Positions 1 through 64,000 of a DNA stretch of 64,000 bases are shown one piece after another. Below the pieces are notes generated by a model. That model had not been told where the DNA came from. It worked only from the letters and a program-made list of their open reading frames with translations, and ran no database searches. Numbering within the stretch: the stretch's first letter is position 1; the number at the start of each line of letters is the position of its first letter. The translations under genes and the position numbers were made by a program. Source of the DNA: Rhizodiscina lignyota (lineage: Eukaryota); assembly GCA_010015805.1 (NCBI GenBank), contig ML978131.1:496001-560000 (forward strand), written 5' to 3'.

Positions 1-953
1 GTAAGCAGAAGTGGAGACAAATTTGCGCGGAATCGTCTCAACTTTCTTCCCCCTGACATCATTTTTGCAGCTGGAAAAATGGATAGGATAATCCGATGCC
101 GAATTCCAACCCATGTCACGTGCCGCGCATACCCCTTTCGACGTCGGGCGTCCATAGCTCACACCCATTATATTGTACAGTCATTTCCTCATTATCGTAT
201 GTCGTGATTATGGTGGATACTTTGTCTATGGCTATGATACTTTGGTCTGCAGTCCCTGTGATCGCCATCAACTTTCGGCAATAGCGGACGCCCTTGATCA
301 GCTGAACCCCGGAAGCTTTATCGTCACGAAGTAGACAAGCCCATAATGAGGCATTCAGTGTCATTATGCTTCGCTGACTCCTTATATGATGTCATTGGCC
401 TTGAGGACCACTTTCTCTTCTCGCAAGTCGGGCCCTGTCTCCACTGCTACGCTACTTCAGGAGATGCAGTTCGAACGTGCGTAATCATAAGAGATGGGAC
501 TATAGGATACTCTCTCAGTCCAGTAACTCGTGAGTATTTTAGTAAGGCTTTCTGTGTAACATAAATTTGTCTTGTTTCATGTCGCCTGCCATCTTACCCC
601 CAGGAGAAGGCGGATGTGGAGAACGGACAACACCATCTTCGAAAGATTAAAAATGAAAGAGATTTAAAGACTACAAACAGTATCAGAAACCGATGATTAT
701 GGAACCCCATGGAATGCACTGAGATGCAGCAGGTGAAGTTGAGGTGGGCTTTGGGCTTTGTTGGTGAGATTGTCCAAGTTGGGAAAACCTGTGGTCACCC
801 ATCACTTCACTTGACTTAACACGACGAAACTCCCAGCCACCCGACAAACTTTTAACACATGGCGAACCTCCCAGGCAGCACTTCTATTCTCGGTGTGGTC
901 CTCTGATTCGTCAATTGGTCCTATTGACCAGCCACCTTAACGATACTTTCAAG

Positions 954-2796
954 ATGAGTCCTCCACCGGAGCCTCCAGTCTCCTTTGCTCCCGACACCTC
1001 TGCGCCCAACTCATCCGCTCCCGACTTCTCTACTCCCGACTTTGATCCCGTCGCATGGTTGCAGAAGGGTAGGAACAATCTTGCAGCGTGGCGCAAAACT
1101 ATTGAGCAGAATCAGCGGCCTCAGGTACACCGCCAGCCACAGCTCGTTGAGGACGAATTGAGCAACATGGCCAAACCAATGGCAAAAAAATCGATTGCGA
1201 AACGAGACCCGACCTTGGATAAGCTTCTCAGCTCCCCAGTCGTCAAGTTCACATTCCCAGACCTTGCGCCATATCCTTCGCCTATGCAATGTCGTGAACT
1301 CGCACCATATCACGCAAAACGAGTTCAGTTCACGCTTCACTCAATGGCGGATGATCTCTACAATCACTTGAAACTCTCAGAACTTTGGAACAAGACTGTA
1401 AGCAATATTGAACCGAGCAGCGCAAAAAAAACAGCTGACGCTTACCCGTTTTCAGCTTCGCGACGGACACAACGACTTGCTGTGGTTCCTTCACCGCGTC
1501 AATCTCGAAAAGCCGACTACGCCAGCTTCTGCCGTTAGAACCACCGCGAAAGACATGGCCTTCGGAAGTTTCTTCGACGAAGAGCTACCTTTCCCCTTGA
1601 CTCTCAAGATCTCGCCCAACACTGGCCGCATGAGGCGCCGCGTGACACCGCTCCGCTTTGGCGATCTCACCGACTTCGAAGACCTGTACTACATGATCTG
1701 GCACAAGGTGCTTACAGTCTACCAAGACTTGCGAGTAAGATATGCTTGCGGATTCATCTCACGAGAAAGCGTCATTCACCACCACGGCGTCACCCTTCGT
1801 GAAGAGAAGCCTTTCACTGTCAAGGAGCTGTCCTGGTTTCTACAAGCGGCCTGGGCAGAGCTCACTGATCCCCAACTCATTGTCGCGTTGGACTCAGCGC
1901 TCGGTGCTCGGTACCTTCAAGAGGACTTAGTCCCTGGCTACGACCCGCAAAAGCATTCGCTCGAGGATGAACTCCGTATTCGACAGGCCTACAGCAACCG
2001 TGGCCAAAACCTTCTCAAGCCGCTTCAGTACTCCCCTGGTTTGAAGGACCTTAGCTCCGCATCTCCAGTCGAAATCATCAACCAGGTGTACACCAAGCAC
2101 AAGATTATTCGCGATTGCGAAAAGGTGATCGAGCAAAGCAACAAGACTGAACGCGAGGTGCGAAAGGCAGGAATCAAGTTCCTACAACAGCGCACTCAAG
2201 CACGCACTGCTGGTCCTCCACAACCTGCGCCGGATGATCCAAAGAGCTATCCTTGTGAATGCAAGCGTGGCTGCATTTGCAAGGATCTCTGCACTGTCGA
2301 GCCCAACGGTGGATGCCTCTGTAGGATGTGGCCTGAGTTTTACTCGGCCTACGAACTGGACGAGTTTGCCGGCGAGCAACTCGAATGCGAAACTGGCACT
2401 GCAGTTGGCGAGTCCTACCTCTTCGGTACTCCTTCGAACGAGTTTGCCCAAATGCAAGTGGCTGCTATTGCTCTGTCGCGCCATCCGGTCGTGGGTCCTG
2501 AGTTGACCCGAGCTGCGAGCGACGTCCAGGATGAGATGAAGAAGTTGGAAGTGGAGTTTGCGAAGGTGGATTTGGAGAAGGCGGCGATGACACCGGCAGC
2601 GTTGACACCAAGGATGGAGAAGCTGACTATGGAGACCCCAGCCATGTTGATGACGCCTTCTCTAGTGGCGTCTTCTCAACTGGGAACTCCTGAGCCTGGA
2701 TCGGAGCCCAATACTCCATCCCACCAGCCTCGCAAGCGGTTGGCAGGCTCAATCAGGTCGCGCATGAACCTCGTCAAGCGCATCAAGCAGACTTGA
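954..2796 (+). CDS. Hypothetical protein with Cys-rich cluster (2 exons)
   Basis: ORFs 915..1538 and 1408..2796 are joined by a 58-nt intron at 1398-1455 (GTAAGC...GCTGAC...TTCAG), which restores the frame (K-T|L-R-D-G-H). First ATG is at 954. Contains CECKRGCICKDLCTVEPNGGCLC. Confidence 0.7.
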
Positions 2797-3301
2797 GAAG
2801 CTTCAGGAGAGAACGAGTGTGGAGTCCGCTACTTCTAGAATAGATGACCACGTTTCATCAAACATTGAGAGCATATATGCTTACTATAGCTGTCTAGTTG
2901 TGTGAAATAGACACACCAGAATGCAAGACAGAACCTGCTTACATCCTCTTATGTGCATTGTCGTCGACCGGGGGATAACCTCAATCTGCTATTTCAGTGA
3001 TCTCGTCGACAATAAGGAAGGTCTCTTTTCAATTGAATTGCTGACTAATTACAGGCGAAGCAGTAGTAATGGTGCCCTCGATTCCTCTTCAGCGTTCAAC
3101 GATTGGGCAAATGCCACATATCCAGGCGTACTTAAGGTGGTCTTTGGAGTCGCATGTGCACCCCTGTCAGCCACATTGATGCCAAGCCCGCCCAGTCCCA
3201 TCTTGACTGATCCCTTCGTCATGCTCATAATTTCCCGGTCATCACATTCTCATTTAGCATGCTGTAAGAACGCTCGCTGCTAGGCGCGCGCTGTCGCGAC
3301 A

Positions 3302-5315
3302 ATGCCACCCTTCAGATTCCCCTTTACCGCCACGCGTTGGCAAGTCGTCACCTATCTTCTCGGCGTCGCGCTCTTCAGCATCTCCTTCCTGGTTTTTCTC
3401 AACTCGTCTATTTCTTTCGTTATTACCGAGCGAATTGGGCAGCGCTCACGTGTCGGCGATGCTGTGGGTACATTGGGCTTCGCAGATGAGGCACTGGCCC
3501 TCCTGGCGTGTCCTTTATGGGGCATGCTGAGTGATCGCGTGGGCGTGAGGGCGGTAGCTGTCGCTGGCTACTTGATCGTTGGAGTGGCCTTAGCAGGTCT
3601 CGTCATGAGCAAGAATGTGTATCCAGACTTGCTGTTGGGCAGATTGGCCTTCAGTCTGGGTGGTGCAGCGACGTATGTGCTCAATTGCGTTTTGGTGCTA
3701 TCAAGTTTGACCTGCTAACGGACGATATGAATGCAGTGCGACAATGGTAACAGCAATCCTCCCCTCCATGACATTGCCAGTACAAGGCTCGCGGATAGAA
3801 TCGCGACCACTCAGCAGCCAGGCGAATGGCCACAACGTGACCCCATCCATTTCCTCCGAGCTTACGATCACTCCGACTCGCTACCAATCTTCCTCCTCCA
3901 GACAAGAATCGAGAGATGGACCTATTGGAGAGACTACAGACGCCTCAACATCACAATTGGCCGGTCTGGTCGGCATGTTTACAGGGTTGGGGGCACTTCT
4001 GGCACTGGTTGTCTTCCTTCCGCTGCCAGCCAGGTTCCAAAAACGAGGGGCGACATCTGGTGAAGCGGTGGCAGACAGCTTCTTCATCGTGGGGGCTGTC
4101 GCGATTGTCGTGTCTCTGTTCTGCTTCGTTGGGTTACGCAACCTACCAGGAGAGGAGCATAAGGGCTGGAGCGCGCTATTTGGCAAAATGAAGGAGGGAA
4201 ACAAGTATGATGGGTTGCCTTCCTCGTCAGAAAATGCGGAAGATGAACAGCTGCAGCTTTCGTATCTTCATCTGCTTGGTACATCGGTCCGTCTGGGGGT
4301 CCAGGATACGAACATTGGCCTGGGTTACCTGGGAGGGTTTGTCGCTCGAGCGTCCAGTGTCGCGATTTCTCTATTCATTCCTCTCTTTGTGAACGCCTAC
4401 TTCATCAGTTCTGGAATCTGCAATCCGGACCCGAATACCCCAGGAATGCCTGCTGATCCAGGAGAAGTTAAACGCCGATGCGCACAAGCCTATGTCGTGG
4501 CAGCAAAACTCACTGGCACTTCACAGCTTGTGGCGCTGATCTGTGCACCCATCTTCGGTTATTTATCCGGACGATATACGCGATTCAACGTCCCGTTACT
4601 GCTAGCCGCTTTCGCTGGGATCGCAGGATACACTGCCTTTGGATTGCTAAAGAGTCCGGATCCGTCGAGCGAAGACGGTACCGCTGGTGTCTACTTTATC
4701 GTTGCACTGCTGGGGATTAGCCAGATCGGCGCTATAGTGTGCAGTCTTGGTTTACTAGGGAGAGGAATCCAAGGAGGCGACGCTGCTCTGGACGTTGACC
4801 ATGATGCGGCTGACCAAGAAACGGTCCGTTCTGCCAGTGTTGTCCCATCTGCCATACCCGCTCAAGTCCAGCGGGCAATGCAAAGCAATGGTACACCGAT
4901 CACATCGCCTTCTCTTGCGCCATCGAGTCGTCGTGACTCCGTCGCTGCAGGTGCCAACATTGCAAGCACTGTGCTAAACGAGTCGTCTCCTCTCATCCCT
5001 TCCCACATCCGGCGAATACAACTATCTCCTCATTCATCACGAGCGCGTCTGAAGGGGTCAATTGCTGGAATCTACAGTCTAGGAGGTGGCGCAGGGATTC
5101 TACTTCTCACGAAAGCTGGAGGAGTCATGTTCGATCAGGTAGATGTCGGTGCACCTTTCTGGCTTATGGCCGGCTTCAATGGCCTGCTGTTCATTGTCGG
5201 AGTGGTCTGCAGTGTCATTGAATGGGCTAAACAAAAGCGAGAGGAGAATTTCATTTCATGGCAAAGGGATATGGAGAGGGAAAGCACGCCGGTGGATGCT
5301 GGCGGAGGCGGTTGA
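3302..5315 (+). CDS. Major facilitator superfamily transporter
   Basis: Many hydrophobic helices and an MFS motif A-like WGMLSDRVGVR. Intron 3673-3736 (GTATGT...GCTAAC...CAG) joins ORFs 3302..3718 and 3744..5315. Confidence 0.85.
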
Positions 5316-5700
5316 ACCTCGTATATGACGATCTCCAAGGGCCTAATTGAAGTTAATGAAAATCGGTACACATAAATACAAATACAACATCAAATTTCAT
5401 GAACGCTTTTTATAGCACACAAATGGGCAAGGCGGGTGATTCCGAATATCTCTCCACTGTCTTGGCAATATGATTCGCGGTAACCGGTCCCACGCGCTCG
5501 GTAAAACGAGATGCAGACTGATGAAATCTTCTCCCGCGCGGGCTGAACAATGGGCGTTCGCTCAGATTCCTCTTTCCCACCAGCATTCACTTCTTTCCGC
5601 GCTCGAGAAGCGTTCAAGCCCCACCGGCAGGCAAGGAAAAGCGCGCGAATCATGGCGACGACTACTTGATCGATCCTAGTGTCAGCACATCTGCAGTGCA

Positions 5701-7072
5701 ATGTCGAGCAGTCACAACGCCGACGCCTCTACCAGCGGAGCGGAGCAGAACGCCGAGAGAACCGGATCGTCGGAGGCAAACGCTGCGTCTGATATTCAGC
5801 AGAACGTCGTCGCGGCCGCAGGAGGGCAAGGAGCACCTCACTCATCCGCGGTTTGTGCTGTCAAATTCTGCAGATATTGTGGAGTGCGCGCTTATGGATG
5901 TAATGTAGGAGGCTGGCCCTTCAACGCAGAGCGCCTATTATCCGCCGTCGCTGTCGGACTTTACTGGGCCGGTTGCGGATAGTCACAATTCTTCGAGTAA
6001 TAGCGATACTGATTCTGCGGTTGGAGATTTCGTCTCGACGCGCAGTCAGAGCTTGAGCGAGTCTGTATTCGATTTTCGCAACGAGCATGGTAAGAATTTC
6101 CAACCATTCGATGGCAGTTCTAAGTGGGGCACGTCCTTGCACTGGCAACCCTACCGGCTCTATACTGATGAATATTCGCCATTATAACAACTAAAATCTA
6201 ACCTGCTTTGCCTAGGTCGACGCTATCATGCTTATCGCGATGGAGTCGAATACCAACTACCAAACGACGAGCAGGAACTCGACCGGCTAGATCTACAACA
6301 TCATCTATTCTATCTTACCTTACGGGGCAAACTGCAACAAAGTCCTCTTGATGAACTACCTTATGGCGTTCAAAACGTGCTCGACATAGGCACAGGCACT
6401 GGAATATGGGCAATCGACTTCGCGGACCGTTATCCAACAGCCAAGGTGATAGGCACAGATCTATCACCAGTACAGCCAGTCTACGTTCCACCTAATTGCC
6501 ATTTCTATGTTGACGACGCTACTGCTGATTGGAATTTTGATGCCCCGTTCGACTTCATCCACGGACGAATGCTGGTTGTTGCAATTAAGGATTGGTCGGC
6601 TCTCTTCCGGCAATGCTTCGACAATCTTACACCTGGTGGCTGGGTCGAGTTTCAGGATCTCAATTTCCCCTTTCGCTGTGACGATGGCAGCGCTGGGCCG
6701 GACTCGGCCGCATTGCAGTGGAGCTATAAATTTGTGGAGGGCGCAGCAAAACTAGGTATCGATATGACCGCTCCGAACAAATTCGCACAGCAGCTGGCCG
6801 AGGTCGGCTTTGTGGATGTTCAAGTAGAACGCTATGTCTGGCCGATCAATCGGTGGCCAAAAGACGAGCACGAGAAAGAGAAAGGACTATGGATGCTTCA
6901 GAATATGCAGGAGGGTCTGCAAGGCTTCTCGATGGGCATCTTCACAAAGGGATTGGGATGGAGAGCGGAGGAGGTGGAGGTCTTTCTTGCGGAAGTGCGA
7001 CGAGCGTTCAACAACCGGAAGAGTCACGTATATTTGCCGATTTGGATTGTATATGCCAGGAAACCATCTTGA
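5701..7072 (+). CDS. SAM-dependent methyltransferase, LaeA/Tam-like family
   Basis: Motifs EHG|RRYHAY, LPNDEQELDRLDLQHH, VLDIGTGTGIWAIDFA, GTDLSP, FDFIHGR and PGGWVE. Intron ~6090-6215. The 5' exon from 5701 is inferred. Confidence 0.88.
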
Positions 7073-7632
7073 TGGACACGATTGAATGTTAGATAATGTC
7101 TTAGTCTTGTCCATACTGCATTGGATGAATTTATATTTGAGATTTTTATTGGCCGTGCATCTGCTGCGGTCTGCACTGGGGCGGCAGGTGACGAAGTACC
7201 CGGCCAGGGTTGGGAGCTCCCCTGTCGACGATGGGTTGCGGGGCAACGTGCTTCCAATCAGCTCACGACCCAAAAGTCTCTCATGCAGTCAGGACACCAC
7301 CACGACACCACTGTGTACCCTTGTCAAGCTGAGGCTTCTCTCTGCAGAATCTACTCCGAGTCCGTTCGCTTTCACCACCATCATTACAGTACACGCAACC
7401 TCTCGCTCTCTAGCATTGACGTTCACGAGATACGATGCGCTCACAGCGCAACCCCGCTGTCGCTCTCCGCCAGCTTCCCCAGCTCCAATAGAGCACCGAA
7501 ACCTCTGTGTATTCACCGCCTTGCGGCTCTTGCGGTCATAGTAACTATCAGCCGCCTGTATATACAGAGCGCCTTAAGACACCGGTCCCAAGATTCGAGC
7601 GTCGGCGAACATAGCGGCCTGACCACTCCACC

Positions 7633-10278
7633 ATGTCTCCATCACCACAGCTGGACCAGCTGGCAGCGCCAGGCAGCTCGTCGTACTCTTCGAACACATT
7701 ACACGTAAGGCGCTCTGAATCTTCAAGGAATAAATGCAGAAACGCTCTTTCTAACGACCAGTAGGTTGGAGATGGCACCTGGGACTCCTCGCGCGATACA
7801 TTTCTTCTTCCCAATCTACAAGCTCTCAACTTTGCGACAATGCAATACAATGGTCAGTATACCTCATTAGACGCCGAATACAAACTGATTTCATGTTAGG
7901 CATGGCCAATCGTTTTCGAAATTTAGCGCAATACCACACTTTAATCCTAGGTCATGGAGTCCTTGCAGCCATTACATTTCTCGGCGTCGTCCCAATGGCC
8001 GTCATGATTGCACGCTTCTACCGTCGAAACCCGCGAATGGCCCTTAGATTACATATATGGATGCAGATCCTCACATTGTTTCTGACTACAATCGTCTTTG
8101 TGCTGGGGTGGTTTGCTGTCGGGCCGGAGCGCAGCTTGACAAACCCGCATCATGATGTTGGTTTGACCATCTATGTGTTGGTGTGGTTCCAAATCATATG
8201 GGGGTGGCTCACATATCGCACGGAGAAAGGGAAGCAAAGATACAAGACGCCTGTGCGATTGATGGTAAGCATGATGGGTTCGATTGATTGCGGTGGTGCT
8301 AATGAAATACCAGCTCCATCAATGGCTCGGACGGGCCACTGGCCTGCTTGCACTGGCGCAAATAGGGACCGGGATCACATTATATGGTTCTCCGAAAGCG
8401 CTGTTTATACTCTACGCGCTTGCACTCGCACTTATCATCTTCATTTACTTTGTGCTCAGTTACAGATACCAAGAGGCGCTCATTGCGGACGACAGCTACT
8501 ATACGGGGTCTAGTGTTGATGCACCACCAAGGCGCCAACGGTCTCAGCATCGCGGTCTGAAGGCTCTGGCTGGCGTAACAGCGGGAGCAATTGGCCTTGA
8601 GGCATGGAGGAGACACAGGAGAAGGTCTCGAGAAGAGACGCGTACAGACGTAATCAGTTCACGCCATAGTTCGCGTCCCTCTCGACACAGCTCACATCCC
8701 TCGGAATCGTTTGTGGACGAGAAGTTCTCTGAGCATGGCGGTCGGCAACATACGTGGCGCAACAGACTGCTGGGTGCAGCTGCAGCTGGAGGGACGATCG
8801 CTGCAATACGAGGCTTCATGAACCGTCGCAGAGGCAGGGACGACGAAATCAGCGATGTGAGCTATACACGTCCTTCAGGTGGAGTAACCACGGTCACGCA
8901 GGACGACATCAGTAGGGTGGAAAGCGGTCACGCACCCGCATCTCCTGCAAATGCTCGCCTCCATCGACCAGGAACATCTGCCGCAGTTGGCACGCCAGGA
9001 GGAAGCCCCCTGAGACGACCCAGGCCGAGACGAAGTGGAGACTCAATAAGCTCCTATACGAGTATCACAGATAGACAGGATCATCACGATAATTACGGTG
9101 TACGTGAGGGAGTTACTGCACTTGGAGTTGGAGGATTTGCAAAGTATCTGTGGAGCCGCCAAAGGAGAAGACGCGAAGATAGGAGAGTGGATGAAGTTCG
9201 GCGGCAAGATCAGATTCAAGAAGAAATTGCTCGCCGAAATAGTCGCAGACGACGCTACACCGGCGATGGATCACCTTCTGTCCGACGGCATGGTCGTCCA
9301 GTGGCTGCGGGCGGCTCTGTATTGACATTGGACGACAGCGCTCTCACCGGGAGCAATCCAGCGCTGTCACGACAGCACCTCCCTCGGCCGCCGACGGGTG
9401 GGCCGTCCACGGCCTCTCACTTACCTATCACTCCTCTCAATCCTCCCCCTTCGAACATACCGATGCCTCCTCCTCCTCCTCAATCTCAATTCACCGATCC
9501 TTTGCCTCCACCTCCACCAATAACCGATCCAGTTGTTCACGACTCTTCTGGGTCTGAGGCGTACATCTCAGCAGGTGGTGGCCAACACCGCAGACACCGC
9601 TTCCGCGACGCAGCAGCCGCAGGAGCTACTGGAGCTGCGCTAGGAACTGCGGCCGCAGCAGCTGGGGGTCGCGCACATAGTCGTGATAGCATGAACTCTC
9701 CACCAGTCAGTGTAAAAGTCAAAATGCACAACGACGGCCGCCACGTCACCCTCCGCCGCCTCAACGAACAGGAAGCGGCAGCAGAGCGCGATGCCCGCCG
9801 CCGCGAGCGCCGCAGACACCGAAACGGCAGCCTGAGCAGTCAAGACGGCAACACCACGGCCGACGAACGCTGGCGGCGAGTGGAGGCCATGGAAGCTGCG
9901 CAAGCCGCACAAGCGGGCCCGTCTGGAACGCAGCAGCACAACATCCTGCCTCCTGAAGCACACGCACCAATCCCAATGCCCATGCCGCCTCCTATGCCTA
10001 TGCCGCCGCCGCCACCGGGCCCGCCGCCACCGCAACATATGACACCGGCTCAGGCGCAGGCACAAGCTCTGTCGATGGATCTACCCCCTCCGCCACCAAT
10101 TCCGGGGTCTGGAATTGGCGGGAGCGGGATTGGAGGACATAGTCCGCCGAGTACGGGGGCGTATGGCACGGAGACGGATATCAGTAATTATGAGAGCAAT
10201 AGGAGGAGGAGGAGAGCTGAGAGGATGAAGGCTAAAGCGGCCCAAGGTGGTGGGTCGAGTAGAGTTGAGTTCCAATGA
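7633..10278 (+). CDS. Integral membrane protein: N-terminal cytochrome b561-like TM domain plus long Arg/Pro-rich disordered tail
   Basis: Spliced N-terminus MSPSPQL...TLH|VGDGTWD...YN|GMANRF. His residues lie in TM helices (LGHGVL, LHIWMQ, NPHHD, LHQWLG), as in b561 heme ligands. Introns near 7705-7764, 7852-7899 and 8264-8313. Confidence 0.75.
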
Positions 10279-12865
10279 TGAATGGAATGGGGTATGAAGG
10301 CGTATGGAAAGATGAAAATTTTATTACGAAAGGACCACTCTCTTGCAAACGAGCGTTTTGTACACGGCTCAAGCGTGCACCTCCGAATCATGAGGCAATT
10401 CAGCCCGCTGAAAGAGCAAGCTTACTCGCAAGCAAGGCGCCTTTGGGAGTGACTTTCACTGCATTGCGTGGGATTTCAGGACAGCTGGTTAGCATGTGCA
10501 GCGGACGTGGGTGTACAGTACTGATGTTATGGATAATGCAATACTAAAAATTTATAAGATCAACAACTTGGTGTGGAGACGTGAAAAACAGGCGGGCGAG
10601 AGAGGTGGCTCCATAGCTTTAGAGGCGTACCGAAACGTACCGAAACATGAACAGGAGATGATTGGGGATTTGCAAATTGCGCGATTCTTGACCCCTGCAG
10701 ACTCCTGAATGATCTTCGGAAATTTCTAGTGACTCCAACTCCACGAGTGTAGCACATGGTGGAGTGGCTCCACCGACTCACGCCCGAAATCCATCAAACA
10801 ACGTTACGCCGGAATTCGAGAAATGAGGCGTTCCGAAGAGGCTGAAAAATTCTTTCTGAGATGTGGCGAGTATCACACAGATGGCCGGGCCCTTGTCCCT
10901 GTCAATTGCACACGAAACCGCCGTCTCAGGTGTGGTTGTTGCAAGCCTCCTTAGCCCAACATCACGAGATGCACGTCGAACGCGTTCCGGAACGGGAGAT
11001 CCAAAAGCTCAGTTTCTAGAAAAGGTGTGGAACGGGACTTACGAGTCATGACATCCGCAACGTCAGAAATAAGGCTTGAAAAAAGTCGACGTGCCCAAAC
11101 CGCCGGGATGCGAGGCAAGGCAAGTGTGCATGGTGGCTGAGTTGGAGCACGTCGATATCGACCTTTGACCCTCAGTATTGTATCAACCGCTGACAAGAAA
11201 TAGCTTCCTGTCGTATCTCAATCAGCGTCGGTGCCGAAGTGAGTTCTGCATGCTTTTACCAGCCCGCGAGGAAATGGAGTTAGCTGCACCTAGGCTCGGT
11301 CAAATTTGGAGTTCCTCGACTGCCAGTTGGTTCCTCACGCGCAAGATTTGGATGATTCGCATGGTGTCCGCCTCTCGCTCGCCTTGCTACGCGCAAGACG
11401 GCCCTTTTTCACGAGAGGTGGTATATAGAGGGCATACATCGTCCCTTTCCAGGAGTTCATGAAGAAATGTACAAGGTGGTGCTATTGCATTGCTATGTGA
11501 CTCCCACCGGGCTCTCCGCTCTCGCTTTCTTGCCATCATACGATAGGGCCTTCACCTTTGGGTTTTTCGTCCTTCCACCTCCGCACCACCTGCAGAGATG
11601 GTCCAATGGCCGCCAAAAGTGTCCAACTCGGGAATGAGAGATGATTATCCTCTCCTGATGAACAGCGGAAGCATTTCTATTCACGTCCAGCGAGACCTTG
11701 TAAACACCTATCACATGCCGGAATTGCGCTGCGTCGAAGACGCACGAGCGCGCTCGTCCGCTGGGCTGCTGAAGCCGCTAGAGGTATTGCCATCCGACGT
11801 CAAATTTTCGCGGAAGCCGTGTCCAAGAGCAGCTGCCGACCCGCTCGTTCGGATGGGAGGTTTACGCGGCATTGCGATACACCTGCTCCCTCAGCTATGT
11901 GGACGGCGACTGAGCATGAAGCAGCAGCTCCATATTTGCGAATGGACATGGCAAGCAGCTATCCAATGCACTAAAAGGGACGGATTGAATCGGGCCACAT
12001 CCCTGAGGTTGCGATCAAAGGCAGGACGGCTAATCGGACGCAGGCGAATCGTTTCCTGCCTACCGCTGTCGATCTGAAGATCACCCAGATTTGAGGTGCA
12101 CGCCGGCCATCGCAAGCGGAAACAACGTTTGTTCATCACCACCAGCACTTCTACGGCGCTTCCATTATTGCGGGCCTGCGGCAGCTCCGAGCATCCGACA
12201 ATTGCAGGCGCTCCATGCACATTTTGCTGCCGCACTGCCACAGCTCAGCGCGGCGAACATCACATCCATCCATCTCGGGAGTCTGTTGAGAGCATCTGTG
12301 TTAGAGTTGACTGGTTGCAGCTGCACCTCAATGCAAGATCCTCAGCTTGACCAGGACTCGGAATGAGGCAACCCCCTCCGGCGATGACGCATTCAGCCAT
12401 TTGCCCGCCCGCCCTCACATCTCAATTCCGCCAGCACCCATGGCGGACGTCTACCTCGGACCCTAGGGCTGAAGCTTAGAGACGCACTGGCGCGCTATCA
12501 GAAGTCGCTGGGTGCGGTGGCTATCGAGGGCTAATATGGCTTGCGTGCTTGGCCGGTCTAGGCGTGTGCCCACGAAAGCCACTGGGGCTAACCGTTTACC
12601 CATGCTTTTAGTGCTCCTCCTAACCTCCTCAGCACATCAGACCATGACACAGACTCTGTACGTCCGCACAATCCGATATTCCTCGGCGCCATCACCGGCC
12701 TCTCCGCCACAGCTCCTCGTCAATGCCGGCCGATCAAAACTGCTTGCCGGCACCATGACCTAAAATGTTCCGGTTCATTTCGATGTTCCTATTGGTATTA
12801 TTCTATTTGAGGCAGCATCGGCCAGAGGCTTCCAAATCGTGCTGCCCAAACCACCAAGTTCAGCC

Positions 12866-14932
12866 ATGAGTTCGAATCCGGTAGCCGGTAGTTCAGCGGC
12901 ATCATCCTCCGCTCCGGTCAAACGTGCATGCGACAGGTATGTCTTTACTCCTTTGGAATTGGGAATTTGTAACCATTGTCCGCTTAGATTTTCCCTCGCA
13001 GTTGTCACCGGCGCAAAGTCAAATGTATCGGCGAAGGGTTGAAGCCTTGCAAAAACTGCATCTCAGCCGGCCTGACATGCACATACAACGCCATACCACA
13101 AAAGAAAGGGCCAAAAGGCAGCAGAGCAAAAGTTCTATCCGAGTTACGAGAGAATCAGAGGCAGTCGCAGCTGGTACCGAGTTCTTACGATCGTGGATTC
13201 GGCGCGCGAGCCGTCTCTCCAGCTCGAGCTAAAACGCCGGGACTGCTAACGACGGATGTAATAGAGGTATGCGTTGATTACTACTTCGCAACTGTCTACT
13301 CGACCCGGCCTATTCTCCATCAACAGGGCATTCAGAGCACGATTATGCACATGGAGCAGTCTGTTGAGGCGTACTGCCAGCTCGCGGCGCTTTGCGCATT
13401 CGTGCTACTCCAGCCGCACATGGTGCTCCCTCCCGATGTCGCGGCTCGAAATGAGAGTGGAGCTACCTCGAATTTGCAGCTGGCGATTATGCTTCTGGAG
13501 GAGGCGATCCGGGTGCGCAGGAATTACGATTTCATTGAGAACCCGACCCTTTTGAGCGTGTATACTTCGTTCTTCATCTTCGAATGCTACTTCTTCCTGG
13601 ATAAGCAGAACGCTGCTTGGGTCTATCTACGGCAGGCAATGACGCTGGCGCATATTATGGGCATGCACGACGAGGAAACCTACAAGACTGGAGACATGAT
13701 TGAGACTTCTCGAAAGAGAAGATTGTTTTGGCTGCTCTTCATTACGGAAAGGCATGTCATAGAGCAGTGAAGAGCCCCATTGCACTGAGCCAGAGTAGCT
13801 AACGTCATACAGAGCGTATGCATTCAAACGACATCGGCCGCTGACATTGTACAACACCATACATCTTCCTACAGTCGACGAAGACCCTTCAGACACAGTA
13901 GCCCTGACAGGATTTATTCATTTAATCAACCTCTATAAGCCTTTCGATGAAACCTTCTTTGGGCTCTGGAATCGAACAAGAGAGGGCGCCGTTCCCTCCT
14001 GGCTGGTCCAGTTGCAGAAACAACTTTCTGATGCTTTACCGACTTATCTCGACAGTACCGAGGTCCAAGCCGTAGATCTGAGAATGTCTCAGCAATGGTT
14101 GAAAACGATGGTGTGGCAGCTGGCAATTAGCCATGGTTTCATCTCGTCGATGGCTTCAGACAATACGCTGAGCTTTCGCTATCCGATAGAAATCTCCAGA
14201 GACCTGGTCGAGCTGTCAAATGAGTTTTCGCAGCACGCCATGGAAATCCACGGCATTGGACTGGTAAGATGGATCAGACACACCGCAAATTGGCACCAAC
14301 ATTTTGGTTGATATTTCCCACAGATCGAGAAGCTATTCGACGTGGCTTGCACGCTTATAGATGTCATGGCTTGTGTTCCACAGGCAACCTTGGCGCATGC
14401 GAGCAGTTTCGAAAACGGACCTCGAGATTATCTCAATCGCTTTATCCATCTCATCTCTACATTGCGAGGAGGCCAATCCCGTTATCTCCCATTACTCGTT
14501 AACAAAGTAAACGAAGTTCTTCCAGGACACGCGCTGTCGTTGCCACGCTCGCTTCAGACTCCTAGCCAAAGCTCTGCGTCTGGTCAACGCATGGACGAGC
14601 TTTACGAGTCTTCTGCTGGTTCAGCAAGCCAAGAAGCGACACCGTACGAGTCGCCGCCACCTCAGGCGCAACATGGCGGTCCCTTGAGTATCCGTCCTAA
14701 TCCTTCACATGTCCTAACTAATCCACACTCGAATTATTCGGTTCATTACGAAAACGCGCCTTCGCATGTCGCAGGTATGCCATCAGGGTATCCGTTGTTC
14801 CAAGCTTCGATGGGGTATCCGGATCTATCGTCAGGGGCTTCTCAGCATCAGGTGTCACAGGACGAAACTAATCCTATGTATTCAACTCATCTGCCACAGG
14901 GTGGTCAAGGAGGTAGAGGGTATGGTGAATGA
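12866..14932 (+). CDS. Zn(II)2Cys6 transcription factor, COL-26/BglR-like
   Basis: Intron 12937-13001 gives KRACDSCHRRKVKCIGEGLKPCKNCISAGLTCTYNAIPQKKGPKGSRAKVLSELRE, which I recognise as COL-26/BglR-type. Fungal TF middle domain (RKRRLFWLLFITER). Two further introns near 13750-13810 and 14264-14323. Confidence 0.85.
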
Positions 14933-17927
14933 CTATAGCTGGTATTCGCCGCCGTCTTACGGTCTCGATACGAACAGAAAATTTTCGAACTGGACGTTGA
15001 TCGAACGAAAGGAAGGTATCAGGGCATTGCTGCTATGTGTTTAGGTCGCTATAGCTGAAGCCTCAGAAGTAGCTCTCGACGAATGTTGGCGGATCTTCGA
15101 TTCGATTTCGATTCGAGGCGCGACGGGGCAAGAAGCGTGAACAGCACTGGCACTGGAAAATCGAAGTTTTCATGCTGACGAGGTTGTTGGCGAAGCGATG
15201 GGAAGATAGTACGAAGGTAAGTAAGCAATCCAACCACGATTAGCCCCAGGAGACAATCAGAATGACAAGAGCTAGTGAGCCCAAGGGCGTCTGCGAGACT
15301 TGTTGACTTGGTGAAGCATTCTTTCAAGGCACGAAGATCGTCAGGGACGAAGAATTTGCTCCTAGGAACAGAGTGCACGCCTGGTCGACGCAAGGAGATT
15401 TCACGACGGAAAAAATTGAGGCTTCAAATTTCCGCACACTTGGCGATTGGGAGCTCCCCCGAGTTCGAAGGGGCGAAGATCTAGGATTCACTGATTCAGG
15501 CTCCAGGTACCACCGAAAATGAAGCCGTAGTCGGACCGAATACTCTTCCTTCCAAATCATCTTTCTGGCTTAGTGTAGTTTCCGCGTGCATTCCGCCTTG
15601 ACGTGAGAGCTCCGAGCATGAGGTCATCGTCCGCAAACCGCGATGCTTTCGGACTATATTGCTCTATACATACGTGCCATGAGTTTGCGAATGCGAGGGC
15701 GCGGTGGCCTGATGTCGGCCGTTGGCCGTTGGTGTGGCAAGGCACGGAGCATGCCGTCTTGTCAGACCAGGCCAGGTGTCGTGCTTCTGCATTCGAGACG
15801 TCCATCACCGACTTGGAAGGCCACAACCGTCGCGCTTGTCTTCTTACGCGATTGGGCCACAGTGGCTCGCTTCTATCGTGCCTTGCGTCTGAATCGCCTG
15901 TGAACCTCGTCGTTTATCTCTGATACTGACCACGTCTCCTCCCATTGACCAAGACTGGAAGCCGTCCAGGCGAGATGAGCCAGTCAAATGAGCCCGGGAG
16001 AACTCAGATGTGTATCTCGACACGTGCAATCTGGGGAAGCCAATCTCACGACTAGGTGACCCCCGAAAAAGCTTCTGCACCTTGGCTCAATCGCCGGAAT
16101 CTCGCAAAAGTCGATCCTGACCCTTTATAGAACCGACTGCCTCATAAACATGCAAGCCTGTCAAACCTCTCGCGCCTCGCGCGTGGTGTCGCTCGTCCGC
16201 ACCGCCGCTTTAAGCTCCTCTACATGAAGCATTACCGAGTGGCTGTCCAGCGCCGTTGCATGGCGGGACGCCTTCGACGCTTGTCATTAGGCCCCGCACA
16301 CCGTTTTCTGGCGCTCTTCCCTCCACCGGGCCAACATCTAAGACAGATCTCATCGTCTTACGCACGCGTTTGACGTGCAATTGTGTAATCGGCTGGGCAG
16401 CTGTGCACATGCAGGACCCTGTCGAAAGCGTGGAAGCTCTGACAACCCTGGAACCAGATATCTACAAGACCCAACCGACAAGTCAAACGCCGCCGGGCTG
16501 CAGCTCCCGCCATGCTGGCATGCACGATTAATTGACACATGGGTGTCCCACCTTGCTGCACGGCAGCGTCCAGGGTCCATACGTTCGTGCCATTACCTCT
16601 ATGGATAAGGTCACCTCGTCGATCGGCGTCGCCTAGACGCGTTACGCGTTGCCGATGCTAAGGGCTTGATGACTCTATGTGCCGTGACGCAGACGGCTAG
16701 CTTTCATGGGTAGCACTTTGGTTCCAACCACGCCGGCTTCGGTGTCCTTCGGCACGGGACGGGGAGAGCTCTTCCCCCCAAAACGCGAGACGCCTGTAAC
16801 GTGGTAGATTAGCGGTTATAGCGGTCCGGTGGGTTGCAGGTTTCCTGTCTGGAACCTGTGGTCACTGTATCTGGCAAAGCACTCGTAAAGTATTACTGCA
16901 ACTGTCACGGTAGGCTGTGGTTCCGCGGATGTTTATGCCCGCCAAGGCAAACCGTAACCGCTACGGACGTACGAAGACAATTTCAACCCAAGCTGAGACA
17001 TGCCCGTAATTGAGGACGGCAGGCAAGCTTGAGGCTGGATTCGCGGACGCAGAACGACAATCGTTCCTACGAATTTTGCGGCTAGAAGTCGCCGAGAAAG
17101 CACCGTTACTAGCAGGGACGAAGGGAATGACAGGTGCGAGAAGGCCACAAGGGTTTTACGAAAATTTGCCATTTCAAGGAAGAGAGGTAGCAAAATTGAC
17201 CGGTGAATTGGTAGCAAATAACACGCTTCCCGTACGTGGTTAGACTATATATGCTTCATCCGTTGATCCTCGTCGTCACCAGGGAGTGACTTGGCAACCT
17301 AAACACTATAATTTCCTGAGGAGGCATTGCGGGCGATGGACTGAGAGATAGGTACCTAGGCTCTAGCACAACTGAAAAGGAAGCTCCAGAATGATTACCT
17401 GATATCCGAAGCGCTTACGTACAACATAAGCCTTCGGCGAGTCGGCGACTACGATATCTTGGGTTCGGAATTTCCGGCGCGAAGGAAGATACCGGTCAGT
17501 TTCATCTCGAGTAGGCTTTATTGACTACCGAGATCGACAGTTTCAAAAAGTTTTATTTTCGTTCTTCCCTTAACCCTGCCAGTCAAAAACATTCAGCATT
17601 TTCCTAGGAAGCTTCAGAGCGACCTCGCAACTCGAACCTGAGCTTACCGAAAACGCCGAATACGGGAGAACTGCAGGAAGAATCTCCATGAAGGTGTGAT
17701 GTGCAGTATGGAACCAGGAGACCTTGCTTACATACATGAGGATCTACCAAGCTCAAGGACCCAGGTCTAGAATAACCAGAGAAGAAAGAAATATCGAAGA
17801 TCTTGAAGTGCTCGAACGCTCACTACCAATCAAAAGTCCACCCAGGCAGGCAATTCAATGCCCTCTTGTGAAAATGTGTCAGCCCTCAAGAGAGGGGACG
17901 AAAAGTCACGGAATGGCTGGACCGAGC

Positions 17928-19853
17928 CTATGAGTCTGTAATCTTTTGGGTATCGACATTTGCTGCTTTCCCATCTCCAGGATCATCCGCATTGCTGGAT
18001 TTCGAGGGTGGACTCGAAGAGGCGGCACCGGCTGCCGCTTCCGCTTCTTCTTCTTCACGCTCAGCTTCCAAGTCGCCGTCGTCATCAGGTGAGAATGCCT
18101 CTTTCTCGGCTTCGGGGGCCGCTGCGTCGTCCGGCTTTTTGGCGTAGATGAAAATACTGCGGACGGGTACTGTTAGCCGGAACAGATTGCAAACAAGCCA
18201 CAGTTACACAGCATAGGATGACATGCAGAACTCACATCGGCATGTAAAAGTGACTTTTCTGCTCATGCAGCTCCCTCCGGACCTCCATCAAGAACACCTC
18301 AACGCGCTCCTTGCTCCACCCGAGCATGCGCGTAAACAGCGCCAGTGATCCGCCCTGCAGCCCCTCCAAGATGTTCTCGAGCGTCCATTTCCCCAGCGTC
18401 TTGTTCATCTTGCCTTTCGCCCAGGGCCCGAGCGGCCACTTGAACTTGCGCCCCGTGATGCCGACGAAGCCCGCCTGTCGCAGCGGAGTCGCGAAGTCGT
18501 TGGCCTGAGTTGGGTTTAGGCCGGCCTTTGTGCCGGCTTCGATGAACAACTTGAACCATTCTGCCATTGGCGAGGTGGGCGGCGCGCTGCCGTCGTCGCA
18601 GCGCCCGGGGAAGACGACGTCTTGTAGCTCGATGATGCCGCCGGGTTTGAGTGCACTGTGTAGACGTGAGCATCTATGTGTAGCTCGTTATGTGGTGGTA
18701 TGCTCACTCGTATGCTTGCTGCAAGAACCTTGGCCAGTTTTTCGTTCCTGCTACCATGGCACGTGAGTGGATGTAGTCGAACTGGTGGTCGTAGTTCCAT
18801 TCTGCTTCAACGTTGTCGACGAGGAAACTGCAGTTTGGCGGTACTCTGATAGTTCAGTTGCTGCCAATTACGCATAACGGGGTCTGTGAATGCTTACTCG
18901 AGAGGCTGTATGGGGCTACGCAATCATCAGCATATTACCAGATAAGAATAGAGTTCGGGCAAGGTATATACCTGAGATCAATTCCAAGAACTCTTGACGA
19001 TGGGTATTCGTCCGCGAAATCCTTTTCCTGTCAGTGCTTTCCTGAAGATACTATATTTAGAACAAGGCGTACAATTGCCCACATGCCTACAAGGTACAGT
19101 TAGAAAGTAAATACGCTTTAGAGCTGAAGACAGTAATACCAGTTCCGCAGCCGACATCTAGGACTTCCTGTATGTCCTTTGACAATGGCGCAAGATGGAG
19201 CTTGCCACCTATCGTTAATCTGAACTCATGGTGTTGGAGGTCTATTCAAATCATCAATGGACGTCATAGTGATCTATGTGAATTGATATCTTACTTAACC
19301 GATCGGCTTCGATCTTGACGAGTGCAAAACGCGTTAGTGAACACTGCAGAATGGCAATCTGGGTCGCGTGGGACGAACTTCATCGTTTGGGAGATGGTAC
19401 ATGCCATCCTCATAGGCGTGGTACCTCCTGTACGCGTTCAGTCGAGGCCAATCCAGGCGGGGTCCTTTGGGAATGAGTTCACCTTCCATGCTCGTAGCGA
19501 TAATCGAACGTCGACGGCGTGAGAGATTGGGTCGTGCTGTCGGAGATGAGCGCCCTGGGTGATACTTCGAATGTTATTGGAATAGACTCACGACGCCGAA
19601 TCACTTCCAATCGCCGAGTCCGTTTCGAAGCGACTTGATGACTGGCGACCGTTAGCAAAGTGAATTCGCAGAAGAAACGCGTCGCTCTGAAGTCGTCTTG
19701 CACGTGGAGGACATTGGCACGGCACGGCCCGTATCCACCTGCAGAATCGTGTTGCTTTTCGCAAAAGCAAATCGGTGGTTCGCGAGATGGACTTACATCT
19801 GCCTCGAGTGATTCCCCACTGGATATGGCGTCCGCCGCCGTCGAGTCCGCCAT
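17928..19853 (-). CDS. SAM-dependent methyltransferase, LaeA/Tam-like, intron-rich, with acidic C-terminal extension
   Basis: Minus-strand exons give [33 protein letters not shown] and LFTRMLGWS. The last exon reads IFIYAKKP...TDS* with the stop at 17928. Confidence 0.82.
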
Positions 19854-20292
19854 CGTTCACGGCATCTCAGAGAATTTTGAAGCTCGATTATCCGAGGTGC
19901 AAGATTTAGGGATGAAATTGTGGCTTTATGCAGGGGACTGAATCAGGTATCACAGTCACGTGCGGTCAGCGGAGGTGGGTCAGAGATGTGGCACAGTATG
20001 TTAGGGTCAATATTAGGTAACCAAGGTTGAGTTGAACTTTTGTCATTGCTAGAACTGCCTAACAAACCCCATCGTGAGAAAATTAAAGGCTGGAATACAG
20101 GCAAGAAGGAGTAGACCACTCTCGACCCGTCAAAGGCGCCTAGTATATCTAGCTACAACGAACAAGCATTATTCGTCGAAAATTTTGTCTTCCACCGAGC
20201 CCATGCACATCTCTGAAAAGTCCCCAAAAAGACGATTGCACCGAGAGGATATCATAACGCCGAACCAAGATCTACCAGGAAGGTTGGAACGT

Positions 20293-22404
20293 TTAGTCGA
20301 CCTCTTCCATGGCGCTCTCAGTAGGCTCAGTTGAGGCTGGCTCGGCCTCGGCGTTGTCCTCCGCTGCCTCGACATCCTCGTCGATGTTGAGACCAAGAGA
20401 CACGAGCTTGTTGACACGCTCGGCGAACTGAACGGGCTCATCGATCGTAAAGCCAGAGACAAGAAGAGAGGTCTCAAACAGGATCTGGGTGATCGACTTG
20501 ACTGCGCGGTCATCCTCGCCGTCGGTCTCGACCTTCTTCTTGAGCTCCTTGATGATGGGATGCTTGGGCGAGATCTCGAAGGTCTTCTTGGAGCTCATGT
20601 ATGAGCTCATGGAGGTGTCACGCAGGGCCTGGGCCTTCATGATACGCTCCATGTTGGCGGACCAGCCGAACTGGCCCGTGCGGATAGCGCAAGGCGAGCC
20701 AATCAGCTTGTGTGAAACAATAACCTTCTCAACCTTGTCACCGAGAACGTTCTTGAGCGACTTGGCAAGGCCTTCATACTCCTTCTCCTCAGCCTCACGT
20801 GCCTTCTTCTCATCCTCGGTCTCCTCGAGTTCGAAGTCCTTGGTGATATCGACAAGCTTCTTGCCCTCGAATTCCTTGAGCTGAGTGAACGCGTACTCGT
20901 CGATGGGATCAACGAGGAAGAGGACCTCGAAGTTCTTCTCCTTGAGCGAGTCGAGGAAGGGTGACTTGACAACAGCAGCCAAGGATTCTCCAGTGATGTA
21001 GTACATCTGCTTCTGGTGCTCTGGCATGCGAGTAACGTAGTCGGAAAGGGAAGTGATCTCATCACCTGACTTAGTGGACTTGAAGCGCAGGAGCTTGGCG
21101 AGCGACTGGCGGTTCTGGGAGTCCTCGTGGATACCAAGCTTGATGTTCTTGGCGAAGGCAGAGTAGAACTTGTCGAACTGCTCGCGGTCCTCGGCAATCT
21201 CGTTGAAGAGCTCGAGAGTCTTCTTAACGATGTTCTTGCGGATGACCTTCATGATCTTGTTCTGCTGAAGGGTCTCACGAGAAAGGTTGAGCGGAAGATC
21301 CTCAGAGTCAACAACACCCTTGACGAAGCCGAGCCACTCAGGAATGAGATCTGTGGCATCGTCGGTGATGAACACACGACGGACGTACAGCTTAATGTTG
21401 TTCTTCGTCTTCTTAGTCTCAAAGAGGTCGAACGGAGCGCGCTTGGGAACGAAGAGAATGGCGCGGAATTCGAGCTGACCCTCAACAGAAAAGTGCTTGA
21501 CTGCCAGGTGGTCTTCCCAATCGTTGGAGAGAGTCTTGTAGAAGGATGCGTACTCCTCCTGGGTGATGTCCTGAGGGTTACGCGTCCAGATGGGCTTGGT
21601 CTTATTGAGCTCCTCCTCCTCGATCTTGCTCTCTTTGATCTTCTTGGTCTTCTTCTCCTTCTTCTCCTCATCCTCGTCAACCTCTTCGACTTTGGGCTTC
21701 TTCTCCTCGTCTTCCTCATCCTTGGTCTCCTCCTCAGCATCCTCATCAGGCACCTCCTTCTCAGTCTCCTTCAAGACATGGAGGTAGATGGGGTAGGAGA
21801 TAAACTCGGAGTGCTTCTTGACCACATCCTTGATGCGGCTTTCGTTGAGGTAATCAGTCTGCTCATCCTTGAGGTGGAGGATCATCTTGGTACCACGGCC
21901 AAGAGGCTCGCCCTCGGTGTCTTCGCTGATTGTGAATGTACCACCAGCGCTCGACTCCCAGATGTACTGCTCGTCATCATTGTGCTTCGAGATGACTGTG
22001 ACCTTGTCGGCAACGAGGTATGCAGAGTAGAAACCAACACCAAATTGGCCAATCATGGAGATATCAGCACCAGCGGTGAGCGCCTCCATGAACTGCTTTG
22101 TGCCAGAGCGGGCAATGGTACCAAGGTTGTTGACCAAGTCGGCCTTGGTCATGCCGATACCAGTATCACGAATAGTCAGCGTCTTGCCCTCCTTGTCGGG
22201 GATGATGTCGATGCGGAGGTCCTTGCCGCTGTCGAGCTTGCTAGGGTCGGAGAGAGCCTCATAGCGGATCTTGTCTAACGCATCGGAGGCGTTTGAGATG
22301 AGTTCCCGCAAGAAGATCTCCTTGTTTGAGTAGACGGTGTTGATGATGAGGGAGAGCAGCTGAGAAATCTCAGCCTGGAATTCGAAGGACTCTGCAGGAG
22401 CCAT
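20293..22404 (-). CDS. HSP90: Cytosolic heat shock protein 90
   Basis: [52 protein letters not shown] and C-terminal MEEVD. ATG at 22404. A 5'-UTR intron lies at 22441-22584 (GTAAGT...CTAAT...CAG). Confidence 0.99.
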
Positions 22405-22736
22405 TGTGAATGTAGTGGTAGATGGTATGAGGTACGATGTCTGAGTGATGAAATTAGTCAATAACGTTCAAAGGGTTTGAGTTGAGGTCTGGCTTCGAGG
22501 TGCGCAAACACTTGTCGGTGGGTGCAAGGCAGTGATGCCAGTGAAGCTTCAAGGCGGAGCTGCGTTTGGAGAAAGGAAACTTACTTAGGAGTACGCGAAG
22601 GTGTATGGGGTATCAAGGCGCAGAAATTTGGCGCAAGAGCTTGTGCAGAGAGCTCAAGATATAGAGGAGGGGGAGCTTGAAGTTGTGGAAGCAGAAATTT
22701 GCAGGTGGTGGAGCGGTTGCTGGGGCTTTTGTAGAT

Positions 22737-22904
22737 GGAAGCTCGAAGAAACATTTGCCTTAGCGTAGCCTCACCGCACCCCTGTCCCCCAGCCCAGCGA
22801 AGCTTCTAGCTCTCCCAGCCAACGATTTTCCGCTCCGAAAAGCCTCATCCACCAGGCAACGCGACGAGGCTGAACGAATTGGACTTTTCGAGTATCTTCT
22901 TGAA
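22737..22904. promoter_or_regulatory. Heat-shock-element-like nGAAn inverted repeats in the HSP90/ATP16 divergent promoter
   Basis: GAAgcTTCtaG at 22799-22809, TTCttGAA at 22897-22904, and further GAA units at 22738-22750, all upstream of HSP90. Confidence 0.5.
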
Positions 22905-23146
22905 GGTGTGGGGCGGCTGCCTTGCGAAAGCTCCTGCGGACTCTCGCATTTGCTTTGCATTGACTGTATTTCGTGATGCCAATTCACATGATCGTGCAAA
23001 ACTCCGCCGTGGCAGCGGAAGCACGTGATCGCTCCGCTAGCTCCATGTCTTGGCATTTCGCATCCCGGTCTTTGCTCTTCGGGACTGGCATCGCTGAGCG
23101 TCTTCAAATTCAACGCCATTGAATCTTCAATACTCAATCAACAGCC

Positions 23147-23972
23147 ATGAGCTCCTTCCGCATAGCTAGGGCAGCTCTCAGAGCGCGCCCCTCGGCCTTC
23201 CGCGCCCCCATGCTGCGACGCGGCTACGCCGACGTAGCTTCGGACAAGATCCAGCTCACCCTCGCGCTTCCACACCAGGTATGATATTGACCATTGAGCT
23301 GATGTGTGCGGCTCCATGCCTGCACACGGATACAGTTTGTTGTATCTGGGTGTATGCAATTGGTAAAGCTAACTTGTGTGTCCGACAGTCCGTCTACAAA
23401 TCAACCGATGTGTAAATCCTCCTTACCAGTGCCTACTCAACCTCCACTCACGTATCGCAGTGTGCAAGTGAACATTCCCGCCGAATCCGGAGAGATGGGT
23501 GTTCTCGCAAGTCACGTTCCTTCGATCGAACAACTGAAGCCTGGCCTTGTCGAAGTCATCGAGGAGAGCGGCAGCAAACAATTTTTCTGTACGTCAAAGC
23601 GGAGATACGCTAGGCGCAGCGGTACAGGAAACATTACTTACAATGAGTAGTGTCAGGGGGTTTCGCGGTCGTCCAGCCCGGCTCTTTGCTCAGCATCAAC
23701 GCTGTCGAGGGTTACCCGCTCGAGGACTTCAATGCCGAAGTAAGCAGTCGAGTTTTGAGAGATTAACTTGACAATCCACTAACCATATGGATTGAAGGCT
23801 GTAAGGAATCAGATTGCGGAAGCTCAAAAGATTGCTAGCGGAAGCGGAAGCGAGCAGGACATTGCTGAGGCAAAGATTGAGCTAGAGGTAAGAGATCACT
23901 CCCATTTCGGTACTCCTGGCCTCATCTAACGTATAAAAGGTTCTCGAGAGTCTTCAAGCTGCGATGAAGTAG
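23147..23972 (+). CDS. ATP16: Mitochondrial F1 ATP synthase delta subunit (6 exons)
   Basis: Spliced product: presequence MSSFRIARAALRAR...RRGYA, then VQVNIPAESGEMGVLASHVPSIEQLKPG, SGGFAVVQP and EAKIELEVLESLQAAMK*. Confidence 0.95.
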
Positions 23973-24378
23973 ATCTGTACATAGATTTGGGTGACCAGGG
24001 TTCATATTGTAGCAATAGCGGGCTTTAGTGCCAAAATCAAAAAGGAAAGTGCTCCTCCTTTGCAAATGCCTAGTCTCAACTGTCAAATATAGAAGGCTCG
24101 TTGAAGAATGTCCAGACAGTCTCGTTTACTTTCCCTTCTAATCACAGTTCACACCTGGCGGCGACAGATACTTCTAACGCATTCCTATCGCTTGCTTTTA
24201 GGCAGGCCGACAGCATTGCAACATACAGCGTCGTAACCATTCTGGCCTCATCAAAATTTAGAATCGATCTTCTCATCCCTTCAACCTTGAATGTCGAGCC
24301 CCCTCCAATATTATGCATGAACTTCCATTTCGCTCAAAGCATCCTATTCTGCAACCGTAGCCCATCTCGCTAAAGGCA

Positions 24379-27300
24379 ATGGTCATCAGAAATGGCCTTG
24401 TTGCCTCCCGGATTCAAGCCTTTAATGCGCTGAACCCAACTCCTCAGCCCTCACAGCAACCTTCGGAGCAGAGTGCATTAACCTCTCGTGCGCCATTATT
24501 CAGTAGTTCCGCCTCGAAATCTGGGCCAACCAAAGCGGTCAACTTTGACCGAGTCCAGAAACAGCAAACGAAGCGGCTTTCGAGCACAAGCTCGAGCCGT
24601 ATTAAGGAACGTCGTGCGACCGGATACAACTTCAAATATCGGCCGCCATCGTCATCCTCTTCCTCGTCCCAAGACGAGCGTTCCAACCCTTTCGTCCGGA
24701 GGGACTCCTCCGTGGATCAGAATGTCTATCGACATGATGGGTCTGCAGTATCTGCGCCAGTAGATACAACTGGAGAAGATTCTGTCTCATACAACACCAC
24801 TCAAACGCCTGGGAGTTGGAAGGATGACTCGCTGTCAAGGGACCGCAGAGGCGAGGGACACACGATTTCTGGCTTCGGACGACGACAAACACAAGCATTC
24901 GCGCCGCCAGCTGCCAGACGCAGAAGCAGAGTATGGGAACATAGTTCTGAGATTGCGCTCAGGCGCAACAGCCGGCCAATCGTCCTCAGAGAGTGTGGAC
25001 ATGAGGAGCCTCTCGCGGAAGTCCCCGTACCTGTCGCCGGTGGCGGAAAGCCAGAAGTATTCGAGTCGCCAACTGGTGCCGCACCTGTTCTGGTGACTCC
25101 TATCGATGACTCTCCTGATGCATCCGTAGAATTTTCCGAGACGCTAAGCAGACATGTGGTACCTGGAGCTTGTACCGACTGCGATGATCAATTCACTCAA
25201 GAGGTTTCCAATAACCGGGGACCTCTTGCTGCTGATGTGATTGGTGTGACGGACTTCGCCGAGCCACGCGATGCCTCTCATTGGGTATGGGATGAGACGG
25301 ATCAGACGACGGATTGGTATAACAGGCGTCGGTCATCACAAATATCCGGCTCTCGCTGGTCGACCAGAGCGGAGTCGTCTGCATCGACTCCAAAGCGTAC
25401 AACTGTGATCGACCTGATATCACCGGATATCACACGCTCGGGTGACCTAGTTCCGGCGTCTGAAAACAATAAGGACGAGTCCGTGTCGCCAACGTCACAA
25501 CCTTCTACACGCGTTACTCCACTCCCACCCACGTCTGAGGGAATACCAACAGTACATTTTGAGGCTACCGAGTCGCCGGCAGGCTTGAAAATTCCACAAA
25601 GATCGCTTGCCGAGAGACGACCGACACCAATGTATGCTGATCACTATGGTGCTGCGGATACTCAACCAAGTTCAGGTTTCGCAAACGCCCCAACACGGCA
25701 AGCCGAGAAGAACGTCTCACTGGGAGATTATCTTCCAGCCACCTTTCAAAGAAGTCCAAACACCTACGTAGAGGCTACAGAGCGACGACGGCCGTCCATC
25801 GATCCACCGCGAAGATCGTCCCTGACAACAATTCCGAAAGTTTCTCGGACCGACCAACAGCGAACATCTGAGCCAGTAACGCGGCGAGCTTCTACAGGAC
25901 TTCTGCGCTTCTCATCAGGCTCATCGTATTATCTTCCACGTGGGTCAATACTGGTAACCGTCGACAGAGATTCGTACGAGGAGTCGAGCCGCATCGAGCA
26001 GGCAAAGTGTGATGATGCCATTTCACAAGTACCAGAGCGACCTGCTTCGTCGGAAAGAAGATCAGACGCTCTTTCAGAGACAGCGGAACCGCCGTCTGAG
26101 ACCGCCCAGTGGCGGGAACACCAGCATCAAACACTACGAGAATCAGATAATCCAACACAGCATGAGTACATTGCACAGATGTGTTCTTCTTTAAACTCAC
26201 CAGGCTACCTCCCACGTGGGCATTATCCTATTGAATCCACGCAAGGTCCATTCGACAATGAGCGAAGTACACCATCAACCGATCCGGATTTCGACATTTA
26301 CCAAAGAGTGCGTCCCAACATTCTCCCGTACACGCACGATCACGCTCGCGAACCATCAACAATGTCTTCATCTACCTCGTCTTCGGGCAGTCTATACCCG
26401 CGCCCTCTCGAGACACGTTCATCAACTGTTGCAGATAGCAGCCTGAAACACCCGAGGCCCGAAAGACCAACTGTACGCCTGGTATCTGAGCGCAGGCCAT
26501 TCTCACTCGACTCAAGCTATCTTGGGCAGAGCTGGGCAAAACAGAGCACTGCAGAGCATGCTCGCCAGGTAGCGAATCAGACTAATTCGATTGAAATTTT
26601 GCAGCTTATAGACTACATCATCACGGAGCATACGAATACTTTGACCGCTATCATCGACAGTCTGCAAGCTGCACTTCCCGGCCTCCACGAGATCAAGCGA
26701 CTGTCAACGGAACTCGCTGAAGTATCGAGACATGAAGGAAAGGTCCAGTTTGTAGATCAACCACTTGCGACGCCTCTGCGTGATCAGTTAGCCGAAGAAC
26801 CAACTCCAAGAGTTGAAGCTGACACGTCTGCGGATGATATGAAGATGTAGCTCGTTCCTCAATATCCCATATAGTAATGTTTACGAAGGCTGACTTTGCA
26901 TGCTGGCAGGCCGGAGCGAACAGTTCCTGATTTCGAAGATCCATTGATACTTCGCCGTCGTAGGACACAATCCATTCCAAAGATCATGAACCTCACAGAC
27001 GCAACTAAGGGTATTGGCTCGGAGCTTCCACAGCATGTGAAAGTCCGACAGAGTCTGAGCGTGCCGCCTGGCAAACGGAAAGTGGACACTCGAACCGGTG
27101 CTTCTCTCCTTACGCCAACGAATGTTCCTCAGACCCCACCGCCGACAGGACATCACACCGCATTGCAATCCCTATCTCTACGGACATCTCCATATTTGCC
27201 TACAGATGACCTCGACCAAGGGAAGACATACGCAGAACCGCCGCCGGAACAGCTATCATGCAATACACCACTGGAACCGTGGCCTCATGCTTCAGTCCCT

Positions 27301-28185
27301 GAGGCATTCGCCTCCGCCGAGTCCGTCATTGCATCTGAGCGTCCACCATCGACCACATATACGCTAGATTCTACTATGCAAAAGAAGTTTTCCGACTTCT
27401 CGGGATTTCATCCGCAGGAGATCGTGCTGCGTCGGCCAACCGGCGATGATAACATCATGCCCGGCTTCTTTCCATCAACGCCTCTTCAGCCGTCTTCGAT
27501 TATTATGCCCCAAACATTACGCGACAGAGTACCTTCGTTGGCTCTAGCCCCTGAAGTTCTTGCTATCATCATCCGCAAGGCATCTTATTCTGAACGTGCT
27601 AATGGCGCACTTGAACATTCACCGCCCCCGCCCCCACAGCCGAGCCCGATTGTCCCTGCACAGGCCAAGTGCGACGAAGACCACACACTACATGCGGTTG
27701 ACACAATCGAGTCTCTCAATACAATTCCACAGGATCTCATTCAAGCAGCAGCAGCGCAGAGGCCCGGGCGGGGCAGAACTCTCAGCCGAGATGCTTTCAG
27801 TCCAGGAAGCAGTAGCAGTAGGATACACAGTCCTTCGTTATCGAGAATCATCTCTCCAAGGCGATCTTTGACGCAAAATGGCCCTTCAAACGCATCTAGA
27901 GGCAGCATTGTCAGCTCCTTACAGCCGGTCCGGGACAGTGTCAAAGAGAGAACTGTACATGGCAGAGACATGCCAGTTGAAACTATGAGGTTGCAACGCC
28001 TTCCTACCTCATCAACAGTGCCGGCACAACAGGTGCAGACCCTGGATGCGGTGCCTTTGGAAGAGCCTCAAGCAGGACCGTCCCAGAGGCATAGAAAGCG
28101 GGACTACATGCATGTTCCAAAGCATATGCCAGAGGCCTTCAAAGTGCTCGGAAAGCTCAAGCATGTGGAAGGGGGGCGAAAATGA
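24379..28185 (+). CDS. Large Ser/Pro/Arg-rich, probably disordered hypothetical protein (~1250 aa)
   Basis: ORFs 24379..26850 and 26896..28185 are in the same frame. A 63-nt intron at 26847-26909 (weak GTAGCT donor, GCTGAC branch, CAG) would remove the stop. Confidence 0.65.
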
Positions 28186-28332
28186 CACAGTAACACATTC
28201 TTGACACGGGAAAGATGGATTCTTTATTTTTGGAAGGCGGTCGCTCATTGATGCTGCTCTAACACCTATGTCCGTTTACCCCTGAAGAATCCTCGAATCT
28301 CAAGAATACATCCACTACCGATATGATGCGCA

Positions 28333-29678
28333 TTACGCAGCAGGTGCCGTATGGTAGTACTGTGTGAAGTCGTGCTCGAAACTGGTGTATTTCTGTCTTT
28401 CGGTCAGTATCTGCTCCAACCACATGCTGTGTAAGCAAGGGTTGCACTTACCAACAGGAAAGCCTTCATATCATCTTGGCCCTTGTCATTCAAATCCTTC
28501 AGAATCAGCATAAATTTATCTTCGTCAATGACATCGGGCTTATGAAGCCTCTGCATATTCTTAATCGACCGCGGTCCAATATAGCGCAGGAACTTCTCCA
28601 CCCTTATCTCAGACCATTTGGTCAAGATATCGTCGTCCGTCTTGCCTTCGCTTATTCCAACAAGGCACTCGACGAGTCCACCAATGTCAACTATACCCGC
28701 CATGCAGCCGTATCCTCCGTACGGCGTGCACACGTGAGCAGCATCAGCAGCGACCATAACGCGCCCCACACGCATCGAGGTCACGCAGCGATTGTGCGTC
28801 TTGAATCGATCTGTCTGCTCCGTAGTATACTGTTCCGGTTCCGGGGCGCCGGGGAGCATCTTTCGGAACTTGTCCTCGCGCGCCTTCAAATACTCTTCTT
28901 GCGTCAAGCCGACCTTGTCACCGTACGTTACGCGCCAGAGAGCCGGCTTACACGGCGTTCCGGGCTTCCGCTTCGCAATAAGGCCCCAGTGATTTGGATC
29001 AACCATGTAGTTGCCGCCGTCCCAGCCAGCTTTGTCGAAACCGTCGTAGAATACGTTGCATACGAACAGCTCATGGGGATGCGTGACGCCCGGCCACTCA
29101 CTTCCAAACAGCTTCTTCCTCACCGTACTCTTGCCGCCATCGCAGCCAACGACATAGTCGCCCTCGAATCGAACCTTCTCCTTGTCGCCCACAATCTCGC
29201 CGTCCTGCTCTGCCCCATGCTCTGCCGCGACTTCAACATCAACCCACGCGCTCTTCTCATCCTGTCCCAAATCCACGACTCTATGACCAAAACGCACATC
29301 ACAGATGCCTTCGGGCAGCTTCTTAATATGCTCCAGAATGACCTCGAGCATCTGCGCTAAGGGGATGACTGTAATGCGGTCCTCCTCATTCCGAGTAATA
29401 CCCAAATCTATCCTTGCCACCTCCTCTTTCGTGCTCGTCTTCCGCCAGCAGATACTCGGAAAATTCCGATATCCGGCAGCACGGATATCCTCCAGGACAC
29501 CGGCTTTCCGGAGCACGCGGGTAGCTGGAGTACCATATTGTGTTGCGCGGAGCCGTTTGTCGACTGTGGACCACGCTTCCAGTATGGTTGACTTGATGCC
29601 GGCTTGGCCGAGCATGAGGCCCAGAAGCAGACCTGCTGGGCCTGCTCCGACGATGACGACATGTTTTATAGGGGCCAT
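28333..29678 (-). CDS. FAD-dependent monooxygenase (FAD_binding_3, PheA/TfdB-like)
   Basis: GAGPAG Rossmann motif, VGCDGGKSTVRK (DG motif) and ADAAHVCTPYGG (GD-like motif). After a last intron, the final exon reads KYTSFEHDFTQYYHTAPAA*. Confidence 0.88.
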
Positions 29679-30159
29679 TATTAATTTCCTTTCTCAAGTT
29701 TCTCGCACGAGAAGAGATGGAAGACACAGAGGAAGTGAGATGGGTTGAAAGCAGAAGAACATCACTCTACGACTAACAGACCTACTCCTTAGATATAAAG
29801 AATATAAAGTCAAAGGGCGTCACCGGGCCGGTCTGCTTATTCAAAGTATCCACGGACATACCGAAAAGAATTGCCATCTCGTTGCGAGCATTATCAGAAG
29901 TAAGATGTTGACCGATCCGTATTTGGCATCGTGGTAACCCCGCTTGTTCTAGCGTGTGATATTACGGTGAGAGTAAGCACTTAAGATACCCAACCATTCA
30001 GCACAGAGAGAGGAAGTGCGCCGATATTCCGCGCTTTGCGAGTTAATACTGCTGTTGGTTAGGAATATAGAGGTAATGGTACTATACAAAGAGAGGGGTT
30101 CCCTATTCTGGATATTCATGAAAGTGTGCGACCGGCTGTTCGGCCGCCTCGCAATGTCA

Positions 30160-32668
30160 TCAACCCCAGTGCCACTGCACGGTCACACTTTCAACGCCGA
30201 AGAACGTCCTAGCGACGACACACGCCACTGCTCCAGCTGCACTGACTGCTCCGAGTACTTTCACTGCAGTCCACGCCACATTTGAGACCCTCTCCACAGC
30301 GCTGAGGACGTCAAGCGGATCTCTTCCATTTTTCTTCAGAGTCTGAGAGCCATGTGGAGTGGCACTATCACTCCAATGCCTTCCACCCTTACGCGATATC
30401 TTAGAACCTTTCTTCTTAGAACTTCCGCTCTTGTGGGACTGAGTATCAGACCAGAGAGCAGAGCCTTGAAGTGGTGTAGTCTGCATCTCAGGGTCATCAA
30501 CGTCCCACACAATCTTGCCATCTCGCTCCCGCTCATTTCGCAACGCCTTCGAGAGATTAGCCGCCCATCGTGGCACGTTAGGACGCTGTGACGCAGTATT
30601 CCGCTGCGCGAACGAGAGCAAGCCATGGCTCGGAGTAAGTGCGCCGGTGGCAGAGGAAGGAATACCACCACCAATCTTCCACAGTGATGAAGGTGGACGC
30701 GTTCCAGAGATGCGCAGGGTCGGATTGCGCATGATATCCATGCTGTTACTGATTATCTCATGCCGCCATGACAAGAATTTGCGTGCAGAAGTGTGACGAA
30801 GCCAGGCCGCCTTTTCCGGATCGAAGAGCAGCTCTACTAGTAAATGAAGCTCTGATGGTAGAGGTGGTGGGCAGTAGTCTGGAGACATGAGGAGACTCGC
30901 GTCCATCGTCTCGAGATCAGGGCCAGGTGCTGAGGAAATTGCGTAAGGGAAGGTAATTCTCGCTAGAGGAGATTCCGAATCGCGAACGTAATTTGAGACA
31001 CTTGTCAACGCTTCGGGGGTGACGTCTGCTGCCTGTGTTTGGGGTTGTGATGCTTGCAAATCATCAGATGGTGTATCTTGATGCGGTAGTGGCTGACTAT
31101 CCGCTTGGATGCTAGCATATCGTGTAAGAGATTCCTCGATAGTATTGCCGAACAAGAAAGGCCTCGAGGTGATGCCTTGAAGCTTTCCCAGAATTTGGTG
31201 CTTTAGCGAGACGAGTTCGGCTTGGCTGAGCAGGTCTGACTTTCCAATGAGGGGGACGACGTTGGTCAAGGCCGCTATTCGAGCAAAACTCGCAAGGTCT
31301 TGCTCAGTGATCGATTCTGGGCTAAGTTAGTAAGATGTACGCGTACTAGTTTCTAATGGTAAGCTTACCATGACCAAAGATATATAGCACAACATCAACC
31401 TGTACTCCACCACCACTGCTCAGCATGTTCAACAAGTCCGCATCGCTCAGATTTTCAACAGCCGCATTTCGGTGCATCAAAGCCTCAATATAGCGAGCAT
31501 TGTTCTCTTCCACCAGACCTCTCTCATCACCAAATCCAGGGGTATCAATAAAGCAGACGTTTCGTTCCAGAACAGTATCGCCAAGACCCATGCTCTTTCG
31601 CCGTCGAAGAATTCTGCTCTCCTCCACGTCAGACCACCAGGACGGGTACGCACGAGTGCTCGCATGAATCTCCGTTATGCGCGTGAGGGTTTTACCTCCA
31701 GTCCTCCCCGCAGAGACAGGCACTGGAGTTTGATCGACGTGCACGATGTCCTCGCAGATTTGTACAATGCTCCTGATCAAGCCAGTTTTGCCCATTCCTT
31801 CCGGGCCAACCACCATAATCTTCAGTCTTCCCAGCCTCTTGCCGCTTTCGGTAAATGGTCGGCGTGCTGGCATGGTTATGCTTGGCATGACAAGTTCCGG
31901 TACGAATGAGCTATGTTGCGTTTGCTCCAATTCTGCATCATCCTCGTCGTCTGTAGACACAATCGCTTGACTGGCAGCATCGTTCATTTCCGGATCTTCG
32001 TGCTCTCCGTCATCTGACAACCTCAAACTACGTAGACTGACTGATTTCGGCGTGCTCGGAATACCCGAGTCGGCATGATACGCAGGAGAATCGATGCATA
32101 TCGGTGTGAGCGGAGTAGACATCGTGGTTGGCGATAAGCGTCTAGCATGGCCAGATGGAACAGGTTGAGGAGGCTGAGGAGAACTGTGCGTCGAGCCGCA
32201 ATCCTTCGGGGTCTCCGTACCATCGTTGGGCTCTGAGACGCCTTGTCTAGCACTTTGGCACTTCCTCTTCCTTTTCTTGCCGCCCTCAGCACTTCCATCG
32301 CTGCTCCTGCTCTTCGCGCTGCCACTTCTGCTTAGCGTCTGCCCATTCTCTTTGCTTGAATCTGATCCAAATGCAGCGCCTATAGCTTCCTCTAAGCTCT
32401 GAACTCCATACGTGCCACTTCCTTCACTAGATCCACCATTGTTGACTTGTTCACTTGTTATCTGCCCTGGTTTCGCGATCTCCTTCTCTTTATTCACCAT
32501 GCCATTATGCGCACTGCTCACGCTCGTCCGACGCGTATCTTGACGTGCCATTGCCTTTTCCATCTGGTCCTCGCTCGCAATGAAGAAGGAAGTCGGAGCT
32601 GCGGCATGGTTCGCGGGTGATTCGGCGATGCTCGACTTGCGGGACCGAGAATGGACTGAGGGTGGCAT
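30160..32668 (-). CDS. Septin-like P-loop GTPase with disordered N-terminus and C-terminal hydrophobic anchor
   Basis: G1 KIMVVGPEGMGKT, G3 FIDTPGFG, G4-like PLIGKSD. Intron 31317-31368 joins the ORFs in frame. Confidence 0.75.
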
Positions 32669-33292
32669 CGTGAGGAAAGTTGAGACGCTCTGTAAGAGCG
32701 CTCAGTCAGGCAGAATGCCTGCAAACTTGTCCGAGCAGTGCACAACTTATAGATGGTGCTGGCGGAGAGGGAGAAGTGAGGTTGATGACGGATACGTTGG
32801 TACCCCGCCGGGGATATGATAAACGCGCGGACCACGTGTTGCCTGATGGTGGGTTGGCGGTGTGCTTTCAGGCACGGATCTGCAGCGCTGAAATCAATTT
32901 CATATTCGTCGATGAAGTGAATTTGGGCAGTCAAAGCCCAAAAAGTTGAGCAAGATAGATCATAGGTATTTGTGTGGGTTAGAGCGGAAACTCGCAGTTG
33001 CCAAGTATTTAGCATCAATATTGAAACCAAAGTTGGGAGACAACTAAACTTTTCACGCCTCATCATCCATTCCACGCCGCAAAGACATTATTTTTACACT
33101 CCTTCATTCCCATACCATCTAGATGTTGTGTTTCACCAAACCTGGGCCAGCCTCCCTCCACCATGTCACAGACATCTCCCCAAATGTTGCCCTCAAGGAA
33201 GAAGTAAAAGCGGAGATGTAAATACATGTGGAGAAATTCTTCCTCGAAGATAAATACTTATGGCCCCAGATAGCTCGAAATGCGGATCCAGT

Positions 33293-35455
33293 TTACATCA
33301 TTCCAGGCATTGGACCGCCCATTCCCTTCAGTCGTTCGGCGAGTTTGGGGTATTTCTCTTGCACCTTGGAAGACGTTAGCTATTTCGAAGAGAATAGGAA
33401 TATCGGATGAAAACGAACCTCCAACTGCGTTCTTGTCGCTTCGGCATATGAGAGTGCATTGACAATTTCGCCCTCCGTCCTCGACAGCTCTGCCGCCTGC
33501 TCGAAGTACCGCAGCGCTTCTGTGACCTTTCCTTGTTGGAGCAGGAGCTGTGCCATTGTTGCGACAGCAATGTCACATTCAGGATCAACTAGTGTAATTA
33601 TCAGTATGAGATATCGCCAAATAGCACAATTATTGCGAGACGTACTGATGAGTGCCTTTTTACACAACTTCTCCGCCTCTGGGAAATCCTGCTTCCATTG
33701 AAACAGGGCCAATGCCTTATTGATCAGCGGCAATACATTCATGGCATGGCTCTTCGACGCCTTCTCCATTTCCACTGCAATGTCAAATTTCTCAATCGCC
33801 TCCTGGTACTTTTGTTGATCGAGCAATAGCTCGCCATAGTAGTTGTAAACGTCGGGAACCTTGTCAAAGTTCTTGATGCACCGACGGAAGGTTGCCATCG
33901 AAGAGGCAATTGACCCAAGCTTGTACTGTGTGACTCCGAGTTGAATGTGGGAGAAGATGAAGTCACGGTCGAGGTCGATGGAACGCTGGTAGTCACTCGC
34001 GGCGGAATCGTATTCTCCGAGGATGAAGTGGAGCTGGGCGCGGTGATAAAAAATGTCTGGGTCACTGTCATTTTGTTGCATGGCTAGTTCAAAGTCGTTG
34101 GCAGCCGCTTCACGATCCCCTAAAGTTTGTTAGTACGCAGGTTAATGGCTCGAACTTCCACGAGGGCCTACCAAGTTCAAGGTGCATGCTAGCCCTCTTG
34201 ATGTAGCTCTGCGTCAATGATGGCTGAAGTTCGATGCTCTTTGACAGATCCGCCAGTGCATCATCGTTGTCGCCTTTCAGGTATCTGAACGTGCCTCGCA
34301 TGTTGTACCCGAACGCTTCATGTTCTCCAAGGTCTCCAAGTGAGAGTGCTTTGTCAAAAGATTGGGCTGCTTCTGCATATCCTTCGCTCGTTCTTCTGCC
34401 CATCGCAAGTAACCCCTTTTGCAGTTGTCCCTTGCCGGTATTTTCGTCAAGCTCTGCCGTCTCTTCGAGTCCCTCCGGTAGCGGTTTCGGTCTGAAGCTC
34501 TGCAGGTAGTTTGCAACGAAAGTGGGACTCGGCAGCTTCTTCTCCTTGCTAGCAAGTATTGCCCTACCCTTTGTCTCTGCGACCTTCTTCAATAGTCGCT
34601 CCACACTCTGTGCGCTCTGCTCGTTGCGGAAGCTGTCGATAATGCAGCTTGCGGTGTAATCTAGGAGTGCCTCGCTGAACCGGCTCAGCTCTTCGTACGC
34701 ATTCGCTCGCCGGTTTAGCGCCTTCACGTAATTCTCGTCGAGGTTGATGGCAGCTGTGGTATCCTCGACCACCTTGTCCCATTGCTTCAAGGCGTTCCAG
34801 CACGCTGCTCGGTTCGAGTAAAACACTGGGTCTTGCTTGCAGAGGATGGCCTGACTATACAATTCAATTGCTTGTTGATACTCCTTTTGCCCATACGCCT
34901 TGTTGCCGGCAGCCTTGAGCTTAGCAGCATAGTCTTTCCGTTCCTACGACACGTTAGTTCAAGAACCCCAGGAATCGCCACCTGGTGACAAACCTGTTCT
35001 GAAAGCAGTTGAACTGAATCTTCTGTGACTTCTGGTAACTCCTCCTCGGAAACATCTGTTGCGGTTGCCTTTTTCGGCTCTACACGTCCGATTAGCATGT
35101 CCACATTATTTCTCGCGCATGTATTCCCACCTTCTCGCGACTCCTCGGGCGGCTGCTGCTCCGCTTCTTCGGCTCCCTTCTTAGCTTTCCGCCTGTCCTT
35201 CTTTGCCTTCTTTTTGCTCGCTGCGCTGCTCTCTGGCTCGTTGGTTACTCCCCGAGTCTCCGAAACGTAGTAGTACACGCCCGCCGCTGTCGCAACCACT
35301 GTCACACCCGCAATAGTATACACAATCGCTTTGTGCGCTGCTGCCCACGTTGATATCCGATCCCATAGCGATGACGATTCGACGGAGGATGCGAGGGCTG
35401 GGTTAAGCTCAACTCGAGCTGGAGTTGGAGGGACGGGAATGGGACGGTCTGTCAT
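33293..35455 (-). CDS. TOM70: Mitochondrial import receptor Tom70
   Basis: N-terminal anchor [20 protein letters not shown], then a TPR clamp ([18 protein letters not shown]) and C-terminal TPRs. Several introns. The last exon reads [12 protein letters not shown]...MM*. Confidence 0.95.
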
Positions 35456-35873
35456 TTTGGCGGAGGAGCGCTTCCGAATAGTCCGAATCTGTACTTTACT
35501 ACAGATGCGGCTAGGGAAATAAAAGGGACGATTAGTGTTGATGCAGGTTGGGGGAGGTTCGCGTCGACGGCGGTGGTCGAATCGCGATGATGCTGCTCTC
35601 GTGAAAGCTCCACAGCAAAAAGCTGGCATGGGCTTGGCAAGCGGCGCTCGGCCACCTCCGCACAGAAGCTGTGAGATCACCATCGACATTCTCTCATCGA
35701 CACGTGCATTGGCTGGTCGCACATCTTATCAGTGCAAAAGAGTTAAGTATCGCAGAATCCTCACTTTCCTCACACTTGTCTGCCGAATTCAGTATCAATC
35801 CCAACTGTCTCGTATTTGAGCCTTGAACGGCTGAACAAAGAAACGCCTTGCTGTGCCGCCCCCTCCTCCTCAC

Positions 35874-36410
35874 ATGTCCTCTGTGCAACCTTCAAGGCAA
35901 TCTACCGCGAGGCTTAATCAGATATTCTCTCAATTGGCAAACCACAGCCAATCATTTTCGACTTCGGTGCCAAACTCCTTCGATCCAGAACTCGACATGG
36001 CTGCTCCGAAACGCCCTCCGATCACCTGCCACATTCTCGACACCACCACTGGCACGCCAGCACCCAACGTCTCTGTAACTCTTACCCTCATTGAGCCTCT
36101 CAAATCAACCTCCTCTCTCATCAGCGCCGAAAATACACTCTTCATCTCCCAAACGAACTCGGACGGCCGTGTTGAAAGCTGGACCACCACGACTGCTTCG
36201 TTAGAAGAACTCCTGTCGAAGCAGGATGAGTTGCTGTGGAATATAACGTTCGAGATTGGAGAGTACTATCGACAAAAAGAAATCAGACCTTTCTTTCCCA
36301 AAGTCGAGATTCAGTTCATAACGGGTGGAGAGGGCCAGGAAGGACGGAGCCACTACCACATCCCGTTGCTTGTGGGGCCATACTCCTACACCACGTATAG
36401 AGGATCGTGA
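35874..36410 (+). CDS. 5-hydroxyisourate hydrolase (transthyretin-like protein)
   Basis: ITCHILDTTTG, TNSDGR, YHIPLLVGPYSYTTYRGS with the diagnostic C-terminal YRGS. In-frame ATGs at 35874 and 35997. Confidence 0.93.
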   Translation: MSSVQPSRQSTARLNQIFSQLANHSQSFSTSVPNSFDPELDMAAPKRPPITCHILDTTTGTPAPNVSVTLTLIEPLKSTSSLISAENTLFISQTNSDGRVESWTTTTASLEELLSKQDELLWNITFEIGEYYRQKEIRPFFPKVEIQFITGGEGQEGRSHYHIPLLVGPYSYTTYRGS

Positions 36411-36683
36411 GCTATGATGGAGAACGTTCATGCCATGCTTTAGAACTGGCATGTTTCTTGGGAGGCTACTTTCTGGCGTCTAAAGCGACCGGCGTTTTGT
36501 GATACAAGCTCAGGCTCTCAATTCATGTAGATGCTCATGGGGGCGTCTGAGAGAGCATATGGACAGGAACACCGGCTTGCGGGAAAGCTACTTGCTGCTT
36601 ACTGATGTGTATTCATTAATCCTTTCTAGCTTTGGATCAATTTCAAACAGCCTGCAAAGGCCCCATTAACATACCAATATATT

Positions 36684-39600
36684 TCAGTAACCCCACTGTT
36701 GAAGCCAGATGTCCATCCATTCTGCAGTCACGCCCGGAAGTTCTGCCAGATACTTGCTCTGCTTTCGTGTCTGATCGGTTTCAAACAGCGGTTTCCGCGC
36801 TTTCTCACCACCTCCAGTAAGCCCGGTGTAGAAATCAAGGAGACTGAAAGCTGACAGACTCCTGCCGGCTCCTTTGCTATCATCATTCTCATACTTCTGC
36901 CGTAGCGCCTCGATCCACGTGTCGAACGGTACTGCTTGAACCTCTTTTTCTCCCAAGCTTTGACTCAAGCGAGCTTGGGCTACTGGAAGAAGCCTTTGCT
37001 CCCAAGGGACTGGGGAGGGATTGACGCAGTGGAATACCTTCCCGCCTTCTCCATCGTCGCTTGGCTGCAGTGCGAGTTCCACAATGATAGAGGAGAGAAT
37101 GTCAACAGGTATCCAGTCGACATACTCATTCGTGCCTAGTGTGCGAGGGAACAGAGCCAGTTGAGCCGATGCTTCGACAATCTAATTCAGGCCTCAACGT
37201 CCAGTTGCCAGAACAAACGAATGGGGTACTCACGCTTGGCAACCATTCTTTCCGATTCCACAATCCGGATTGACTTGTCTGCTTCACTGGTCCCGCAATC
37301 TGTCCCACCCGACATACGGTTGCGTTCACCCCAAGCTTATCACTAGACTCAAGGAGCAGTTTCTCGGCCACGAGTTTTGATTGCCCATATCCAGAGCTGG
37401 CGACATTATCCTCGAAGAAAGGAGCTTCAGGGATCGAGGACGCAATGGTAAGTTTATTTGCAATGCCGACCGAGGAAGTGAAGAAGACCTGGATGGTGTT
37501 CCCGAGACTGGATGCAGCAAGACAAAGGCTTATCAAGTTCTTGACCCCGCGAAGGTGTGTGCTGAATGATGTGAGAGCCAGGTTGAAGTCAACCTGCCAT
37601 TGTGTATCTGAATGACTGTAAGCAAAGTAATATCCAAACAAGGTGAAGTCGGACCACACGTACGGATTATTTGTGTTGCATTCTTCAAGAGATAAAGATA
37701 GTCCTTGTAATCTAGTCCTAGATTATCTTTCCAGAGCGTTGCTTGCCTGAAGAAAACTCTCCGATTATGAAAATCTGTGCGAAGGCCACGCTGGGCATTT
37801 GATGCTTTCTGTCTCGACTCGCTATCCGCAGACCTATTGAGACACCATATCTCTTCGACTGTGCCTGAGTTCATCAGATCGTTCAGAACATATGAACCGA
37901 GGGACCCAGTACTTCCGGTAAGAATGATGATATGGCCCTCCCTTCTCGACTGGATTTTGGCAACACCGTTTACTGTACGAGGAGGGTTGGGGAGTTCGGC
38001 GAATAGACTTTCAAATAGCTGCTGCACTGGAGAAGGTCCGGAGTGTCTATACGCGATGTGGCCATTTGAATGAGGTGCGGATACGAGTTGATACAACGTC
38101 CTTGACAAGAGGCTGATTGTGGGATTCTGGTAAATCAATGCTGTGCTCACAGCGGACCTTTCGCCATTGACGAGCACGAGTCCCTTCCGGAGATACTTCT
38201 GCAGCGTCAAGACTTGAAGCGAGTCAATCCCAGCAGCAGTGAAGAAGTCCGCATCTTCCGGAAGATTGACAATACCAGTGACCGACTCGAAAGCCTTCCG
38301 AACCCCATCACGGAAGGTCTGCTCGTCAGCCGAATTCAACTGAGGCACATCAGCATCAGTATCCGAAAAAGACGAGTCTGCCTGTGCATAGAGATCGTCG
38401 AGCTCTTTCTTGTACAATTCGAGAGTCGGTCCACGTCGTACAGTGCCTTTACTCGTTTTCGAAAACGGCTTGTCCGGGGTTGCGAATAAGATGTACTCCT
38501 TTAGGAGTTGGGCATGAGACGGAGCTGATATATTAGCGTCTTCAATCCACGGCCATAGTTCGTCGATGATGCGATGCCTTTCGATCGATATGTGGGGCGG
38601 GTTCCCTAAGAGCTCGACTAACAGCGAGGTCTGAAATCTACCCTGCCCAGAAACCACGACAGCTGAAACTGCGGGATGCGCAGCAATCGTCAGCTCCATA
38701 TTATGAGGTTGGACCTTCTCCCCATTGGAGAGTACGAGCACGTTATCGGCTCGGCCTTCGAACGTAAAGAGGTCTGGCTTCGTGGGATGTTTCGAAAACA
38801 AGTCCTTGAACGAATACTCTTGCTGGTCCGGGAAGGTCGAGAAGATCGGTTGCCACAACTCCAATTCAGGCCTTCGCACCGCGACGAGTTCGTAGAGGCC
38901 ACCGCCACGGTCTTGAAACTCCAACCCACCATATGGGTGGAAATGTATGTAGTTCCAGTCCTCTCGGTCAGTCTCGACACATGGTAACCATCCTGTTTCC
39001 GTTGTGCCGATGGATAGTACGAGCTTCGTATGTGGGATGATTCGATCGCCAGCTTCCTTGCTAACCGGCCCTAGTCATATTAGCACTGGAATAGAATTGC
39101 AGTAGGGGTTCCTCGTACCTCCGCCATACGCTATTGCATTTACATTTTCCAATATCTTCAGGAACTCCTCGTCTTGCGAAATATCCTGGACAATGGAAGG
39201 CGCTGTAAAGACAGCGTCGACCTTAGAGTGTATGATGACCTCCTTCATTATATCAAGAGTGACGGGACGCTCCGGACCCAGAACAACAGTCGTGCCGTAG
39301 AAAAGTGGCCACAACAAGCCATTAGATAGCCCGGCCGCGTGGAATAAGGGAAAAGTAAGATATGCTCGGCTGTCGAAATAGTCGTGAAGCAGTAGTGGTC
39401 GCCCATTGATTGCCGGTAATGCAGTATTCGCATCACTAGATGCGATGCTATCTAGATATCTGCGTACGGGCTTTGGGTTGCCTGTACTTCCACTTGTGTG
39501 GAGGATCCATGCTGGATCTCTTTTGCCTTCTTCCCAACTCTTGTCATATGGGTAATGACGAGATGGATTGTCGTTGAGAAAGTGCCCTATGTCAGGCAGG

Positions 39601-40140
39601 TCATACAATTGGAGGGGGACACGATCAAGGACTCTCTCGATGTTGGTGCCTCGAGAAGGCTTCAGCCAAATTTTGCAATCTGTTGCTTCGATCACCGCTA
39701 CATCGCCTTCCACGCTGTTACGTGGAGATATGTATAGAATCTACGCATTGGATCTTAGGCGATCGTAATCTGATATTCGGCTTTCGTTGATTTACCTTGT
39801 AGCCAGCCTTAATAGAAGCGATGACCAGAATGAAATATCGAAGATCACCTGTCCTGTGAGTGAGTAGAGACAAACGGATTGTCAGATCGCTAGTCAGCAT
39901 ACCTGGTCCCAAGTAACCGACTGTCGGAAACTCATCTGCTCTCCCCAAGGTCTCTTCGAACCACCACGCGGCACGATTTACCGCATCTGCAAATTGTCGA
40001 GTTGTGATTTTCGCAAACGGAACCGTAACATCATTCTTAACTGGAACTTCATACAGCACACGATGCGGCTGTTCGTCTGCCAATTCATCTAGAACGTGCG
40101 GAAGTAGCCTCCTACCGGTGTCACTTCGTTGCTTTCGCAT
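36684..40140 (-). CDS. NRPS-like A-T-R enzyme (fungal carboxylic acid reductase type)
   Basis: Adenylation motifs ILHTSGSTGNPKP and FEGRADNVLVLSNGEK. Carrier motif FFTAAGIDSL. Terminal reductase ILTGSTGSLG and GYGQSK. About 5 introns. The start may instead be the ATG at 40219 with a 49-nt intron. Confidence 0.92.
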
Positions 40141-41181
40141 GTCTGGAATATTGCGGTGGTGGTTGCTCGTATGGCACGTCTGGGCCCTCACAGAGGGCTC
40201 CAAGGTGAAGGGCGGCCATAGTCAAGTACATCCTTCGACCTGTCCGGCCTACGCTTCCGTCTCAACGGATTCGTCGGCGGATTGATGCAAGCGATACTGA
40301 CCAGAACGCGGTACGCGACGAGGAGGTCGCCAAAAAGATGCTGCAGGGGTTAGACGCTATCCCGGGAAACACGCTCGGTGGTGACACAAAAGTTGAGCCG
40401 TAGCTACAGTACTAGCTCCAATACACTGGCATTCAAGGATGTCTGCACTCGTCAACCAATAAAGATTGTGGCTGTCAATTTGTACACTTCCAACAAACAC
40501 TGTCTGAAGTATATCCAATTAAGCCTCCAGAGATGCTATCGCTGGCGCTGAAGAAGAGAGCTCATTTCTTTCGATGAATCTACTCTATCGTAAATGGCTC
40601 GGGGCTCGACTATTCTGCCACCGTCGAGCCACGCTTTACTACTATTGTCATCGCCGAAAAACAACGCCGCTAGCCTGTCCTAAGCTCCGCTCCATATCTA
40701 CGTCTTCCCTTCCTGTTCATCACGCAATTCTCCGTCAATCTCACGAATCTTCCTTCATTGCGTGAACCCTCCGATTACTACTCAGCATGCGGTGTTATGC
40801 TCCAACATAGCTTAGGAGCAGGGTCTCTATTCTCCTCCCGCCACGCGATGTCGCGTCTAATGTATTCCGGTCGCCTTACCTTGCTTTAGCGATGAAGTAT
40901 CTAACACATGCTCCCATTCTATGGCTCGGATATGTCAAAATAGGAACAGCGTATTCGTTGATTCTGCGAACGGTTGTCTCGAGCTCCATGCTTGGCTTAG
41001 AGCCGTGATAGTTCAATGACAGCCTGGGCGATTGTTGATTGATGCTTGAATCAGTCATATATCAGCTTCTCTGTTTTCTCATTGAGTACAGATCTTCTTT
41101 TATTTCTACTCGTCTTACTCTACAAAACATCCACCATCCGCGGGTTTACTCCATCTAATCAGTGTTTCTTTTATTTTCGCT

Positions 41182-43179
41182 ATGGGACTCTGGGTTTTGG
41201 AACCAGCGTCAGACGAGCCAGTGCCAGGCACCGTTCATCTTCAGCGCGAGCACGAGAAACGAATCATAAATACCGACCATCTCAAACATGGAAAAGGAAG
41301 ACATGCCAATCTGGTCCTCGTACCTCAGCCGTCCGACTCGCCCAATGATCCCCTAAGTAATATTCATTATCTTGACGCTGAGCCCATCAAATCAAGTATT
41401 CTAACGTATCCAACAGACTGGTCACAAGCGGCGAAATGGTATCAGGCAATCTTTCTCAGCATGGGCACTGGTTTGATGGCTGGAACACATAATTTCGTCA
41501 ATCCCGCCAACGCTCTCATGGCGAAGCTCTTCCACACGAGCATATCGACGATATCTCGCAGCGTTAGTATCGTCCTGCTCACTCTCGGCGCCAGCGCAGT
41601 AGCAACCTCTCCGGCCGCGCGTATATGGGGAAAACGCCCTGGTGAGCGAAAATCTCATCTCTGGATGATCGATCATCCAGTTCGCAGTCGCTAATTCTGA
41701 TGTAGTCTTCTTGGTCAGCAACCTAATCGCAATCCTTGGCTATGGGATTGTCATTTCAGACACCAAAAGCCTTGTCTCTCTTTATGTTGGAAGAGCTATA
41801 CACGGGCTCGGCATAGCCGCACTCGAGTACCTTGTCAGTTCAAGTGTTGGCGATCTTTTCTTCGTTCACGAACGAGGTATGCATTTAGCAATATGGCACT
41901 ATGCGTTGTCAGGTGGAAACTCGATTGGTCAAGTCATTGCTACCCAAATCGTAGCCGCACAGGGCTGGCCCTGGGCGTTCAAATACGCGTAAGTTCTCAT
42001 ACAATTTGTGGATTTCACATGCTAAATTGGAACTCCCAGCATGATCATTTTTGCCGCTTATACGGTCATCCTCTTTTTCACGTGCCCTGAAACGACTTAT
42101 AACCGTCCGGCACAGCTCAATACCGACATTAAAGAGCTTCTGGAAGACAGCAGTGTCGAAAGTATTCACGACGAGAAAGGCGATGAGATTGCAAGCCTTG
42201 ATACGGCACATGTAACGACAATAGCAGCAGATCTCAAATCTCAGCCGCATGCTGTCGAACTCGAGTCAAGGTCGCCCGTTTATGAGAGAAAGAAGACGTA
42301 CTGGCAATCCCTGAGAGTATACAACGGTCGTTTTAGCGACGAGTCCCTTCTCCGTGCATTCATCACTCCGTGGAGCGCTTACCTTTTACCGGCAGGTGAG
42401 AAATCTCGCACATTAACATTAGTAGCATACTGACACGGTGTTTTAGTATCATGGACAGCTTATTCGTACGGCTGTTCTGTAGCATTTGCCGCATCGTTCT
42501 CAGTCGCCTTGGCGCAAGTGTTTGCAAAGCCTCCGTATTATTTCACTACCTCGCAAGTCGGGCTGACGGTTCTGTCTGCCTTCGTGGGTGCAACGTTAGG
42601 CAACATCTTCCCTGGTCCGTTTTCTGACTGGCTGGTCAAATACATGTCTCGCAAGAATAACGGCATCTACGAGCCAGAATTTCGCATCCCTTTAACAGTG
42701 CCATCGTTCGTCCTTGGCTTGATGGGGTTCTGGGGATTTGGCTGGTCACTTGACGCCAAGGCACATTGGATAGCCCCAGTATTCTTCTTCGGTCTAGCCA
42801 CGTTCGCTGGGTCGATTCAGTCACTGATATCGAACGCTTACTTGCTCGACTGCCACCGCGCTCATGCTCAGGATGGGTATGCTGCTGTAACCATCTGTCG
42901 TGGGCTCTTTTCTTTCTTGATTACAATGGTCATTAATGACTGGATCAGTAAGGAGGGTGTCAAGGACGTTTACTTCTGGATTGGGATGCTGCACGGAATC
43001 AGCTGTCTTTGGGGGATGGTATTGTATGTTTATGGCAAAAGGGTAAGTGTGCTCGAGTGTTCAGACACTTCATCTCACACTACTTCGGAATCATGCTAAC
43101 AGACTGTTATCAGATCCGCTTAGCGGTGTCGAAGGGATGGATTCAGAGTCGGTTAGGATCAGCGAGAGAATTGAAATAG
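41182..43179 (+). CDS. MFS transporter (HOL1/DHA1-like)
   Basis: LVPQPSDSPNDPL|DWS, WGKRP, GDLFFVHERG, FTCPETTY and NNGIYEPEFR motifs. About 5 introns. Confidence 0.9.
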
Positions 43180-43871
43180 CAGCCATGACCATCCGGATTA
43201 TGCAGATTGGCAGGATACAGGGTGTGGCGCTAGCGAATATTTAGTTGAATTTAGAAATTAATATTTTCGCTCCTGGATATAATGATCAGAGCTAACCACT
43301 TACGGCATTAGTATTTTGGTACTATATAGTAGAATACTTAGTAAGCAGGCGCTACGCGCGGGACCTTTGATTTCTACGCGTCTGTGATCAAACTCTCTAT
43401 CCACAACCAAAATACTACTCCTTACTATCTACAGACACACTGTGCCTAGTGAAGCGTGCAGTAACGGCAGCGGTGGAGCTGCTCCATTTCATTGTATAGC
43501 GCTGGTCACGATAAGCGCACGCCCGAGCTGTACGCGTTAGATACGCTTAATCAATCGGCCACTCATAGTTTGGGGCAAGAAAGTGAAGTATGAATCTCCA
43601 TCTAACGAATTGGAATTTTCACCATGTCCTTTTCCTTGACTGCCGTATCTAGGCTATGATTCAGTGCAAGGATTCTCGCTGCATTGCTTCCATGTGGAGT
43701 ATTAGCGGCGATGGTGCAATACCTGCCTGTTCTGTGGTCATGACCACGGCCTTGGGTTATCTCTCTGAACCACTCTTTCCGCTTTCCATTCAAGCCCCAA
43801 TCGAAGGGACAGCTGCTAGTCTTCTCCGAAATACATTGTCATAAGGAGAATGTGCTTGAAAAGTGAAAAAC

Positions 43872-46716
43872 ATGAGTTTGCTTGATATCAGTCTCGTGGA
43901 TCCATCTTCTTTTGGCAAGAAACGGAAGCGAACAATCGCAGCTTGCGTGAGATGCCATGAAAGAAAGGTGAAGTGCGATGCCAGTATGTCAACAATCTCC
44001 CTTCGGCGATGTCTGCTTACGGAAATGCAGGAAGCTTATCGAAAGGGGAGTCCTGCAATGTACGTGGGTAGAGGCCTTAGTTTTATGATATCTCTGCGGA
44101 ATACTGAATCACTCTGATCAGAATTGTTTAACGGCTGGTGAGATCTGCCGGTAGGCGACAGTTTCGATGGTTACCTTGAAATGGCCTAATCTTCGTAGGA
44201 GTCATCTTGACGGACGGCTTCGAACGAACGGCCGAAGCAATGGAAGACCGAGGTACGAACACTTTATTAATAGCTTATGCTGCTTGTAATCTAATATGAA
44301 GCAGCATTTCACAAGCCGAGGATGCTGCCAGCAATACTGAGTCTGGTTCTGCATCGTCGTCCTCTGCCGTAAATTATCTAGCTTCAGGCGAAAGGGCAAC
44401 ACCTGTCTCTAACGACCAAACATCGAACCTCATTCATGCTCCAGATATTCCGGCGGGAACTACGAACGGTTACCCTCAACTCTCACAGACTGGCCAGAAT
44501 GGGCTGCTTTCCGCGGAAGTGTCAACTGACATTGCAGTTCCAAGTACGGCTGCACCAGTCCATCGCTTTCAATCGTACATTGAGGACAGTCTTGGGTCTT
44601 ACGCGCCTCGATTCCGTGCCGAAAATTCGTTATTAGAACCTCACAATCACTTCGATGTCGCCACTGGTCCACAAGGCCTCCCCTTTGAAGATTCTCATTA
44701 TCCAATAGAGATTGATATGGGTTCCCGCTCTACAATAGACTTGGAACAACAAGTGACGAATCTGGACTCGGCCGACATGGATTATCTCCGCGCAAAAGGT
44801 GCGCACACTGTCTTCATTCGTTTGATCTTTGACCCTAATGCACACAGGCGCATTCGAACTCCCTCCGTACAATTTGCAGGAAGATCTAGTACAGGCGTAT
44901 TTCGCAGAAGTCAATCCCGTGGCACCTATCATCAATCGGACAAAGTTTCTGAACGAATTCCACAATCACTGTGTTAGCAGTAGGCTCCTGCTTTTTGCTG
45001 TATTCACAGCTGGGTGCAAAGCGTGCCGAAACCCTCTGCTACTAGACCATAAGGGCACTAATCATCAGAGTGCTCGACGCTTCTACAAAGTTACCAAAGC
45101 ACTACTGGATACTGGATACGAACAGGATAAGGTCGCCCGAATCCAAGCACTTTTACTCATCACGTGGTGGTGGGATAAGAAGGTAAGTTTTGCGTTAGAG
45201 CAAAAGTGAAATTGGAACTATGTTAACCTGCTCCACCTAAATTCAGGACGATGGTGGTCGAAACATGAGGGCATGTGCTGTTGATGCAATCAACACCGCA
45301 CAAAGTATCGGAATGCACAGATGGGATCAGTATCCGCGATCAGATCCTGTCCTCCGAGGTCTATGGAAGAGAGTTTGGTGGACTTGTTTTATGCGCGACG
45401 TCGGTGTCGCGACTTCACATGGCCTTCCGTGCATTATCAGCCTATCCGAATTTGATGTACACTTTCTAGTAGCTGAAGATTTCTCCGAGGAGCCCCACGT
45501 GCCACCGGATCAGCAACAGTATCCGTATTCAAACGCAGAGATCTCCTTCTTCATAGAGCAAGCAAAGATCATGGAAATGCTACATCTCATCCAAAGCGAA
45601 CATATCACAAGATTCAGACTCCACAGCAACACAATCGGACCAATTGCGGACCGGCAAAGCGGTGGCACAGAAATGGAATATCCTCCAGGAGTCAAGAATA
45701 TTCGACTCGACTACGAGGACGACTATCACGATCAAAGCCTCAAACTTCTCAAGCAATGGTTTGAGACGGTTCCGGAAGCGGTCCGATATGATGTAGATGA
45801 CATCCAAGGCCACCGTTTCTGGCCCGCCTTCCTTCACATCTTGTACTTGTAAGTAATACCTGGGCCTTTTGAATCAATATCTGATTAGTTCAGCACCGCC
45901 ATTTGCATCCGATTCCGTGAAAGAGCTGTATCTCGGCCTACAGATGCTCGAGCTAGGGCGGAGAGGCAATACTGTCAGTCCCGAGGCATTGCCGCGGCGA
46001 GTATGATATTCAAGATCCTCCGCAACGTTAGGGCTCATGGACATATTTACCGCTGTACAGGACTGCTGTAAGACAAGCCATAAACTCTAACAGGCTTAGA
46101 AGCTAATTGTTGCCGTGTCATTGCAGTACTCAATCGGTCTTCAATTGCTTAATCTTCTTCCTCATTGAAGGCCAGTCACTCAATGAAGAAGTGAGAAAGG
46201 ATGCACGCAACAAATACTCGTTGTGTTTAAACGTTCTCTATGAGTTCAGCCAGCTTTGGGTGAGCGCGTCTCTTATTCATAGACTGTTCGAATCCCTCCA
46301 GGGGAGTATGCAGTTTCGAAAAGAACGCCCTCATTCTATATACTTCGACCAATGGCTCCCTCCCGTTCCTGGTCTTCATGTTTCGAGCGACATCACGAAC
46401 CAAAAGATGAGAGAGTGAGTATCTATTAATGTTGAAATTAAGCGAAATTGCTGATGTAGATGTAGGCTTCTAGCAACAGAATTCTATTATGCACCAAGTA
46501 GTACAGACGTTACCGGTTTTGAGCAGTCATCCAACAGCATTAGCACAGGCTTTACTCCCAATTTCTCATTCCCTATGGATGACACTTCACCGCACTATTC
46601 TCAAGGGTTTCCAGAAAACCTGGACGTGGAGCAATGGTACGATTTACGTGGAATCAGAGGTGTGTACAGGGCTGACACTTGATAGGTGTAATTTCTTTGA
46701 CCTGGGGGAGCTATAG
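43872..46716 (+). CDS. Zn(II)2Cys6 transcription factor with fungal-specific TF domain (probable cluster regulator)
   Basis: The spliced Zn cluster CVRCHERKVKCDARSLSKGESCNNCLTAGEIC spans three exons (introns 43984-44030 and 44060-44121). Middle domain AQSIGMHR...WKRVWWTCFMRD. Confidence 0.88.
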
Positions 46717-46945
46717 ACGCTCTAGACCTCCAGGTTCGGCGTCTTGGGTTGCCGGGCAGACCCGAATGACAATCTGCGGCTCTTTTCTGCCGATATGATG
46801 CCCTTTCTGGCTTCACCGACATCGCGCTAACCACTATTCCATGCCTCGGCATATAAACAATCTCACGTCTTTGATGCTTGGCCTTGATGGCCACAGAAAC
46901 TGATTGAAACACTTCGCCCAGATTCTCCGATTTCTCAAATTGATC

Positions 46946-48091
46946 ATGGAAGCATCGCATCTCTTCTCTCCCCTTGGAGTGGGAAAATGTACACTTCAGC
47001 ACCGCGTTGTCATGGCCCCAATGACCCGGCGACGGGCCTTGGATGGGTTTGTCCCGAACGATCTGATGCGACAATACTATGAGCAAAGAGCCTCTACACC
47101 GGGAACGCTGCTCATCACCGAGGCCACGGCTGTGTCCCCTCGCTCCGCTTCACTTCCACATACACCTGGATTATGGACCGCAGAACAGATCGAAGGATGG
47201 AAGCAGGTCACATCTGCTGTTCATGCACGCGGTTCATTTATCTACGTACAAGTATGGATGTGTGGGCGGGCTGCGAGGCCAGGAGCTGTAAAGCGTGGTG
47301 CGGAGGTCATATCTCCGAGCGATGTATCGATTGGAGAAGGACATCCACAGCCACGGCAACTTTCCGAGGATGAGATCCAGCAGTGCATTGAAGAGTTCCG
47401 GCAAGGAGCAATCAATGCGATAGAAGCAGGCTTCGACGGGGTCGAACTTCACGGAGCAAATGGTTATATCATTGATCAGTTTACGCAGGACGTATCAAAC
47501 CACCGAGACGATAAATGGGGCGGCAGTACTGAGAATAGAGCAAGGTTTGGATTCGAAGTTGCAAAGGCCGTTGCCAACGCTATTGGCTCCGATCGCGTCG
47601 CCTACCGCGTCAGTCCCTGGAGCCGACATCACGGCATGAGGATGGAAGACCCAATACCGCAATTTACCTATCTGGTCAAGGAACTGCGGAAGCTTCAGTT
47701 GTCGTATCTGCATATCGTCGAAGCTCGCGTACAAGGCAATGCAGATACCACAGGAACAGAGTCAATTGATTTTCTGATCGATGCTTGGGATAATATCAGC
47801 CCGGTCGTTGTTGCCGGAGGTTACAACTCCAACACAGCAAGAGAAGTCGTAGACGAAAACCATGCCAAAGGAAGAGACGTGTTGGTGGCATTTGGCCGAC
47901 CTTTTGTTTCAAATCCGGATCTGCCGCTTAGGATCAAGGACTATCTGCCGATTGCAAAGCACAACCGCGAATTGTTCTACGAGGTGCTGAAGCCTGAAGG
48001 CTATATCGACTACTCGTTTTATTCAGTACAGGCCCCCCATCCAGCGTTGGATAGAGATATTCGTAGAGAGGGTATCGCAGTCGCGGCGTAG
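46946..48091 (+). CDS. Old yellow enzyme (NADH:flavin oxidoreductase / ene-reductase)
   Basis: HRVVMAPMTR, YYEQRAS, LITEAT and AGFDGVELHGANGYIIDQF (catalytic HxxNxY). Intronless. Confidence 0.95.
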   Translation: MEASHLFSPLGVGKCTLQHRVVMAPMTRRRALDGFVPNDLMRQYYEQRASTPGTLLITEATAVSPRSASLPHTPGLWTAEQIEGWKQVTSAVHARGSFIYVQVWMCGRAARPGAVKRGAEVISPSDVSIGEGHPQPRQLSEDEIQQCIEEFRQGAINAIEAGFDGVELHGANGYIIDQFTQDVSNHRDDKWGGSTENRARFGFEVAKAVANAIGSDRVAYRVSPWSRHHGMRMEDPIPQFTYLVKELRKLQLSYLHIVEARVQGNADTTGTESIDFLIDAWDNISPVVVAGGYNSNTAREVVDENHAKGRDVLVAFGRPFVSNPDLPLRIKDYLPIAKHNRELFYEVLKPEGYIDYSFYSVQAPHPALDRDIRREGIAVAA

Positions 48092-48486
48092 GGCGCATAT
48101 CCTGTCCAATCAACAACAAGCTCTTCTTCGATTGCGTGATTCTCTTTGAATTTCAAATCGACTGCCTAGATTGCCGAATATCCACTCTGTGAATGTTTAG
48201 CCTTCCATACTTTGGAGAATTGTAGTTCGGCATCAAGCATGCGAAACTCTGGAACAACCACACGCCATCCAAGCTATTCCCTTTTTGACATCACCGAGAA
48301 TCACTGTCATTGGAAGACGAGACCCAGATATGCCTTCTGCATGTCCTAGTCATGCAGCTTGCCCTGCATTGGTTGCGGGGCGGGTTCCAACCCCTTGGTT
48401 ACTGAGTCTGGGATTCGGACACAAAAGTCATACAGCTTTGCATCGAGATTAATCAATCTGTCAATTCACTGCAATTTATTTTCCAA

Positions 48487-49380
48487 ATGTCAGAGAATAC
48501 TGGTGCCTCGAGATCGATAACAAGATCAGATCTTGTTAGGGCATCTTCGTCTCCTGACATCCGCCTCTTCTATACTATCGATTCTCCCTTACACAAAGCC
48601 GAAAAGACTCCCATAATACTGTTATCGAACTCCTTGGCCGCATCGACTCCACTCTGGAACGAATTCGTGGAAGCATTTGCCAATGAGTACACAATCGTCC
48701 GGTATGATGCACGATTCCACGGACAGTCTCCTCTGTCATCAACAAAGGATTACGACTATGAGCGCGGCCATACAATCGATGATTTGGCCGAAGATGTCAT
48801 CAAGCTCCTCGATGGCTTAAACATTCAAAGAGTCGACGCATTCATAGGCCTTAGCATAGGCGCTGCAGTAGGCGTTGCTCTCGCAGCAAAATATCCTGAG
48901 CGCTTCGATAGTTTCGTGATTGTAGGCACAAGGGCAAACGCCAAAGATGGAGATAACGCAGGGTACGATGCGAGGATAAAGTACGGCCGAGAGAATAGCA
49001 GCAGAGCACTTGGACAGCAGAGTGTCCAACGATGGTTTGGGGAACAGTGGATTCAGCATCATCCGGATAAAGCGTTATTCCTCTTAGATGTTGTCGGTGG
49101 CCAGTCTATCGAGGGCTTTGTTGCCAGCGTCCAAGCGCTGAGGAAGTTGGATCTATGGCCAGCTGCGGAAGAGATTAGCAAGAGGAGTGAGGGCAATAAA
49201 TTGTTGTTTGTCGTTGGAGCGGAGGACGCAGATCCAGTAGTGGAAGATACCAAGGCATTGGCTGAACGGACCGGCTCTGAGGCAGTGGTTGTCGAAGATG
49301 CAGGCCACATGGTCAATGTGCAAGCGCCGGAGCAATTCCATGATATTGTGAGGCGTAGAATAGAGCAAACCATCTCCTAA
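48487..49380 (+). CDS. Alpha/beta hydrolase, 3-oxoadipate enol-lactonase (PcaD)-like
   Basis: LSNSLAA, YDARFHGQS, nucleophile GLSIG, RWF, VGAED (acid) and AGHMVN (His). Intronless. Confidence 0.82.
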   Translation: MSENTGASRSITRSDLVRASSSPDIRLFYTIDSPLHKAEKTPIILLSNSLAASTPLWNEFVEAFANEYTIVRYDARFHGQSPLSSTKDYDYERGHTIDDLAEDVIKLLDGLNIQRVDAFIGLSIGAAVGVALAAKYPERFDSFVIVGTRANAKDGDNAGYDARIKYGRENSSRALGQQSVQRWFGEQWIQHHPDKALFLLDVVGGQSIEGFVASVQALRKLDLWPAAEEISKRSEGNKLLFVVGAEDADPVVEDTKALAERTGSEAVVVEDAGHMVNVQAPEQFHDIVRRRIEQTIS

Positions 49381-49956
49381 GCTGTATGCGTGACGCACTG
49401 ATCTTGATCTCTCAAAGTCATTTTAACGCATTGTGGAGGAGAGAACATGTAGCTGAGATGATGGTGAACGCGGCGCGCGAGTCATGTCAACCACATGGCG
49501 TGCTTCCACCTTCTTCTCACGACAACCTCATCCTTCTCTACAGCCTCGTATGCTGATCGCGTGGATCTCAACTTCCGAACTTATCTGCATGCCGTACGCG
49601 TCTCTCTAGGATATCGACATCGCTCGGAGATGCTCTTTTAGACCGTGGCCGCCTCTAACTCAATCGTTCGGAGCTCTTGGCTATCGCCGTTCCGCTCGCC
49701 AGGCCGGACCAAAGCCTCCCGGAATTTCCATAGCTCTAGCAATGGATAGCTCGGCAGATGTACTAGAATGGGGTCTGCAGGAAGCTCTTGCGAGATGCTG
49801 CGTAGTAGGTTTACTGATTGAGAAACAATCCGTTCTCAGTTTCTCCTCTCATATAAGCTCTCTCGAGATTGTCCCGTCAAGTTCTTTTTCTATGCTTCAA
49901 CTGACCTTCCACATAAAATACTATTTTCCTGCTCACAGCTGCAGCGGGAAAGCAAG

Positions 49957-51908
49957 ATGAACGGGACAAGTAGTGAAACTGCGAATGGCCATACCAATGG
50001 CGGCACCAACGGCAACGCTCCGCAAACCAGCGAACTCCTTCCTCAGAACACGAGCGACATTGTTGCCGGCAACTACGTCCACGAGCCTAAACCGATCCGG
50101 GTCATCTTCATTGGCGCTGGTATATCTGGTATCGCGTTTGCTTATAAGGCACGTCAACTCGAGAATGTCGAATACGTGATCTACGAGAAGAATCCAGACA
50201 TTGGCGGCACTTGGTACGAATCGAGATACCCTGGCGTCTCTTGCGATGTCCCTGCACACTGCTACACCTATACTTGGGCATCAAATCCAGACTGGTCGCG
50301 CGTATATGCCAGTGGAGAAGAGATACGGGAGTTCTATAAGAAGCTGGCAGGGGAATATGGCGTTTATGAGACGGCCAAGTTCAAGCACAAGGTGATTGGA
50401 GCGCAGTGGGACGAGGGCACTGATGAGTGGAAAGTCGAAGTGGAGGACCTAGAGACTGGCAAGAAATTTGTGGATGTTGCAAAGGTGTTGATTAATGGCG
50501 GGGGGCCGCTCAAGTGAGTGCGGGACTGCTTCGTATCACGATACGAAATGTGTGCTCACTAATCGTAGCAACTGGAAATGGCCGGACATCCAAGGCCTGC
50601 ATGATTTTCAGGGCAAGTTGCTACACATGGCGCAATGGGACGATTCTGTCGACTTGAAAGACAAAAGAGTCGCAGTCATTGGATCTGGGGCTTCCGGAAT
50701 CCAGATTGTTCCTGCCATTCAACCAGGTAGGTTGTTTCATGTAGTTGTGTATGTCCTGTCAACACCAGCTGATGTAGTCAATTTGGACTGTAGTTGTGAG
50801 CAAACTGATATCCTTCAATCGTTCTCCCACTTGGGTCGCGCCTGAGTTCGCGGGCCAATTCGCAGCTAACGGACGAAACACGGTCTACTCCAAAGAGCAG
50901 CGACAGAGATTTCGAAGCGACCCTACATACTTCAGGAATTATCGCAGAGAGATCGAGCACGGCATGAGCGCGAGATTTCCGGCCTTTTACAAATATTCCA
51001 AGGCTCAGAAAATTGGCCGGCAAATGGTTGCAGAGACTATGCGAAAGAGACTGAAGGAAGATCCTGACCTCGTCGAGAAGTTGGTTCCCAAGTTCGAACT
51101 CGGCTGTAGACGGTAAGCATGGAACTTGCTGCACGACCTGAAAGGCGATACTAATAGTCTCTACAGTGTAACGCCAGGTCATGGATATTTAGAGGCCCTC
51201 ACTGAGCCGAATGCAAAGGTAGTAGCCAGTGGCATACAAGAGGTCGTATCCAATGGCATTATTAGTCGTGATGGAGAGCTCCACGAAGTCGATGTGATCA
51301 TAACAGCAACAGGATACGAGACTTCGTACGTTCCGCGATTCCCTATCATTGGGCTGCAACAGCAGAACCTGCAGGACAAATGGAGGAAAGAAGGTGCTGC
51401 TGCATATCTCTCTTGCGCCGCGCCAGGCTTTCCAAACTATTTCCTCACGCTAGGCCCGAACGCTCCGATCAGTAACGGCTCGCTTGTTGCAGCGATGGAA
51501 CGCCAAGTTGATTTTGCGCTCTCTTTTGTAAAGAAGATACAGACTGAAGACATCACATCGGCAGTCGTGAGTCCAGAAGCAGCGGCCGAATTTGATGAAT
51601 GGAAGAACGATGTCATGAAGGGCATGACCTGGAGTGGTAGTTGTACTAGTTGGTACAAGAACGGAACACAAGATGGCAAGGTGATCGGTAAGTCTCCATT
51701 TCAAAAGACTACGTGGGACAACGCTTTCTGACGATTACGATCAGGGCCATGGCCGGGCTCAGTCAACCACTTCATAGAGATCATGAAGAGGACGCGTTTC
51801 GAGGACTTCAACTACAAATACAAGACTAGGAACCGGTTCAGGTACTTCGGTGATGGCAGGTCGCCAGTGGAGGCAAAAGGAGAGCCTTTGGGATGGTATA
51901 TGGAGTAA
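49957..51908 (+). CDS. Baeyer-Villiger-type flavin monooxygenase (class B)
   Basis: GAGISG, GGTWYESRYPGVSCDVP, BVMO fingerprint FQGKLLHMAQW, second Rossmann GSGASG, ATGY and CTSWYK. Four introns. Confidence 0.93.
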
Positions 51909-51999
51909 TCTACGTACCTTTTTTAACTGCGATACAAAATTTTGAAGTCTGAAATCGCTTGTCGCGTATCTTAATCTAATTACTCTATATGCCCGAGGT

Positions 52000-53405
52000 T
52001 TAGAAATTCTCCGCGTCGTGGCCAAACAACCATTCTCTTCTCGCTTTGTAGCCCCAAAATATCGGATTCTTTTCGTCATCTTTGGTGATCCACGCATCTC
52101 TGTCTTGCTGTTCTTTCCCGTCCGACAGATGATAAGCGTCCTGTAACTTCCTTCCAGCCTTCTGGACTACAGACGCGCGCGGTTGCCGGATCTTCTGATA
52201 TCTCTGTAGAGCTGCTGGGAGATTCTGTTTGGTTGCCGTTTGAAATATCTTTCGCAGTACAGCCGCATCTTCACAGGCCATTGCGGCTCCGGAAGCCATG
52301 TACGGCAGCATGGGATGCACTGCATCGCCGAGCAGAGCAGCTTTGCCAGACGGATGCACCCAGTGGTCGACGAGATCAAGATCGAATAATCTCCATTTGA
52401 GGAAGTCCTGCATGAAATCTCAGTATATGCAAGGAATTAGTATGAGAAAGGCCGAAATACCTTGCCCGCGAGGCTCACGATTTTCCTCACTCTTGGCTCC
52501 CAACCTGCGAACCTCCGAACCAATTCTTCATTGTCCGAAATGACGAGCTTTGTCTCATCTCCGACGAACTTCTGGTCCCGCATTGAGCGCGCAGAGCAAC
52601 AACATATAACGTTGTAGATCTCTCCGCCGCGTATTGGGTACCCAATGACATGCGCATCCGGTCCGCACCAGGAAGTTACCCATGGTTGGGAAAGGAGGTC
52701 TCTCAATTCCGGATCTGCAAGGACGTCCTGCCCTGGGATAAGAATACGGTAAGATATGTCTCCAGTATCGATTGGAGGGAGCTCGTGGCCTTGAAAAAGT
52801 GTACGAGCTTTGCTCTGCACGCCTGCTTCGCCGTCAGAAATGGGGCTGTATGTCTCTTCTGTACAAGGCGCCTCACCATCTGCGACGATAATGACGTCCC
52901 CTTCAACTCTCTCCCCCGTTTGCAAAGTCACTGCTGGCGCATCGAAGTCATACTCGTCCACTCTGCTACTCTTCCGTATTTCAACGCCGAGATCAAATGC
53001 CCTCTGCAACAACACAGCATGGTAATCGGCCCGATGCACCATTAGATAACAGCCACCAAAGTCCCATTCCGGAATACCATGCGGCATGTTCGCCAGTGTC
53101 TCGCCGCTGTCAAATCTTAAGAAGCGATTGCCATTTGAATATGTCTTCTTCATGTACGTCAAATCAATGCCCCATCGATACAGGATTTTGAAGCTGTTTG
53201 GCGGAATACGTAGTCCCGCACCAACTTCACCAAAGGTTGGAGACTGTTCAAGAATGAGGACCTTGTGGCCGTCGAGACGAAGTCCGATCGCGACTAGCAG
53301 ACCACCGATTCCCGCGCCTACGACGAGAACATTGAGTTTATCGCCAGGACTCTTCTCATCATGGCCATTCACGTAATCACCATTGGTTTCAAGCTTTTGG
53401 ACCAT
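52000..53405 (-). CDS. FAD-dependent monooxygenase, salicylate hydroxylase-like (class A)
   Basis: GAGIGG, GEVGAGL, VHRAD, IVADG and LLGDAVHPMLPYMASGAAMACEDA. Two introns. First ATG is at 53405. Confidence 0.9.
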
Positions 53406-54319
53406 CGCTGCACCACTGAATTCTGACAATACGAAAGAAATATTTGAGATGGGATTACTGGACGATGAAAGAATAGGACGAAGCTACAAGGTGTATGTAG
53501 AGTAATCTGAACATAACCGCGAACATATTGATACGCACTAAATCTTACACATCTCAATGAGACGCGCGCTCACATGACAACGGAGGAATAAAATCGAATT
53601 GCGCCATTCCTACGGTATTCTCGGACCCGTCATGAGAAGTAAAGCTGGCGATTCCGTAAATGGAATCGCCGGTCGAGAGAGCAGTGAGCTCCTTTGAAGC
53701 GAAGCGATCCCGCAGTAGGCTAAAGCACTGAAGGTGGGTCTGCGCCGAACCGTGATGAACAGCTCGAACAAGAAAGATCGATTTGATCCATCTGTCGACA
53801 CGAGGCCGGACCGCTATCCCAGAGCTGTCGCGACTAGCCCATTATCATACCATTTTGCAGTGGAGTGGCGAGACAAGGCTCCTTTCAAGTTTGGACCTGT
53901 TTCGCATTTCTGAATTCGAGGTCAATGTACCCCATTGATCTCCGCGTATGAGACGCTTGACTATATTAATAATATATAGATGGTCATAAGCGTTGAACAC
54001 TCTCTGAAGTCAGCCATCTCCGATTGCCTAAACAGGTTTAGCAGCTCCCGAAACGTGATCTCGATGCGTCTTGCTCAAAAGACCCACATGCGTTAAATCC
54101 ATTCTGAGAGTGTTCTCTCTAAGTCTGATCAAAGTTAAAGATGCATATGTAAAGCACGCGGAATACGTACAGGTATGTATCTTATTTGGTTAGTGGAAGG
54201 TTCTCGTGATCACGCGTCGTTACGCGCTTCGTAAATCAGAATAGGGAAAGCGCGCGTTCTCCGCAGAGCTTAGAGCTTTCTTTCTTCATCCAACAACCAT
54301 CAATCACCGCCCCGCAATA

Positions 54320-54565
54320 ATGGCTCGCAGGCTCCACTTCTTCGACCTCCCTCGGGAGATGCGCGATATGGTCTACACCTACATAGTGACTCCCTCGCAG
54401 TTATCACTTCTTACGATGGCTAGATTCGGCACTTGCCTCTTGAGTTCTAATGCAAGGAGCAGGATATTCGACATATCAGGAGAATACTGGAGCGTGAGAG
54501 ACAAGATGTCAGACACCTTTTATTATGGAGGTCGGACGTCTCACGTGATATGGAATACCTCTTAG
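54320..54565 (+). pseudogene. Truncated F-box-like gene remnant
   Basis: Good ATG context, then FFDLPREMRDMVYTY (fungal F-box-like LPxExRxxIY). The ORF stops after 81 aa with no clear spliced continuation. Confidence 0.45.
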
Positions 54566-54726
54566 AGAGTGTCATGACACCGGTTGTGACAGCCGCGGGG
54601 TTCAAGCCTAAAGTCCTGAAAGGCATCCACGTTTATGACGATACTGGCGCAATGGTCTTTGGGGGAGCAGATGAGGTATATGTAGAATAACGGGATATAT
54701 GGATTCACGGGCATGGTAAAACGAAT

Positions 54727-54888
54727 CTCTGTAGGGGTGGGTGGTGTACCCCCTTTAGCGCTAGGGCACACCCGGCCTCGGTACAGAAGTACCCTCTAGC
54801 TTAGGTACTGAAGTACCCAGATCACGGGGCACCCTGCACCCAACCCCATCCAGAGCTCGGTGTCCTAACCCCCCGGAGCTTAGGTACT
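54727..54888. repeat. Structured repeat element: imperfect inverted arms enclosing tandem hairpins
   Basis: Arms at 54727-54752 and 54826-54855 are imperfectly complementary. GGTAC(A/T)GAAGTACCC occurs at 54780 and 54804, and AGCTTAGGTACT at 54798 and 54877. Confidence 0.6.
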
Positions 54889-55122
54889 AAAACTGGGAAT
54901 GCCAGAGTGCTAATGGGGATAAACACGCGAACCACGGGAGAATGGTGCTAGCGCCTGAACAGACTCTGCTCCATATCGAACAGGCTTGAAGCCATTGATG
55001 TAATTGTGCAGGGAAATGGCATGCGACAGTTGCGATACTTAAAGAATTTCATTTCCTGTATAACCGTGACTTGATGTCAATCAAGGTGGTGGCAGCATTA
55101 CGAGCGAGATTCGAGATGTAAG

Positions 55123-55188
55123 AATCTCCGTCGTAGCGAAGGTTGCTGCTTAATCTGTCAGCTTCGGTCGTTCAGGACGACGGAGATT
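55123..55188. repeat. Inverted repeat / hairpin with perfect 12-bp stem
   Basis: AATCTCCGTCGT (55123-55134) pairs with ACGACGGAGATT (55177-55188). Confidence 0.65.
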
Positions 55189-56208
55189 GAAACATACAGC
55201 TCAACTTACGCAAAGGCTAGTAGTTTAGGAGCGTACACGCCTACTATCTGCCTCACCAAAGTATTCGCCGCAAGATACTGGGCCTGCTGCACATTTGATT
55301 GGCCAAACGCATGGTATGGTCGTGCTGAGTTCAGGCCAACTTCGAGACGCGCTGAAGTGTAAGCTCACAGCCAAGCTCTTCTGAAGGAATCACTTCCAGG
55401 TTACCGCCGCGCGTCGCTCTCATATGCTTTCGAAGCATCTTGTATCTCGTTTCACAGTTGGCATCGCGAGTTTGTAAGCGTGCCAAAGGGCGGAAAGTGC
55501 CCACGTTCATTGGTCACCTGGGTATACAGAGTAAAACAACGAGACGGAGCTCTGTTGTGAATGATAAGAGATGCATCTAAAGGAGCAAAAGCCCAAATTA
55601 ATGATTCCATAGCACCTTCTGCATCTTAACTGACGAGCCAAGAAGAAATATATTGGTGGACGAAGCTAATCCCCTTCAGGCTTCGTCACATCGATGATTG
55701 ACGATCAGGCATCGGACTCCGCGCTGTCTCAGATTCCGCGAGCGGAACATCCAACAACCTGCTCACCAAGCCTTCCTCTCACCAATCACTCATCAGTCAA
55801 TGCCATCAGCATTTCCGGGGCACGTTGCCCACGCTATTTCGCGTCTGCCAGCTGCCGACCTCACTTGACGATGGCCAAAATGAGGCATCTGTGCAATGCA
55901 AATGCGTCCGACATCTGCCGATAGCTGTCCCACACCCCTCAACGGGCAAGACCTGGGGATCTACCCCGCCGATGCCCTGAAGCAGCTGCGTTTCCGGGCT
56001 AGCTAATCTGGCTGGGTGGCTTAAGAAGGCGCGCGTGTTGCGTTCGCGAGTACGTACTGCCTCTATGCGAGATTGATGCGGGTAAGTGATCTCGGGAAGT
56101 CGCGCTGCTGTCACTTTTGTTATTCAAATAAGCCACTTGGCTGCACCTCTGAAGATGCATCTCTCTCATTCAATTCAATCTTCCATACGCGCTCAGTAAT
56201 CACTCACA

Positions 56209-57724
56209 ATGGCGTCGGACGCAGTCAATGGCGGTGCTCATTTCACCGTACCTCTTATCATCAATGGCAAAGAAGTCATCACCTCCACCACCTTCCCCGT
56301 AATCAGCCCCTCGAGCAAGAAAGAAATATGGAGCAGTTCCTCCGCCGGCAAAGAAGAAGCAATTGCAGCTATCGAAGCTGCTGAAGCGGCCTTTCCATCA
56401 TGGAGCCGTACGAAACCTTCAGAGCGCCGCGACATCTTCCTACGCGCCGCCAACATACTTGAGAAGAGGGCCGACGAGGCGAAGCAGATCATGCAAGATG
56501 AGACGGGAGCGGTTGCCAACTTCACAGGATTCAACCTCATGACAACGGTGGAACAACTGCGCGATATTGCGGGGAGGATTGTTGTCAGCTTGAGCGGAAC
56601 TATCCCAGTTTCTCAGACTGAAGGGACAAGCGCTCTTATTTTGAAGGAGCCATTTGGAGTGATTTTTAGCATTGCGCCATGGTAAGATAAGGGATATTTT
56701 GACGGCAGAGCAATTGCTGATTCTCGCGTTTAGGAATGCTCCGTTCATCCTTGGCCAGAGAGCCATCTCCTACGCGATCGCCGTTGGAAACACAGCTGTC
56801 CTCAAGGGCAGTGAGATGTCCCCTCGATGCTTCCAATTGATCTCCCAATGCTTCCAGGAGGCCGGCCTCCCAGGAGGTGTGCTCAACGTCATATATACAC
56901 GGCCACAGGACGCAGCAGAAGTTACCAAGGCATGCATCGAGGCTCCACAGGTGAAGAAAATCACCTTCACTGGCAGCACTGCGGTTGGTAGCGTCATTGC
57001 GGAGCTCGGAGGCAAGAGTCTCAAGCCTGTGGTCATGGAGCTGGGTGGCAAGGCTAGTGCCATTGTGTGCGACGATGCAGAGCTTGACCATGCCGCATTC
57101 CAGTGCGCGCTGGGTGCCTTCATCCACAGCGGCCAGGTATGCATGTCTACGGAGCGAATTCTCGTCCACGAATCTATCCTTGAATCATTTTCCAAGGCGC
57201 TCACCAAGGCAATCAATATTTTGGGTCAAGGTGCCTCTGATAGCCCGATCCTAATCAGCCCAGTCGGTGTCAAGAAGAACCACGAGCTCATCAATGGTGC
57301 TGTCAACGGTGGTGCGAAGATTCTCCATGGAGATATCAACATCAAAGAGACCACTGATACTCGCATGCGACCAATCGTCGTTAGTGGCGTGACACCGGAG
57401 ATGGATCTCTACCACAAGGAGTCATTCGGACCGTCTGTCAGTCTCATTGCAATTTCGAGTGATGACGAGGCTGTCAAGATCGCCAATGATACCGACTACG
57501 GCCTATCCGGTGCAGTGTTTACAAAGGATCTCGTCAGAGGTCTGAGGATTGCAAAGAGCATTGAGACCGGAGCAGTTCATATCAACGGCATGAGCGTACA
57601 CGATGAGCCGAATTTGCCCCACGGCGGTGCGAAGAAGAGCGGCTTCGGCCGATTCAATGGGCAGCAGGGTATGGACGAGTTCTTGCGCACAAAGGTGGTC
57701 ACGTTCCTAGGAGTGGATCTTTGA
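56209..57724 (+). CDS. Aldehyde dehydrogenase, vanillin/salicylaldehyde dehydrogenase-like
   Basis: IAPW|NAP, FTGST, MELGGK, catalytic GQVCMSTER and ESFGP. Intron 56682-56733. Confidence 0.93.
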
Positions 57725-57844
57725 GGGAGCGGAGTCTTGGCGCTGAGGAGTTGGAGTTTGGTGGCGCTGGAAAGCCGGAGCTCAGCATGGGATGTACGAA
57801 AAGCGCACTGGAAGCGATTTTCAGGGTATCCCAATGTAAAAGTT

Positions 57845-58664
57845 TCATACTTGAGTTTCTAGATCGCTCAAATCCAGGTCTTCTCCTGCTATCCCTCTCA
57901 CGATCTTCGCAACCACATCAGGATGGTTTACGAAGGGACTATGCGCTGCATCGACCTTGTAAATCTTTTCGTGATGAGAAGCGGTCTGTTGCAGCGTCTT
58001 AACAGCGAATCCTTGATCCTTCACAGGCCAAATGTACCAGGTCGGATAGTCCTCGTATGCTGCATATGTAACCTTCGACTGCATGGCCCTGAACGAGTGC
58101 GGTCTGGCTCTTTCAACAAACGACCGTGCAATCTCAGGGTCGATGTCCGGATAGAAGACCTTCTCCATGTTCGGCACGATCCAGCTCAGTCGTCCCTTTT
58201 CGCATCATCAGATGAGTAATTGACAGAACTGAAAGGGCGAGACTTACCTCGCGCCCATACCACGGAGGCTCTGCCGCACCCGGCATGTTCGACATTACGC
58301 TCCCGCCAACAGGCAGAACGAAAGCTGCCATATACACAATTCCCACTACGCACCCCTCCCGTCCCATGGCCTCGCGTTCCTTGCGCGTGAAGCCCTTCGA
58401 AGCCTCCCCAGCGATAAGTCCCCCGAATGAGTGCGCAAGAAGCAAGACATCCCGACTTCGTTCAATCTCGTTGAGAATCTCATACCGCACCAACGCGACG
58501 TCTGCGTCGAAGGATTGCGTCGGCACCTCGCTGGCTGAAGGCATTGTCTCTCCCTTGACGGTATATCCTGCCGCTTGGAGAAGTCCGATCACAGGGTTGT
58601 AGTGCTCGACGGCATGCCATGCGCCAGGGACTATGAGAATTATCGGCTTTGTCTTCGGCGCCAT
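57845..58664 (-). CDS. Alpha/beta hydrolase (Abhydrolase_6, methylesterase-like)
   Basis: IVPGAWH, nucleophile AHSFGG, acid KDQ and AHSPF (His). One intron at ~58190-58247. Confidence 0.85.
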
Positions 58665-59645
58665 GTTGACTGTGTTGAATTATCAATTCCTTCTTTGTTT
58701 ATGATTTGCCGATTCGAGAGAGATCTAGAGCGGAGGAGTAATGATGGATGAATACAACTCCCAATCAACAACGAAGTCCAGCCACTATCACCGCAGCTCT
58801 TTTCCTTAGCAAAAATTGAAAGCACTGGGAGTGCTTGTGGGGGGAAAATGTGAACAGCTGGGCTTTTTGGATAATTGCATTGTTGTTATCCATAATGGGT
58901 GCCTGAGTCAGCTTGAGGAGGGGAGTGAAGGCATCGGCTACATGATTCCTACGAAGTAACGCAAATCGATCATTCAGGGGAATACTCTAATCGGGGTCGG
59001 CCAACATCCGAACAGAAAGGGGAAAGCGATTATGTATGCAAAGTAAGCTTAAAGTTGGACTGAAACTGGAATATGCTTAATCATACGATTGGTTAATCCT
59101 TCTTTTCTTAAAGTGCCGCAGACGAGGATATTACTGCGATGAGAGTGATGGCAGGTTCGAGTTCGGGGCACGGGTGGCGTCACGGAAATTGGGTGGACTT
59201 CGCTACGATAAACGCTTTGCCGATCACCTTTCGGAGCATACTTGTGTACAACGATACAAAATATGTAGAATATCTGAATAGAACTACAACGAAGACGCCA
59301 AGTCGCCCTGCTGCGAATTGCAACAGGTTGTTCCTATACAGTAGGGCTCATAATCGTCGAACGAATATTACGAAATCGCTGGCAAAGAGTGATATTTCGA
59401 GATGTTTGGTGAAAAAGCTCGTGGATTGAAGGGTGTAGAGGTACGAGAGAGTGGAGGGCTTTCAAGCCGACCATAATCTACTTCATACATAGAAAATAAA
59501 CTGTAGAAGCTCGGAGAACGAGCGGAGGGCCGCTCGTTGAGTGAGACTGGTACGGCCTCGCCTGACATGCGCTTAGATTGTTCAACAATAATTGTTCAAT
59601 CTGTTCCCTGTGATGCAGTGACATATCCGGACTGTGAGGAATCAT

Positions 59646-60950
59646 TCATAGACCTCTGGGGCGAAGTTCCGCTCGCTTCGCCGCACTCATAATCTCCCTG
59701 TCTCTCATCTCGCCTATTCTCTTCATAACCGATGTTTCTTCTACCCCTTCTCTCTGACTTACGGCGTCGTTCATCGGAAATACTATTAGAGCTCGGAAAC
59801 CGACTTCGATAATGCTCGCGACGCCAACCGTATCAATCATAGTCCCTTCGGATCTTCGCGCTCTTTCATGAGACGTCTCTCTTCGCACTATACTTCTTCC
59901 TCTGCTTCTGCTGTGATTCCTTTTAACGTTATGCCGGTCACTTTCACGCCGATGCCGATCATCTGGTTTGGCAGCAAATACAAGCATAGCCACCAAACCG
60001 AGCGCGGCAAGAAGCATCAACCCAGCTCCGCTCCAGGTGAAACCTGTGGCTTGGTGTCCCGCAGCAGCCGTTATGTCGAAGATCGTCTCTTCAACCCCAA
60101 CAAGAGTTCCTGTATCAGCTGCTACGGCAGCATTTACAGCCCCATGCTGCCATGCTGCGCAGACGAACGCTAGCAGTACTGCGGCAGCTGAGAATAAAGA
60201 TACAAGTAAAGCTAGACCTTTTGGAACTGGCCTCCTTGGGCGACCCGTAGGGTGTATACAGAGGAAGATCAGATAGCCAATGAGGAATGCAAAAGGAATC
60301 GACAAGAAGCAGAGTGCGGCGATACTACAACACGACCTGTGACTCTTCTACTCCGTTTCGCGTGTAAGATTCGACTTACAGTACACCTGGACGGAGCGAA
60401 TCGTGGAATTCCTGCATTTTATGCACCATACGCAGCGAATCCGATCCATTTCCCTCTTGTAGTAAGTACTGTGTAGCACCTGGGTATCGATTCCAGCCTG
60501 TCGTAGGCGTCCACATGCAGAAGCCGTAGTAACCTGTGCGGATCTGTAGAGCAATGTTATCCTCTGCTCCTTGTCTGGGAAATTTGGGCGAAGGAGGAAT
60601 CGCGCTCGATACTACTGCAGTGGACAGAAGATAGAGCTATGGTTGAGAAAGGCTGTTAGTGCATCAACGCCTCCGTTGGCTTCTCCTCGAATACAGCGGC
60701 CATACATTGTCGTGTGAAGCTGATACCGAGCACCCCGCGAGCACGTAGCCTTCTTCCGGTCAAAAAAGATTATCGCCGCGGTCAACATGGGATACACAGT
60801 ACCGAGAAATGCGATCGGAACGGCATTAAGCGCCAGCACTGCAATGGTAGCTTTCGTTACTGTGAAAATGTCAATTACTACCCCCAAAATCAGAAGCCAT
60901 AGATACGTACTAGCACGCTCTCTGCCCTGACGGCGAGCTCCATTTGTCAT
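59646..60950 (-). CDS. Fig1/SUR7-like tetraspan membrane protein (C-terminal tail apparently degenerate)
   Basis: Hand-spliced exons give VLAGCS...LYLLS...IRTGYYGFC...AAWQHGAVNAA, motifs typical of fungal Fig1-family proteins. About 4 introns. Confidence 0.65.
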
Positions 60951-62630
60951 GACTGGACCTACAAATTCTATGAAATATCAATGTTGAAATATGACTTTTT
61001 TCCAGTGGTGGATGACACGCAATGGAAGCATTGGAAGAGAAACGAATTTCGGAAAACGATGAAAGAAGACGAAATGTTCTTTTCCTCTATAAACCGCAAA
61101 TAAAATGACCCTGAAGCGCTGCTGATTGTACTGGATGGGCAGCGATCAGTCTTTGCACAATACACAAATCCAAAGCAAACGGCAAACAGCAAGATTCAGG
61201 ATCTGGCCACAGCATTGAGGAGGCTCTCTATTACAGTCGTACATTCAATTTCGATTTTGCTCCGGGACGTTGTCGCTTTCATCCTAACGACCGAAAGATA
61301 TGGGTTTTGCTCGGAATCCTGGCACAAAAGAGGAGGCTGTGGAGACTGCGGATGGGAATGGTGCAAAGGTGTACGATTCTAATTTAGGAACTGTCTGGCC
61401 GGAGATGAACTCTGCCACCGATGGTGATAAATGCCAGATGAAAGAGAGGCGTTCTATTGGTGCGAGAAAGCAATAGCTTTGTCCTCCTGTCAGATGGTAC
61501 CTTAAAACCTAAACGTAAAACAGGGGGAGCCGGTTAATCTCCGCGCGAACAGGAACAGAGCAGGGAAAGTACGCTAAATGAAAATTGGGTTAGATGGGGC
61601 ACGTGACCTTCAGCTTAGCTTGACAGCTTCCCCTTCCGACCTTGCGAATTTCCTCCTCTCACAGAACCTCGTCAAAATTGGCACCCTGTAAGAGGGGCCG
61701 CATGAGACAGTTAGACAGCTAATTAATAAGGCTTTCCAACTCTGTCTCCGTCCTTCAGTTACAGCATCTTGGTGCTCTGCAGCCTGTACTCCGTGCCTTG
61801 CTACCTCGGATATTTCTTCTACCCTGCTTGCTTTCATCTTTCCTTTGTTTTACAGATTCCATATCAAGGCTATTAATTCATTCAATGCCGATTTACCGCT
61901 CAAGAAACTCCGCCAGGTCCATTCATTCATCCCTAATCCTTAGCTCAGCAATAAACTCCCCTTGCATAACAGATACCCCAATTACTCCATGATTCGGAGG
62001 TGTTTCCTTCTGGAAGACCGCGGGACCCTAGCCAGTCATAGGGCTCTCGCCGTCTGTGCCGGCATTTAAGCTCGAGCTAAGCTTTGACCGGAGACTTGCG
62101 AGATCACCAGGAACGCGCCGTTTTGTGGAGATCCAAAAATAAGCTTGCAGATTTTAACGAGGGTTCCTTTAGTCGCTCCCCTTTTTGCCAGCCCAGTCAC
62201 GGACCACTGCGATCCCTGTCCAGCAGAGAGTAGTACATGGCCATTATCCTTCACCATTTGAAGCCTCTATGGGTCACCTTGCGCTTACTGTTCAAGGGAA
62301 TATTTGACAGCTCATGCGTACCTGCCACTTGCCGCGAGGTACCAGCTGGATAAATTGTGTTGTCTGACAGCACCGTGCCATTCACGAGCCTCAAGCGGAC
62401 GGTCCGATGCTACCATACACGGAAGTAGGTGTACGATTACAGATCTTCGGTATCCAGCTGAAGTGTGCAATAATCATGCGGCAAAAGCTGGAACTCTGGA
62501 TAAGTATAAATCATTTTCCTTACTCCCAATTTTGGAGAGGGTTTTCCAGAGGATAATCTTCCCGTAGCGGTCCCACGGCTAGCTACTGTCGTTCTTTACT
62601 TCCTGTCTCTCGTTAATTTCGGATAAAATA

Positions 62631-64000
62631 ATGTATATTTCCCGTGTAGTGGCTCTTGCGGTCGCTGCTTGTGGCAGTGTCGCCCTCGCTCTACCAAAGA
62701 ATGGAACTTCGAAACCTCATCCGCATTTAGAGCATCATAGAGTGAACGCCACCGCACTGCTGTACCCTCCGTATCATTTCACGCCAGTCAACGCTACCTT
62801 CAAGCCGAGTTCAAAGTTAGTATACACATGAGTTTTGATCCGTTCTAAGCTAACGCTCTCTTAATAGAGGTTTGCCTGCTTCTGCTAAGAATCACACAAT
62901 TCATCCGCAATCCCCAACTAAGGAACCGAAAAACTCCACCGCCAGCTCAAACAACTCGACCCTTCACTTCAACAATTTCCTGGAAGAAGCCTCTTGCACG
63001 CCTCTTGCTCCGACAAATCCTGGTACTTTCTGGTATGAAAGCATAGATCACAATGGCTTGGCACCTTTCATTGAGGGCTCTGGGTACACTGTCTTTCGAA
63101 ACGTCAAAGACTTTGGTGCAAAAGGTGATGGCAGCACGGACGACTCTATTGCCATTCAAAATGCCATCAATGGTGAGCGAGATCCTCTGTAGCCACATAG
63201 GTCTTGACACTAACAGGAATGATTCATGAATAGCTGGAAGCTCTCAGAACTCGAGGGACAGTGGCGCTTTCGGAAGCACTGGCTCACCCGCAGTCATCTA
63301 TTTCCCTCAGGGAAAATACGTCTTGCAAAAGCCAATCCAGATGTACATCAACACTTTTATCATCGGCGATCCTAATAATAGACCTCAGATCCAGGCTGGG
63401 TCATCATTCAGTGGTTCGACTTTAGTATTCGGAAAAGACCCAAACCTGGGCAGTTCGACCGACTGTTTCTATTCTGGTATCAAAAACATCATATTCGTGT
63501 CCACGGCGATTAGCGCAAGCACAACATTCACTCTACTCGATTGGTCCGTCTCCCAGGCCACCCAGTTACTTAACTGTAAATTTGACATGCCCGATTCCTC
63601 GCAGCATACTGGTATGTCACCCTCGTGTTGAGTCTTGCGCATTCACTCACAGTCACAGGTATTGCTATGCCAGAAGGTGGATCTGGAACGATGATTGGCA
63701 ACCTGCAGTTTGTGGGCGGCAAAATCGGTATCAACATGAGCAACCAGCAGTACCTTCTCAAAGACATCACTTTCGACGGATGCAATGTGGGAATATTCAT
63801 CAGCCATGTGTTTGATTTGGTGGTCGAGAACGCCCAGTTTTCCAACTGCGGCACTGCGATTGATGGTATGAAATTTCTATGTCTAGGTCCTGTTTTTCTG
63901 AGCTGATGAATCATTCAGCAACTTCTGGAGGTGCCGGAAACGTTGGTAGTGTCGCGATTATTGACTGCTCCGTTACGACTACTGGGACTTTCCTCAACAC
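62631..64000 (+). CDS. GH55 exo-beta-1,3-glucanase, 3'-truncated by the window edge
   Basis: Signal peptide, FWYESIDHNG, VFRNVKDFGAKGDGSTDDSIAIQNAI, PAVIYFPQGKY, LDWSVSQATQL and MSNQQY. Confidence 0.9.

Follow-up and report, generated by a model that had tools for sequence, protein, structure and literature searches.

In the ergot LAH module, an adenylating enzyme with a reductase domain (Lps3, domain order A-T-C-R) is combined with the Baeyer-Villiger monooxygenase (BVMO) EasO and the serine hydrolase EasP, an alpha/beta hydrolase; the carboxyl carbon is lost net, and the intermediates proposed include a formate ester (PMC9118626, PMC10034635). The aflatoxin BVMO MoxY/StcW and the esterase EstA are a clustered pair acting in sequence (PMC7150809). 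Fungal carboxylic acid reductases (CARs), such as NcCAR and the clade VI enzymes AtCAR, StbB, CicB and PnlA, have the domain order A-T-R and make aldehydes (PMC5826065, PMC9605436). A neighbouring NR-PKS is stated for clade VI, one of seven published CAR clades, which accounts for 9 of 84 CARs (PMC9605436), and unclustered A-T-Rs, whose role is unclear, were omitted from another count (PMC8403587). The vibralactone pathway of Boreostereum vibrans uses an aryl acid independently of a PKS, starting from 4-hydroxybenzoate and involving a CAR, a flavin monooxygenase and a cyclase (PMC10257657). Here we describe a conserved cluster of Rhizodiscina lignyota, a block of seven genes that includes an A-T-R enzyme, a BVMO and a serine hydrolase.

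Gene content of the locus

The window (the whole stretch of DNA that was analysed, 64,000 nucleotides) contains the following features, with coordinates counted from its first base.

36684..40140, minus strand: A-T-R enzyme, predicted CAR, 1063 aa, 6 exons; variable cluster member; model identical to the R. lignyota protein P0172
41182..43179, plus strand: MFS transporter, ~566 aa (a 36-bp intron is uncertain, giving 554 or 566 aa); core
43872..46682, plus strand: Zn2Cys6 transcription factor (TF), 780 aa, 10 exons, PF04082; core
46946..48091, plus strand: Old Yellow Enzyme (OYE), 381 aa, 1 exon, PF00724; linkage elsewhere suggested only
48487..49380, plus strand: PcaD-like serine hydrolase HYD1, 297 aa, 1 exon; core
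49957..51908, plus strand: type I BVMO of the StcW/MoxY-like group, 572 aa, 5 exons; core
52000..53405, minus strand: group A FMO related to 4-hydroxybenzoate/vanillate 1-hydroxylases, 432 aa, 3 exons; core, as judged from one other taxon
54245..54929, plus strand: decayed ORF (~54245-54690) and ~180-bp dispersed repeat (~54747-54929); likely cluster-edge marker
56209..57724, plus strand: ALDH of the vanillin/salicylaldehyde-dehydrogenase type, 487 aa; probably outside the cluster
57845..58664, minus strand: alpha/beta hydrolase 2, 255 aa; probably outside the cluster

All nine genes of the first-pass annotation are in place, as intact spliced frames with GT-AG introns in our splice models. 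The intergenic gaps inside the seven-gene block (36,684-53,405) are 91-1041 bp. For the Pfam scan, 49 long or plausible ORF pieces were picked from the 151 stop-to-stop ORFs in the window that are 100 aa or longer. Pfam domains in these pieces agree with the assigned enzymes and regulator. The pieces of the MFS matched no Pfam family, and the MFS was named from its 52-53% identity to a protein called MFS in UniRef. The claim that no PKS or condensing NRPS is present holds, with neither a PKS nor a condensation domain in the 49 scanned pieces and no PKS seen on inspecting the ORFs of 150 aa or more in the 10 kb that follow the window (L056). Nor did the scanned pieces of the block contain a prenyltransferase, a methyltransferase or a ring-cleavage dioxygenase. 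None of the nine proteins has a C-terminal peroxisomal signal of the SKL type.

The gap between FMO and ALDH is 2803 bp, in agreement with the 2.8 kb given previously, but it is not empty, as it holds the repeat and the decayed ORF. This region has 22 matches, of which 18 are to the repeat part elsewhere (72-94% identity), three to the part with the decayed ORF, all on contig C10, and one to the window itself. Repeat and decayed ORF together likely mark the edge of the cluster. The ALDH matches PDB 6qhn and 9ihb (E 1e-86), and its next paralogue in the same genome has 43% identity. ALDH and hydrolase 2 have no match in the comparison loci L001-L004 and are separated from the block by the repeat and the gene relic, so that these two genes, counted as members at first, probably lie outside the cluster.

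Conservation of the cluster in other fungi

HYD1 and BVMO are at most two genes apart, judged by tags or accessions, in 15 other taxa of four ascomycete classes (14 named species and the taxon of L001/L003/L004). An A-T-R orthologue is found within five genes of HYD1 or BVMO in 7 of 17 taxa, while the other 10 lack it or have it unlinked; in Sporothrix it is on a different contig. The A-T-R linkage persists across three classes, with one to three intervening genes to the hydrolase or BVMO. L003/L004 carry orthologues of the FMO, TF, hydrolase, BVMO and MFS together with a P450 and two SDRs, one SDR lying between HYD1 and BVMO, and no A-T-R was found in the DNA examined around them. This version, with the P450 and SDRs and no A-T-R in that DNA, speaks against a cluster centred on the A-T-R, around which it had been described as built. 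The most constant link is that of HYD1 and BVMO.

MFS orthologues adjoin the BVMO in L003/L004 (48-69% in segments) and in Fusarium solani/F. vanettenii (52-53%). A TF orthologue is present in L002-L004, and the Neonectria punicea gene model P0176 is a TF orthologue fused with an A-T-R (TF 46% over 727 aa, 66% in one exon). The FMO orthologue (65-74%) adjoins the TF in L003/L004. The OYE had no match in L001-L004; its best single-domain representative is P0312 of Coniochaeta sp. PMI_546 with 66%, followed by one with 53%, and its linkage in other genomes is only suggested. Since orthologues of block genes adjoin in other genomes, the arrangement is more than chance, and the lack of co-occurrence which the first-pass annotation named as an argument against a cluster was not observed.

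The trees of A-T-R and BVMO, the latter a quick tree, both reject the grouping of Sporothrix with Coniochaeta (p-AU 0.0077 and 8e-39) and of Sordariomycetes with Xylogone (p-AU 0.0015 and 0.0005). The same species-discordant branchings in both trees indicate that the two genes travelled together.

For the promoters, all 6-8-mers and spaced CGG words were compared between promoter regions of the cluster (six), regions of L003 (six) and a 12.5-kb background. No convincing shared motif emerged, given the number of words tried. The TF presumably resembles the FarA/CTF1 family; CCTCGG, which we take to be the FarA site, occurs 30 times in the window, where 31.8 copies would be expected; of the six promoter regions, that of the OYE has one copy and the others have none.

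Functional assignment of the enzymes

The A, T and R domains of the A-T-R are annotated in one chain (PF00501, PF23562, PF00550 and PF07993) with no C domain, and the R domain aligns to PDB 8aep (E 8e-70). H231, E329, E422, S588, Y847, K851 and TGSTGSLG correspond to the essential or important NcCAR residues H237, E337, E433, S595, Y844, K848 and to T/SGxxGxxG (PMC5826065), with motif and spacing, instead of a direct alignment, used to match the positions in the A and T domains. From its sequence, the A-T-R is predicted to be a fungal CAR, an acid-to-aldehyde enzyme. The cluster-linked A-T-Rs form one clade of 16 rows with 100% support and intact catalytic motifs throughout, in a tree of 38 rows picked from 120 listed.

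In amino-acid-activating A domains of the LnaA/LnbA type, an Asp after the A4 motif binds the alpha-amino group. Here the A4 histidine is followed by Ala232, by which we rejected an amino-acid-reducing A-T-R of this type; the 12 displayed rows of the clade have Ala, Thr or Gly at this site, evidence against a dimer of the piperazine type. An NR-PKS link as in the aryl-acid CARs of clade VI (PMC9605436) was found neither in the scanned ORF pieces nor, by inspection, in the next 10 kb. That A-T-Rs as a rule have an NR-PKS as neighbour is an overstatement, since it applies to clade VI and the genome has 10 other A-T-R-like loci, 11 with this one.

The BVMO orthologue P0292 aligns to OTEMO, PAMO and CHMO (E about 1e-54), and the Atlas neighbours of the BVMO include a stcW-named cluster. 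The BVMO has two GxGxxG, FxGxxxHxxxW, GGxW..YPG...D, D97 and the catalytic R345, which we take to be the type I motif set. Its putative active-site loops are nearly identical in clusters with and without A-T-R, suggesting one substrate class.

The HYD1 triad S123, D247 and H274 is invariant in 54 of 54 aligned sequences. Both by sequence and by fold HYD1 is closest to the enol-lactonase PcaD, with the enol-lactonase 2xua as the best fold for the model (pLDDT 94.9). It forms a compact fungal clade of 64 rows and scores below the cut-off of the bacterial model TIGR02427 (152.3 versus 255.85 bits). No dioxygenase or cycloisomerase as beta-ketoadipate context was found in the block or the scanned L003 ORFs. 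A role as housekeeping enol-lactonase was rejected, as the genome has a separate 560-aa ChdA-like protein on contig C14 with 27% identity to HYD1 (ChdA as in PMC10406623). A bacterial origin found no support: the HYD1 clade is not nested among the bacterial-type rows, 20 in number, and the ChdA-like protein of the same genome is its weakly supported partner (78).

By its PDB matches the FMO, previously called salicylate-hydroxylase-like, is closer to decarboxylative 4-hydroxybenzoate/vanillate 1-hydroxylases (8gsm, E 7e-32; 8x38, 6e-26) than to the salicylate hydroxylase 5evy (2e-9), and 6bz5 ranks far below 8gsm and 8x38. A salicylate 1-hydroxylase was rejected on TIGR03219 scores of 65.5 and 59.9 bits in two pieces against a cut-off of 446. 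The FMO keeps the W-x-G-P-x-x-H active-site segment, its similarity to the decarboxylative hydroxylases is modest, and its best paralogues in the genome have 34-42% identity.

The OYE has T27, H169, N172 and Y174, which we take to be the FMN-binding Thr and the classical His/Asn/Tyr catalytic set. A member of the best-matching OYE cluster and a HYD1 orthologue both lie on Logan contigs of 3312 bases, a hint of linkage.

Proposed pathway

Most likely this is a catabolic cluster without a scaffold-building enzyme, an option of the first-pass annotation that is favoured by the lack of PKS, C domain, prenyltransferase and methyltransferase in the block. Many carriers of the cluster are presumably wood- or root-associated fungi, and our best guess for the substrate is a wood-derived phenylpropanoid or benzoic acid.

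Tentatively, and with somewhat less than even confidence, we favour plant-acid catabolism through a formate ester. The A-T-R would reduce a plant-derived acid to the aldehyde, which the BVMO would turn into a formate ester, from which HYD1 would free an alcohol or phenol with one carbon less. The MFS may import the compound and the TF may induce the genes; the OYE could saturate the enal if the acid is of the cinnamate type, and the FMO may hydroxylate the phenolic product, which would then enter a ring-cleavage pathway with genes outside the block. The A-T-R would be one of two interchangeable entry modules, with the P450 and two SDRs reaching the same carbonyl by oxidation in L003/L004. Ferroni in 2017 reportedly described, to go by the title, BVMO conversion of aldehydes to formate esters and on to alcohols. 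BVMOs can turn aldehydes into formate esters that yield alcohols, and they also oxidise aldehydes to acids (10.1101/2024.04.05.588253). The latter activity would create a futile cycle with the CAR and counts against the formate route. So do the cost of ATP and 2-3 NADPH, where such an FMO could decarboxylate 4-hydroxybenzoate in one step, the A-T-R on another contig in Sporothrix and the lack of a shared promoter motif; the modelled enol-lactonase fold of HYD1 would fit a lactone equally well. The argument for interchangeable entry comes from one taxon, and SDRs may also lie between the orthologues in other clusters with an A-T-R.

The main alternative, itself rather unlikely, is a catabolic pathway with the BVMO acting on a ketone. 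An aryl alkyl ketone would give an aryl ester and hydroquinone, or a cyclic enone or dienone made by FMO and OYE would give an enol-lactone opened by HYD1; the A-T-R would reduce the released acid or serve a side detoxification. The likeness of HYD1 to PcaD, the stcW-named cluster near the BVMO and the lack of a ring-cleavage dioxygenase in the block fit this pathway, and the P450 and the SDR between HYD1 and BVMO in L003/L004 are what an alkylphenol-to-ketone route, such as the 4-ethylphenol route of Aspergillus fumigatus, needs. Hydroxyversicolorone is a ketone. Being the substrate of MoxY (PMC7150809), it counts against an aldehyde as BVMO substrate. However, a ketone substrate accounts less simply for the retained linkage of the A-T-R and its history shared with the BVMO, and the OYE is absent from L001-L004.

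The formate route in its full form is unlikely: a stand-alone CAR, the BVMO and a PcaD-derived formyl esterase would remove the carboxyl carbon as formate, the OYE would lead hydroxycinnamates to tyrosol-type alcohols, and the cluster would have been exchanged between classes with a swappable reductive or oxidative entry.

PKS-independent biosynthesis, in which an acid from primary metabolism is tailored to a secreted product, is improbable. Similar enzyme sets make vibralactone (PMC10257657) and LAH (PMC9118626), and a pathway-specific TF and MFS suit biosynthesis as well as catabolism. However, no scaffold-building, prenylating, methylating or precursor-supply gene is present in the block or L003/L004, the would-be core enzyme is the A-T-R that 10 of 17 taxa lack or have unlinked, and the residues after its A4 histidine speak against a piperazine-type dimer. 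That HYD1, BVMO, FMO, TF and MFS are the functional unit with A-T-R and OYE hitchhiking is very improbable: A-T-R-like genes are common (11 loci in this genome), this A-T-R is dispensable or unlinked in 10 of 17 taxa, and physical linkage alone gives shared history, but the A-T-R linkage is kept in three classes despite changed gene spacing and the catalytic motifs are intact across the clade.

Comparison with known systems

No description of the gene set, including six locus tags, was found in the literature searched, most subscription papers being outside it, and the cluster is apparently undescribed, as first supposed. Many fungal A-T-Rs have no PKS partner or known purpose, and gene order together with a common history now connects one clade with a BVMO and a serine hydrolase, so that the question becomes a three-enzyme assay. 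The formate route, if true, would be a new fungal processing of plant acids and a ready-made acid-to-alcohol cascade for chain shortening; in its three-enzyme form it would be a catabolic logic absent from the literature searched and the first physiological pathway for an orphan CAR clade. With a ketone or lactone the cluster would still be an undescribed catabolic one. The surprise is tempered, as catabolic clusters with a regulator of their own are widespread among ascomycetes and pairs of a BVMO with an esterase are already known.

The biosynthetic LAH module depends on a condensing NRPS, and the proposed substrate of EasO is an enzyme-bound thioester, whereas the A-T-R here has no C domain and is optional; the two are likened by enzyme set. 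MoxY and EstA process a PKS product (PMC7150809), whereas the present cluster has no PKS and a PcaD-like hydrolase. The A-T-R shares the essential residues of fungal CARs but has no NR-PKS near it and belongs to its own clade, tied to the BVMO-hydrolase cluster, in the tree of 38 rows. The vibralactone pathway is basidiomycete, needs a prenyltransferase and is probably unclustered, and the five enzymes named include no type I BVMO (PMC10257657). For the phenylpropanoid-degrading gene clusters of fungi, the words 'Baeyer' and 'lactonase' are absent from the main text (10.1101/184242), and a published cluster model may still overlap with the present one; like the cluster described here, they are patchy, regulator- and transporter-bearing, catabolic and found in plant-associated ascomycetes.

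Gene content and surroundings of the cluster

The seven-gene cluster of Rhizodiscina lignyota is real and conserved, with a type I Baeyer-Villiger monooxygenase (BVMO) and a PcaD-like serine hydrolase (HYD1) at its centre and the A-T-R carboxylic acid reductase (CAR) as an optional co-inherited module. All nine genes that the first-pass annotation placed at this locus are present with intact frames, and manual splicing gave only GT-AG introns; the spliced A-T-R model matches the stored protein P0172, listed for Rhizodiscina lignyota, letter for letter. The DNA is fungal (G000:C11:496001-560000, genome of 33.4 Mb). The features of the region are:

36,684-53,405: seven-gene block (A-T-R, MFS, Zn2Cys6 TF, OYE, HYD1, BVMO and the flavin monooxygenase FMO)
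54245-54690: decayed ORF spanning two frames; similar pieces occur at G000:C10:490-492 kb
54747-54929: dispersed non-coding repeat of ~180 bp with short direct repeats inside
3711-14932: second loose gene group (MFS, methyltransferase, cytochrome b561-like piece, Zn2Cys6 regulator)
28404-29693: separate FAD-dependent monooxygenase (PF01494) adjoining ORFs with weak septin similarity; it lies 7 kb to the left of the cluster, with housekeeping genes in between

Spacing within the block is 91-1041 bp, and 2803 bp separate it from the aldehyde dehydrogenase (ALDH) gene. This gap holds the decayed ORF, whose first piece had no match in a Pfam search, and the ~180-bp repeat, which recurs at 18 further places in the genome with 72-94% identity and is possibly the relic of a small mobile element. 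The ORF scan placed Hsp90, TPR protein and HIUase genes on the left flank. As the first-pass annotation had noted, the window has no PKS or condensing NRPS: neither a PKS nor a condensation domain was found among the 49 ORF pieces scanned. Searches for shared promoter motifs were negative.

The cluster, not recognised as a described one at first pass, is apparently undescribed so far. The accessible literature gave no account of the gene set; the supplements of 10.1101/184242 could contain a matching cluster model, and the accessible portion of a review on aromatic pathways in A. niger, published in 2025 (PMC12388069), has neither the word 'Baeyer' nor 'tyrosol'.

Linkage in other fungi

HYD1 falls into a compact clade formed by the best 64 of the 120 rows listed (172 matches, 4638 candidates) with 38-61% identity, after which the listing continues with bacterial-type rows at ~30%. 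Carriers include at least 28 named species besides R. lignyota. Using neighbouring locus tags or accessions as a proxy for gene order, a BVMO orthologue was found at most two tags or accessions from HYD1 in 14 of the 28, so the orthologues do co-occur elsewhere. For 11 species no linked BVMO partner was among the matches listed. The listed copies of Scytalidium and S. bragantina are on separate contigs, and in Pleurostoma the two accessions are 74 apart, on equally long contigs.

HYD1/BVMO pairs and linked A-T-R genes (locus tags or accessions)
Paraphoma chrysanthemicola: KAH7084375/74; A-T-R KAH7084377
Xylogone sp.: KAH8810612/11; A-T-R KAH8810616
Fusarium decemcellulare: 3704/3703; A-T-R 3706
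Neonectria magnoliae: 6133/6134; A-T-R 6130
N. punicea: 5067/5068; A-T-R 5065
Exophiala spinifera: 8212/8213
Rhinocladiella similis: 3557/3556
Fonsecaea multimorphosa: 12279/12277
Aspergillus calidoustus: 2801/2802
F. vanettenii: 86541/86543
F. solani: KAH7254957/59 and others
Plectosphaerella plurivora: KAH6670249/51
Sporothrix brasiliensis: KIH88552/53
S. schenckii: ERT02255/56
Coniochaeta ligniaria: A-T-R OIW22562 with BVMO OIW22564
Durotheca rogersii: linked A-T-R, KAI5857326/28

The A-T-R is a genuine yet optional member. Its nearest relatives share 51-57% identity over the full length, and it lies within five genes of HYD1 or BVMO in seven taxa. Since these are only seven of the 17 taxa with any cluster part linked, the earlier description of a cluster built around the A-T-R gives way to one centred on BVMO and hydrolase. 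All linked A-T-Rs belong to one 16-row clade, in which the other eight non-window rows (Scytalidium, Sarocladium, Niveomyces and five Sporothrix) are either unlinked or without demonstrated linkage. Among the 120 of 213 matches listed (7999 candidates scored), no clade member came from E. spinifera, Rhinocladiella, Fonsecaea, A. calidoustus, the F. solani complex or Plectosphaerella. BVMOs of both cluster types occur in F. decemcellulare within seven tags of one 51-kb contig (FDECE_3703-3709; P0137, P0028, P0174, P0135).

The metagenome scan yielded 51 loci, four of which (L001-L004) fall within the fungal clade and probably represent one taxon. L003, spanning 10 kb on either side of HYD1, and L004 have the order P450, SDR, esterase, FMO, TF, HYD1, SDR, BVMO, MFS. 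It is on these two loci alone, with an FMO orthologue of 65-74% identity, that FMO is placed as a core member. A-T-R, OYE, ALDH and hydrolase 2 had no match in L001-L004 at E < 1e-4; the last two, previously counted in, probably lie outside the cluster. The MFS gene comes after BVMO in two Fusarium species, F. solani and F. vanettenii, and the gene model of N. punicea fuses the TF and the A-T-R. This public model (P0176, 1639 aa) and the BVMO-MFS fusion of F. solani (P0305, 1184 aa) are probably annotation merges of adjoining genes.

Shared history

Compared on ten common taxa and two outgroup rows, the A-T-R and BVMO trees are alike, with Xylogone first and Sporothrix grouped with Nectriaceae. 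Two expected species-tree groupings were rejected, Sordariomycetes+Xylogone (p-AU 0.0015 for A-T-R, 0.0005 for BVMO) and Sporothrix+Coniochaeta (0.0077 and 8e-39), values which are optimistic because the groups were chosen after earlier trees were seen. The HYD1 tree likewise joins Sporothrix to Nectriaceae, and its A-T-R-free group is the same. BVMO and hydrolase of A. calidoustus and A. pseudodeflectus (P0140, P0021) nest inside Fusarium/Plectosphaerella sequences. Their BVMOs are 80-83% identical to those of Fusarium, a pattern suggesting that the cluster type lacking the A-T-R was transferred horizontally. The BVMOs of Pleurostoma richardsiae and Coniochaeta ligniaria (P0292, P0131), fungi of different orders, share ~90% identity.

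Catalytic residues and enzyme families

Judged by sequence, the cluster enzymes look active, with catalytic residues retained. The A-T-R retains equivalents of the residues that, according to the accessible part of PMC5826065, are essential or important to NcCAR activity, and in the BVMO both fingerprints as well as D97 and R345 are conserved. All 54 aligned relatives share the HYD1 triad S123-D247-H274; the predicted fold of HYD1 is nearest to the enol-lactonase 2xua, and its score falls under the PcaD cut-off. HYD1 shares 27% identity with a 560-aa two-domain protein of contig C14, encoded by an intronless gene (L052:1990-3669, ~355.5-357.2 kb of G000:C14) with the PcaD-like domain C-terminal. 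This protein resembles ChdA in size and layout, as far as the accessible part of PMC10406623 describes it, and is likely this genome's ChdA-type 3-carboxymuconolactone hydrolase/decarboxylase. FMO, labelled salicylate-hydroxylase-like at first pass, has its nearest matches among the 1-hydroxylases that act on 4-hydroxybenzoate and vanillate. The ALDH belongs to the vanillin/salicylaldehyde type and is the sole close copy among five genome matches with E < 1e-50.

Proposed pathway and comparison with known systems

The enzymes of the block are all reductases, oxygenases or hydrolases, with no scaffold builder among them; this speaks for catabolism or detoxification and makes a biosynthetic cluster rather unlikely. 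Hitchhiking of A-T-R and OYE within the block is, in our estimate, improbable. By analogy, the BVMO retained beside a serine hydrolase points to an ester or lactone that is made and then hydrolysed. The putative active-site loops of the BVMO are nearly unchanged between CAR-bearing and CAR-free clusters, and the single readable CAR-free cluster has a P450 and SDRs. The product of a CAR is an aldehyde. The simplest joint reading, which we put forward tentatively, has two entries: the CAR would give an aldehyde that P450 and SDRs would reach in CAR-free clusters, the BVMO would convert it to a formate ester, and HYD1 would release an alcohol or phenol plus formate.

Real objections to this formate-ester route are futile cycling, energy cost, the predicted lactonase-like fold of HYD1 and, by analogy, MoxY, whose substrate is a ketone. 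That the BVMO here takes a ketone or dienone instead of an aldehyde is a somewhat less probable alternative. For the formate-ester route, aldehyde-to-formate chemistry by BVMOs was reportedly described by Ferroni in 2017, and a precedent is given in the accessible part of 10.1101/2024.04.05.588253. The ergot module Lps3/EasO/EasP is a partial precedent, in which the formate step is itself hypothetical in the accessible text of PMC9118626 and PMC10034635. The aflatoxin enzymes MoxY and EstA likewise pair a BVMO with a hydrolase, an ester or lactone step being followed by hydrolysis in the portion of PMC7150809 available.
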